Shown here piece after piece: positions 1 through 41,070 of a stretch of DNA of 41,070 nucleotides (positions within the stretch are counted from its first letter, which is position 1; every line of letters begins with the position of its first letter). The position numbers and the translations under genes are program-made. This DNA is from an uncultured archaeon (GTDB lineage Archaea > Asgardarchaeota > Lokiarchaeia > Sigyniarchaeales > SOKP01): contig CAYUTF010000021.1 of NCBI GenBank assembly GCA_964447495.1, positions 1-41,070 of the forward strand. The letters are read 5' to 3'. Under the pieces are notes generated by a model, which was given only the letters and a program-made list of their open reading frames with translations, searched no databases and was not told where the DNA came from.

Positions 1-136
1 TAGCTCATTATTATTAGTTTTTACGAAATTTATGAAAGATAAATATAGGTAATATAGACTACTTATAATTATTTTGATAAAAATTACCTTATTCTAGGTT
101 AACCCATTAATTAAAAGAATTAAGTGCACATTTTTT

Positions 137-161
137 AAAAAAAAAGAAAAAAGAAAAAAAA
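137..161 (-). terminator. Oligo-U terminator after the acyl-CoA dehydrogenase gene
   Basis: A-runs on + (T-runs on -) begin immediately after the TAG stop at 163; archaeal intrinsic terminators are oligo-T tracts. Confidence 0.55.
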
Positions 162-162
162 T

Positions 163-1347
163 CTATATAGCTTTAAATAGTTGTCTGAGTGCGTAACTCA
201 TAATATATTGCTGTATTTGCCGAGTTCCTCCACCAATTTCTTGGATTCGAGTAATCCCAAGCAAATCATGCATTAGTGTATTATCACAAACTCCTGCACC
301 CCCCATTATATTTGCACACTCATAAGCTACTCGTTCACTTAATTTAGCGCTAACCGATTTTAATTGTGAAGCAGTTACTCCTAATGCTAAATTGAATTCT
401 TTTGGAAGAGTCCCATGTTCCTTCATTTTAGCATCGATTAGTTGGCAGACATGTAATGCTGATAGTGTTAGATTCATTGTTTCTGCCCAATAATCTGAAA
501 GTGGAAAGCCCACACCTTGATACTTTAAAATTTCTTGATCAAATTGCTTTCTCATGTTTACATAGATGAATGCATGCGAAAGGGCATTCCAAGCCTCGGC
601 CGCATTAAGAATAACGATTCCGAAGCGTTCCAAATTTAAGCCTTCAAATAGGTGGGACCTACCCTGCCCTGGTTCTCCCAATACGTATTCTGCAGGAACT
701 CTCAAATTCGTTAAAATCTCTTTACCAATTTGTAATCGGGGAGTCCAAGGAATATTTACGCGTTCTGCTTTCCAACCCTCCCAAGAGGTATCAATTAAAA
801 ATTGTCCCATAGTATTTCCATTATCTTTTTCCGAAACCGCATATAAAACAACCCAATCAGCTTTAGGACCATTCGTTTGATATATTTTCACTCCATTTAA
901 TAAGTAACTTCCATCAGGCTGCTTATCACAAGTAGTTTGCATGTGAACAGCATCAGAACCACGCTCAGGTTCAGTTATACAGATAGCCCCAATCTTTTTT
1001 CCAGTGATTAAGTCTTTCAAAGCATTCAATCGAACATCCACATTTTCGTGATGGAGCATTATTGGGTTTACAACAAGGACTGTAGCTCCCATCCCCATAG
1101 CTAATTGAGGATCAAAAAAATCAGTGGCTAAAATTCGCATAAATTCTGCAGTCATGCCATATGGTTCAAAATCAAAGCCGACTTCCTTAAAGTTATTTAC
1201 ACGAGTGATAAGCCCTTGCTCGCCTATTTCAGGTATCCAATCATAAAAATCTTCGTTATGGGTAATATTATGTTCTCTTTCGAATTTCACATAAAACTTC
1301 TGAGTCTCTTGTAAGAATTTCAAGTATTCTGGCTTTAAATAACTCAT
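163..1347 (-). CDS. Acyl-CoA dehydrogenase, isovaleryl-CoA dehydrogenase-like catalytic layout
   Basis: ITEPERGSD, LNGVKIYQTNG, RKQFDQEI, MGGAG motifs. GLNLER carries the IVD/LCAD-type Glu, and QEIGGGT lacks the MCAD-type Glu. Start moved to MSYLKP (1347) because the track's 32-aa extension looks non-coding. Confidence 0.9.
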   Translation of the reverse strand: MSYLKPEYLKFLQETQKFYVKFEREHNITHNEDFYDWIPEIGEQGLITRVNNFKEVGFDFEPYGMTAEFMRILATDFFDPQLAMGMGATVLVVNPIMLHHENVDVRLNALKDLITGKKIGAICITEPERGSDAVHMQTTCDKQPDGSYLLNGVKIYQTNGPKADWVVLYAVSEKDNGNTMGQFLIDTSWEGWKAERVNIPWTPRLQIGKEILTNLRVPAEYVLGEPGQGRSHLFEGLNLERFGIVILNAAEAWNALSHAFIYVNMRKQFDQEILKYQGVGFPLSDYWAETMNLTLSALHVCQLIDAKMKEHGTLPKEFNLALGVTASQLKSVSAKLSERVAYECANIMGGAGVCDNTLMHDLLGITRIQEIGGGTRQIQQYIMSYALRQLFKAI

Positions 1348-1548
1348 CAAACAATAATTCAGAAATTTATATCGATTTTTTAAAGCTAATTTTTTTAAAA
1401 TGTCATCATTAATACATTGTACTTTTCCTTTTTGATTTTGCATATTCTTTCCTTTTAAAGTGATTTTAATTTTTATTAATAAGTATTTAACGTGAGAATT
1501 TAAAATAGTTTAAAAATTAGGAAACAAAAAAAATAAGAGTAAAAAAAA

Positions 1549-3282
1549 TTAATTAGATTTTTTGGCTTCATCTCGAAGGGATCTCTTCAATACTTTTCCC
1601 ACAGCAGTAAGAGGCATCGCTTCTCGAAATTCCCATATTCTAGGATTCTCATATTTGGAAAGATGGTCGGATGCATATTTTTTTAAATTCTCTTTAATGA
1701 TATCACTTGGTTCAATTCCCTCTTTTAATTGGACTACTGCTTTTACTATTTCACTTCCAGGCCGATCGACATCAGGTAATCCAATAATAGCAACTAATTC
1801 TATATCAGGATGCTTTGTTAATATATCTTCGACATGTACGCTATAAACCTTATATCCGCTCACTATCAACATATCTTTCGTTCTATCGACAATAGTAATA
1901 TATCCATCCTCATCCATAATAGCAACATCACCAGTATGAAACCATCCATTCATTATCGTCTTTTCATTAGCGTCTGGTTTATTATAATAGCCTCTAGTCA
2001 CCTGTGGTCCTCTACAAATGACTTCTCCAGGTTTCCCTAAAGGCACTTGTTCTCCAGTATCGACATCAACAAGACGTATATCTGTATCAGGTATAGGTAA
2101 GCCAACAGTACCGATCTTTTTTGTTCCTTTGTATGGATTCATTGTTAGAATAGGAGATGTTTCAGTCATGCCATACACTTCTAATACTTTACTTTTTGCA
2201 TTTAAAGAGGCTTCAAAATCATTTATTGCCTCGGCAGGAAAAGGTGCCGCACCAGAGATATATATTTCTATTGCTTCTAAAGTGGAATTAGGAATTTCTG
2301 TTGCTTTAGGATTGTTTTTAATATTAAGATATAATGTCGGAACATTCACCATGATACGAGGGTTTTTTTCTTGCATTTCCATAATAATATGATCAGAATC
2401 TCTTGGATTGGCAATTAAGATCTGCCCGGCAGAAACATATAGCGTGACCATACTCATCGCAAGCCCAGCTAAATGGAATAGTGGAAAGGCAGATAGGTTC
2501 ACTTCTCCTTCCTTTGCTTCATATGTATCAATCCAAGTTATTATTTGAACTATATTCGAAATAATATTCTTATGGGTGAGTTCGGTTCCTTTAGGTAACC
2601 CTGTAGTTCCACCAGTATACTGAAGCAAGGCAAGATCATTCTCAACATTGATATCAACATCTTTTAAATTGATTTCTGTTTTCATCACTTCTTTAAAGTC
2701 CAATACATATTTGTCCTTATATGGTTGGACTTTCCCTTTTGGAATTTTACCGAGTAATTTACCTAAGACAACTAATACCTTCGAGAGCCCCATATAATCA
2801 GATACATTTGTAGTTATTATGCATTTTAGATTTGGCACTTTATCTAATATCTTAATTAAGACCTTAGCATATATCGCATCTAAAGTCACAAAAAATTTAG
2901 ATTCACTGTCGTTAATCTGATAAGCTACTTCTGTAGGACTTAATAGAGGCGAAGACCCAGAAGCAACTCCGCCTGCTAATAAGGTTCCGAAATGGGCGAT
3001 CAGATATTGTGGACAATTAGGTAAACTAATTGCTACACGATCGCCTTTCTTTAATCCATTTTCCTGTAAAAAGGTTGCAAATCGATGGATTTTATCTCGG
3101 AGTTCTTTAAATTTCATATCTCTTTTCATAAAATAGCAGGCAATTCTCTCAGGAAATTTATTCATTGCATTGTCAAATAATTTGCCAAGAGATTCCTTTG
3201 GATACTCTAAATTTGGTTTCACATGGGAATCATATGATTTAATCCATATTTTCTCATCATAAGGCGACTTATTCGATGAAAT
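1549..3282 (-). CDS. fadD: Long-chain fatty acid--CoA ligase (AMP-forming)
   Basis: YTGGTTGLPKG, YGMTETSP, GWFHTGD, DRTKDML and PLTAVGKV motifs. The frame stays open upstream of the track's GTG (3222) with FadD-like PYDEKIWIKSYD, so the start is proposed at ATT 3282. Confidence 0.9.
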   Translation of the reverse strand: MSSNKSPYDEKIWIKSYDSHVKPNLEYPKESLGKLFDNAMNKFPERIACYFMKRDMKFKELRDKIHRFATFLQENGLKKGDRVAISLPNCPQYLIAHFGTLLAGGVASGSSPLLSPTEVAYQINDSESKFFVTLDAIYAKVLIKILDKVPNLKCIITTNVSDYMGLSKVLVVLGKLLGKIPKGKVQPYKDKYVLDFKEVMKTEINLKDVDINVENDLALLQYTGGTTGLPKGTELTHKNIISNIVQIITWIDTYEAKEGEVNLSAFPLFHLAGLAMSMVTLYVSAGQILIANPRDSDHIIMEMQEKNPRIMVNVPTLYLNIKNNPKATEIPNSTLEAIEIYISGAAPFPAEAINDFEASLNAKSKVLEVYGMTETSPILTMNPYKGTKKIGTVGLPIPDTDIRLVDVDTGEQVPLGKPGEVICRGPQVTRGYYNKPDANEKTIMNGWFHTGDVAIMDEDGYITIVDRTKDMLIVSGYKVYSVHVEDILTKHPDIELVAIIGLPDVDRPGSEIVKAVVQLKEGIEPSDIIKENLKKYASDHLSKYENPRIWEFREAMPLTAVGKVLKRSLRDEAKKSN

Positions 3283-3461
3283 CGCATAACACCTATTTAT
3301 TAATTAATTAAAATTTATGAAATTTGTAAATATCTTTATTATTATTTTGGAAATTTATAAAAGTTTCTTCATTTTTGAGTAAATTCTTCTTCCAAACCAT
3401 AAAATTATTTATGATTTTAATAATAAGTTTAAAAATAAAATAAAGGAAGTTTTTTGACTAT

Positions 3462-4475
3462 TTAGCCGATATTAACCATGACCTTGATATCCTCATGAAG
3501 CGCGTCTGATAATCGTTTAAATGATTCTGTTACTTCTTCAAGATTAACTCTTCTGGTTATTAATGGCGTTACATTAACTTTTTTCTGCTCAATAAGTCTA
3601 ATTGCTGTCTTGAATGCATCTTGATCAACAAGGTACATTCCTTTAAAAGTTATATTCTTTGAGATAATTTGAAACCAACCCTTCACTTCGAAAGGGGCAG
3701 AATACATCCCAATCAGCATTATAAACCCGCCTCTTTTAATTAGCATCAATGAATTCATTATTGTATCAGGGATTCCAACGCAATCAAAAATAAAATCGGG
3801 ACCTATCTTATCAGTATGCTTTAAAATTCTATTCCACTTTTTCGTATCAAAAACAAAATCTGCACCTAATTCTAATGCTAGTTTTTGTTTATACTCTATT
3901 GGTTCAATAACAAAAATATTTGAAGCTCCTGCTGCTTTTAAAACTTGAATAATCATTAATCCAATTGTACCTGCCCCAAAAACTGCTGCATTATTGCCGA
4001 TTTTGAATCCTGACAACTTAACTGCATGAACAGCTATTGTTAAGGGCTCAACCATGGCTCCTTCTTCAAATGACAGACTATCAGGCAATTTATGAACCCG
4101 ATCCGCTCGAACTTTGATATATTCGGCGAGTGCACCATCATGAGTAACACCTATAGTATGATGGATACATGATGTTTCGTTCCCAGACTTACAATAGTTA
4201 CATTCTAAACACGGTTCATTTGGATTTGCCACAACTCTATCTCCAATTTTAAAAGAGTTTACATTGAGTCCCATCTCAATGATTTCACCACTAAATTCAT
4301 GCCCTAAAATCATTTCCTGTGAAGACATACCACCACTTTTAAACGAACTAATATCAGAACCACAAATTCCGCAGTTTTTTACTTTAATAAGTACTTCGTC
4401 ACTATTAATCACGGGTTTTGGAAGGTCATCTCTTAAATAAATCTGCATGAGTCTTTCAAAAAATATTCCTCTCAT
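3462..4475 (-). CDS. Zn-dependent alcohol/polyol dehydrogenase (MDR superfamily)
   Basis: CGICGSD, GHEFSG, structural Zn site CLECNYC...C, VEPL, GAGTIG Rossmann motif; AGGAG RBS upstream. Confidence 0.9.
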   Translation of the reverse strand: MRGIFFERLMQIYLRDDLPKPVINSDEVLIKVKNCGICGSDISSFKSGGMSSQEMILGHEFSGEIIEMGLNVNSFKIGDRVVANPNEPCLECNYCKSGNETSCIHHTIGVTHDGALAEYIKVRADRVHKLPDSLSFEEGAMVEPLTIAVHAVKLSGFKIGNNAAVFGAGTIGLMIIQVLKAAGASNIFVIEPIEYKQKLALELGADFVFDTKKWNRILKHTDKIGPDFIFDCVGIPDTIMNSLMLIKRGGFIMLIGMYSAPFEVKGWFQIISKNITFKGMYLVDQDAFKTAIRLIEQKKVNVTPLITRRVNLEEVTESFKRLSDALHEDIKVMVNIG

Positions 4476-4534
4476 AATTTTAACTCCTAGTTTTATTTGT
4501 TTTGATAATTTTTTAAAAAAAATTAAAAATGAAA

Positions 4535-6244
4535 TTAAAGGATTCCCATGGATGCCATTAATTTTGTGCCATCGCTCATGGTTTGGGCACTCTTCACATC
4601 AAGTACTGCTGGTTTATTTGAGGATTTTGCTCGTTCTAATGCTGCTTTAAGTTGATTTGGATCCGTAATTACCTCTCCGTAACATCCAAATCCTTCAGCA
4701 CACTTTGCAAAATCAAAATCAGGAAGATCAACATCAATAAAATGTTTTTTCTTGTATTTATTTTGACAAGATTTGATCATACCCCAAGAGCTATTGTTGG
4801 CAATTACATATATTAAATTTTTTAATCCTAAACGCACAGCAGTTTCCAAATCCTGGACATTAAATAGAAAGCTTCCATCTCCGACAATAGCGATGACTTG
4901 TTTTTCCGGTTTCGCGAGTTTCGCTCCAATAGCATAAGGAACGGAAGTTCCTAAATGTCCCATGCCGATAGAGGTTAGTGTGGAGAGAGGAGGGCGAGGT
5001 TTATGAAAGTTTATTTGCTCTACAGTGTAACATGCAATATCGCCTCCATCAATAACAAGGATGGCATCATCATCCATAAATTCCATCGTTTCATAGACTA
5101 ACCTTTCGGGAAGGATGGGTGTCTTGTCTTTAAGGATCCTCTTAAAGAATTTATCTTTAAAACTAGCCCTTAGTCCTTGTAGTGACTCTAACCACTCTCG
5201 TTTCTCAACCTTTTTACTTTTCTTTACTTCCGCTAGCATCTGTTTTAAAAATAATTTGCAATCTCCAATAATCCCTAAGGTAATAGGTTTCGCACGACCT
5301 ATAATACTAGAGTCAATATCTACTTGAATCAGTTTTTGTGAATTTTTGAAAAACGGCTCATCTCCATGGCCCATTGTAAATGAAAATTTACAACCTAATG
5401 CTAAAACTACATCTGCTTGATAAGATACCTCTTTACCAAATCCTTGTATCGTTGAATCAATTAAACATCGGGAAGAGTTTGAAAGAGTACCAATCCCCAT
5501 TACGGTAGTAATGACAGGTATCTGCAAATATTCTGCAAATTCTTTTAATTCATTCCAACCTTCTGATCGTGTCACTCCACCCCCTGAAAGGATTAATGGC
5601 TTTTCTGCATTTAATAATAGCTCAAGAGACTTTTTTATTTGGTCATTTTCAATCGCAGGCATTCCGTATGGGCGATACATCTCTTTTGGTAAAATTTTCA
5701 CGTTTTCCTCTTCCTCTTCTTCAAGAAAAGCATCCTCATAAATCTCTAATAAAGCGGGTCCAGGTCTACCTCCTGTCGCTGCACGGAAAACTTTGTGCAC
5801 CGCATCCGGTATTTTATTTAAATCTCGTATACTTCTTTGATATTTGGTTATAGGTTTAAAAAGAGTTATTTGATCTAAGTTTCCTTGAAGAGTATAAGTA
5901 TCATCATACTGGCTATTGACTTGAGGCACTATTGCAATAACAGGGATATTATCACTCCATGCCGCACCTACTCCCGGTACTAGGTCGGTTGCTCCCGGTC
6001 CTACAGTACCAAAACACACTCCTGGCTTGTTGGTGACTCGTGCCCACGCATCTGCTGCATGTGCTGCACCTTGTTCGTGCCGAAACATCACGGTATCTAT
6101 GCCTTTTTCTCGACCCCATTCATAAATCGCGTCAAACATATTTAAGAATTGGCCACCTATAATCCCAAACATATATTTAACATCTTCTTCAAGAAGACAT
6201 TTAACTAAAACGTCTCCTCCGTTAATTTTAGTTTTTTCCTCCAT
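4535..6244 (-). CDS. Thiamine diphosphate enzyme of the acetolactate synthase / 2-hydroxyacyl-CoA lyase (ILVBL-like) superfamily
   Basis: RHEQGAAHAADAWAR, GPGATD, GRPGP, DGGD, GDGSF...NN TPP motif. ATG at 6244 lies 6 nt after AGTG. Confidence 0.85.
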   Translation of the reverse strand: MEEKTKINGGDVLVKCLLEEDVKYMFGIIGGQFLNMFDAIYEWGREKGIDTVMFRHEQGAAHAADAWARVTNKPGVCFGTVGPGATDLVPGVGAAWSDNIPVIAIVPQVNSQYDDTYTLQGNLDQITLFKPITKYQRSIRDLNKIPDAVHKVFRAATGGRPGPALLEIYEDAFLEEEEEENVKILPKEMYRPYGMPAIENDQIKKSLELLLNAEKPLILSGGGVTRSEGWNELKEFAEYLQIPVITTVMGIGTLSNSSRCLIDSTIQGFGKEVSYQADVVLALGCKFSFTMGHGDEPFFKNSQKLIQVDIDSSIIGRAKPITLGIIGDCKLFLKQMLAEVKKSKKVEKREWLESLQGLRASFKDKFFKRILKDKTPILPERLVYETMEFMDDDAILVIDGGDIACYTVEQINFHKPRPPLSTLTSIGMGHLGTSVPYAIGAKLAKPEKQVIAIVGDGSFLFNVQDLETAVRLGLKNLIYVIANNSSWGMIKSCQNKYKKKHFIDVDLPDFDFAKCAEGFGCYGEVITDPNQLKAALERAKSSNKPAVLDVKSAQTMSDGTKLMASMGIL

Positions 6245-6387
6245 ATTTTTCACTTTTACTGTATAATAAACCTTGATTGATACTAATTTTCGTTATATGT
6301 GTTTAAATAATTAACTAAGTATAAAAGTTAATGATGATTTAGCCACTTATTTTTATTATTTATCCCTTATTTTACCTTTCAAAACCT

Positions 6388-7383
6388 CTAATAACGAAAT
6401 GTATCAAGGGTAGATAAAAATTCCTTTAAATCTGATGGAATTTCCCGAACATAATTATTCTTCAAATTAAGGATCTTCAGCCTTTTTATCTGTTTTATGG
6501 AATCTGGCAGTTTTTCGATATGATTTTTACTCAAATCTAATTCACTGAGCAGAGACAAAGAAGGAATAAACTTTGGAATGTCTATAATACTATTTGAACT
6601 TAATCGTAAAGATTTTAGCTTGGTTAGCAGTCCGATTGAATCAGGGATAAGGGGTGGACTTCTATCGATATCATCATATTTTTGATGCAATAAAAAAAAT
6701 GAGTCCAAATCATTAATTCTCATAAAACTTGTAATAATATCCTGATTATTCTTAATGTATACCCAATTATAGTAATTATATGTTAATGCTTCCACATGCT
6801 TCTCCTTAATTGAAATCCAAGGCTTTGGAACACCAATCTTTCTCAATGCTCTAAAATATTCAAAAGAATCCTCTGAAATTGCATAAATTTTTAACGCATT
6901 TGAAAATAGACATTCAACATCTAAAAAAAAAGGCGCTTCTAAGGGAATTATGTCAAGTTTTTTTGCATAATTTTGGATCCATTCTGATATAGCAGTTTTA
7001 ATTTCGAAAAAAGTACCTGTTTTCTCTTTTGATGCAATATCATAGAGGCTTTTTATTAAAGTAGGAGAAGTATCGTGTTTAATTGCCCATTGTAATGCAC
7101 TACTTCCATATTTTAAGAATTTTTCTGCTATGAGTTGAGCAGCAGAAGCCCTTACAAAATGATTTTCATCAGAAAGCAGACAACTCTCAAAGATTTTATA
7201 TATCTGTTCTGACTTATCAGGGTGTACTCCTAATTTTTGAAAGAATAAAATACAATCTCGTCGCATTTCTGGATTGTTACTTTTTTCAATGAGAGAGAGC
7301 AAGAGGTCAGTAGCTAATGACTTATTAATTTTACCCTTAGAAACATCCTTATATATCGCTTCTGGAGTTAATGACTCATTCAT
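6388..7383 (-). CDS. HEAT-repeat + C-terminal leucine-rich-repeat protein
   Basis: N-terminal DENHFVRASAAQLI HEAT-like helix pair; C-terminal LxxLxLxxNxIxxI/LP repeats (LKSLRLSSNSIIDIP, LSELDLSKNHIEKLP, LKILNLKNNYVREIP). Confidence 0.8.
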   Translation of the reverse strand: MNESLTPEAIYKDVSKGKINKSLATDLLLSLIEKSNNPEMRRDCILFFQKLGVHPDKSEQIYKIFESCLLSDENHFVRASAAQLIAEKFLKYGSSALQWAIKHDTSPTLIKSLYDIASKEKTGTFFEIKTAISEWIQNYAKKLDIIPLEAPFFLDVECLFSNALKIYAISEDSFEYFRALRKIGVPKPWISIKEKHVEALTYNYYNWVYIKNNQDIITSFMRINDLDSFFLLHQKYDDIDRSPPLIPDSIGLLTKLKSLRLSSNSIIDIPKFIPSLSLLSELDLSKNHIEKLPDSIKQIKRLKILNLKNNYVREIPSDLKEFLSTLDTFRY

Positions 7384-7643
7384 AGCACTGATTAAATTAT
7401 ATCAAAAAAATTCAAATTAGTAAGGTAAAATTAAAAATTTAGACAATAATATTCTTTGAGGTTGAAAGGTTTAAATAATTTTTCTTGAAATCTAAAAACG
7501 CTATTAATGTCCATTATCCCTAGTAAAATCAGTTATTTCAACAATTGTATCATAATTTAAATAAACAAAATTTATATTACTGGGAGAGTATTAGTTCATC
7601 ACTATTTAATAATAATATTAAATGATAAAAGGTTGAAATTACA

Positions 7644-8072
7644 ATGAGTGAAACAAAAAAAAGGAAACAATCAAGTGCTATTTTAAATATAATTGTGATC
7701 ATTTTAGGAGCATACTTCTTATTTTTAGCAATAATACAAACAGTATCTATGCTAGGAATTAGTATAGCATTACCAGCTGAAATAGCATTATTTGCTGGAT
7801 TGCTCGGAAGCGGGTCAATGTTAGTCTCCTATGTGTTGGGATTCTGGGCGTTTATTGCTGGCTTCGGTCTTTTCAAAGAGGAAGAGTGGGCAATGGGAAT
7901 TGCCTTAACGATTTTAAGTTTGATGGCAGTGGTATCTTTGTCTTATTTATTACCGTTACTTACAATACCAACTTGGTATACCGCATGGACTAGCTGGGTT
8001 TATATTGTTGCTTTAGTAATTAGCACTATTGGGTTTTTATATTTATTGGTCACAAGGAATAGATATGATTAA
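7644..8072 (+). CDS. Hypothetical 4-TM membrane protein
   Basis: Four hydrophobic segments; ATG preceded by AGGTTG and followed by a long T tract. Confidence 0.75.
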   Translation: MSETKKRKQSSAILNIIVIILGAYFLFLAIIQTVSMLGISIALPAEIALFAGLLGSGSMLVSYVLGFWAFIAGFGLFKEEEWAMGIALTILSLMAVVSLSYLLPLLTIPTWYTAWTSWVYIVALVISTIGFLYLLVTRNRYD

Positions 8073-8094
8073 AAAACTGTAAATTTAAACCACA

Positions 8095-8122
8095 TTTTAT
8101 TTTTTTTTTTTATTTTATTTTC
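8095..8122 (+). terminator. Oligo-T terminator
   Basis: About 12 consecutive T plus flanking T runs, roughly 25 nt after the stop at 8072. Confidence 0.6.
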
Positions 8123-8243
8123 TTCATGTTTAAATTGAAAAGTCTTATAAGATGAGAAGTTAAATTATTAAGTAGATTTATTTATAAAAAGGGAATAATT
8201 TTCCTAAAAAGCAAATAAAAATAATATCGAGAGAACAAGAAAA

Positions 8244-9779
8244 ATGAAAACCTATGAAGAATATGTTCAAGATTTGCTGAAGATGAAACCAAACATTTAC
8301 ATCGGTGATGAGGTAGTTGGGAGGGATGACCCCCGAATAAAAGGAGGGATGCGAATCATTAAAGAAACGTATGATCATGTAAATGAACCCGAGTGGGAAA
8401 ATATTTGTACTGCTACAAGTCATATTACTAATAAAAAGATTAATCGCTTCTGTCATATCCATCAGAGTGAGGAGGATTTACTAAAAAAACAAATGATGAC
8501 ACGACAACTCTGCCATAGGGTTGGAGGATGTATCCAGAGATGTATGGGTATCGATGCTCTCAACGCACTCTCAGTCGTCACTTATGAAGTCGACCAAGCA
8601 CTCGGATCGGACCATTATCAACGTTTTCTAAAATATATGGAATATTTCCAAGAGAATGATTTGGTAGCAAGTTGTGCACAAACCGATGCAAAGGGAGATC
8701 GTCTTAAGAGACCCCATGAACAAGAGGATCCAGATCAATATCTAAGAGTGGTAGAGACTCGTGAAGATGGTATTATTGTACGAGGGTGTAAGCTTAATAT
8801 TACCAATACCCCCTATGCTCATGAACTAATCGCAGTTCCATGTAGATATATGGGCCCCGAGGATAAAGATTATGCGGTGGCATTTGCCCTACCTACAGAC
8901 TGGGAGGGCGTAAAACTCCTTACACGACCTGCTAATTTTAGAAAAAGTAAAGTTTATCAAGCACCGGGATTAGAGATTGGTGATGCTGAAACCTTTATTA
9001 TTTTTGATGATGTTTTTGTCCCTAAAGAACGTGTATTCTTAAATGGTCATGGGGATCCAAGACAAACTGCTTATGCTGGTTTTTTAGCTCTCATGTTTGC
9101 TCACTTTCATCGACATAGCTATACCGGTTGTAAACCCGCAGTATCGGAAGTTATTGCAAGCGCCGCTGCGTTAGCAGCTGAATATAATGGCATTGAAAGT
9201 ACCTCTCATGCAAAAGATAAAATATCACATATAATAGGTACAGCTGAACTTGTTTTTGCGGCTGGAGAATCGAGTGCGAAACATTCTGAAAAGGCACCCT
9301 CAGGTACTCAAGTCCCTGATGAGATTCTTACAAATGCGGGCAGAAGACTTGCAGGGGAAATGATTTATGAGGAATATAAAATATTGGCAGACCTCTCGGG
9401 GGGAATAATTGCAACCTTACCATTCGAAGAGACTTTTTATCATGAAGAAGTTGGTGAGCTAGCGATGAAGTACTTACAAAGAAATCCCAGAGTTAAACCA
9501 GAAAACATACTTCGGTGTTTCAAGGGAATAGAAGCTATAGCAGTGTCTGATCTAGCAGGAGTGATGCAAGTTGCTGGATTACATGGAGGAGGAAGTCCTC
9601 AAATGGAAACAATTACCATGATGATGCGCTACGATACAGAAAAATTAAAAGATATAGCTAAATATCTGTTTGGAATAAAATCTAAACTGAAACCCTACAA
9701 AAGACCAACAGTAACCCCTCGGAAACAACTTGAGAAATTTCGAAAAGCAATGTTAAGAAAAAAGGATGAAGCTAGGTAA
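8244..9779 (+). CDS. abfD: 4-hydroxybutyryl-CoA dehydratase / vinylacetyl-CoA isomerase family ([4Fe-4S]/FAD)
   Basis: CIQRC and HRHSYTGC supply the Cys3/His cluster ligands; also TDAKGDR, FDDVFVP, HGGGSPQ. Confidence 0.8.
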   Translation: MKTYEEYVQDLLKMKPNIYIGDEVVGRDDPRIKGGMRIIKETYDHVNEPEWENICTATSHITNKKINRFCHIHQSEEDLLKKQMMTRQLCHRVGGCIQRCMGIDALNALSVVTYEVDQALGSDHYQRFLKYMEYFQENDLVASCAQTDAKGDRLKRPHEQEDPDQYLRVVETREDGIIVRGCKLNITNTPYAHELIAVPCRYMGPEDKDYAVAFALPTDWEGVKLLTRPANFRKSKVYQAPGLEIGDAETFIIFDDVFVPKERVFLNGHGDPRQTAYAGFLALMFAHFHRHSYTGCKPAVSEVIASAAALAAEYNGIESTSHAKDKISHIIGTAELVFAAGESSAKHSEKAPSGTQVPDEILTNAGRRLAGEMIYEEYKILADLSGGIIATLPFEETFYHEEVGELAMKYLQRNPRVKPENILRCFKGIEAIAVSDLAGVMQVAGLHGGGSPQMETITMMMRYDTEKLKDIAKYLFGIKSKLKPYKRPTVTPRKQLEKFRKAMLRKKDEAR

Positions 9780-9807
9780 AATTCTATTTATTTTTTCTTT
9801 TTATTTA

Positions 9808-10770
9808 TTATAAAAGACAAAGTACAAATTTTTGAGTGGCAGTTATTTCGGTTAAGGTCAAGTCAGCATCATCTTGAATAAATTGTAAAAGAGGAATCCC
9901 TTTTTCGAAAAGTTCATTGTATTTGTCATAAAAGATTTGAAAGATATTTTTATTTCGAGAAACGTAAGAACCAATTAATCGATTTGTTGGATCAAAGCTT
10001 GGTTGGATGAGTTCATTATCTGTAAGATTGAAATTACTAAAATCATCATAAGTCACATGAACAGTAACCAATTTAAATTCTAAATTGTATTGATTGATAT
10101 GGTCTGTTAAAATGGTAAATTCGGGACTCAATAATAATTCTTTTATGACTTCGGCATTGAAGATAACCTGCAAATTGAGATTCTTAAGATTTTCGGAGAT
10201 TTTTAACATACCATTTCTCATTGCCTCTTTAATCTCTTTAGGAGTATCTTTCGGACCATATTTTTTAATGGTTGCAATTAACTCGTTATCATATCTTATA
10301 CCTATAGCAATTTTACATATATCTTTACTTAAAAAAGAATGATATGTCTCATCTAGACTATTTAAACTATATTTAATAAATTCAACAAATTCTTGTGTAA
10401 CCGGTTCACCTAAATTATAGGTTTGTATCAGATCTGAAAGAGCTTCTTCTGCCTTATCTTTCTTCTCTTGAAATTGACGTGTTAACTCTTCGATGCGATT
10501 ATTTATAATTTTTTGCCACAATGGAATTACAGGAGTAGCTAAGTGAATCTTCATTGGTCTATCATAAATCTGTACCAATTCTAATTCGCTTAACACGGCA
10601 CATATTTTATAGCCTCGTTTTAGCGTTAAATCATAAAGAGAAGTAACATCATTAAGGTTTTCAATCCTTTTATTTTTAAGTAAATAGTGATAAACTTTTT
10701 CAATACCTTTCTCAATTACACCGATTGCATCAAACAGAGAACTAAGTGCTAAGAATTCGTTATTTTCCAT
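9808..10770 (-). CDS. TrmB-like transcriptional regulator (N-terminal winged HTH + sensing domain)
   Basis: G-x-EKVYHYLL...KRGYKICAVLSELELVQ...RPMK resembles the TrmB N-domain pattern; GGTGA RBS overlaps the upstream stop. Confidence 0.6.
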   Translation of the reverse strand: MENNEFLALSSLFDAIGVIEKGIEKVYHYLLKNKRIENLNDVTSLYDLTLKRGYKICAVLSELELVQIYDRPMKIHLATPVIPLWQKIINNRIEELTRQFQEKKDKAEEALSDLIQTYNLGEPVTQEFVEFIKYSLNSLDETYHSFLSKDICKIAIGIRYDNELIATIKKYGPKDTPKEIKEAMRNGMLKISENLKNLNLQVIFNAEVIKELLLSPEFTILTDHINQYNLEFKLVTVHVTYDDFSNFNLTDNELIQPSFDPTNRLIGSYVSRNKNIFQIFYDKYNELFEKGIPLLQFIQDDADLTLTEITATQKFVLCLL

Positions 10771-10778
10771 AGAATCAC

Positions 10779-11306
10779 CTACAATTCTGTTTTTTCTAAG
10801 GTTAATTCAGTTAGAACTTCAAACGTTTTAGTAACATTTTGCCCTGTTTTGCTTGAAATCTCTCCAAATGAAGCCATTTTATGCTTTTCAGCAATTTGAA
10901 TACCAAACTCCCTTGTAATTTTTCGTTGTTCTTCAGCCAGATCTATTTTTGAACCTACAAGCATTACTGGGATTTCACCTCCTTTTTGATGCACAATATT
11001 AGTCCATTCACTAATATTATCAAGTGTTTGGGGCCTCGTAATGTCATATAGTAAGAAAGCGGCATTAGCTCCTAGACAATAAGTTGGTAAAAGAAATCTA
11101 AAACGTTCTTCCCCTCCAACATCCCAAATCTGTAGCTTAATCCTTTTTCCATTTAATTCTATTAATTTTACATGAAAATCAACACCGATCGTAAGCCTCT
11201 CAGAGGGATTAAAAATATTATAGCAATATCTTTTAGTAAAAGACGTCTTCCCTACAGAAGCGTCACCAAGCAATAAAATTTTAAATGTATAATCATATGT
11301 CGAAAT
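10779..11306 (-). CDS. Rab-like small GTPase (Ras superfamily, eukaryotic signature protein)
   Basis: G1 GDASVGKT, RabF1 IGVDF, RabF2 KLQIW, G3 DVGGE, RabF5 LYDIT, G4 SKID, G5 SSK. The beta1 strand YDYTFKILLLG lies upstream of the track's start, so the start is placed at ATT 11306. Confidence 0.93.
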   Translation of the reverse strand: MSTYDYTFKILLLGDASVGKTSFTKRYCYNIFNPSERLTIGVDFHVKLIELNGKRIKLQIWDVGGEERFRFLLPTYCLGANAAFLLYDITRPQTLDNISEWTNIVHQKGGEIPVMLVGSKIDLAEEQRKITREFGIQIAEKHKMASFGEISSKTGQNVTKTFEVLTELTLEKTEL

Positions 11307-11371
11307 TCCTTAACACCCTTTTCAAGTTGGTTAAAACCTCAATTTAAAACTAACGCCTATTCTTGGCTAAA

Positions 11372-11404
11372 TACGTAATTACGTAATATAGTATCTTGTT
11401 ATAA
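11372..11404 (-). promoter_or_regulatory. Candidate promoter of the Rab-TrmB operon: TTATAA box (11399-11404) plus palindromic operator TACGTAATTACGTA (11372-11385)
   Basis: Perfect 14-bp inverted repeat positioned where the TSS is expected, about 25 nt downstream of the TATA-like box. Confidence 0.5.
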
Positions 11405-11571
11405 GCTAAAATCTAATGATATCTCATCATGAAAATAATATAATATTATAATCAAAAATGACGTTTTTAATTCTTTACATTTTTTGAAAGTTAGTGATCA
11501 TGCGAAAAGTAAATTATAAGGATAAACATGTGATGAAAAAATATAAAATCACTTTATAAAATATTGAAAAA

Positions 11572-12123
11572 TTAACGAGATTGAATTATTTGTTTTAGAT
11601 TATCATAGATTACGGGATTTAACTCCTTTTCGAGATGATCTTGAAGTTCAGAACGAATAATGGGATTATCTATTTGAGTTGCTAAGAATTTTATCACACT
11701 CCATCGCACTGAATCATCAGGGTCATCTAATAATGGCAATAGAAACTTAATATACTTTATATCATTATTTTCAGTTATTTTCATAACTGCCTTCGCACGA
11801 ATTATAAAATCAGGATTATATAACTGAGGTAATAAATGATATTCAATAAGGCCATCATCTGTAAAGTTCAATATGAATTGAAATAACTCCTTTTTAAATT
11901 CATGTACTTTATCAACTTCGTTAATAAATTTTTTAACGGTTAATTGAGGTATTTTATTCCCCAATTTAAGAAGACTTTCAAAGGAAATGAAAAAGTTTTG
12001 GGATATATCATATTTTAGGTAATTTAACAACTTTTTAATAATTTTGTCGTTTACCTTTGAAACTTCTATTATGTCCCAGTTATCATATTCCTTTAAATTT
12101 TTATTATCCCCCAAATAATTCAC
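11572..12123 (-). CDS. HEAT-repeat protein
   Basis: LYNPDFIIRAKAV and LLDDPDDSVRWSVIKFL HEAT/PBS-lyase-type repeats; GTG start. Confidence 0.75.
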   Translation of the reverse strand: MNYLGDNKNLKEYDNWDIIEVSKVNDKIIKKLLNYLKYDISQNFFISFESLLKLGNKIPQLTVKKFINEVDKVHEFKKELFQFILNFTDDGLIEYHLLPQLYNPDFIIRAKAVMKITENNDIKYIKFLLPLLDDPDDSVRWSVIKFLATQIDNPIIRSELQDHLEKELNPVIYDNLKQIIQSR

Positions 12124-12525
12124 GTTATGTTTGACTATAATTTAAATTTTTAAGATTATATAAAAATTGGTGACCACTTTTAATTAATTTATTATTAAAA
12201 TGGAAATATGTAAAGAAGATTAAATAGATCATTTTTGCTAGTAATTCCAAAATTAAGAGAAATTAGTTAATTAATAAAATATCGTCTTCGACAAAAATCT
12301 TCGATAATAACATTTTTCCAATGAAATAAGGACCTTTAGCCCTTTTGAAATCTTTGTTTAAGTTAAGATTTGTTCGATTTCAATAGGAAAACTGGATGCT
12401 ATAGGTGAATTAGAGTCGAATACTATTCAATTATAACTTAGTGTCCTAATATCTTAAAAGAATTTTTATTTACGCAACAATTATTCATTTTATATTTTAT
12501 TCCAATATTAAAAGGTTAGATTTAA

Positions 12526-13956
12526 TTGAATGATATATTTTCTGAAATTGATGACATTTTCCATTCGAAGTCCCTGGCAATCTATGGCGTAAGTAGAAAA
12601 GGTGGTTTGGGAAACATCTTACTACAAGGGTTTATTGATCAAGAATTTCCAAATATATTTATCATTAATCCACGAATAACTGAATCTAATGTTAGCATTA
12701 TGGGAATAAATGTTTTCTCAGATTTGAAATCCATTGGAGAGCCAGTAGATCTAGTAATATGTTCTACTCATCCTAAATATGTTAAAGATATCATTATTGA
12801 ATGTGGTGAAAACGGAGTAAAGGCAGTAATAATTTTTTCAGCTGGATTTGGCGAAAAAAGTAAAGAAGGTAAACAAGCTGAAAATGAATTATTAAAAATT
12901 GCTCGAAAATATCAAATGAGATTAATTGGACCGAATTGTATGGGATTTTATTGCCCAGAGACGAGATTATCATTCTTTCCAGCCCTACCAACAGAATCAG
13001 GTCCGTTAGGCTTCATTAGCCAAAGTGGTTCAATCGCTAATATAATGGCTTTTAATTCAATGTTGAAAGGAATTCATTTCTCAAAATCTATAAGTTATGG
13101 CAATGGCATTGATTTAGGTTTCAATGATTTTTTAGAATATTTAGGTAATGACCCTAATACTAATCTAATAGCGTGTTATATGGAAGGCATAGATGATGGA
13201 AGAAGATTTATTGAATTGGTAAAAAAAATAAAGAAACCTATAATCATTTGGAAGGTTGGAGACACGCCTGCGGGATCAAAAGCAGCTCATTCCCATACAG
13301 GATCTCTCTGTGGAAACAATATTTTATGGAATAATGTATTTAACCAATATGGAGTGATTAGAGTCCATAATTTGGAAGAAATGGTTAGTTTGATCCAAGC
13401 ATTCATCAATCCTATGCCCGTAAAAAATTGTCGAGTTGCTATAATTTCAGGACCTGGGGGACCTGCTGTATCATCAGCAGATGCTTGTGAGATGAATAAT
13501 TTAAAGTTGGCAGATTTAACCAAAGAATCAAAAATGAAACTCAAAGAATATATTCCTGAATTCGGCTCAAGTATATCAAACCCAATCGATATAAGCCTTC
13601 AAGCAACATTTGATCCAATATTGGAAAAAAAGACTTATGAAATCGTGGGAAAAGACCCTAATGTTGATATGATGTTTATTTATTTAACTATGTTAACTCC
13701 TAGATATGAGGATTTAATTAGTCTACAAGAAGAAATTTCCAAACCAATTGTTCTCGTATCAGCTATAGATGTAAATGTTTCAGCAGATTGCTTCAGTAAG
13801 AATATAAAAAGATCTTTCATCCATATAAGAGCAAAAAATGTTCCGAACATAGTGAATAAATTAAATCAAAAAGGGATTTCAATACATCCGAACGAACATC
13901 TAGCCGCTAAAGCATTGTATAATATTCACAAATTTTATAAAAAATCTAATAGCTAA
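12526..13956 (+). CDS. acdA: Acyl-CoA synthetase (ADP-forming) alpha subunit / CoA-binding protein
   Basis: SAGFGE, IGPNCMG, SQSGS, SYGN, SHTGSL phospho-His loop, NPID; no ATP-grasp domain; TTG start. Confidence 0.85.
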   Translation: MNDIFSEIDDIFHSKSLAIYGVSRKGGLGNILLQGFIDQEFPNIFIINPRITESNVSIMGINVFSDLKSIGEPVDLVICSTHPKYVKDIIIECGENGVKAVIIFSAGFGEKSKEGKQAENELLKIARKYQMRLIGPNCMGFYCPETRLSFFPALPTESGPLGFISQSGSIANIMAFNSMLKGIHFSKSISYGNGIDLGFNDFLEYLGNDPNTNLIACYMEGIDDGRRFIELVKKIKKPIIIWKVGDTPAGSKAAHSHTGSLCGNNILWNNVFNQYGVIRVHNLEEMVSLIQAFINPMPVKNCRVAIISGPGGPAVSSADACEMNNLKLADLTKESKMKLKEYIPEFGSSISNPIDISLQATFDPILEKKTYEIVGKDPNVDMMFIYLTMLTPRYEDLISLQEEISKPIVLVSAIDVNVSADCFSKNIKRSFIHIRAKNVPNIVNKLNQKGISIHPNEHLAAKALYNIHKFYKKSNS

Positions 13957-14110
13957 ATGCTTTAACACTTGAAATTTTGAATAGAAAGAACCATCGATCC
14001 ATCACTTAAGAGATATTAAATGTTAGTTGAGTAAGTATGAATATGAGTATCAAAAATGTTAAAATCTAAATTCTTCTTTATTTTACACTCATAAGAAGTT
14101 TTCATGTATA

Positions 14111-15271
14111 TTAATAATTTCGAAATTCATTAGCAGCATCAAACATAGCGACGATATTTTGTGGTGGTACTTCAGCGGTAATATTATGGACATTAGATGC
14201 GATATATCCCCCTCCTGGTTTAAAACATTTAAGATTTAACTTCACTTCTTCTCTTATTTGCTTAGGTGTGCCAAAAGGTAGAGTATGTTGTGTATTACAT
14301 AAACCTCCCCAAAATGTAATTTTTTTTCCAAAACGATCTTTTAGACTACATGGTTCCATATCATAAGCAGAGATTTGGACAGGATTAACAGCATCATATT
14401 TAATATCAATAAAATGAGGTATAAACATAGGAATTGATCCACAGCAATGATAATTTATCTTAATATCCATAAAATCATGAATTGCATCGGAGAGCTCCTT
14501 TTCAATTGGTTTTATTATACGTTCATATGTATCTAAATTCATTAAAGGACCTTGTTGTTCAGCTAAATCACCATTCACACAAATTACTTCTAGATAACTT
14601 CCAACTTCATTTAGAAATGTTAATGAATACTCAGTCCAATATTTTAGTAGTTTTTTCATTGTAGCAATAATTAATTCCGGTTTAGTTCTTAAGTATTTTA
14701 AGGCTTTAGTAAAGCCAAATAGAAACGTTGTATATTCAAACACACACCCTGAGGTGGGAGCAATCAATGCAAATTCTGTTCTATCATATAATTCTTTAAC
14801 TTTTTCCCTAAAACCTCTAAAGGGAGTTAAATCTGTACCATCAGGCCAATCATAATTTTCAATTTCTTTAACAGTTTTGAATTCGGCTAGTGGATGAATC
14901 ACCGGATCATAATATAAAATATCGTCAATCTTTTTTTGTGCATTATTACCCCAAAAAACTCCAAATTGATCAAATACTCCCACATACTTTCCACAATATT
15001 CCACATCCATATTCTCAACCTTTATTACTCCTCCATAGGGAGAAATGTATCGAGTATCTATTTTAAATCTTTTTAACAATTCTTCGCATGGAAAGACAAT
15101 CTGTTGAGCAAAATCAGAGAATCTAATATCCTTATCTTCAATTTCAAGATATTCCAGTAATTTTAAATATGCTTTAACATGTATCCCTGATTGATTTCCC
15201 CCAAAATCAAGGGGTACCTTGTCAGGTTCAATATGATTCAACGTTTGCCGTACGCGTTCTCGTGATGTCAT
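14111..15271 (-). CDS. Uroporphyrinogen decarboxylase / MtaA-CmuA superfamily protein
   Basis: MTSRERV...H.EPDKVP N-terminus, GDLAEQ, YHCCG, FWGG, PGGGYI...HNI. Confidence 0.85.
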   Translation of the reverse strand: MTSRERVRQTLNHIEPDKVPLDFGGNQSGIHVKAYLKLLEYLEIEDKDIRFSDFAQQIVFPCEELLKRFKIDTRYISPYGGVIKVENMDVEYCGKYVGVFDQFGVFWGNNAQKKIDDILYYDPVIHPLAEFKTVKEIENYDWPDGTDLTPFRGFREKVKELYDRTEFALIAPTSGCVFEYTTFLFGFTKALKYLRTKPELIIATMKKLLKYWTEYSLTFLNEVGSYLEVICVNGDLAEQQGPLMNLDTYERIIKPIEKELSDAIHDFMDIKINYHCCGSIPMFIPHFIDIKYDAVNPVQISAYDMEPCSLKDRFGKKITFWGGLCNTQHTLPFGTPKQIREEVKLNLKCFKPGGGYIASNVHNITAEVPPQNIVAMFDAANEFRNY

Positions 15272-15325
15272 AATAAATACTTTGATAAGGGGTAATAATA
15301 ATTTATCGCAAAGTAGTAATCACAA

Positions 15326-16369
15326 CTAAAAGTTCTCTCGTGGGATTCTCTCTTCTACAGATAATATGGGTTTGAGCTTTTTATGAGGTTCTACTTGGTA
15401 CCAGTAAGCTGTGGAAGAATAATCGTCAGATCTTTGATTTGCATGCCCATGTTCTATTTTTACTTTGATATTTTTATGAAAATAAATAGGATCTTCAATA
15501 TGAAATCGATAATATGAAATTTTACCGCTATGTTTTGGACCACCAGGTAAAGTAATCCCAAAGTAAGGTGAGCAATAGTATTGGGTAGGTGCCCATGCTG
15601 TGCAAAAATAGTCTTCCGTACCAGTACCATAAAGAATTATTTCCCCATCATCAATTTCGATATAATCATCTCCTTCACCAGGCCAATTGAAAGTGTCTCC
15701 TTGCCATAAATTATGAATATCTATATGACATCCTACATAATGACCCTCTCCTACCGCTTCTAAGATAACATAGTCGTTTTCATGGGTTAAATTTTTCTTA
15801 CGAGAAAGTTCAAGCATCTTCACTTTAGAATAATCATTCCCTTTGCATGGATTTTCACGCCACCATTGCACATGAAAACGTCCATATGAAGAATCTAAGG
15901 TGATGCATTCTTCATAATCAATATAGAAATAGCAAGTCATAGCTAAATTGCTTTCATTATCTAATTCTATACGAGCTCGCTCAGAGAAGGGCATAGGGAA
16001 GAAACAGTTAAAGCCTTTCCCATCCTGAGGGCTCATTGAAAGAGGAAGACTCCAAAAGTTAACAGAGACTCCATGGCCCACTCCAAAAAAGTCTCCAATC
16101 GGACATTCAACAGAGCAATGCTCCTCATTATCCCACCACATTCTAATAATAATTTTTCTTAGATGAAGGTGATCGTAGGAAGCAAATGTCATCCAAATAT
16201 GCTTTATTATGCCAGCTCTTGTAATGTTGCAAAGTTCTACTTTTGTATTTGGCTCAATGATAAAAAAATCGGCGTTTTTCCCTGTGCGATCATAACTGGA
16301 AATTCTTTTTCTCTTGACATTTTTTTTAATTTTAGCTATATTTGATAAAGCATTATTTCCTAATTCCAT
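15326..16369 (-). CDS. Glycoside hydrolase family 172 (DUF2961)
   Basis: SSYDRTGKNAD, IKHIWMT, PIGDFFG, FNCFFPMPF, GEGDD, GTGTEDYF, YRFHIEDPI, EHGHAN; AGGAG RBS. Confidence 0.9.
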   Translation of the reverse strand: MELGNNALSNIAKIKKNVKRKRISSYDRTGKNADFFIIEPNTKVELCNITRAGIIKHIWMTFASYDHLHLRKIIIRMWWDNEEHCSVECPIGDFFGVGHGVSVNFWSLPLSMSPQDGKGFNCFFPMPFSERARIELDNESNLAMTCYFYIDYEECITLDSSYGRFHVQWWRENPCKGNDYSKVKMLELSRKKNLTHENDYVILEAVGEGHYVGCHIDIHNLWQGDTFNWPGEGDDYIEIDDGEIILYGTGTEDYFCTAWAPTQYYCSPYFGITLPGGPKHSGKISYYRFHIEDPIYFHKNIKVKIEHGHANQRSDDYSSTAYWYQVEPHKKLKPILSVEERIPRENF

Positions 16370-16453
16370 TTTTTCTCCTTAAATGGTATGAATACTTAAC
16401 TATATGGAATAAGGTTTTAATGTATCTAAAAGATTATTATTTCTTGAAGAAAA

Positions 16454-18376
16454 ATGTTATTGAGTATAGAAAAAGATTGGTTCTTGGATGAGAAAGGAAG
16501 AAAAGTTCTTCTAAGAGGGGTGAATCTTGGGGGAAGCTCAAAAGTACCTCATACACCTAATGGAGCAACTCATATTAAGACAGATTTCGAAAATCATAAA
16601 GATATTTCTTTTGTGGGACGACCATTTCCTTTAAATGAGGCACATGAACACTTTAAAAGATTAAAACATTGGGGGTTTAATACATTCCGTTTATTAATAA
16701 CTTGGGAAGCCATTGAACATAAAGGACCCAACATATATGACAAGGAATATTTAGAGTATATTTCTGAACTATTGAAGATTGCAGAAGAATATAAGCTATA
16801 CTATTTCATTGATCCCCATCAAGATGTATGGAGTAGAATGACTGGAGGTGATGGAGCTCCAGGATGGACTTTCGAGAAGGTTGGGTTAGATATCAGAAAA
16901 TTTGATCATAGCGATGCTGCCTTTGTTATGCAACACCGATATAGTAATGATAATCTAAACTCATATCCCTTAATGCATTGGCAAGGAAATGCATATAGGT
17001 TTGCCAATGGGACTATGTGGACCTTATTTCTTGGAGGAAGCGATTTCGCACCAGCCTGTAAAATTGATGGAAAGAATTCTCAAGATTACTTACAAACTCA
17101 TTTTTTCGATGCATTTAAGCAAATCGCTAAATGTATAAAAAATAATCTATATGTTCTTGGCTTTAATACCTTGAATGAACCATTACAAGGGTGGATTGAA
17201 ATTAAGGTCGATGGAAGTAATATACCTAATTTTTCGGATATTTTGGGATATGCTTTTACTCCAATTGATGCTATGACAATAGGTTCGGGATATCCAAGGA
17301 TTATAGGCTATCGTGAAATAAAGCGTTTTGGAATTAGAGAAACGAAAAAAGAAGAACTAAACAAGGAGGGGATTTCGTGCTGGTTGGAAGGTTATGAAGA
17401 TATATGGAAGAAAAATGGAGTATGGGGATTAAATGAAAATGAAGAACCGATTATTCTTAATAATGATTATTTTTTGTATATAGATGATAACCAAGTAAAT
17501 TTTTATAAGGATTATTTATCTCCATTTATAAAGGGGTACTCTACTGCCATAAGGGAAATATTTCCCGATGCTATATTGTTTTTCGAAGGTTCTGCGGAGA
17601 AATTAATGAGAGGCGAGTCTTTTGAGTTGGATCTTCCCACAAATATCGTTCATGAGCCTCATTGGTATGATGTGGCGACATTAGGCACACAAAAACCTAT
17701 GCTTAAAGCTAACTTTGATATAGTGACAAATAAACCTGTAATAGGTAAATCAAATGTACAAAACTTATTTATTAGGCAATTGCACCTAATAAAAGAAAGC
17801 TCGAGCAAGATTCAAAGGGATATTCCAACGCTAATTGGTGAATTTGGACTGCCGTACAATCTAAACAATAAAGAAGCATATATAAAGTACAAGTCAGATC
17901 CACTCGATGCTTGGAAGATACACATTAAGGCATTAAATATGTATTACAACGCTTTAGATGCCAATTTACTGCATTCAACCCAATGGAATTACACCGCGGA
18001 TAATACAAATGAGTGGGGAGATCAATGGAATTTAGAGGACTTATCTATTTTTAGTAAAGATCAGCAACAAAATCCTAGAGATATTAATAGTGGAGGGAGA
18101 GCAATCGCAGGGTTTTGCAGACCACATTTCATTCGGTGCGCAGGAAAACCTCTAAAAATGGAATTTAATATGAAAGAGGGAACGTTCATATTTGAATTTG
18201 AAGCAGTATCGTCTATAAAAGCACCGTCAGTTGTATATATACCAAAAATTCACTATCCAAAGGGTTTTAAAATTGAGTTTTCACAAGGAAGCCTAATAAA
18301 AAGCGAAGACGAGCAGATAGTACTTATCGAAACTCATAATGAGGGTATTTGTTCCGTTACAATTTCAAAACCATAA
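16454..18376 (+). CDS. Glycoside hydrolase family 5, endoglycoceramidase / steryl-glucosidase-like, with C-terminal beta-sandwich
   Basis: LRGVNLGGSSKVP, TWEAIEH, IDPHQDVWSR..GGDGAPGW, NEP acid/base, HWYD, GEFG nucleophile, WNY, GDQWNLEDLSIFS; no signal peptide. Confidence 0.88.
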   Translation: MLLSIEKDWFLDEKGRKVLLRGVNLGGSSKVPHTPNGATHIKTDFENHKDISFVGRPFPLNEAHEHFKRLKHWGFNTFRLLITWEAIEHKGPNIYDKEYLEYISELLKIAEEYKLYYFIDPHQDVWSRMTGGDGAPGWTFEKVGLDIRKFDHSDAAFVMQHRYSNDNLNSYPLMHWQGNAYRFANGTMWTLFLGGSDFAPACKIDGKNSQDYLQTHFFDAFKQIAKCIKNNLYVLGFNTLNEPLQGWIEIKVDGSNIPNFSDILGYAFTPIDAMTIGSGYPRIIGYREIKRFGIRETKKEELNKEGISCWLEGYEDIWKKNGVWGLNENEEPIILNNDYFLYIDDNQVNFYKDYLSPFIKGYSTAIREIFPDAILFFEGSAEKLMRGESFELDLPTNIVHEPHWYDVATLGTQKPMLKANFDIVTNKPVIGKSNVQNLFIRQLHLIKESSSKIQRDIPTLIGEFGLPYNLNNKEAYIKYKSDPLDAWKIHIKALNMYYNALDANLLHSTQWNYTADNTNEWGDQWNLEDLSIFSKDQQQNPRDINSGGRAIAGFCRPHFIRCAGKPLKMEFNMKEGTFIFEFEAVSSIKAPSVVYIPKIHYPKGFKIEFSQGSLIKSEDEQIVLIETHNEGICSVTISKP

Positions 18377-18399
18377 GAAAAATACAAAATTGTATTATC

Positions 18400-19536
18400 T
18401 CATTCCCATCTTAGATTTTTATAATTTTTTTGAACAATATCATCTAATCCCTCTAAAATTGATCTTGTTCCTTCTTTTCTATAGATTTTATTCAGTTCAT
18501 CCATGGTAGTAATTGAATCTTTTTTAGCTGAAAGATAAGCGAGAAGTACTACGGCGACTCCTTGTCTTGCTTCATCTGGTGTAAATTCAGGCTGTTTATT
18601 TTCTAAAATACAATTAGTAAAATATTCATCTTCTTTCCCCATGGATATTTTATAATAATGAGGATAAGGTCCATGTTCTACTTGTGGACTGTAAAACTCT
18701 CCTTTCACTTCCGCTTCTGGATGAGAGGAAAAGACTCTAAGGGGTTCATTCCAAGAATGATCTTCTAAAATTGATCCTTTCGTTCCATGCAATTCAGTGC
18801 GATTAGTTAGTGGATGGATAACAGTTGAGGATATATCAACAGTAACCATTGCGCCACATTTATATCTGAGTAGAATTATAGCAGTATCTTCACCTTTATT
18901 AGGGGGGGAATTAACTGTTTTACTTAACCAACATTGAGCAGAATCGACTTCACCTAAAAACCAATTTAACATTGTAAATTTATGAACTCCTTGATCTGCA
19001 ACTACACCACCACCTCCTTTGTCATAACAAAAGTGCCAAGTATCAGAATCAAAAAATTGGTTTGGAGTACAATAAGCACCTTCATAAGTTCTTCCTAGGA
19101 AAACATCTCCAATAAAGTCTCTCGTTAGCATACTTTTAATTAATTGATGTACGGGAAGAAAACGGTGATTTTCGGCTATCATAAACTTGACTCCCGCTTT
19201 TTTAGTCACAGAGATCATCTCATCACAATCTTCAAGAGTGGGAGCCATTGGTTTTTCACAAAGGATATGCTTTCCCGCTTCTGCTGCTGCAATGACCATA
19301 TCTTTATGTAAATAATGTGGAACTAATACGAGTACAGCATCTATATCACTTTTAAAAAACTGGTCTAAATTTGTAAAAGTTTGTAATTTTGAAAATTTTT
19401 CAGCGCTTCTTAAGCTACTTTCATTAACATCATATGTAGATACAAATTTTATTTTTGGATTATTTTTACTGCCCATTTTATGATAGCGCCATACAGATCC
19501 TACTCCTATAATACCAAATTTAACTATATCGTTCAT
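18400..19536 (-). CDS. Gfo/Idh/MocA family NAD(P)-dependent oxidoreductase
   Basis: GIIGVG, P..LH, GKHILCEKP, GGG...DQGVH, HGTKG. Confidence 0.9.
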   Translation of the reverse strand: MNDIVKFGIIGVGSVWRYHKMGSKNNPKIKFVSTYDVNESSLRSAEKFSKLQTFTNLDQFFKSDIDAVLVLVPHYLHKDMVIAAAEAGKHILCEKPMAPTLEDCDEMISVTKKAGVKFMIAENHRFLPVHQLIKSMLTRDFIGDVFLGRTYEGAYCTPNQFFDSDTWHFCYDKGGGGVVADQGVHKFTMLNWFLGEVDSAQCWLSKTVNSPPNKGEDTAIILLRYKCGAMVTVDISSTVIHPLTNRTELHGTKGSILEDHSWNEPLRVFSSHPEAEVKGEFYSPQVEHGPYPHYYKISMGKEDEYFTNCILENKQPEFTPDEARQGVAVVLLAYLSAKKDSITTMDELNKIYRKEGTRSILEGLDDIVQKNYKNLRWE

Positions 19537-19597
19537 ATCTTATTCTCCTTGGTATAAAATCATATAAAAAAATACAAATTGAAAACACATCTTTTAT

Positions 19598-20731
19598 TCA
19601 TTTCAAAAAAAAATCTTTTTGTAAATTAGATAATCTTTCACAACCTGTCTTTGTTATCCTATAACAATCTTCAATTCCAACTAAACCCTGATTTTTATAG
19701 TTTTGCCAAACTTCGATATCTAACACCATATTTTCTTCAAAAGGCCTATCTAAGGTTTTCATTGGACTAAAGAGATGAGTCTCCTCACATTCTAATCCAA
19801 TACTATGTCCTGTAATATAACAAAATCCCCGTTTTGTCAGTGATTTATAAAATTTTTTCCCGCTGTCATAGAGTTCTTTCATATTTATTTGAGGTCTAAT
19901 ATGGTCTACACAGAATTCTTGTACTTGAATCATATGATCCAAAATTTGTTGGGCCCCCTCGGGTATTTCTCCTAAAATTACATGCCGACTTACATCAGAG
20001 ACGTACCCCTTCCATATTGTCCCTATATCAAAGCGTGCAATATCTCCGCTTTTCATAACAGTTCCAATTCCAGGAGCTTCTGGGTCTGATGAACCAATGC
20101 CTAAAGTAAGATGATCCCAACCTTCTGCTCCTTCATCTATTATTGTACTCCGAGCGATTTTCAATAACTCTATATCGGTTATCCCCTCGTAAACTTCATC
20201 GATCATTGCTAAAATTGCCTTTTCTGAAATTGCTGTCGACTTTTTTATGCGTTTTATCTCTTCCTCTGACTTAGTTAACCGCATATCTAAAAAAGCTTGA
20301 TCACCATAGATAAAATTTGCATTAGGAAATTTCTTACATAAATATTCATATTGATATACTGGCATTAAGGATTCATAGGCGATTGTCTTTTCTGCTAATC
20401 CCCACTTTTCAATTCTATCAGATACTTCGACCATCGCGGCTTTTGGTGAAGCAATCCCGCTCACATCATTGACCCAGCAAAATTTATCAATACTTCTATA
20501 AGTTATCCACGTAATTAAACTTAGTTCTCCATCGCTTGTTATTAAAGAAATGCTCGGAAATTGATTAGACAACACATATAAGATTGGATTGGGAGCTACG
20601 TGTAAGGTAGGCAACCCCGTTGTATAAAAAACATTTACTGGTGATGACGCTATCAAGACATCAATATTATATTTACGTAAAATTTTCTGAGCCTTTTCTT
20701 TACTGTATCCAATAGGTTGCATTTTGTTCAT
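19598..20731 (-). CDS. M24 family (Xaa-Pro peptidase/creatinase-like) hydrolase
   Basis: NVFYTTG N-domain, R.TKSEEEI, RFDIG, YVSD, GHSIGL, DIE, GIED. Confidence 0.85.
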   Translation of the reverse strand: MNKMQPIGYSKEKAQKILRKYNIDVLIASSPVNVFYTTGLPTLHVAPNPILYVLSNQFPSISLITSDGELSLITWITYRSIDKFCWVNDVSGIASPKAAMVEVSDRIEKWGLAEKTIAYESLMPVYQYEYLCKKFPNANFIYGDQAFLDMRLTKSEEEIKRIKKSTAISEKAILAMIDEVYEGITDIELLKIARSTIIDEGAEGWDHLTLGIGSSDPEAPGIGTVMKSGDIARFDIGTIWKGYVSDVSRHVILGEIPEGAQQILDHMIQVQEFCVDHIRPQINMKELYDSGKKFYKSLTKRGFCYITGHSIGLECEETHLFSPMKTLDRPFEENMVLDIEVWQNYKNQGLVGIEDCYRITKTGCERLSNLQKDFFLK

Positions 20732-20758
20732 TTAGATTGCATTTAATTAACTTGTCAA

Positions 20759-21112
20759 TTACTCAAAATCCATAAAGATTTCTAATTTTTGAAGAGCATT
20801 CATGTCTCCTTTTGTTTTCAGCTCTCCTTCCATAAAGGCTTCCATTGGGTCAACCTCACCCGTTGCTATTCCTACAAATAAGTCAGATTTAGTCTCCAAG
20901 CTCATTTCAGAGTTTTCATCAAGTCCTTCTTCTAATCTAACTTTCTTGTCCTGAAAAATCATCTTGATTTTATAATTAATATCAGAAAAGATAAATTGCA
21001 TTGTTTTATTAAATCCTTCAAATTCTTGGGCAACTTCGGGATTATCAACTAGTTTTACCCATTTGTTTAATGCTTGTTTAACTTCTTCTTTTGTAGCCGT
21101 TATATTCACCAA
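20759..21112 (-). CDS. SCP2 sterol/lipid-binding domain protein
   Basis: GEVDPMEAFMEGELKTKGDMNALQKL is the SCP2 C-terminal signature. Start is uncertain (TTG 21112, GTG 21109 or ACG 21100). Confidence 0.85.
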   Translation of the reverse strand: MVNITATKEEVKQALNKWVKLVDNPEVAQEFEGFNKTMQFIFSDINYKIKMIFQDKKVRLEEGLDENSEMSLETKSDLFVGIATGEVDPMEAFMEGELKTKGDMNALQKLEIFMDFE

Positions 21113-21232
21113 TTATTTAATTTTAATTTATCTACAATAATTAAAAGATAATATTAATTGGTCAAGATAATTAATAAACGTATCATAATGTAGGGATATT
21201 TACAGCTTTTACTATCTTAAATATAATAGAAA

Positions 21233-22015
21233 TTAGCTTTTTAATTTTAAAAGTAGGTCTTTGGGATATTTTGCTTTAAACCATGGCATACTTGAGAACC
21301 AATGTGATAAAAGCCTAATTACCAATGAAGGATTATTCTTTTTTAAATTACTTTTTTTAAAGAATACTCGTCGATATTTTTCAGCATAACTCCAACCACG
21401 TAATAACAAGCCTCTTCGCCTTGTCGAAACCCTATATGCTAATTTGGCTTTATTTATAAACCAATATTGAGTTCTATGACATTTAAGTAAATTATCTATC
21501 AATTCTAAACTGTCTTTATTAAACCCAAATAAAAAATTAGGATTTAGAGATCCATAGAAATATAATTTAGGTTCAAAATCAATTAGTCTATGGTTTATTA
21601 TGTAGTAAATTGCCTTTCCTGTATTTATATGATCCCCGTGATAATACCAAGTATAAATCGCTTCAGGAGCAAAAATAATATCAGGTCTTTCTGCTTTGAG
21701 ATAATTTGTAATTGATTGTATTAATTCATTGTTAAAAAAAACAAGCCCATCAACAAAACCAAGAAAGTTAACATTTTCGGGGAGTATATCATGAATGGCT
21801 AAGGCATTATATAATTCTTGTGTTCTGATTCTTGCCAAGAACTTCCCCTTAAACTTGTCATATTGAAACCCAGGAAGTCCAAATTCTCCTTTTGTAATCG
21901 AAACAATCTTTATCAGATGCTTTTTTTTACTTCCCGTTGCAAGAAAATGGATAAGATGCCCACAATTTAACTCTAAATCATCAGGATGAGCTTGAAAAAA
22001 GATTAATTTTACCAT
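21233..22015 (-). CDS. PIG-L/LmbE family N-deacetylase
   Basis: AHPDD, TKGEFG, R..E, DG, HGDH, HRTQ motifs. Confidence 0.88.
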   Translation of the reverse strand: MVKLIFFQAHPDDLELNCGHLIHFLATGSKKKHLIKIVSITKGEFGLPGFQYDKFKGKFLARIRTQELYNALAIHDILPENVNFLGFVDGLVFFNNELIQSITNYLKAERPDIIFAPEAIYTWYYHGDHINTGKAIYYIINHRLIDFEPKLYFYGSLNPNFLFGFNKDSLELIDNLLKCHRTQYWFINKAKLAYRVSTRRRGLLLRGWSYAEKYRRVFFKKSNLKKNNPSLVIRLLSHWFSSMPWFKAKYPKDLLLKLKS

Positions 22016-22067
22016 AATGACTTAATGTAATATTTTCTATAATTTTTTTTCTATCATATGAGAAAGT

Positions 22068-22955
22068 CTACTTTATTTTTTCGATTTGTGTCTGTCTTCT
22101 CCCTAATAAAAATGAACTTATTACCACTAATGTAATCCCAATTATTAGGAAAGCAAGTGAGAGGTAATTTGGAATAGGGAGCAAAAATACAGCGATATAG
22201 TAGAAAATTGGAGCAATTTGAATTGGAACTTGCTGAATTGGAATCAAATTACTAGCCTGCCCTTCTTTAAATGCTTTTTGAATTGATGATGTACCAAGAA
22301 TATTCGTTAGGATTAATATTGCGAGAGCTAGAAAAAAAAGGACAATCTCCAATAAAACAGCTTTTCCTCCAAAAACCGATGCTAAAATGCCCATCAAAGG
22401 CCCAATCCAGAAATTAGATAACGCAAATTGAAATCCAGAATAAATTGATAATGAGATCCCCTTAGAAATATTCCTCTTTTGCATAATGTATACAATTAAG
22501 GCTAATAAATAAATCACACCTGTAAAAAGAATAATACGAATGAATAAACCTACTTCTAAAAAATCCTGTTGGTTTAAATCAATATTCATATTGCTAAATC
22601 CTATAAAAGCTATTGCTATAATCATTAAAACAATCCCTATCATCTCTAAGAATTTTAAATGCTCTCCAACTATTCTAACAGCGCCAACTGCTAACACAAT
22701 CAAGCCAGCACCCATTAAACCAGGTATAAGAGTTGGTCCAATAAACATTTGTGCTATTAGAAAAAATATTGCCCCTACGCCTAACTGCAATATTAATCCA
22801 AACAGCCATAATGGATTCTTAACTAAATTTTTAAAAAATTTTGAGTCCTCTTTGTATTGATTTACAACTTTTTTCTGTAGCACTGTTCCATAATTATTTG
22901 AAATCCCTGATGCTATTGCCATGAACACTCCTAACCAGTAAAAAAAAATATCCAT
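22068..22955 (-). CDS. DMT superfamily transporter (NIPA/EamA-like)
   Basis: About 9 TM segments; GTVLQKK, NPLWLFG, QKAFKEG. Confidence 0.75.
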   Translation of the reverse strand: MDIFFYWLGVFMAIASGISNNYGTVLQKKVVNQYKEDSKFFKNLVKNPLWLFGLILQLGVGAIFFLIAQMFIGPTLIPGLMGAGLIVLAVGAVRIVGEHLKFLEMIGIVLMIIAIAFIGFSNMNIDLNQQDFLEVGLFIRIILFTGVIYLLALIVYIMQKRNISKGISLSIYSGFQFALSNFWIGPLMGILASVFGGKAVLLEIVLFFLALAILILTNILGTSSIQKAFKEGQASNLIPIQQVPIQIAPIFYYIAVFLLPIPNYLSLAFLIIGITLVVISSFLLGRRQTQIEKIK

Positions 22956-23135
22956 AATATTTTATGAATTTAATATAATTTATTTATATTCTACTTCGAT
23001 TCTAGCCAATATAAAATTATATGTTCTTCTTGAATTATATTTGATAATATCCAAAAAGACTGTAAAAATCAACTTTTTATGGTTTTTTTAATTTTACAAA
23101 TAAATTAGCCTAGAGATAATAATATAAGAAATATT

Positions 23136-24341
23136 TTGATAGGAGCAAAAACCAAAGTCCTACTTCTTGTTGTTTTAATGGCAACAGCTTTAAGGAGTAT
23201 GGGCATGAGTATTGTGGATATTGGCTTACCATCCTTTGTAATAGACTTGTCTGGATCACTTACATCATTTGGAATCATTATCGGAATATTTTCAGTTACT
23301 CAATCTATTTTTCAGTTCCCATTTGCTAGCATATCAGATAAATTTGGTAGGAGAAAGATTGTTATAATTGGTATGGGAATTTATGTCATCGGTACGTTTC
23401 TTTGTTTTTTTGCGCAAAATATTATCCAATTAATAGTTTATCGGGCAATCCAAGGTGTTGGAGCATATACTTCTATACTACAAGCGATTATTGGTGATAT
23501 ATACAATAAAGAGCAGCATGGAAAAGGAATGGGCTATTATTCATTATCCATGAATGTTGGTTACTTTATTGGAATTGTTTTAGGCGGCTTAATCCCCGGA
23601 ATATTTGGATTTCGTAGCATATTTTTAATATCAGGAATTTTAACCTCAATAACAACCTTTTTGATATTTATTAAATTTAAGGATAATGCTCAAATCGAGG
23701 AGACGGGAAACTGTTTCAATCCTAATAAGATAAAAAATCTTGATTTTAGGTTGGATAATATTAAGACTTTGTTAAAAACCCATCAATATAATATTGCAGT
23801 ATTATTAAATAGTGTTCGCTGGTTTTTATTTGGTAGTATCGTCGCGTATCTAATTTGGGTTTTACAAATTCAATTTAAATTTAATGAAATTGAGACTAGT
23901 TATATATTGATTATAATTGTCGCATTATATGTAGGGTTTGTCTTTATTTCCGGGAGAGTTTTAGATAAACAAGGTCCAAGAAAGCTAATGTATATAGGAC
24001 AATCTATTGTAATTGGCTTTGGATTAGTATTTTTTGTGGAGCAAATGGCCTTGAATGTATATATTTTTCTTATTGCCACTACTTTTATTGGTATAGGGAT
24101 TGCACTCTTTGATCCCGCCGGTAATGCTTTATTATTGAAAGTTATTGAGGATATCGACCCTAAGTTAAAAGGTTCAGGTATTGGATTTAATAATGCATTA
24201 GGGTTTTTTGTGAGCGCTCTTGCTCCGATAATCATCTGTTTTTTAGGAGATATGAATGTTTTTTATCCTTTTTATCTTATTTTGTTATTAATGGCTATTT
24301 CTTTGATTATAACTCTAAAGTATGTTGGTAAACAATATTAA
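23136..24341 (+). CDS. MFS transporter
   Basis: Motif A SDKFGRRK, RAIQGVG, second-half DKQGPRK, about 12 TM. Confidence 0.9.
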   Translation: MIGAKTKVLLLVVLMATALRSMGMSIVDIGLPSFVIDLSGSLTSFGIIIGIFSVTQSIFQFPFASISDKFGRRKIVIIGMGIYVIGTFLCFFAQNIIQLIVYRAIQGVGAYTSILQAIIGDIYNKEQHGKGMGYYSLSMNVGYFIGIVLGGLIPGIFGFRSIFLISGILTSITTFLIFIKFKDNAQIEETGNCFNPNKIKNLDFRLDNIKTLLKTHQYNIAVLLNSVRWFLFGSIVAYLIWVLQIQFKFNEIETSYILIIIVALYVGFVFISGRVLDKQGPRKLMYIGQSIVIGFGLVFFVEQMALNVYIFLIATTFIGIGIALFDPAGNALLLKVIEDIDPKLKGSGIGFNNALGFFVSALAPIIICFLGDMNVFYPFYLILLLMAISLIITLKYVGKQY

Positions 24342-24354
24342 GACCTATTATTTC

Positions 24355-24759
24355 CTAATCCCCTTGAATTTGTATATATCCTTTCCTGTTCCGGGGTCCA
24401 TCAAATTCAGCAAACATTATACCTTGCCACGTTCCAAGCATCAACTTTCCCTGATGTATTAAAATCTCTATAGAAGGTCCTATTAAACTTGATTTTATAT
24501 GCGCATCGGAGTTGCCTTCCATATGAGAAAATCCTGAATGTTTCGGAATAAGCTTCCCTAAAAAATTAACTATATCTTTCATTACAGCTGGGTCTGCATT
24601 TTCATTTATAGTTACTCCCGCTGTAGTATGAGGGATAAAAATTCGACAAACTCCCTCTTTAATTCCTGTTTCTCGAACAATTTTGTTTATGTTATCCGAT
24701 ATGTTAATTAAAACTTCTCTTTTAGGAGTCTTTACATTAAATTCTTGGAATGTAATCAT
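24355..24759 (-). CDS. yjbQ: YjbQ / UPF0047 family protein
   Basis: HTTAGVTINENADP, EGNSDAHIKSSLIG, LGTWQGI, EFDGPR. Confidence 0.92.
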   Translation of the reverse strand: MITFQEFNVKTPKREVLINISDNINKIVRETGIKEGVCRIFIPHTTAGVTINENADPAVMKDIVNFLGKLIPKHSGFSHMEGNSDAHIKSSLIGPSIEILIHQGKLMLGTWQGIMFAEFDGPRNRKGYIQIQGD

Positions 24760-24798
24760 AAGATTTTATAAGTAAATAACATATTTTAATGTTAAATT

Positions 24799-25428
24799 AT
24801 GAATAAAACAATGAGTTCTGTTGAATTATATGAAGAATATATGCGAAAAATAGGGGATAGATATGAATTATTTTCGCTATTGAGAAAAGAATTTACTATT
24901 GAGAGTGCTTTATATCCCGGAAGTCACATTGATATTACTCCCTCATTTTTTTACCGCAAAACAACTTATATAGATAATTTTAGAGGTGCTGCAAGATTCT
25001 TTGCGAAACCCGATTTATCAAATCTCATTCTTGATTATAAAAAATATGAGGAAGAACCGATTTTAAAGTTTTATTTTAGGGATTATAGGAAAGAAATTAA
25101 AGAGTTGGATAAGAATTTCGACTTGCTAATTTCATTATATGCTGGTATTGTATCGAAATATTGCAAGAAATATTTAAAACAAGAAGGAATACTCTTAGTA
25201 AACAATTCACATGGGGATGCAAGTATGGCACATTTAGACCATGATTTCATCTTATATGGGATAATTTATCAATCTAATAAGAAATTATATTTTAGCAGGA
25301 AAAATTTAAAAGCGTATTTTGTTCCAAAAAAAGAAAGGGATATTAATATGGAGTATTTAGAAAAAAGGATGAAAGGAATTGGTTACAAAAAAACTGCTAA
25401 TTTCTATTTGTTTAAAAAAGTAGGTTAA
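24799..25428 (+). CDS. Hypothetical protein, possible class I SAM-methyltransferase-like fold
   Basis: ALYPGS (motif I-like), YID, FDLLISLYAG, LKQEGILL. Confidence 0.55.
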   Translation: MNKTMSSVELYEEYMRKIGDRYELFSLLRKEFTIESALYPGSHIDITPSFFYRKTTYIDNFRGAARFFAKPDLSNLILDYKKYEEEPILKFYFRDYRKEIKELDKNFDLLISLYAGIVSKYCKKYLKQEGILLVNNSHGDASMAHLDHDFILYGIIYQSNKKLYFSRKNLKAYFVPKKERDINMEYLEKRMKGIGYKKTANFYLFKKVG

Positions 25429-25435
25429 ATATTTT

Positions 25436-26197
25436 CTAAAATTTTCCGTGTTTTCCTTTTCCTTGTGTAAATTCATCGCTACCTTTAAGATATTCTCCAC
25501 TTTCTAAGGTTATTAATCCATATTCAAATTCTCTTTTTATAGCATCGGTATAATCCAACCCAAATTGCTCATAGGCAGATAGTCGATCATTTTTCATACA
25601 TATTTGAGGAAATTTTGAAATCTCTCTGGCCAGTTTCTCTGCTTCTTGTCTTGATTGACCTTTATCAACAATTCTATTTGCTAATCCCCAATGATACGCT
25701 TCTTCTGCAGTTACAGGTCGTCCTGTTAATATCATATCCATCGCCCGGCTCAGTCCAATCAATCTGGGAAGCCTTACGGTGCCACCATCTATTAATGGAA
25801 CGCCAAACCGGCGACAGAATACTCCAAAAATTGCACTTTTTTCTACTACTCGTAAATCACACCACAGTGCTAACTCTAATCCTCCTGCGACAGCATAACC
25901 AGATATGGCAGCAATAACAGGCTTAGATAAAATCATCCTCGTAGGGCCCATTGGACCATCTCCCGCAATTTCGATCCGATTACTCTTCCCTTCTAAAATT
26001 GCTTTAAGATTCGCTCCAGAACAAAAAATCCCTCTAGAACCCCATAGAACTGCAACAAAAGCGTTTTTATCATTATCAAATCGTCTAAATGCACCCGCAA
26101 GCTCTTGAGCAGTATTTCTATCTACTGCATTTTTTACCTCAGGATTGTCAATAATAATGGTATAGATTGGATAGTCAACTTCAATTTGTATTGGCAT
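25436..26197 (-). CDS. Enoyl-CoA hydratase/isomerase (crotonase) family protein
   Basis: FCSGANL, KPVIAAISGYAVAGGLELALWCD, LTGRPV.AEEA..WGL. Confidence 0.92.
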   Translation of the reverse strand: MPIQIEVDYPIYTIIIDNPEVKNAVDRNTAQELAGAFRRFDNDKNAFVAVLWGSRGIFCSGANLKAILEGKSNRIEIAGDGPMGPTRMILSKPVIAAISGYAVAGGLELALWCDLRVVEKSAIFGVFCRRFGVPLIDGGTVRLPRLIGLSRAMDMILTGRPVTAEEAYHWGLANRIVDKGQSRQEAEKLAREISKFPQICMKNDRLSAYEQFGLDYTDAIKREFEYGLITLESGEYLKGSDEFTQGKGKHGKF

Positions 26198-26246
26198 AAG
26201 AACAATAGAATTCTAAATTAATTAAACTTAATACAAAAAGTCTTTT

Positions 26247-26912
26247 TTAAGCTTTCTCTCCTGCGATTCCATGTAATATAAGATCAATAGAGTGTTTGAG
26301 ATAGGTTTCTTCCTTAATAGCATACATCTCTAATAGAAGGTGATATTCCGGAGAAATCTGCACCGTTGCCTCAATAGCAGCACCTAAAAACATCACAGTC
26401 TGAATAGGATTTAAATCCTTCCTAACTGTGCCATCTTTAATTCCTAAACTAACAGCATTGGTTAATATTTCAAGTAATTCTTTTGTAAGGTTAATGTATG
26501 TTTCAACATCCTCTATCATGTTGCTCTCTTCCTCACTTTCTTCAAGCATCTTGGTAAAACGTGGTGATCTAGATGAAACATTCAACCTATAATAATTAGC
26601 ATGAAGTTGGATATAATCATAATATGCTTCTATTATGGCAATTATCTTCCTTAAACCAGTTACTTCCTTTTCTACAGCTTTATTAAAAGTATCTCTTAGG
26701 ATTTTCATCCCTTTTATTACAACAGCAAAATATAAAGAAGCTTTATTTTTAAAATATAAATATAGTGTTGCCTTAGAAAGCTCTACATCGTCAGCGATAT
26801 CATCCATAGAAATCTGGTCATATCCTTTCTCAAAAAATTTCTTTTCTGCAGCATCAAGGATATCATTTCGTCTCTTTAATTTTTCTCGTTCTCTTCTAGA
26901 TAATTTAGACAT
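26247..26912 (-). CDS. TetR/AcrR family transcriptional regulator
   Basis: ILDAAEKKFFEKGYDQISMDDIA...SKATLYLYFKNK HTH. Confidence 0.93.
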   Translation of the reverse strand: MSKLSRREREKLKRRNDILDAAEKKFFEKGYDQISMDDIADDVELSKATLYLYFKNKASLYFAVVIKGMKILRDTFNKAVEKEVTGLRKIIAIIEAYYDYIQLHANYYRLNVSSRSPRFTKMLEESEEESNMIEDVETYINLTKELLEILTNAVSLGIKDGTVRKDLNPIQTVMFLGAAIEATVQISPEYHLLLEMYAIKEETYLKHSIDLILHGIAGEKA

Positions 26913-26980
26913 TTTTTTATAACTTTTATCTTCTTAAATCACTCTGAGATATTAAAATAATTGCTTATCAATAGAATTTA

Positions 26981-27907
26981 TTATTTTAGTATTTTTTGAT
27001 TCGCTATGTCGTTTACTCGCGCATAAGGATGTGGGTATCTCCCATTGTCTTTAGTATAAGATTTCATATAAAATTTGGAATATATTTGGATTGCATGGTT
27101 TGGACAGAAATTTAAACAAGAATAACATAGATAACAATCGACTTTACTATTCCATGAGGGTTTTCCATCAAAAATTCTAATTTTTTGTGAGGGGCAGACT
27201 TTTTCGCATATTCCACATCCAGTACAGCTTGACTCAACATAAAAGTAATTTCTCACCTTAGGGGCAAATCGATGGACAGCAAAAGGAACGAGTTTTTCAA
27301 GTATAAAGTTGAGAATCTTATAACGAGAGAATGTAACTCCATCTATGTTATCATGATGAGCTCTTTGAAATTTTAAAACTTCTTGAATTGAATTGATCTT
27401 TTCTTGTACCCCCTCTTCAATCCTATTGAATTCCTGTGCAGATGGAAGATAAAATGATCTTAACTTTGGGTCATTCATTCCCATATTAATAATGAAACTT
27501 GAGTCTAAATGTCTTCCCTGCTGTTTAAGTATTTTATTCATTTTTGAAAATCCACGGAAGATCGTTCCTCCACGAGTGACAACAGCAAAAATGTAATTTG
27601 TTGATAATAAGTCAAGTCTTCTTAGAATCTTTTCTACTGGAACTGGTATTGTTAATCCATGGCAAGGGAAAACAAATCCAACTTTTTCTGCATTTATTTT
27701 AACTTTGAGTGTTTTTTCATCTGTATTTATTTTTCCTAGAATTGCCGCAATTGGAATAAGTTTTGAATGAGATAATACACGATTTAACTGTTTTGCAACA
27801 TATAGCGAATTTCCAGTTCCTGAAAAATAATAAATTTCGGTTTTACTATGTTCAGAAACATCATTTTTTGAATCATTACTATAAGTCATATAATTACTAA
27901 CAGTCAT
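26981..27907 (-). CDS. EFR1-type flavodoxin-like + 2x[4Fe-4S] ferredoxin protein
   Basis: YYFSGTGNS, GFVFP, CTGCGICEKVCP and CYLCYSCLNFCP, RYPHP. Confidence 0.88.
   Translation of the reverse strand: MTVSNYMTYSNDSKNDVSEHSKTEIYYFSGTGNSLYVAKQLNRVLSHSKLIPIAAILGKINTDEKTLKVKINAEKVGFVFPCHGLTIPVPVEKILRRLDLLSTNYIFAVVTRGGTIFRGFSKMNKILKQQGRHLDSSFIINMGMNDPKLRSFYLPSAQEFNRIEEGVQEKINSIQEVLKFQRAHHDNIDGVTFSRYKILNFILEKLVPFAVHRFAPKVRNYFYVESSCTGCGICEKVCPSQKIRIFDGKPSWNSKVDCYLCYSCLNFCPNHAIQIYSKFYMKSYTKDNGRYPHPYARVNDIANQKILK
27875..27907. promoter_or_regulatory. Tandem pseudo-palindromes ATTACT-N3-AGTCAT (27875-27889, 27893-27907), candidate TetR operators
   Basis: Two 15-bp units with identical arms at 18-bp period, about 25 nt downstream of a minus-strand TTTAAATA box. 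Confidence 0.5.
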
Positions 27908-27977
27908 TAAGTAACCAATATTTACTTTTTATTTAAATGTTTGGATCAGAAAATAGAAATTAAGAAAAAGAATATAT

Positions 27978-29153
27978 TCAATTGAGATTTAGAGGATATT
28001 TTCGAAATTTTTCGATTGCAGCCCTCAGAGCCATCAAATTTTCCCAGGGCACATTTAAAAGATCATGACTAGGACCAACAAAATATCCCCCTCCATGAGC
28101 TGCTGCATTGATACAACGTTTAACTTCATTTGCAACATCTTTGGGAGATCCAAAATTTAACACACGACTTGAATCTATCCCACCCATGAAACAGAGGCGA
28201 TCTCCCAGAGTTTTCTTTAAGTTAGCTAAATCAACTTCTGCCGCAGGTTCAAGTGCTTGAATGCAATTTAGACCTGCATTCACCATATCTGGCAGGTTTT
28301 TATCTATGTATCCACATGAATGTTGTACAATAAATATACCTCGTTTCTTGCACGCTTGATAGAGCAGTTTATAATATGGCAGAATAAAGGTACGAAAGTT
28401 TTCAAGTGATAGTATTGAACGTTTTTTATACCCCAAATCATCTGGATAAAATACAATATCGACCCCTGCTTCGGATAAACGCTTAATAATTTCTATATTA
28501 GTTTTTGTATATTCTGTGAGTACTTCATGGATAAACTGTGGATTTTTTCGCATTAGATAAGCACCGCGACTCATGGTCATTCCTTCAAATAATGATTCAT
28601 GAAGGTTAACTGGCAACTGTACCATGGGATATAAATAATCCTTTAGACTGATAACAAAATCATCCCAAATTTGAGGGCTATAATTAAGTTTATCATTAAT
28701 TAACTCTGATGGTTTTCCATATTTATTCCAATATGAATGTAAAATTTCCGGATTTTGAAAATAGCCCCCTACATACCATAAATAATTTAATCCCGTGTCT
28801 ACTTGTTTTACATATTTGTATAATGTGCCATTGATAGTATTTATCAGTAATTCTGGATATTCTGGTGGTCCTTTTTTCACACTAATCTTTATTTTTTTAG
28901 AACCCCAAGGATCTATAGCATAACAATCTACATTTAAGAATCGTAAATCGGTGATATCCCCCGCCCAGCGATATCTGATTCGTGAGTAATTGTTTTTAAT
29001 AAACGTTTTATGATCTATGAATTCCTTTTTTTTAATAAAGGTTTGATAGGAGATAGCTGTTTTTTCGAAACCCGAATAATGAATAGGAACCATGTCTGGT
29101 TCACCATCAAGTTCAAGAGTTTTTAGGACTCGTTCTCTTTTTGATAAAACCAT
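27978..29153 (-). CDS. Uroporphyrinogen decarboxylase / MtaA-CmuA superfamily protein
   Basis: LSKRERV...EPDMVP, DDLG, QHSCG, QALEP, GGID, GGGYF.GPSH. Confidence 0.85.
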   Translation of the reverse strand: MVLSKRERVLKTLELDGEPDMVPIHYSGFEKTAISYQTFIKKKEFIDHKTFIKNNYSRIRYRWAGDITDLRFLNVDCYAIDPWGSKKIKISVKKGPPEYPELLINTINGTLYKYVKQVDTGLNYLWYVGGYFQNPEILHSYWNKYGKPSELINDKLNYSPQIWDDFVISLKDYLYPMVQLPVNLHESLFEGMTMSRGAYLMRKNPQFIHEVLTEYTKTNIEIIKRLSEAGVDIVFYPDDLGYKKRSILSLENFRTFILPYYKLLYQACKKRGIFIVQHSCGYIDKNLPDMVNAGLNCIQALEPAAEVDLANLKKTLGDRLCFMGGIDSSRVLNFGSPKDVANEVKRCINAAAHGGGYFVGPSHDLLNVPWENLMALRAAIEKFRKYPLNLN

Positions 29154-29370
29154 GATTAATACATCAAATGTAATTTTTGTATTAATAAGATTTTTTAATT
29201 GATAATTAAACCAATTAACATTATCCTAAATTTAATGATCATTATTATTAGAAGAATGTAAGAATCCAAAGATTTATTTTCAATTTGTGTATATATATGG
29301 AGAAGATATTGAATAAATATTCATTTTAGTTTTATTATCATATCATTATTTCAAATCTATAAAAACCTTT

Positions 29371-29415
29371 GAATAAACCCATGTCTCCCAAGGAAGGGAA
29401 CTGGAGGTTTTACTC
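29371..29415 (+). other. GC-rich bulged stem-loop in an AT-rich intergenic region
   Basis: AAACC..CA.GT.TCCC / AAGGAA loop / GGGA.AC.TG..GGTTT pairing. Confidence 0.4.
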
Positions 29416-29435
29416 ACAAAAAAAGGTGATAAAAA

Positions 29436-29654
29436 ATTCTTAATAAAAATGATAAAAATAATGAGCGTGAACTATTTCCTTCAGATATAATAACGATAAC
29501 TCATTATAGTAATTCAGAATCCGAAAGGCTAAGTCAAATTAGTAACCTTCTTCCTAAGCCAAATAATTATTCCAGCATTAAGGTTGAAAAATATTTAAAC
29601 AAGTTGGATTTAGACGCAAAAATCGTGCACAAAAAACATAGAGATGGAGATTAA
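29436..29654 (+). CDS. Unannotated 72-aa hydrophilic small protein (ATT start, or frameshifted from ATG 29381)
   Basis: 72 stop-free codons in very AT-rich DNA, preceded by AGGTGAT; no in-frame ATG. Confidence 0.4.
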   Translation: MLNKNDKNNERELFPSDIITITHYSNSESERLSQISNLLPKPNNYSSIKVEKYLNKLDLDAKIVHKKHRDGD

Positions 29655-29704
29655 TAAAAATTTCTTAGTAATTTAATTAAAAAATAGTTAGTAAAAAATA
29701 AAAT

Positions 29705-30793
29705 TTATTTTTGGTTAGTCAAATATTCGTTCATTTCTACAAAGGAGCTGGTTCGAATAAGTGCTGCTTTGAGAAACTGGAATCCTATATCATAAGTTGA
29801 GCCATCCCCACCTATATGTATTACATATGGGATTTCTCCCTTGAATTGCCCTTTCGATTTTAATATTTTATATGAAGTGCTAATGGCATCTGCAATAGTT
29901 GCTCCCGATTCGAAGAGATGATGCACCCATGGAACTTTCCAAGAGGTTACAAAGTCTTTGGAAGTAGAAACTTCTGAGCAACTTGTATTATTGACATATA
30001 TGATATTATTAGCAGTAACAGCATATGCCGCTGTAGCCATTTGATTTAAAACCATTCCCGCGCCGCATCCTGGACAGAGGCCGTGTCCTGGTTGTAAGTG
30101 TTGCTGAGGCTCAAGAGTTTTTCTGTTTATTCGATAAATATCGACCGGTTTTTCGGCTCCAAAAACTTCGATTAGTTTTTTGAGTCTATCGTTGCGTTGT
30201 TCGGTAAAATAGATAATTTCATCAATTTCTCTTTCAAGGAACTTGGGTTTAAATAAATGTTTAAAACGACCCATTGATTTTAAATACTCAACGAATTTCT
30301 CTTTATCCACATCTAATCCACGGTAATAGGAAAATTTTGGGACTCCTTCTTTTATCCTTATTGTATAGAGAGGCCAATAACCACACTCTGTTGCTAGCTT
30401 TGAAATTGCTACAGCATCACTAGCTCCATGTCTCCAACCTCTCATGCAATCCGAATAGCTTTGTATAAAAGCAGATCCATTTGTTTTCAAAGCTTCAGCA
30501 ACTTTTCCCATAAAGTCATTAGGAAACGCAGGATTGGCTGTTGCTAAAAATAGTGACTTGGTTCCATAAAACGCAAATGGAGTAACAAGGTCTTGTTTTA
30601 CACCTATTTTTCCCGGTATCTTTTCTCCACCAGGACCAGTAGTAGTTGAAGCAAATGGAGGCGTTGCTCCTGATTCCTGAATTCCTGTATTCATAAAAGC
30701 TTCGTTATCATAGTTAAAAAATAATACATTGCTTTTCTCATCTCTTGCGAGAATATCTTCAAACTTTATTATGTTTCTTTCTGGTTGCGACAT
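29705..30793 (-). CDS. porB: Pyruvate/2-oxoacid:ferredoxin oxidoreductase beta subunit, circularly permuted
   Basis: YDNEAFMNTGIQ at the N-terminus; GHGLCPGCG, NTSCSEV, PWVHHLFE and GGDGSTYDIGFQ in the C-terminal third; GGAGG RBS, ATG 1 nt after the porA stop. Confidence 0.9.
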   Translation of the reverse strand: MSQPERNIIKFEDILARDEKSNVLFFNYDNEAFMNTGIQESGATPPFASTTTGPGGEKIPGKIGVKQDLVTPFAFYGTKSLFLATANPAFPNDFMGKVAEALKTNGSAFIQSYSDCMRGWRHGASDAVAISKLATECGYWPLYTIRIKEGVPKFSYYRGLDVDKEKFVEYLKSMGRFKHLFKPKFLEREIDEIIYFTEQRNDRLKKLIEVFGAEKPVDIYRINRKTLEPQQHLQPGHGLCPGCGAGMVLNQMATAAYAVTANNIIYVNNTSCSEVSTSKDFVTSWKVPWVHHLFESGATIADAISTSYKILKSKGQFKGEIPYVIHIGGDGSTYDIGFQFLKAALIRTSSFVEMNEYLTNQK

Positions 30794-30794
30794 T

Positions 30795-32024
30795 TTAATC
30801 CTCCACTCCATATAATTTATCTTTCTTTTCTCTTACGCCAAGATACATATATAATTTACCTTTCATGTCCGATACTTGTGCCATTTTCTTTTTTGCAACA
30901 TCAAACTCATCTCGAGTCACATCTCGTCCGCCTAATCCAACAATAAAACTCCTAAATAACGTTTTAAGGGGATATAACGCTGAAGCAATTGTCATTGAAA
31001 AGGGTGGAAGCATCCCATTTAGAGAATCAGATTTTTCTAAAATAATCAGCTTCTCAATGTTATATTCCTCTACAATTCTTTGTAATTCTTCATAAGGAAA
31101 TGGTCGAAAGGTTCGAATTTTGATTAAACCAATATCTTTATTTTTAGTCATCCAACTTACGATATTTCCACACATGGATCCCATGGTAATAAACGCTGTT
31201 CTGGTGGAATTATCCAGATTGTACGTTTCTATCATGCTATAATTTCTCCCAGTTGCTTTGCCAAATTCTTCAAAACTTTTCTTCATTATCCCAAGAACTG
31301 GCTCTTTTGCTTCATCAATGTTCTTTCTTCCTTCCATAAAGAAACTTGGCGTAACAATGCCACCCCAGGTACCGGGATGTTTTGTATTTATGGTATGTCG
31401 TGGTTTCCGAGGCGTTAATTTCCGAACAATCTCATCAGGGATTAATGTTAATTTTTGTACTGAATGGGAAATAATAAACCCATCATGGACGAACATTGTA
31501 GGAAATAAGGAGTTATCGGAGATCATTACTGCTAATATAGCTGCATCATAAGTTTCTTGCACATTTTCAGATACTATGGTATTCCACCCTAATTCAGAAT
31601 TAGTTTGAGTATATTCCCACGAATTCCATATAGATAAATTGGGAGAATTAAACGCTCGTGCCGAAATCATCATGGTTAATGGAACTCTCCACCCTACAGC
31701 CATCGGTAAGGCTTCAGTCATCAATAAGTAACCTTGAGATGCTGTTGCTGTGAAGGTTCTTGCTCCTACGGCACAAGCTGCAGTAGAATATGATATTGCG
31801 GCTAATTCAGATTCAACATTGACGAACGCTGCTTTTAACCTTCCTTGGTTTACAACATCAGATAAACCTTCAACTGCTTGAGTTTGAGGTGTAATTGGAA
31901 ACGCACAAATAACATCAGGATCAGTCTGCGTGACTGCTCCTGCAACGGCGTAATTGCCTATCATGCTTGTAACGACAGGTTCCTTAATCTCTTTGAAAAA
32001 TAGTCTCATTGGTTCAATTGACAT
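30795..32024 (-). CDS. porA: Pyruvate/2-oxoacid:ferredoxin oxidoreductase alpha subunit
   Basis: GNYAVA, AFPITPQT, VESE, TATASQG, DGFIISH, RTFRPFP, GLGGRD; AGGAGGT RBS before ATG 32024. Confidence 0.92.
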   Translation of the reverse strand: MSIEPMRLFFKEIKEPVVTSMIGNYAVAGAVTQTDPDVICAFPITPQTQAVEGLSDVVNQGRLKAAFVNVESELAAISYSTAACAVGARTFTATASQGYLLMTEALPMAVGWRVPLTMMISARAFNSPNLSIWNSWEYTQTNSELGWNTIVSENVQETYDAAILAVMISDNSLFPTMFVHDGFIISHSVQKLTLIPDEIVRKLTPRKPRHTINTKHPGTWGGIVTPSFFMEGRKNIDEAKEPVLGIMKKSFEEFGKATGRNYSMIETYNLDNSTRTAFITMGSMCGNIVSWMTKNKDIGLIKIRTFRPFPYEELQRIVEEYNIEKLIILEKSDSLNGMLPPFSMTIASALYPLKTLFRSFIVGLGGRDVTRDEFDVAKKKMAQVSDMKGKLYMYLGVREKKDKLYGVED

Positions 32025-32025
32025 A

Positions 32026-33027
32026 TTAATTACCTCCTTCTTGATCTTCAGGAACTGCACAAGCAGCAGGTCCTTGTTTTAGTCGTTTATCAATCGCGTC
32101 TACGGGGCAAATCTCAAGGCAATTCAAACATGATTTACAGTGAAAACTATCTATGCCAGCCATATGCCATAATCCATCATCTCCTTTTTTCCGAACAATA
32201 GCAAAATCAGGACATATGTACCAACATTGGGCACAATCAGTGCACTTTTCTTCGTCCCATATAACATCCCACTCTCCCCAGCTTCCTGTGTTTACTTGGT
32301 CACTTCCGACTGGAATGACTTCTTCATCACAGTACCACACTCCTGCTAAATCTAATTCCTTATAACCAGGTAAATCTAAATCTACTTGCTGCCATCGAAC
32401 TTTATTATCAATAGTAAAATCTGGATCAACACCAATATCATAGACACATGTTTCTTCAATTGCTTGCTTAATGGCCTCAATATTTTTCCCTGCAATTTGT
32501 CCTACAAATCTGCGCATTATGGCATCAGCTAATTCATCTAAAGTGAAGATATAAGAGACTCTAATTAAAGCTCCCAAGATAATCGTATTTGTTATATTTC
32601 TTCCCAAGACGTCTAAAGCAATTCGTGTTGCATCTATTGTGGCAACATTAATATCTTTTCTCTTTACTGTTTCTTGAATAGAAATTTGATCAAGAGTGGT
32701 ATTTACGATAAGCCAGCCTCCTTTTGGGAGTCCCGCAGTTACATCTATTTCACCTAAAAGTGAAGGATCCAATACAGAAACGAAATGAGGGGAATATACT
32801 TGCTCATTTGAGCGAATAAGGTTTGCATTAGCTGATAATCTCACATAACTTTCTGTTGGACTTCCCATTCTTTCTGCGCCAAATCTTGGTTGACAGATGC
32901 CATATCCATAGAAGGCTTCGACACATAAATTTGAAGCAGTTACACCACCTTGCCCACCTCTAGCATGAAATCGAAGATTAATCGTGTTATCCTTTAAAAC
33001 TTCTTTAATTTTTTCTGGAGTTAACAT
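32026..33027 (-). CDS. porC: Fused gamma + delta (ferredoxin) subunit of 2-oxoacid:ferredoxin oxidoreductase
   Basis: RFHARGGQG, FGAERMGSP, IDATRIA, NTIILGA (gamma); NTGSW, CTDCAQCWYICP, CKSCLNCLEICP (delta). Confidence 0.9.
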   Translation of the reverse strand: MLTPEKIKEVLKDNTINLRFHARGGQGGVTASNLCVEAFYGYGICQPRFGAERMGSPTESYVRLSANANLIRSNEQVYSPHFVSVLDPSLLGEIDVTAGLPKGGWLIVNTTLDQISIQETVKRKDINVATIDATRIALDVLGRNITNTIILGALIRVSYIFTLDELADAIMRRFVGQIAGKNIEAIKQAIEETCVYDIGVDPDFTIDNKVRWQQVDLDLPGYKELDLAGVWYCDEEVIPVGSDQVNTGSWGEWDVIWDEEKCTDCAQCWYICPDFAIVRKKGDDGLWHMAGIDSFHCKSCLNCLEICPVDAIDKRLKQGPAACAVPEDQEGGN

Positions 33028-33254
33028 TTGAATTTTCACATTTTAATTGATTTTTAAAATAGTTAATGCTATTTAGAGTAATTTTTTATACAAAATTAAG
33101 GTTTTTCCATTTAATCTATAAGGGGAGAATTGGATAAATTAAATTTGAGTGAAGAAAGATTAAATTAAAGAATTTTGAATATGAAAAAATAATGAAGTTT
33201 TTAGGATTTGTTTCTTTTACAATATCATTCAAGTATTAATTAGGGATTTAAGTA

Positions 33255-34571
33255 GTGTTCAACTCAAAGAAAGATAAGCACAATGACAAAATCACTCCAG
33301 ATTTTGTCCCTATGATACGTATTGTCTTTTGGAATTCCATGGGGTTTTTCTTTTTTTGGTTCCTTATCCCTCAAGTAATATGGGTAGTTTTTAAGGCATC
33401 TGGTACTGAATTAGGGTTTTCTTTTGCAGGTCAAACATTTGGGGGGCTTATTAGCGCCCCGATTGTAGGATGGTTAACCGATAGGATTTCAAAAAAGCTA
33501 TTAGTGTTAATAGGTAGTTTTGGGAGAGGAGTATCGTATTTGATAATGTATTTTGGCATTATTTATTCCTCCTTAATTATTTTCGTTATCGGGTTATTTA
33601 CACTTGGATTTTTCGTTGGATTCTTTTGGAGCCCTTTAGACGCGCTTATATCACAGAAATCCCATAAAACCTTTCGATCTTCTGCCTTTGGAAAACAAGC
33701 AGGAATGTTAGGCTGGGGTAATTTCGTAGGTTCAACAGTCGCATTTTTGATTTTTGCGTTAGCAATAACATTTGTACCAGATAATCCCTATTTGATTTAT
33801 AGCCCATTAATTATGTTTTTTGTTTCCAATGTATATGCGGGGATAATTTTTAATAAAAACGTAGATGAGGCTCTCACTTACGATGATCATATATCAACAT
33901 TTAACAATCAAAATAACACAGCGCAAGAACATATAGAAATAGAAGAGCCTCCAAAAAGAAGCGATAAACCGAAAAAAGCTTCAAAGCAAACATATACATT
34001 CTTAATAGGTTTTGTGATTTTAATTTTGGCTTTTATGACGAGTAACATAAACCAAACTATTGCCCCTCCTTATTTTCAATTATATATTAGAACTTTTATC
34101 AATAATAATGACATAATAGTCATGCTCATTTACTTTCCCAGTCAAGTATTATCATTATTACTAGCTCCAAAATTAGGAAAATTTGCGGATCGCATCAATC
34201 CAATGATAGGGATCGCCATTTTTAGTGCATTAGGTTCTTTAGTTACCTGGTTATTTATCATTAGCACAAATGAAATCGCAGTTACAGTCATCCTTTTCTT
34301 GGATTCCACATTCGCATGGGCCGGAAATCTAGTTCTTCAGAATATTTTAAGTCGTATTTCTAAAACCCATCGAGGAAAACTATTTGGCATTTCAAGATGG
34401 ATGAGTTTTTTCGGAGCAATAATCGGACCAATTATAGGGGGGTTCGCTTGGGATCAGATTGGATTCACGTCACCATTTATCATTTCTATATTCGTTGAAT
34501 TAACCGTCATTCCTCTATATGTCATTGCCATTAAGTTATTAAAACCGCATATGGCAGAAAAACTGGATTGA
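33255..34571 (+). CDS. MFS transporter
   Basis: GWLTDRISKK, GKFADRIN, HRGKLFG, IGPIIGG; about 12 TM with a central hydrophilic loop. Confidence 0.88.
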   Translation: MFNSKKDKHNDKITPDFVPMIRIVFWNSMGFFFFWFLIPQVIWVVFKASGTELGFSFAGQTFGGLISAPIVGWLTDRISKKLLVLIGSFGRGVSYLIMYFGIIYSSLIIFVIGLFTLGFFVGFFWSPLDALISQKSHKTFRSSAFGKQAGMLGWGNFVGSTVAFLIFALAITFVPDNPYLIYSPLIMFFVSNVYAGIIFNKNVDEALTYDDHISTFNNQNNTAQEHIEIEEPPKRSDKPKKASKQTYTFLIGFVILILAFMTSNINQTIAPPYFQLYIRTFINNNDIIVMLIYFPSQVLSLLLAPKLGKFADRINPMIGIAIFSALGSLVTWLFIISTNEIAVTVILFLDSTFAWAGNLVLQNILSRISKTHRGKLFGISRWMSFFGAIIGPIIGGFAWDQIGFTSPFIISIFVELTVIPLYVIAIKLLKPHMAEKLD

Positions 34572-34589
34572 TTGATAAGATACACATGG

Positions 34590-35563
34590 CTAGTGAAGAT
34601 ATTCCTTAATAGTCTTACAGATTAAGTAATCTATCCATAAATTATAATCTTTGATTTTAGCTCCTTTTAAAAGTTTTAAATTCCAACTACCATTATTTTG
34701 TTGTTGTACTTTAAACCAGTCAAGAGCTTTTTGTATCTGAGGATGTTCCTTGGTAAAAGCTAACTTATAGATAGAATCTAATGAAGATAATAGATCAGTA
34801 AACCAAAAAGGAAAGGTAAATTTGGTCCAATAGCTCTTATCTCGTCTATCGGGATATTTATCATTCTGAAAAAATTGGGATAATAATAACTTGGCAGCTG
34901 CTTTTACTTCAGGTGTATATCTATATACTGGATGGGCCGCAAAGGCTCTTAAAACCACTCCGGTAATCATATGAGAAGAAGGCTTATCTCTTTTCGGTTG
35001 AAGAATATGGTTTGAATATGCAACATCGTTCCATTTAGCATTGTTTGAACGGATTGGAACACACCATCCACCATCACTTTGCCTCATAGATAAAAGCCAC
35101 TTTAGGCATTTTTCAACGAGTTTGTCTTTATCATATCCTAATTTTATTAAAAGCTCTATAATTCCTGCTGAATAATTAGGAGAATATTGCGTACCATAAA
35201 TTCCTCGAAAGTCTCCTTCTGATGTTTGAAACGTGAACAAGAATTCCGACGCTTTTTTTATTGAGGGGTGAGTGTTTTTAAACCGATATATCTCGACTAA
35301 TAAGCCTAATTGTCTGTATGTTTCTAATTGATTGTAATTTTCTTGAATGCGAATATTTTGTTTTCCCCCGGATACTTCCATGCACCATCCTCTTGCTGTT
35401 TACTAAGAATTCTTTGGGCTCCTTCTAAGAGCCATAAATGCTCAATTTTCTCCATTTTTTTATCAAGAAGGTCACTCTCTATAGCATATAAGAGTTCCTC
35501 ACTTTTAGTGGAAAGTAGAGAAGGAATTGGAACAAAATTTAATTGGGTTTTCCACGTACTCAA
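34590..35563 (-). pseudogene. Prenyltransferase/squalene-cyclase (QW) repeat protein split by a -1 frameshift at about 35360-35370
   Basis: QQEDGAW in the 5' ORF (35324-35563) continues as QTSEGDF, QSDGGW, QQNNGSW in the 3' ORF (34590-35381); the frames switch in the run CCGGGGGAAAAC. Confidence 0.7.
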
Positions 35564-35578
35564 TATACTTTCACTTCA

Positions 35579-36505
35579 TTATTCCATTAGTTCCATAAAC
35601 CATTTAATAGGGATTTGTATTTTAACTTTTTTAAGAAAATTTTCAATGGATAATATTCCTAGATCGGATACTATAGCTTTTATAAAATGGGATGGAGTAA
35701 TATCAAAATAAAAATTCTCTACTCTAAAATTTTTAATTTTAATTTGTTTATCATAAATTTGCTTTATAGGTTTAGGTTCAATTTCTACCTTATAACCATA
35801 ATGGCTAAACAAGTTATATTTATATGAATCCGATATTACATACATATCTTTATGATTTGAATTCGCCAACACAGCTAAAGGATAGGTTCCGATCTTATTT
35901 ATTATTGATCCATCTTGAAGAATGCTATCTGCTCCAATGAATATTAGATCAATGTTATTAATGAACTTTCCTGCTGCAGCATCAATAATTAGATGCGTTT
36001 CATACTTCTCTGATAACATTTCCGCTAATTTTTGACCTTCGAACAGTGGTCTAGATTCTAATATATAAAAAGTAAAAGTATTTTCAGTATTTTTTAGAAT
36101 TAGGTTTAAGATTGTTGAACTATATGAGATTAACATAATCCTTAACTCTGACTTTCCCATTTTATTTAGCATTAACTTGAAATTTTGTTCCAATAGAGAT
36201 TCTTTAATAGCTTGAGACGAATAGTATGCCTTAATTGCATTAGAAATTGATTTTTTCGTAAACTTGTCATTATAAGTAATTAGAAACCCCATAGAGTTAA
36301 TTAGAGGGGCCATACTTGGCCGAGTTTTAATTAGTTTATCTACTAACTTATAAATTAAGTCTTTAATATTCTCATTTGGGTCTCTAATTGAATCTAACTG
36401 ATCTTGAATTACTTTAACTGCTTTTAAAGCAAGTTCATTGGCACCCGAACTTGAGTCTTTTCTAATATCATTAATTTGTGAAATTATAGAGTCCGAAATT
36501 TCCAT
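35579..36505 (-). CDS. eIF-2B alpha/beta/delta-like family protein (aIF2B / R15P isomerase superfamily)
   Basis: SSGANELA, RPSMAPL, ESRPLFEG, GADSI, NKIGT, FDITP. Confidence 0.85.
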   Translation of the reverse strand: MEISDSIISQINDIRKDSSSGANELALKAVKVIQDQLDSIRDPNENIKDLIYKLVDKLIKTRPSMAPLINSMGFLITYNDKFTKKSISNAIKAYYSSQAIKESLLEQNFKLMLNKMGKSELRIMLISYSSTILNLILKNTENTFTFYILESRPLFEGQKLAEMLSEKYETHLIIDAAAGKFINNIDLIFIGADSILQDGSIINKIGTYPLAVLANSNHKDMYVISDSYKYNLFSHYGYKVEIEPKPIKQIYDKQIKIKNFRVENFYFDITPSHFIKAIVSDLGILSIENFLKKVKIQIPIKWFMELME

Positions 36506-36549
36506 AATCTTAAATTAATATAGTTAATATACTAAGGGCTTGAATCTAT

Positions 36550-37059
36550 CTAAAATTTTTCTTCCGATAATTCATCTGCTGCTTTTACATAATCAGGTAT
36601 GAAATTCGTCTTCAATAAATTTGAATTACCAGTTGCAATTAATTTTCCATTTATATCATAAATTTCAGCAGTCATATGAATGATGTTTCTTCCTTCTCTA
36701 ATAACTTTCCCGATCGCACGTACCTTTTCCCCCACTTTAACCTTTCCTAAAAAATCAACATGAAAATCGATACTAATTGGGAATCCTTCATAACCCAAAG
36801 TGGTAGATGTTATCCCGATACAATCATCCATTAATCCACACTGCATTCCTCCATGTAATAAGCCCGTAGGATTTGCCATTTCAGGTCTAACTAGAAATTC
36901 TAATTCCATTTCTCCCCGTTTAACATTAATTATTTTATAATTAAGCCACTTTGAGAAAGGAGGCGCTGGAAAGTCTTTAATCTCTTTTCCCTTGTAATTA
37001 TCAAACAGTTCAACCATTCTATCAGAACGTTTCTGTATTTTTTTGTCTAGCTGCGACAT
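36550..37059 (-). CDS. PaaI family (hotdog-fold) thioesterase
   Basis: NPTGLLHGG...LMDD, GRNI. Confidence 0.9.
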   Translation of the reverse strand: MSQLDKKIQKRSDRMVELFDNYKGKEIKDFPAPPFSKWLNYKIINVKRGEMELEFLVRPEMANPTGLLHGGMQCGLMDDCIGITSTTLGYEGFPISIDFHVDFLGKVKVGEKVRAIGKVIREGRNIIHMTAEIYDINGKLIATGNSNLLKTNFIPDYVKAADELSEEKF

Positions 37060-37212
37060 TTTTAAATTAGATTACTTTTATTGGTTTGTTATTATTAAAG
37101 GATTATTGCTTTTTTTAATCATTGTGCTTATAAATCCTAAATTTGAATAATATAAACTATTAAATTGATAGATTATTTTACTAATTAAACATTTTTAACC
37201 ACTTCTATTGAC

Positions 37213-38622
37213 TTGAATGTGAAAGATCTTTCTTTTATTAACAATATTAAATCCATGGCAGTTATTGGGACATCTGCAAAAAGAAATTTTTTCTTCTTAA
37301 AGAATCATCAAGAAAGTTTCAAAGGGTCCCTTTATGCTATTAATCCTACCGTAAAAGAGATCCCGGATTTTCCAACAGAAAACATTTTTGCTTCTATCAA
37401 AGATGTTCCCGGGGAGGTTGATTTCGCGTTTATTACAGTCCCAGCTCATAACATTTTATCTGTGATTGATGATTGTATTGAAAAAGGAGTTAAATTAGTA
37501 ACTATATTTACTGCTGAGTTTTCTGATTCAGGAACAGAAGAGGGTATTGAATTAGAAAAAGAATTACTTCAACATGCTGATAATAAAATAAGAATATTAG
37601 GACCAAATGGAATGGGGCTTTTTTACCCTAAATTAGGGATAGCGTGGAGAGGTTTTTTTCCAAAAACTCAAGGTAATATTGGATTAATAGCTCAATCGGG
37701 TGGTATGTGCAATATAGCAATTTATACCTCGATAGAATTAGGGTTTAATTTTTCTAAAGTTTTTTCCTTTGGAAATGGTGCAGATTTAGATTTCGTAGAT
37801 TTACTTCACTTTCTGAGCGATGACCCCGAAACGGATTTAATTTTACTTTATATTGAGGGTATCAAAGAAAATCGCTTTGATGCTTTAAAGGAGGTATTAT
37901 CCAAAAATAAAAAACCAATTGTAGCCTTAAAAGGAGGAAAATCCGAATCAGGCTCAAAAGCTGTAAGAACGCATACGGCATCGATTTCGGGTAATGATAA
38001 AATATGGTCTGCATTATTCAAACAATATAATATAATAGAAGTTGATTCACTGGAACAATTACTGCATGCTGCTCAAATTATTGACTTTTATGGAATCAAT
38101 GAATTTAAAAATGTAGCAGTTTTTAGTATTAGCGGAGGATATGGAGTCGTATTAGTAGATTTAATTGAAAAATATGGTATGACCGTACCCCCTTTTAGTG
38201 ACGAGATTCAAAATAAATTGGATCAAAAATTCTTCATTAATGGAACTAGCTCAAAAAATCCTCTTGATGTTGCGGCTCAAATGTTTCATAGCTCTACACT
38301 TGTTGATATTGTTGATATAGCATTATATGACAGTAATATTGATACATTAATCATGGATATGCCGAGTTGGTATTTTAATCATCAATATTTTATCACTCAA
38401 GATGATGATTTTAATCAAAATTTTGAAAAAATATTCAAATTAGGACACAAGCATAAAAAACCTCTATTTCCAATAATCCAGAAGGCTCATTGTCCCGAAG
38501 AAAGTATTAGAATGGCACGAGAGTTAGCTAAATATAAAGTTGCAATTTTTGATAATCCCCTTGAATTTATCCCTTTACTTTCGAAAATATCTAATTTCAA
38601 AAAAAGGAAATTATTTTGCTAA
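37213..38622 (+). CDS. acdA: Acyl-CoA synthetase (ADP-forming) alpha subunit / CoA-binding protein
   Basis: VIGTS, LGPNGMG, AQSGG, SFGNGAD, THTASISG phospho-His loop, NPLD; TTG start. Confidence 0.85.
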   Translation: MNVKDLSFINNIKSMAVIGTSAKRNFFFLKNHQESFKGSLYAINPTVKEIPDFPTENIFASIKDVPGEVDFAFITVPAHNILSVIDDCIEKGVKLVTIFTAEFSDSGTEEGIELEKELLQHADNKIRILGPNGMGLFYPKLGIAWRGFFPKTQGNIGLIAQSGGMCNIAIYTSIELGFNFSKVFSFGNGADLDFVDLLHFLSDDPETDLILLYIEGIKENRFDALKEVLSKNKKPIVALKGGKSESGSKAVRTHTASISGNDKIWSALFKQYNIIEVDSLEQLLHAAQIIDFYGINEFKNVAVFSISGGYGVVLVDLIEKYGMTVPPFSDEIQNKLDQKFFINGTSSKNPLDVAAQMFHSSTLVDIVDIALYDSNIDTLIMDMPSWYFNHQYFITQDDDFNQNFEKIFKLGHKHKKPLFPIIQKAHCPEESIRMARELAKYKVAIFDNPLEFIPLLSKISNFKKRKLFC

Positions 38623-38725
38623 TTTAATTTCATCATAAAAGACATGAAAAAAAAGTGAAGTAATTAAAAATAAACGTATTATAATTCAAATACTAATTTA
38701 ACAATTATATTATTAGGCATGCATC

Positions 38726-39208
38726 ATGATGAAAGCAACAGTAATATATGAAGATCGTTTCGATATTGGTGCAAATAAAGCCTTTGAGCTTACGATGCAG
38801 TGGTTAAGGAGTCAACATAAAGCTAAAATTAAAAAAACAACTCCATACAACTTTATCGAAGCGAAGCAGGGAACCATGATGGCAAATACGGGTCATGATC
38901 CAAATTGGAAAAAGAAAATTCGAATAAGTTTTTATCAATTAGAACAAAACAAAATTCTCGTTAGAGTAGAAGCAACACCTCTTTCGCGCAATATTTTCAG
39001 GATAGAAAAACTTAAACAATCATGGTATAATGGCCTTTTTAGCCATTATTTTTCTATTCTTCAAACTGCTCAAGAAACTAAAATAAAAGAAGATATATTG
39101 AAAAAAGAACCTATAACTCAAACAATCACTAAATATTGCCCCAATTGTGGAAAGGAAGTAGATAAAAATGCTATTATTTGCCCCAGATGTGGAGTTGATA
39201 TCATTTAA
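38726..39208 (+). CDS. Hypothetical protein with C-terminal zinc ribbon
   Basis: YCPNCG...ICPRCG. Confidence 0.75.
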   Translation: MMKATVIYEDRFDIGANKAFELTMQWLRSQHKAKIKKTTPYNFIEAKQGTMMANTGHDPNWKKKIRISFYQLEQNKILVRVEATPLSRNIFRIEKLKQSWYNGLFSHYFSILQTAQETKIKEDILKKEPITQTITKYCPNCGKEVDKNAIICPRCGVDII

Positions 39209-39275
39209 GAAAAGAGGGCTATATTTTTATTATATAATTTTATTATGAGGGAATTAAAGGCTTCGATGACCCTTT

Positions 39276-39398
39276 TTATTTTGAATTAATTCTCTCAAAC
39301 TGATTCCAATTATTTAAAATTTCAAGAGTTTCATCCAGTTTACCAACATCAAAAAGTTGTTCCACTTTTGCTAATTGTTTTAATTCAAGTTGGGTCAT
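39276..39398 (-). pseudogene. 40-aa ORF, probable truncated N-terminus of a TPR-like protein
   Basis: MTQLELKQLAKVEQLFDVGKLDETLEILNNWNQFERINSK* has a TPR-like A..LF..GK.DE.LE.L pattern and then stops. Confidence 0.5.
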
Positions 39399-39546
39399 AT
39401 AATAAATTGATTTGGATTACCTTATGGATATAGTAAGCTAATTGCGACTATAAAGGTGATCTTAGAAATGAAAATGGGATAAAAGTAATATTAATAAATT
39501 TTTGAATTGAGGATATATATAAAATTAGAAAAAAAGTGAATATATA

Positions 39547-40821
39547 TTGCAAACGAAAGAAGTATGGCTTATTGATTATGCACGTACGGCATTTTCACGT
39601 TCCAGACCAGATCAACCCGAAAGAGACGTTTTTGGCGAAATTCGGGGAGATGAATTGCTTGCTAATTTATTAGTAAAATTTTTTGATGAAAAATTAGCTA
39701 ATAAAGGCATAGCCAAAAAAGATATCGAAGAAGCATCAATAGGTATAGCTTCTGGCGTATTAGAAAATTGGACTTATGGTGGAAAAATTCCTCTCTATTT
39801 AGCAGGGTTTCCAAATGAAGTATCCTCATTTATGATTGATAAACAATGTGCTTCTGCGGGTGCTGGAATGCATGCATTAATCATGCATATTATGACAGGT
39901 AATAGTAAAATTGTTTTAGCAACTGGGTTTGAACATATGACAAGAGTTCGGAGAATTGGAATTGTTCCTGAATGGGAGCGATTTAATGATCAAAAAAGTA
40001 AGTATTATCGTCCTGAACTTGATATTATGAACTCAGTCAATATGTTACAAACTGCTCAAAGATTATATGAAGAAGAAATACCACGATTTACAAAAGATGA
40101 TTTAGACAAATTTGGTGTAAGAAGCCATAATTTAACAATTAAAAGTCAAGAAGAAGGATGGTTTAAAGGAGAAATAATACCGATGGAAGGTCATGTTGAG
40201 AAAAATGTGGATGAACCAATGATGGTGGATAGAGATATGGCAGCAAGAAAATCTAAATTGGAGGTTGTTTCTGAACTACCAAGAATTTCAACACCGTTCT
40301 ATTTAGAAAAAAATGGTGGCAAACATGGTTATATTGAAAGAGAGGGAACTGAAGAAGGTGTAATAACAGCAGCGAATTCATCACCCCTGAATGCAGGAGC
40401 TACAGCAGCAATTTTAATGGAAGCAGAAGAAGCAAAAAGAAGAGGATTAGAACCAATGGCACGGATCGTCTCAATCGGTTGGGCAGGAGTAGATCCAAGA
40501 GTTATGGGGCGAGGTCCCGTTCCTGCAAGTCGAAAAGCATTAGAATACGCAGGATTGAAAGCTGAAGATATTGACTATTGGGAAATAAATGAGGCTTTTT
40601 GCATTGTTGCTTTAAATTGTATGGATAAATTCAATATTCTTGAAGAGAAAGTTAATGTTATGGGGGGTTCTACCGCGATAGGGCATCCTTTAGGGGCAAC
40701 AGTTATCCGTCTTACTGGAACATTAGCACGTATATTAAAAGATAAAAAAGCAAAATATGGGTTAGCGAATGCCTGTGTGGGAGGGGGCCAGGGAGTAGCT
40801 ACGATTATAGAAAGAATTTAG
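39547..40821 (+). CDS. Acetyl-CoA C-acyltransferase (thiolase)
   Basis: DKQCASAG active Cys, NEAF, GHPLGA, CVGGGQG; TTG start 8 nt after AGTG. Confidence 0.93.
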   Translation: MQTKEVWLIDYARTAFSRSRPDQPERDVFGEIRGDELLANLLVKFFDEKLANKGIAKKDIEEASIGIASGVLENWTYGGKIPLYLAGFPNEVSSFMIDKQCASAGAGMHALIMHIMTGNSKIVLATGFEHMTRVRRIGIVPEWERFNDQKSKYYRPELDIMNSVNMLQTAQRLYEEEIPRFTKDDLDKFGVRSHNLTIKSQEEGWFKGEIIPMEGHVEKNVDEPMMVDRDMAARKSKLEVVSELPRISTPFYLEKNGGKHGYIEREGTEEGVITAANSSPLNAGATAAILMEAEEAKRRGLEPMARIVSIGWAGVDPRVMGRGPVPASRKALEYAGLKAEDIDYWEINEAFCIVALNCMDKFNILEEKVNVMGGSTAIGHPLGATVIRLTGTLARILKDKKAKYGLANACVGGGQGVATIIERI

Positions 40822-41007
40822 CTCCTTTTTTGATATGAGACTTTTATAGATTTTATCACTTTAACCAAGTGGCTTATAGAAGCTTTACTTAATTTATATA
40901 TCAGTTCAATAATTAATTAAAGTAATAATCCCTAAAAAACAATTATAAACATCAATTTCTTATAAAATTCAGAGCATGAAAAATTTTTTACTCAACAATT
41001 TTAATAG

Positions 41008-41070
41008 GTGAGATTAATAACACTAACCGGAATCCACTTTTTATTGACTTATTCATGTAATTATGAATGC
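41008..41070 (+). CDS. 5' end of a probable radical SAM protein (truncated by the window edge)
   Basis: (V/M)RLITLTGIHFLLTYSCNYEC: hydrophobic strand + LT..CN..C, the start of a CxxxCxxC motif; AGGTGAG RBS-like site. Confidence 0.6.
   Translation, partial: MRLITLTGIHFLLTYSCNYEC

Follow-up and report, generated by a model that had tools for sequence, protein, structure and literature searches.

Introduction

The bacterial infC gene, which encodes initiation factor IF3, has a conserved AUU start codon on a Shine-Dalgarno (SD)-led mRNA, a weak start that is tied to initiation fidelity (PMC4705826). The ebpA gene of Enterococcus faecalis also has an ATT start, the rare codon attenuating expression, and non-canonical starts have been described in Deinococcus deserti (PMC4447247 and PMC2830850). 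Within the Asgard archaea, "a rare ATT start codon" was inferred for the tubulin AtubA of Kariarchaeaceae, together with a plausibly placed RBS (PMC13394414). Archaeal GUG and UUG are near-cognate starts read by the initiator tRNA; AUU, AUA and AUC are absent from the archaeal start codons listed in a review of the subject (PMC7531240). Moreover, aIF1 of Saccharolobus solfataricus discriminates against AUU in vitro (PMC4705826), and ready acceptance of AUU by the archaeal machinery would therefore be unexpected.

The present analysis concerns a 41,070-nt stretch (the window) of a contig from an uncultured archaeon of the Lokiarchaeia, in which the genes of a Rab-like small GTPase and a long-chain acyl-CoA ligase (FACL) carry candidate ATT start codons. 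As in infC, a near-cognate start is combined with an SD-like motif, but infC encodes a fidelity factor whose autoregulation was demonstrated, whereas the present genes, for a GTPase, a ligase, a hydroxylase-like and an amidohydrolase-like protein, belong to an archaeal (aIF1/aIF2) system and are known from sequence. An autoregulated AUU gene of the infC type was rejected, since the products involved (Ras-family, AMP-binding, HpaB-like and amidohydrolase-like proteins) include no initiation factor. AtubA is likewise from an Asgard archaeon, and there too an upstream ATT, with a plausibly spaced RBS, restores the fold; it is, however, one gene of another Asgard class, inferred by structure prediction and alignment (PMC13394414), whereas the present case draws on 80 species and several families, with GGTG at the fixed N7 spacing and a test of the frame. 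The starts of ebpA and D. deserti are also prokaryotic and non-canonical, with the annotated start placed downstream, but these are bacterial examples with experimental proof (reporters, N-terminal proteomics), while ours are drawn from genomic data. GUG and UUG resemble AUU, AUA and AUC in being near-cognate and, presumably, in their reading by the initiator tRNA; they differ in that their first base varies and all gene finders accept them, whereas AUU, AUA and AUC vary in the third base.

Candidate start codons in the window

A first-pass annotation of the window had proposed GGTG-N7-ATT as a start signal for the FACL gene, the Rab gene and a small ORF, and GGTG-N6 followed by ACG (SCP2-family gene) or ATA (radical-SAM-like gene). 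All five motifs were verified in a sequence check, and the features are listed in Table 1. The bare GGTG-N7-ATT motif occurs at chance level (6 copies in the window vs a shuffle expectation of 5.6, with at least 6 in 54 of 100 shuffled sequences). What exceeds chance is its placement: two of the six copies lie on orthologue-defined N-termini. The proposed signal was supported at these two of the five loci, Rab and FACL, while the other three proved weaker.

Table 1. Coordinates of the genes, motifs and candidate start codons discussed in the text
Feature	Position	Strand	Details
Long-chain acyl-CoA ligase (FACL) gene	1549..3282	-	candidate start ATT 3282-3280 to TAA 1551-1549, 577 aa; Pfam AMP-binding, 1.4e-83
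SD-like motif AGGTG of FACL	3290..3294	-	7 nt before ATT, spacer TTATGCG
First canonical start (GTG) in FACL frame	3220..3222	-	gene-caller choice (P0132, 557 aa)
Rab-like small GTPase gene	10779..11306	-	candidate start ATT 11306-11304 to TAG 10781-10779, 175 aa; Pfam Ras, 2e-43
SD-like motif GGGTG of Rab	11314..11318	-	7 nt before ATT, spacer TTAAGGA
First canonical start (TTG) in Rab frame	11271..11273	-	gene-caller choice (P0004, 164 aa)
SCP2-family gene	20759..21112	-	candidate starts ACG 21100-21098, GTG 21109-21107, TTG 21112-21110; Pfam SCP2
72-codon ORF after GGTG-N7-ATT	29436..29654	+	unsupported as gene
Radical-SAM-like gene, 5' end (CNYEC motif)	41008..41070	+	runs off window; candidate starts GTG 41008-41010, ATA 41017-41019

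In the Rab gene, 16 of 17 votes from orthologues with ATG mapped to ATT 11306, and the M of MSTYDYTFK, the N-terminus of the closest full-length homologue (P0001), is aligned to this codon. An in-frame TAA (11312-11310) is located two codons before the ATT, and the first canonical codon 11 codons after it, in conserved sequence. The FACL gene has a similar organization, with an in-frame TAA (3306-3304) eight codons before ATT 3282 and the first canonical codon 20 codons after it, also in conserved sequence. Here four of seven orthologue votes mapped to the ATT, which is placed five codons before SPYD (confirmed by eye); M occupies the same place in 72 of 120 homologues, and ten orthologues have ATG at the aligned position. 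The check proposed earlier, i.e. for ATG at the same position in orthologues, thus holds for both genes. Locus L001 carries the same AGGTG-N7-ATT before its FACL gene. In the protein collection, the nearest FACL relative (P0123, at 91% identity) has VISSNK as its N-terminus, read from a GTG that precedes the Ile aligned to the ATT by one codon, so that the start may shift by a codon among close relatives. ATT 11306 and ATT 3282 are most likely the real translation start codons.

The small ORF (GGTG 29425-29428, ATT 29436-29438, in-frame TAA 29430-29432) could not be upheld as an ATT-started gene, given that it has no Pfam match and no homologue in a comparison from which ATT-started orthologues would escape prediction and in which the related loci lack this region. 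Only two protein matches were obtained, both weak and patchy, the matched proteins being 845 and 1201 aa long. Its codon-usage score (0.177 per codon) is close to the value that marks the 5th percentile for pieces of real genes (0.152), and the ORF stands at 49/59 among non-genic ORFs.

Start codons, spacing and frame across related loci

Orthologue mapping covered the window and 80 related Promethearchaeota loci (1.298 Mb), which represent a single syntenic neighbourhood with the Rab gene as its anchor. Genes were included if the first ATG of at least two orthologues fell on the same position, and 812 genes were mapped in this way. The mapped codon was ATG in 598 cases, TTG in 61 and GTG in 16. 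Among the non-canonical codons, 85 had a canonical start upstream, two had one within three codons downstream, and 50 had none nearby (ATT 39, ATA 6, ATC 1, CTG 3, TTA 1; background codon use: ATT 4.9%, ATA 3.2%, ATC 1.5%). Start-codon selection in this lineage had been described as relaxed; non-canonical codons do appear to be used, but the term is too broad, as 46 of the 50 are AUU, AUA or AUC. In total, about 70 of 977 gene instances, in 6 of 76 families, have starts of this type, a figure for the neighbourhood and not for whole genomes, and since the instances share a phylogeny the raw counts exceed the number of independent events.

The spacing and the frame of the upstream motif proved to be specific. 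GGTG is present 4-10 nt upstream of 35 of the 46 ATT/ATA/ATC starts (27 at N7) vs 113 of the 598 ATG starts. When GGTG-N7-AT[T/A/C] preceded the first canonical start, it was in frame in 55 cases, in the +1 frame in none and in the +2 frame in one; the same test revealed no frame bias at N5, N6, N8 or N9. Most of the in-frame codons at GGTG-N7 (77/87) are ATT, ATA, ATC, ATG, GTG or TTG, and the TTG and GTG starts of these loci likewise favour GGTG at N6-N7.

The Rab family provided the largest series. Across all 78 genes the start position is occupied only by start-capable codons (ATG, GTG, TTG, ATT, ATA, ATC), and in 31 of them by ATT, ATA or ATC. GGTG is located 5-9 nt upstream of every one of these 31, compared with 6 of the 47 canonical starts. 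Twenty-six of the 31 have no canonical start upstream or within three codons downstream. Identity to the family consensus is 0.853 for the ATT/ATA/ATC genes and 0.868 for the others, with lengths of 175-181 aa.

Three further families in the related loci show the same pattern as Rab. The HpaB-like ATT genes are mostly preceded by AGTG (GGTG in 4 and RGTG in 14 of 20), and among the amidohydrolase-like genes it is sometimes the ATA at N4, and not the one at N7, that aligns with the orthologue ATG. The claim that GGTG-N7-ATT recurs as a start signal at the level of the lineage was thereby supported, in several gene families of related genomes and with specificity of frame and spacing.

Phylogenetic distribution

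In the Rab tree (FastTree, 77 rows), ATT/ATA/ATC starts fill a well-supported clade of 30 species, with some reversions, and occur in two other clades; a minimum of seven changes of the start-codon state is needed. The HpaB-like ATT genes are found in a clade different from that of the Rab ATT/ATA/ATC genes. The association of ATT/ATA/ATC with GGTG was also counted in phylogenetically independent pairs: Rab provided six (4.3 in the same direction, 0 in the opposite one; median p 0.125), HpaB four and FACL two. The pairs of all three families are few but point in the same direction. Retention of a near-cognate start over long evolutionary distances in several families of Lokiarchaeia points to a used and selected signal; the GGTG-N7-AUU/AUA/AUC arrangement is thus most likely such a start signal and no defect.

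Alternative explanations

For the SCP2-family and radical-SAM-like genes, and for these only, the chances are about even that translation begins at an in-frame GTG (or TTG) that forms part of the "GGTG" or adjoins it, and not at ACG or ATA, in which case both loci are canonical. TTG GTG directly follows the stop in the former (TAA TTG GTG AAT ATA ACG; GGTG 21110-21107), as GTG does in the latter (TAG GTG AGA TTA ATA; GGTG 41007-41010). Both genes thus have a canonical start at their disposal, which had been overlooked, and ACG and ATA are not needed as starts. The related loci contained no orthologue of the radical-SAM-like gene. Analogous FACL genes in public records (P0146 and P0147, "V/MIYIQTQ") have been called from such an in-frame GTG. 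On the other hand, ACG GCT ACA of the window SCP2 gene corresponds to ATG GCA ACA in five orthologues, with GGTG-N6 upstream in three (L028, L047, L056), and in L056 the GTG is directly followed by TAA, so that GGTG there would be an SD and not a start. The FACL genes of L047 and L032 read GGTGATTTAG-ATA. In these the GTG is separated from the ATA by an in-frame TAG that immediately precedes the ATA, and the ATA is aligned to the ATG of L069; the FACL genes of L028 and L030 have the frame open and the same GGTGATTTA(T/G) ATA sequence. The GTG codons of the SCP2 and radical SAM genes, moreover, have no SD upstream.

It is unlikely that AUU, AUA and AUC are real starts for which GGTG is not the SD anchor, with initiation depending instead on, for example, a lineage-specific aIF1, a further factor or a leader of very short length. 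Most window genes are without an SD: among 20 orthologue-mapped starts, a full GGTG 3-11 nt upstream was found only for Rab (N7), FACL (N7) and the gene at 10770 (N5, ATG), and the earlier statement that ATG and TTG genes of the window use comparable SD spacing is therefore true of a few genes and not of most. The frequent AGTG before the HpaB-like ATT genes fits this explanation as well. It is, however, at odds with the strict spacing (27/35 at N7), the frame specificity at N7 only and the distribution of GGTG within the Rab family; GGTG also fits the SD core of a model mRNA from Pyrococcus, GGAGGUGAU, with GGUG 6 nt before AUG (PMC6237735).

Very improbable is the possibility that TTG 11273 (Rab) and GTG 3222 (FACL) are the real starts and GGTG-N7-ATT a chance motif of the 5' UTR. 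The motif does occur at shuffle frequency, and the AMP-binding match does not begin until residue 43 of the stop-to-stop frame, which means that a GTG start at residue 28 leaves the domain whole. Nevertheless, the stretch from the ATT to the canonical codon is conserved at the protein level (STYDYTFK for Rab and SPYDxKIWxKSYDxH for FACL), and the 55 in-frame cases vs one out of frame also contradict a chance motif. The Rab TTG, which lies inside KIL[L]LGD, three residues downstream of the beginning of the Pfam Ras match, is not conserved and probably does not serve as the start. Eight of 26 Rab orthologues reach their next canonical start only after 37 codons or more, beyond the P-loop, and a protein begun at that codon would lack the loop. 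The codon aligned to the FACL GTG is GTA, GTT or GTC in orthologues, and this GTG is probably an ordinary Val codon.

Recoding, in which ribosomes would enter at an out-of-frame ATG close by, or at the GTG of GGTG, which lies 10 nt upstream in a different frame, and then shift into the gene, is scarcely credible. This GTG is present at -10 in all three N7 loci and out-of-frame ATGs are close (e.g. ATG 3287-3285), but a programmed recoding site was rejected, because orthologue spacers are highly variable, with no common slippery sequence, and the GTG frame closes within two codons in several orthologues (L001 GTG GTA TAG, L024 GTG TGT TAA, L025 GTG TAT TAA, L029 GTG AAA TAA); the ATG orthologues, furthermore, yield the same N-terminus without a shift. 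Base-call or assembly errors at an ATG, or decay of genes that have lost their start, are just as implausible: single-base errors do occur in metagenome-assembled contigs, of which the window is one, but the same codon state recurs in dozens of assemblies produced independently by different studies, a second contig encodes the same truncated FACL protein (P0138, 99% identity), and the reading frames are unbroken, with conservation equal to that of orthologues that carry ATG.

Proposed mechanism

Initiation at AUU, AUA or AUC, the reading preferred here, would proceed by ordinary SD-assisted near-cognate initiation, which in these archaea appears recurrent and conserved. At both Rab and FACL the codon lies in frame where orthologues have AUG, with an SD-like motif and no usable canonical start. 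The GGUG(A/U) element would pair with the 3' end of 16S rRNA and, from 7 nt upstream, set the P site of the small subunit on AUU; the window and the related loci contain no rRNA. The initiator Met-tRNA would then read the first two bases and tolerate a mismatch at the third position, placing an N-terminal Met where orthologues have AUG. Such starts would be weak and probably give low or tunable expression.

Annotation

Starts of the ATT/ATA/ATC type imply that common gene finders lose the beginnings of genes. In the protein collection, 31 of 120 clusters for Rab and 5 of 120 for FACL are truncated at the N-terminus. The assertion that such genes are systematically hidden is correct to this extent, but several NCBI proteins (P0022, P0042 and P0038) do begin at the ATT or ATA.

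Start codons at the five motif loci of the window

The contig that makes up the entire window (41,070 nt) has a G+C content of about 32%, and the closest relatives of its proteins are encoded by MAGs labelled Promethearchaeota or Lokiarchaeota. The gene set resembles one for fatty acid degradation (acyl-CoA dehydrogenase, AMP-binding ligase, enoyl-CoA hydratase, thiolase, SCP2, thioesterase and TetR), and a Ras-family GTPase is also encoded. Neither Rfam families nor tRNA genes were detected when the window was scanned for them.

The first-pass annotation had proposed that genes of this lineage start at ATT, possibly also at ACG or ATA, at a fixed distance from a Shine-Dalgarno-like (SD) GGTG. 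All five motifs behind this proposal are present where they were claimed, and the number of GGTG-N7-ATT occurrences in the window (6 vs 5.6 expected) is at chance level. A non-canonical start was upheld for the Rab-like GTPase and acyl-CoA ligase genes, in which the ATT follows an in-frame stop by 2 and 8 codons, respectively, and precedes the nearest canonical start (ATG, GTG or TTG) by 11 (TTG 11273) and 20 (GTG 3222) codons. It was not upheld for the small ORF, while SCP2 and radical SAM also offer an in-frame canonical start.

Coordinates of the genes discussed, in the window and in related loci
Gene	Sequence	Coordinates (strand)	Start codon considered
Acyl-CoA ligase	window	1549..3282 (-)	ATT 3282
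HpaB-like hydroxylase	window	8244-9779 (+)	ATG
320-aa protein	window	9808-10770 (-)	ATG
Rab-like GTPase	window	10779..11306 (-)	ATT 11306
HEAT-repeat gene	window	11572-12123 (-)	GTG
SCP2	window	20759..21112 (-)	ACG 21100 / GTG 21109 / TTG 21112
Small ORF	window	29436-29654 (+)	ATT
Radical SAM	window	41008..41070 (+)	GTG 41008 / ATA 41017
Amidohydrolase-like gene	related locus L018	1610-2486	
Amidohydrolase-like gene	related locus L038	5859-6732	
Amidohydrolase-like gene	related locus L053	4652-5513	

The Rab-like GTPase gene

The Pfam Ras match opens three residues ahead of TTG 11273, with the K of KILLLGD. Among the matches listed, the N-terminus x-YDYTFK was found in 89 of 120 homologue clusters (77–99% identity), and the closest full-length homologue (P0001) begins with MSTYDYTFK, its M being aligned to the window ATT. 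The other 31 of the 120 clusters listed, including the window's own gene call (P0004), begin inside LLLGD or later (158–167 aa) and are without the first 8–17 residues, part of strand beta-1 included. Thus, the prediction that standard annotation cuts or hides such genes holds for these clusters but not generally, as three of the Rab genes with non-canonical starts already begin at ATT or ATA in their NCBI records.

For comparison, 80 related loci, each representing a species, were taken with 10 kb of flanking DNA at either side. Alignment of the window with 77 of them revealed that the codon at the aligned Rab start (n = 78) is ATG (40 genes), TTG (4), GTG (3), ATT (25), ATA (5) or ATC (1), and no other codon was detected there in the 78 genes. 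Of the 31 ATT/ATA/ATC genes, 26 offer no canonical start in frame, either upstream or in the first three codons downstream. In 8 of these 26 (L001, L004, L005, L011, L015, L026, L036 and L072) the next canonical start is found 37–114 codons on, beyond the P-loop (residues 14–21), i.e. some species are without any canonical Rab start before this motif. The ATT/ATA/ATC genes are intact (175–181 aa) and similarly conserved (identity to the Rab consensus of 0.853 vs 0.868 for the rest). GGTG is located 5–9 nt upstream of the start in all 31 of them, vs 6 of the 47 canonical-start orthologues.

The Rab orthologue of locus L022 (P0049; MCYVIPSYDF...) has been annotated from four codons 5' of the ATT, at an AGG within the SD, which is neither a canonical nor a near-cognate choice by some gene caller.

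The acyl-CoA ligase gene

Twenty orthologous starts of the ligase were read. Ten have GAGGT-N7-ATG, leading into M-E-x-K-x-S-P-Y-D, and four (L022, L020, L069 and L074) likewise have an ATG start, in different contexts. At the same position, with S-P-Y-D following five codons later, AGGTG-N7-ATT is found in the window and in its sister locus L001. The ATG label of the L001 ligase in the family table, probably that of a paralogue, was rejected, as both inspection by eye and the SD-anchored scan gave AGGTG-N7-ATT. In L047 and L032 the sequence GGTGATTTAG ATA was found, with an in-frame TAG directly 5' of the ATA, which is aligned to the ATG of L069. The same ATA is present in L028, L030, L036 and L026, but these starts are ambiguous because the GTG of GGTG is in frame (in L036, a TTG also). 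GTG 3222 of the window is aligned to GTA, GTT or GTC in the orthologues and is therefore an ordinary valine codon.

In the protein collection, N-terminal truncation as in the window's call affects 5 of the 120 ligase relatives listed, including a protein of 99% identity encoded on another contig. Among those listed, the closest relative of full length (P0123, 91% identity) begins with VISSNK, its GTG start preceding the Ile aligned to the ATT by one codon; since the window has GCG at the position of this GTG, the start seems to hop by one codon between close relatives.

SCP2, radical SAM and the small ORF

In both SCP2 and radical SAM, the GGTG holds an in-frame GTG right after a stop, and a canonical start is therefore on offer at both; SCP2 has a TTG as well (the TTG and GTG lie 3–4 codons 5' of the ACG). 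Five SCP2 orthologues have ATG GCA ACA where the window has ACG GCT ACA, at exactly the same place, so the ACG sits on the ancestral SCP2 start. ATG is preceded by GGTG-N6 in three of the five (L028, L047 and L056), and in L056 a TAA immediately follows the GTG of the SD. The window covers only 21 codons of radical SAM, and the 80 loci contain no orthologue of it. For Rab, the ligase and SCP2, orthologues carry ATG at the position of the unusual codon.

Apart from the motif, nothing supports the small ORF: it has no Pfam domain, neither word-based nor full HMMER searches identified homologues (in protein databases that could not hold ATT-start orthologues), and no support came from tblastn or blastn against the loci, which lack DNA of this region. 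Its codon-usage score, 0.177 per codon, falls close to the lowest 5% of pieces from real genes (0.152) and takes place 49 of 59 when set among non-genic ORFs.

Screening of start codons in the related loci

The window and loci together (1.298 Mb) yielded 1314 ORFs (stop to stop, 100 codons or more), of which 1091 were kept once overlapped shorter ORFs had been removed and 977, in 76 families, had an orthologue-like match. A start was mapped in 812 genes, as the one modal position derived from at least two orthologues with ATG as the first canonical start. The mapped codon is ATG in 598 genes, TTG in 61 and GTG in 16; in these A+T-rich genomes TTG is thus far commoner than GTG. Non-canonical codons comprise 85 cases with a canonical start upstream, 2 with one at most three codons downstream, and 50 with none nearby (ATT 39, ATA 6, ATC 1, CTG 3 and TTA 1). 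ATT, ATA and ATC, which make up 9.6% of ordinary codons, account for 46 of these 50 unexplained starts: 26 in Rab, 15 in the HpaB-like hydroxylase, 3 in the acyl-CoA ligase and two in single genes. With the anchor family (Rab) left out, 20 of 734 genes are of this type.

The 85 cases belong mostly to the HEAT-repeat family (AGG 32, GGG 22), whose true start is a conserved GTG four codons upstream, and therefore do not argue for odd starts. All four CTG/TTA cases, from an amidohydrolase-like family, are mapping artefacts; the likely start, GGTG-N7-ATA, lies about 29 codons upstream. A looser screen (any BLAST alignment extending four or more residues 5' of the first canonical start) flagged 357 of 1009 ORFs and was dropped, since between close relatives even translated UTRs and antisense shadows give alignments.

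Frame and spacing of codons following GGTG

In an SD-anchored scan we counted the frame of codons following GGTG in the ORF part 5' of the first canonical start. GGTG-N7-AT[T/A/C] was in frame 55 times, in the +1 frame 0 times and in the +2 frame once, whereas no in-frame excess was observed at N5, N6, N8 or N9 in the same ORF parts. Of all in-frame codons 7 nt after GGTG, 77 of 87 are start-capable (ATT 32, ATA 17, ATC 6, TTG 11, ATG 6, GTG 5). At this spacing the 55 ATT/ATA/ATC codons outnumber ATG (6), which is found mostly at N5 (65, largely from one family). The weaker codons (TTG, GTG and ATT/ATA/ATC) are concentrated at N6–N7 in these loci and are accompanied by GGTG oftener than ATG is, which fits a strong SD compensating for a weak codon.

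The scan also exposed the amidohydrolase-like family (N-terminus FKIFDAHLHTYG), mis-mapped by the first screen. In 23 of its 58 members GGTG-N7-AT[A/T/C], located five codons before FKIFDAHLHTYG, is the only plausible start; their first canonical start lies 13–85 codons into the stop-to-stop frame, past FKIFDAHLHTYG. The upstream frame is often closed by the TGA of GGTGA, and other members have an ATG near the upstream position.

The HpaB-like hydroxylase gene of the window starts with ATG; 20 of 55 orthologues, most of them from a clade with ATG in Rab, carry ATT at the same codon, often preceded by AGTG(G/A)A instead of GGTG, with N7 kept.

Phylogenetic distribution

In a FastTree tree of three neighbouring proteins (77 rows, start regions removed), the sister of the window is L001. 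Rab ATT/ATA/ATC occupies a starred clade of 30 rows, within which reversions to ATG or GTG are seen, and also occurs in two other clades (minimum of 7 changes). The ATT of the HpaB-like gene is concentrated in another clade, where Rab has ATG (minimum of 4), and the ligase start state requires at least 2. The habit is therefore one of the group rather than of a single gene, and it has outlasted considerable sequence divergence. Independent contrasts of ATT/ATA/ATC against GGTG run in one direction throughout, their number being too small to reach significance in any single family.

MAGs with Hodarchaeota, Hermodarchaeota or Odinarchaeota in the record title (L015, L019, L024, L033, L056 and others) nest among the Promethearchaeota-titled rows and have near-identical start regions; the phylum labels look inconsistent.

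Interpretation of the non-canonical starts

On the comparative evidence, these are most likely real starts of a known kind, SD-assisted near-cognate initiation, and are recurrent and conserved in Lokiarchaeia. GGUG belongs to the SD core of archaea. In the model mRNA GGAGGUGAUUUAAAUG from Pyrococcus, GGUG lies 6 nt before AUG (PMC6237735). [quoted passage not shown] One may speculate that such a weak start keeps expression low, or is regulated.

Reviews name AUG, GUG and UUG as archaeal starts (PMC7531240), and the classical bacterial AUU start is that of infC (PMC4705826). In Haloferax ribosome profiling, about 30% of putative alternative starts were near-cognate and were set aside there (PMC7261190). 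For an Asgard tubulin (AtubA), a rare ATT start with an RBS has been inferred, i.e. the same start problem has been met in a published case (PMC13394414). Beyond this remark we found no systematic description of such starts in Asgard archaea in the literature covered (subscription journals and supplements were outside its scope).

Asgard archaea are the closest relatives of eukaryotes and have eukaryote-type initiation factors. Since aIF1 of the crenarchaeon S. solfataricus rejects AUU in vitro (PMC4705826), conserved Asgard AUU starts would offer a natural test system for the evolution of start-codon stringency and for a regulatory role of weak starts. It is conceivable, though rather unlikely, that Lokiarchaeia (perhaps all Asgard archaea) use AUU/AUA/AUC besides AUG/GUG/UUG, with GGUG-N7 as a strict rule. 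Genes of the AUU type would then form a deliberately weakly initiated class, with an output that tracks the stringency of the eukaryote-like fidelity factor aIF1, and eukaryotic signature proteins such as a Rab-like GTPase and a tubulin would belong to it. Archaea would thereby possess an equivalent of the infC control of bacteria and of the eIF1-dependent non-AUG regulation known from eukaryotes.

Eukaryote-like proteins are sought in Asgard genomes, and most gene calls for metagenomes accept only ATG, GTG and TTG. Such genes would be recovered by the simple rule of accepting an in-frame AT[T/A/C] placed 7 nt after GGTG.

Genes adjoining the Rab-like GTPase gene

The 320-aa protein, for which a 28-nt overlap with the 3' end of the Rab gene is stated, has no Pfam match, and its GGTG-N5-ATG lies within the Rab coding sequence. 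It adjoins Rab in relatives as well (79 tblastn matches among the 80 loci), and its protein-atlas features resemble those of TrmB-family regulators (0.91–0.92), which serves only as a lead. In relatives, the amidohydrolase-like gene is located upstream of the HEAT-repeat and Rab genes; it is absent from the window between 12142 and 12525. The HEAT-repeat gene has a conserved GTG start (GTG AAT/AGT TAT TTA) in the window and the loci, in many of them directly after the upstream stop, with an A/T-rich TATA-like stretch about 20–30 nt upstream, which suggests a leaderless GTG start.

Follow-up and report, generated by a model that had tools for sequence, protein, structure and literature searches.

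The window analysed here, a stretch of 41,070 nucleotides of contig CAYUTF010000021.1 from an uncultured archaeon of the Lokiarchaeia, carries on its reverse strand a porCD-porA-porB operon, whose last gene is translationally coupled to the others and encodes a PorB-type subunit with its two halves in swapped order. The gene porCD (32026..33039, (-)) encodes a fused gamma-delta subunit with the Pfam domains POR and Fer4 and two CxxCxxCxxxCP ferredoxin motifs; it was matched by the PorC and PorD models, and the OOR delta model covers its residues 56-317. The alpha subunit gene porA (30795..32024, (-), 409 aa, Pfam POR_N and PFOR_II) starts with ATG at 32024, its start in the ORF list being a GTG at 32060, and it scored 307 bits against PorA_Arch, which has a cut-off of 550. 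The permuted porB occupies 29705..30793 (-) and, read from the ATG at 30793 to the TAA at 29705-29707, encodes 362 aa. A second possible ATG is found upstream, at 30811; most relatives are 361-362 aa long, and their start corresponds to 30793. The stop codon of porA (TAA, 30795-30797) is followed after one base by the ATG of porB, which has a GGAGG ribosome binding site 6 nt before it (30800-30804, (-)). The porCD-porA junction is built likewise, with GGAGG at 32033-32037, TAA at 32026-32028, one base, and the ATG at 32024, and the two junction sequences agree with the GGAGG site and TAA-N-ATG coupling that the first-pass annotation of this DNA had described.

The association of these genes extends to the relatives: porA adjoins the permuted porB in 76 of the 80 close loci and in 15 of 16 divergent loci, and porCD is present in 67/80 and 13/16, respectively. 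Directly after the porB stop there is a T-rich run (29690..29703, (-)) that, by comparison with archaeal oligo-T terminators, is likely the end of the operon. A scan for bacterial-type promoters and terminators, whose models are bacterial while the host is archaeal, gave no terminator at 29690..29703 and nothing useful. In 44/80 loci a gene of the enoyl-CoA hydratase family (PRK08259 type) follows the permuted porB; it was considered as a pointer to the substrate and discarded, as this neighbour carries no specific function.

The order of the parts along the chain was then established. The protein opens with a new N-terminal extension (residues 1-18, 30740..30793, (-)) that is not covered by either profile match. 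The canonical C-terminal half of PorB comes next (residues 19-210, 30164..30739, (-)), and contains the strand before DN, the DN motif, Cys116, GRFKHL, and the native C-terminal helix. Within this half, YDNEAFMNTGIQ, the DN motif, spans residues 28-39 (30677-30712, (-)), SDCMRGW with the cluster Cys116 residues 114-120 (30434-30454, (-)), YWPLY residues 139-143, and GRFKHL residues 175-180 (30254-30271, (-)). The sole new linker, of approximately 13 residues (about residues 211-223, 30125..30163, (-)), corresponds to the interval that separates the two profile matches and leads from the native C-terminus into the native N-terminus, the reading frame being open throughout. It is followed by the canonical N-terminal half (residues 224-347, 29753..30124, (-)), with GHGLCPGCG carrying Cys240 and Cys243 (residues 236-244, 30062-30088, (-)), TSCSEV carrying Cys272 (residues 270-275, 29969-29986, (-)), and GGDGSTYDIG (residues 328-337, 29783-29812, (-)), after which a helix ends at Arg347. 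A new and conserved C-terminal tail (residues 348-362, 29708..29752, (-)) closes the chain. The first-pass annotation had named the same motifs. Its position for GHGLCPGCG is exact; 30704-30712, given for the DN motif, covers only the first three codons, and 29801-29812, given for the C-terminal motif, covers GGDG only.

Each comparison with a canonical PorB returned the two halves in inverted order. The NCBIfam PorB model NF008819 aligned 30221-30739 with profile positions 117-290 and 29738-30124 with positions 5-122, and NF008818 (profile length 300) aligned residues 19-210 with positions 118-298. Against the PDB chain 9bt4_C, residues 23-193 matched 119-282 and residues 229-347 matched 6-115; BLASTP against a canonical PorB of the same genome paired residues 16-189 with 134-301 and residues 230-349 with 23-139. 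Two segments that together correspond to nearly the whole of a single contiguous homologue are hence swapped, and a short linker unites the native termini inside one ORF; the same arrangement recurs in independent genomes and is under selection, which is not what an artefact would give. The ORF at 29705-30793 encodes a genuine circular permutant of a PorB-type beta subunit with the cut between GDG and DN, as had been proposed from the motif order, together with the alignment of both halves by which it could be seen. The halves being swapped, the GDG and DN parts of the ThDP motif therefore lie at opposite ends of the chain, an arrangement also anticipated and now fixed by the profile, PDB-chain, and BLASTP coordinates. 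Among 60 canonical relatives examined, the spacing from GDG to DNE was 28 residues in all 38 in which both motifs were found; in the permuted protein the chain order of the motif is reversed and this spacing is replaced by closure across two termini. Within the beta-alpha-beta unit, the cut is located at the turn that connects the helix following GDG with the strand leading to DN.

Two circumstances could suggest that a chimeric contig or a mis-joined repeat created the swapped order: the source genome is fragmented in 223 contigs, and its two canonical porB copies could in principle mislead an assembler. Those copies, however, are only about 30% identical to the permuted PorB. Among the 120 protein matches listed, drawn from NCBI, JGI, ENA, and Logan sources, 107 cover at least 95% of the permuted PorB in the same order, with 54-93% identity. 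Relatives are encoded in 135 species genomes, and the best 80 of these 135 are all full or near-full length and in the permuted order; CP070831.1, a record with the title of a chromosome, is among the genomes with this order. Contigs from other sequencing runs span the linker with 0 differences (30034-30710 in X2 and 29719-30501 in X3), bridging the junction that the annotation had wished to see covered. The permuted order is thus a real gene and not a misassembly, as the annotation had held; its close relatives, whose canonical order would have contradicted it, carry the permuted order in many independent assemblies, because of which an assembly artefact is already refuted and we give it practically no probability.

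A count by hand at a best E <= 1e-100 placed the permuted porB in 128/160 genomes of its class, compared with 1/239 from the other classes of the phylum. The lone carrier outside the class (G075) has a copy that is 83% identical and located on a contig end, and this genome was probably misbinned. Such a clade-specific rearrangement marks the class cleanly at the genomic level. Some genomes of the same genus that are rated 100% complete (G267, G270) lack the gene, which is therefore dispensable.

With respect to family, the best match in both sequence and fold is canonical PorB (NF008819; 9bt4 chain C, the Methanosarcina acetivorans PFOR), with which the ThDP motif residues, the four cluster cysteines, and the partner genes are all shared; the difference is that the permuted chain is swapped at profile positions ~117-122 and has the new N-extension, linker, and C-tail. 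The two canonical PorBs of the genome itself are 30-37% identical to it. The scores remain below the curated cut-offs: 209 bits against 405 for NF008819, 186 against 590 for NF045792, and 175 against 405 for NF008818, a shortfall due to the split match and to divergence. Pfam PF02775 (TPP_enzyme_C) was passed only at the border, with 22.4 against a cut-off of 21.9. The ThDP/Mg motif residues and the four-cysteine set (CxxC, TxC, PC..GW) expected of an OFOR beta subunit are present, and the genes of the alpha, gamma, and delta subunits adjoin. Taken from these sequence comparisons, the protein is most likely the beta subunit of a three-gene 2-oxoacid:ferredoxin oxidoreductase, and the 2-oxoacids would be its substrate class. 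Neither the alpha, nor the beta, nor the gamma-delta subunit reached an equivalog cut-off that would mark a pyruvate-specific POR as opposed to VOR, IOR, OGOR, or OOR. The second-best beta match is the Moorella thermoacetica oxalate oxidoreductase (5c4i, 5exd, 5exe; NF045792, NF045790), which has the same three-subunit layout with gamma and delta fused; its beta subunit, however, is in canonical order, the permuted PorB scores 186 against 590 bits, and nothing here points to oxalate as substrate. A search of the ESM Atlas gave generic OFOR-beta clusters only, and the NCBI records of the permuted PorB are mostly named 'hypothetical protein'. Given the sub-cut-off scores and these labels, metabolic reconstructions of Lokiarchaeia probably miss one OFOR. 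The oxidation of 2-oxoacids is described as central to the energy metabolism of these archaea (PMC7015854).

The conservation of the family was evaluated over 108 aligned sequences that diverge down to 54% identity. Invariant in all of them are Y28, D29, N30, E31, N35, T36, G37, and Q39, the cysteines C116, C240, C243, and C272, and G329-D330-G331. By homology to solved OFORs, we take the four cysteines to be the ligands of the proximal [4Fe-4S] cluster; the claim that all four are retained holds well beyond the window. For 25 coding sequences (the window and 24 of the 80 loci, with 24/300 pairs at pS < 0.6) dN/dS was 0.062 overall, 0.137 in the N-extension, 0.109 in the linker region (residues 194-228), and 0.043 in the C-terminal tail. 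These values indicate that the permuted porB is under purifying selection, and that the linker and tails are constrained too. Among the sequencing runs compared with the window, the sole signal from an RNA library consists of two 151-nt contigs of run X10 (30435-30585 and 30798-30948) without any difference; since an RNA library may contain DNA, these could be DNA carry-over.

A real but rearranged relic that makes no working subunit would be in keeping with the scores under the curated family cut-offs, with the absence of the gene from some complete relatives, and with an insert with stop codons that interrupts five others. Against such a dead gene stand the dN/dS of ~0.06, the catalytic and cluster residues that stay invariant across the 108 sequences in spite of their divergence, and the conserved operon and translational coupling; even the interrupted copies still show pN of 0.05-0.17 against pS of 0.70-0.88. 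We consider a dead gene very improbable: the operon, the invariant residues, dN/dS, and the structure models point to a working gene.

The AlphaFold2 monomer, obtained with the 108-sequence alignment, had a mean pLDDT of 84.5 and a pTM of 0.89, and all the canonical strands and helices were present. In the N-extension, residues 6-10 were modelled as a strand and 11-15 as a helix (mean pLDDT 77 for residues 1-10 and 97 for 11-20), and the linker within a strand at 212-221 (mean pLDDT 94 for residues 211-220 and for 221-230). Low pLDDT was found in the cofactor loop (residues 31-70) and in the C-terminal tail (56-63 in the monomer). With Foldseek, all 24 matches with E <= 0.001 were OFOR chains, the best one being 9bt4_C (E 2.4e-11, TMt 0.52, 185 columns). 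By VIA, residues 18-206 of the model were superimposable on 89-295 of 9bt4_C (Z 12.8, rmsd 2.5, 173 aligned), and the N-halves were matched by residues 224-362 on 6n2n_B (Z 5.6) and 236-361 on 5b47_B (Z 5.3). The structure aligners are sequential, so that the halves were matched one at a time; from the model, the two halves would most likely pack as in the canonical PP fold. Judging by the known ThDP fold and the secondary structure of the model, the turn in which the cut falls should be at the end far from the cofactor.

The complex of PorA with the permuted PorB was also modelled and reached an ipSAE of 0.82; the highest-scoring of the 3 controls had 0.00. Of the solved complexes 58/80 attained the pass mark, as did 2/110 mismatched pairs, counts that hold only roughly because our own alignments were used, and the score may reflect likeness to 9bt4 and 5c4i, since similar complexes have been solved. 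In the complex a single beta makes 139-147 contacts with a single alpha; at least 94% of the contacts are common to the runs, and the partner has a pLDDT of at least 85. The C-terminal tail was modelled with a short helix (354-358) touching PorA, and the tail residues 347, 351, 355, and 357-358 are in the modelled interface.

Taking all of this together, we favour with good confidence a circularly permuted ThDP/[4Fe-4S] PorB that refolds to the ordinary PP domain, had a single origin, and has been kept by selection. The chain starts at the strand before the DN half and traverses the canonical C-terminal half; the linker then leads into the canonical N-terminus, and the chain ends past the helix that follows the GDG loop. 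The PP domain most likely folds as usual, so GDG, at the C-terminal end, would meet DN, at the N-terminal end, at the diphosphate-Mg. The proximal cluster would still be bound by Cys240, Cys243, Cys272, and Cys116, the permuted PorB would dock on PorA, and the new chain ends would sit in the beta-alpha-beta turn facing away from the cofactor. The enzyme would oxidise a 2-oxoacid with CoA, yielding an acyl-CoA together with CO2 and reduced ferredoxin.

OFORs are dimers of heteromers, and it is conceivable that the halves swap across the dimer, or that the protein has an altered role, for example assembly-gated cofactor binding via the new tail. In favour of this, model confidence is lowest in the cofactor loop and the tail, the tail is constrained like the core and lies against PorA in the modelled complex, and the structural comparison was made half by half. 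A swap or altered role is nevertheless improbable in our opinion, given that the monomer model is compact, at the pTM mentioned above, that a linker of ~13 residues between native ends is what intramolecular closure needs, and that a single beta sits on a single alpha in the complex. Around intramolecular closure we would place a wider and doubtful proposal: the ThDP/Mg site being closed by the chain ends and the conserved tail lying on PorA, the cofactor site may depend on alpha-beta assembly, and with the fused gamma-delta this may be a class-specific type of OFOR with its own substrate and regulation, from whose mRNA the 28-31-nt hairpin of some lineages might be removed, or bypassed by the ribosome.

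Regarding the origin of the family, the 17 permuted rows of the tree form one clade (SH-aLRT 100) with a stem of 1.3 changes per column, and the canonical Asgard beta subunits that resemble one half resemble the other about equally well (37-44%). The rearrangement thus most likely arose once, as the tree would have it, in the ancestor of one Asgard class (Promethearchaeia/Lokiarchaeia). For a sister group among the canonical lineages the tree support was 17 only. The route would have been a tandem duplication of porB, an in-frame fusion, and the loss of the outer halves, the gene being retained thereafter under purifying selection. The tail (346-362) and the N-extension (1-19) were aligned by hhalign with the canonical PorB alignment in search of decayed duplication remnants, and the best hits fell at other positions (P 0.05 and 0.15, respectively); recognisable decayed copies at the termini are therefore not supported. 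The sole trace of overlap consists of 6 profile positions (117-122) and an A-x-x-R-x-S stretch that were aligned twice.

This shortage of a clear duplicated remnant would also suit a fission, in which porB was split at the cut site and the pieces were reordered and re-fused with no tandem duplication. Some database proteins with only the C-half start with Met near the cut (P0214, P0238, P0263), and inteins occupy the same motif in canonical PorB, so that the region tolerates interruption. On the other hand, the native C- and N-termini are nearly complete and joined head to tail, the arrangement that marks read-through from one tandem copy into the next, the small overlap at profile positions 117-122 is found at both ends, and the shorter homologues are fragments of many lengths, among which no consistent split form of the permuted family was found. 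A fission is thus unlikely, while not negligible, and we prefer the tandem duplication. The longer homologues were only intein-bearing or alpha-beta fused canonical forms, with no fused permuted form among them.

To our knowledge, GDG-X(about 25-30)-N counts in textbooks as the hallmark of all ThDP enzymes and is taken as a single contiguous beta-alpha-beta unit. In the present case, a natural family has kept the ThDP motif over a long evolution with its halves at opposite chain ends, and the permuted PorB offers a ready-made test of how chain connectivity relates to cofactor binding and folding in OFORs. The full-text literature searches, and searches for terms within single papers, gave no description of a permuted PorB, in agreement with the first-pass annotation, which knew of no natural permutant; supplementary tables of papers may list the gene among OFOR subunits. 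The nearest precedents are of other kinds. A change of domain order in the ThDP superfamily, with PP-PYR-third domain (transketolase and dehydrogenase types) set against PYR-third domain-PP (decarboxylase types), is described as circular permutation in a preprint (bioRxiv 10.1101/2021.03.21.436335). The modules are rearranged circularly there and the cofactor site is kept, as in the permuted PorB; in that case, however, whole domains move, PP is contiguous, and GDG-X-N is intact, whereas the permuted PorB is cut inside PP. The split-gene transketolase of Carboxydothermus hydrogenoformans is reported to be an active enzyme with a natural ThDP chain break (PMC7661550), but it is made of two separate polypeptides with no reordering within one chain. 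In the intein-bearing canonical PorBs (P0127, P0136, P0209; P0272-P0274) the same ThDP motif is naturally interrupted, one site being just before DNE and another between DNEAYMN and TG; these inteins, in contrast, are spliced out and leave a protein in canonical order.

An interruption of the same ThDP motif was also observed inside the permuted family. An Rfam scan of these interrupted loci, five in number, gave 0 matches, and by-eye inspection of the intervening sequences for the canonical bulge-helix-bulge motif found no fit. In each of the five relatives the motif is interrupted by a hairpin element of 28-31 nt with stop codons.

The ORF at 29705-30793 on the minus strand (362 aa) matched the NCBIfam model of PorB, the ThDP-binding beta subunit of 2-oxoacid:ferredoxin oxidoreductases (OFOR), in two pieces of exchanged order. 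Window positions 30221-30739 corresponded to profile 117-290 and 29738-30124 to profile 5-122, and the VorB model extended the first piece to profile position 298 of 300. The same exchange was obtained with the best-matching solved chains: residues 23-193 and 229-347 of the query matched 119-282 and 6-115 of the M. acetivorans PFOR beta chain (9bt4_C), while residues 22-186 and 228-347 matched 130-289 and 12-127 of the Moorella oxalate oxidoreductase beta chain (5c4i_C). The canonical PorB of the same genome gave two swapped BLASTP segments, and its residues 134-139 fell in both of them, once at each end of the permuted protein. Among 60 canonical relatives examined, GDG and DNE were 28 residues apart in all 38 in which both motifs were found; in the permuted PorB, DNE occupies residues 29-31 and GDG residues 329-331. 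Nearly the whole canonical sequence is kept, and the new linker has only about 13 residues (211-223). The first-pass annotation had proposed a circular permutation with the cut inside the ThDP motif, and the swapped matches to the profile, to the solved chains and to the paralogue of the same genome confirm it. The permuted porB encodes a genuine circular permutant of the OFOR beta subunit that is conserved and specific to its class, and the cut separates the GDG half of the ThDP motif from the DN half. Because of the permutation, the protein falls below the curated HMM cut-offs.

The swapped order is no artefact. A misassembly had been considered, to be recognized by the coverage of the internal junction and by the order in close relatives. 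Contigs of two other sequencing runs, from salt-marsh metagenomes that may belong to one campaign, bridge the junction with zero differences. When contigs of one genome per species were searched, a relative was encoded in 135 genomes; the best 80, at 78-92% identity, were all permuted, included a record titled as a chromosome, and nearly all had titles of Promethearchaeota or Promethearchaeia. Among 5.8 billion proteins there were 460 matches, and in 107 of the best 120 a single alignment spanned 95% or more of the query (54-93% identity; NCBI, JGI, ENA and Logan assemblies). After clustering at 50%, P0122 (55% identity) was the sole other full-length representative with permuted order among the matches listed; some fragments were also permuted, and the other listed matches with both halves were canonical. 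The listed relatives are named almost throughout "hypothetical protein" by NCBI and "pyruvate/2-oxoacid:ferredoxin oxidoreductase beta subunit" by JGI.

The distribution was surveyed in 400 genomes of the phylum, counting by hand best matches of E ≤ 1e-100, each of which is one alignment along the permuted protein, complete except where a contig end or an insert truncates it. The gene was present in 32 of 41 genomes of the own genus, 74 of 93 in the rest of the family, 17 of 19 in other families of the order, 5 of 7 in other orders of the class and 1 of 239 in other classes. This last copy (G075:C23:2002-2799), 83% identical to that of the window, sits at the end of a contig that was probably misbinned. 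Within the genus, some genomes lack the gene despite a completeness rating of 100% (G267, G270). A divergent permuted copy with an in-frame TAG was seen at locus L113 (genome G123).

In 108 full-length members the residues of DN..NTG.Q, GDG, and C116, C240, C243 and C272 are invariant, so that the four cluster cysteines are retained, as had been claimed. The dN/dS of the whole gene was 0.062 (Nei-Gojobori, 25 coding sequences: the window and 24 of the 80 loci; pS was below 0.6 in 24 of 300 pairs, which are not independent), with the two halves at 0.055 and 0.052, the linker at 0.109, the N-extension at 0.137 and the C-tail at 0.043. The gene is very probably functional. In full-text searches of freely accessible articles, main text only, a permuted OFOR beta subunit was nowhere described, and within that scope the earlier remark that no described natural permutant of this subunit was known stands. 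In a 2026 review of PFOR diversity (PMC13768988), "permut", Asgard and Loki are all absent from the text. The relevant passages of the MK-D1 isolation paper treat 2-oxoacid:ferredoxin oxidoreductases without a permuted beta subunit (PMC7015854), and in a passage of a preprint "circular permutation" in ThDP enzymes means whole-domain order (bioRxiv 10.1101/2021.03.21.436335).

The AlphaFold2 model, built from a 108-sequence alignment (mean pLDDT 84.5, pTM 0.89), showed every strand and helix expected for the PP domain, in the order dictated by the permutation. New elements were an N-terminal strand (6-10) and helix (11-15), a linker strand (212-221) and a short tail helix (354-358); confidence was low in the cofactor loop (residues 31-70) and the tail. 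All 24 Foldseek matches at E ≤ 0.001 were OFOR chains. With VIA-align, model residues 18-206 superimposed on 9bt4_C 89-295 (Z 12.8, rmsd 2.5, 173 aligned) and residues 224-362 on the N-terminal half of the beta subunit of OGOR (Z 5.6) and of Sulfolobus OFOR (Z 5.3). Both aligners keep chain order, therefore about half coverage per match is expected of a permutant, and the matches bear on each half alone and not on the packing of the halves. The ThDP motif has a beta-alpha-beta geometry. From this geometry we infer that the cut lies in the turn linking the post-GDG helix to the strand that precedes DN; this turn should be the end pointing away from the cofactor.

Models of PorA (alignment of 26 rows) bound to permuted PorB (32 rows) reached ipSAE values of 0.82, 0.84 and 0.81, versus 0.00 for the highest-scoring of three controls; the partner had a pLDDT of 85-87, and contact agreement between runs was 94% or more. 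In calibration, 58 of 80 solved complexes and 2 of 110 mismatched pairs passed the mark, figures that hold only roughly for own-made alignments, and the result may reflect likeness to known structures, since similar complexes are already solved. The modelled interface comprises beta residues 262-358, including tail residues 347, 351, 355 and 357-358, which would explain the strong constraint on the C-tail.

A tree of 88 rows was built with 17 permuted sequences (of the 32 in alignment A1, re-ordered beforehand), 60 canonical representatives of 270-345 aa taken from 150 listed matches at 50% clustering, and 11 canonical ORFs of Asgard loci and of the genome that holds the window, excluding fusions and fragments. 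All permuted rows grouped together (SH-aLRT 100), and the stem of their single clade measured 1.3 changes per column; no sister group was resolved in this tree. Within other Asgard classes, the nearest canonical genes lie in porC-porD-porA-porB operons, and both halves of their beta genes are 37-44% identical to the matching permuted halves. The permutant would have arisen by tandem duplication of porB, fusion and trimming of the outer halves, a route favoured by the native termini being kept and joined head to tail. A direct search for decayed duplicate remnants found none, and no intermediates between canonical and permuted forms were present among the longer or shorter homologues searched. 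Four database proteins (P0214, P0238, P0263 and P0220) consist of the C-half of PorB only, and their starting Met lies a few residues at most from where the permutation cuts; they may be naturally split beta subunits. Inteins also occur within this ThDP motif, at two sites, in the canonical PorB proteins P0127, P0136, P0209 and P0272-P0274: the first site follows the strand and immediately precedes DNE, and the second separates DNEAYMN from TG.

In 5 of the 128 class genomes holding the gene, an insert splits permuted porB immediately behind the GGA codon of NTG (the counterpart of residue 37): L114:438-493 (G163), L115:418-473 (G274), L116:467-522 (G273), L118:1088-1143 (G276) and L119:1055-1110 (G159). 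The window's own copy has no such insert. The inserts measure 30, 30, 30, 31 and 28-31 nt, two lengths breaking the frame, and each has AGA at its end, in-frame stops and its own hairpin of 7-10 bp. The stem sequence varies by genome, and RNAalifold found compensatory changes in 3 of 18 pairs. Excision restores NTG-(V/L/I)QESG. Downstream, 239-329 codons are open, with pN of 0.05-0.17 versus pS of 0.70-0.88 between interrupted copies, a pattern that indicates purifying selection on these ORFs. The insert could be a small mRNA intron, a translational bypass or a site-specific palindromic insertion. The word "mRNA" is absent from a 2026 preprint on Asgard tRNA introns (10.64898/2026.10.13.758758). 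Nine clusters of the permuted family (P0088, P0091, P0096, P0098, P0101, P0103, P0105, P0114 and P0115) begin at an internal Met (81, 95, 100 or 117) and reach the natural C-terminus; the contigs of some are 17-148 kb long. Such starts are the expected gene-caller output for copies interrupted at the 5′ side, so the interrupted form may exceed five genomes.

In the window, three coupled genes run along the minus strand (33039-29705): porCD, a fused gamma-delta (32026-33039), porA (30795-32024) and permuted porB (29705-30793), whose stop codon is followed by a T-rich run. At each junction GGAGG precedes the TAA stop, and a single base separates that stop from the ATG, in agreement with the ribosome-binding site and coupling noted initially. 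porA lies directly upstream of permuted porB in 76 of 80 close loci, the remaining 4 beginning at a contig end, and 15 of the 16 divergent loci also have it upstream; the numbers with porCD are 67 of 80 and 13 of 16, respectively. A single ORF encodes gamma and delta in the operons with permuted beta, whereas in the nearest canonical Asgard operons (L088-L097) they are two separate matches, in different frames in L088; the operon therefore carries a second rearrangement. In this fusion it resembles oxalate oxidoreductase, which has a fused delta subunit. L109 (G279:C1:1497500-1508700), in a single-contig genome, is the sole divergent locus of the 16 with neither porA nor porCD within 5 kb of permuted porB. 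At L117 (G259:C34), porA and permuted porB share one open frame of 715 codons (frame 1 from nt 1085), through either natural fusion of alpha and beta or loss of a stop codon. The surroundings of the operon contain two MtaA/URO-D-family methyltransferase-like genes and an EFR1-family ferredoxin (window 14111-15271, 26981-27907 and 27978-29153). An enoyl-CoA hydratase family gene, located here at 25436-26197, usually lies directly after porB elsewhere (44 of 80 loci).
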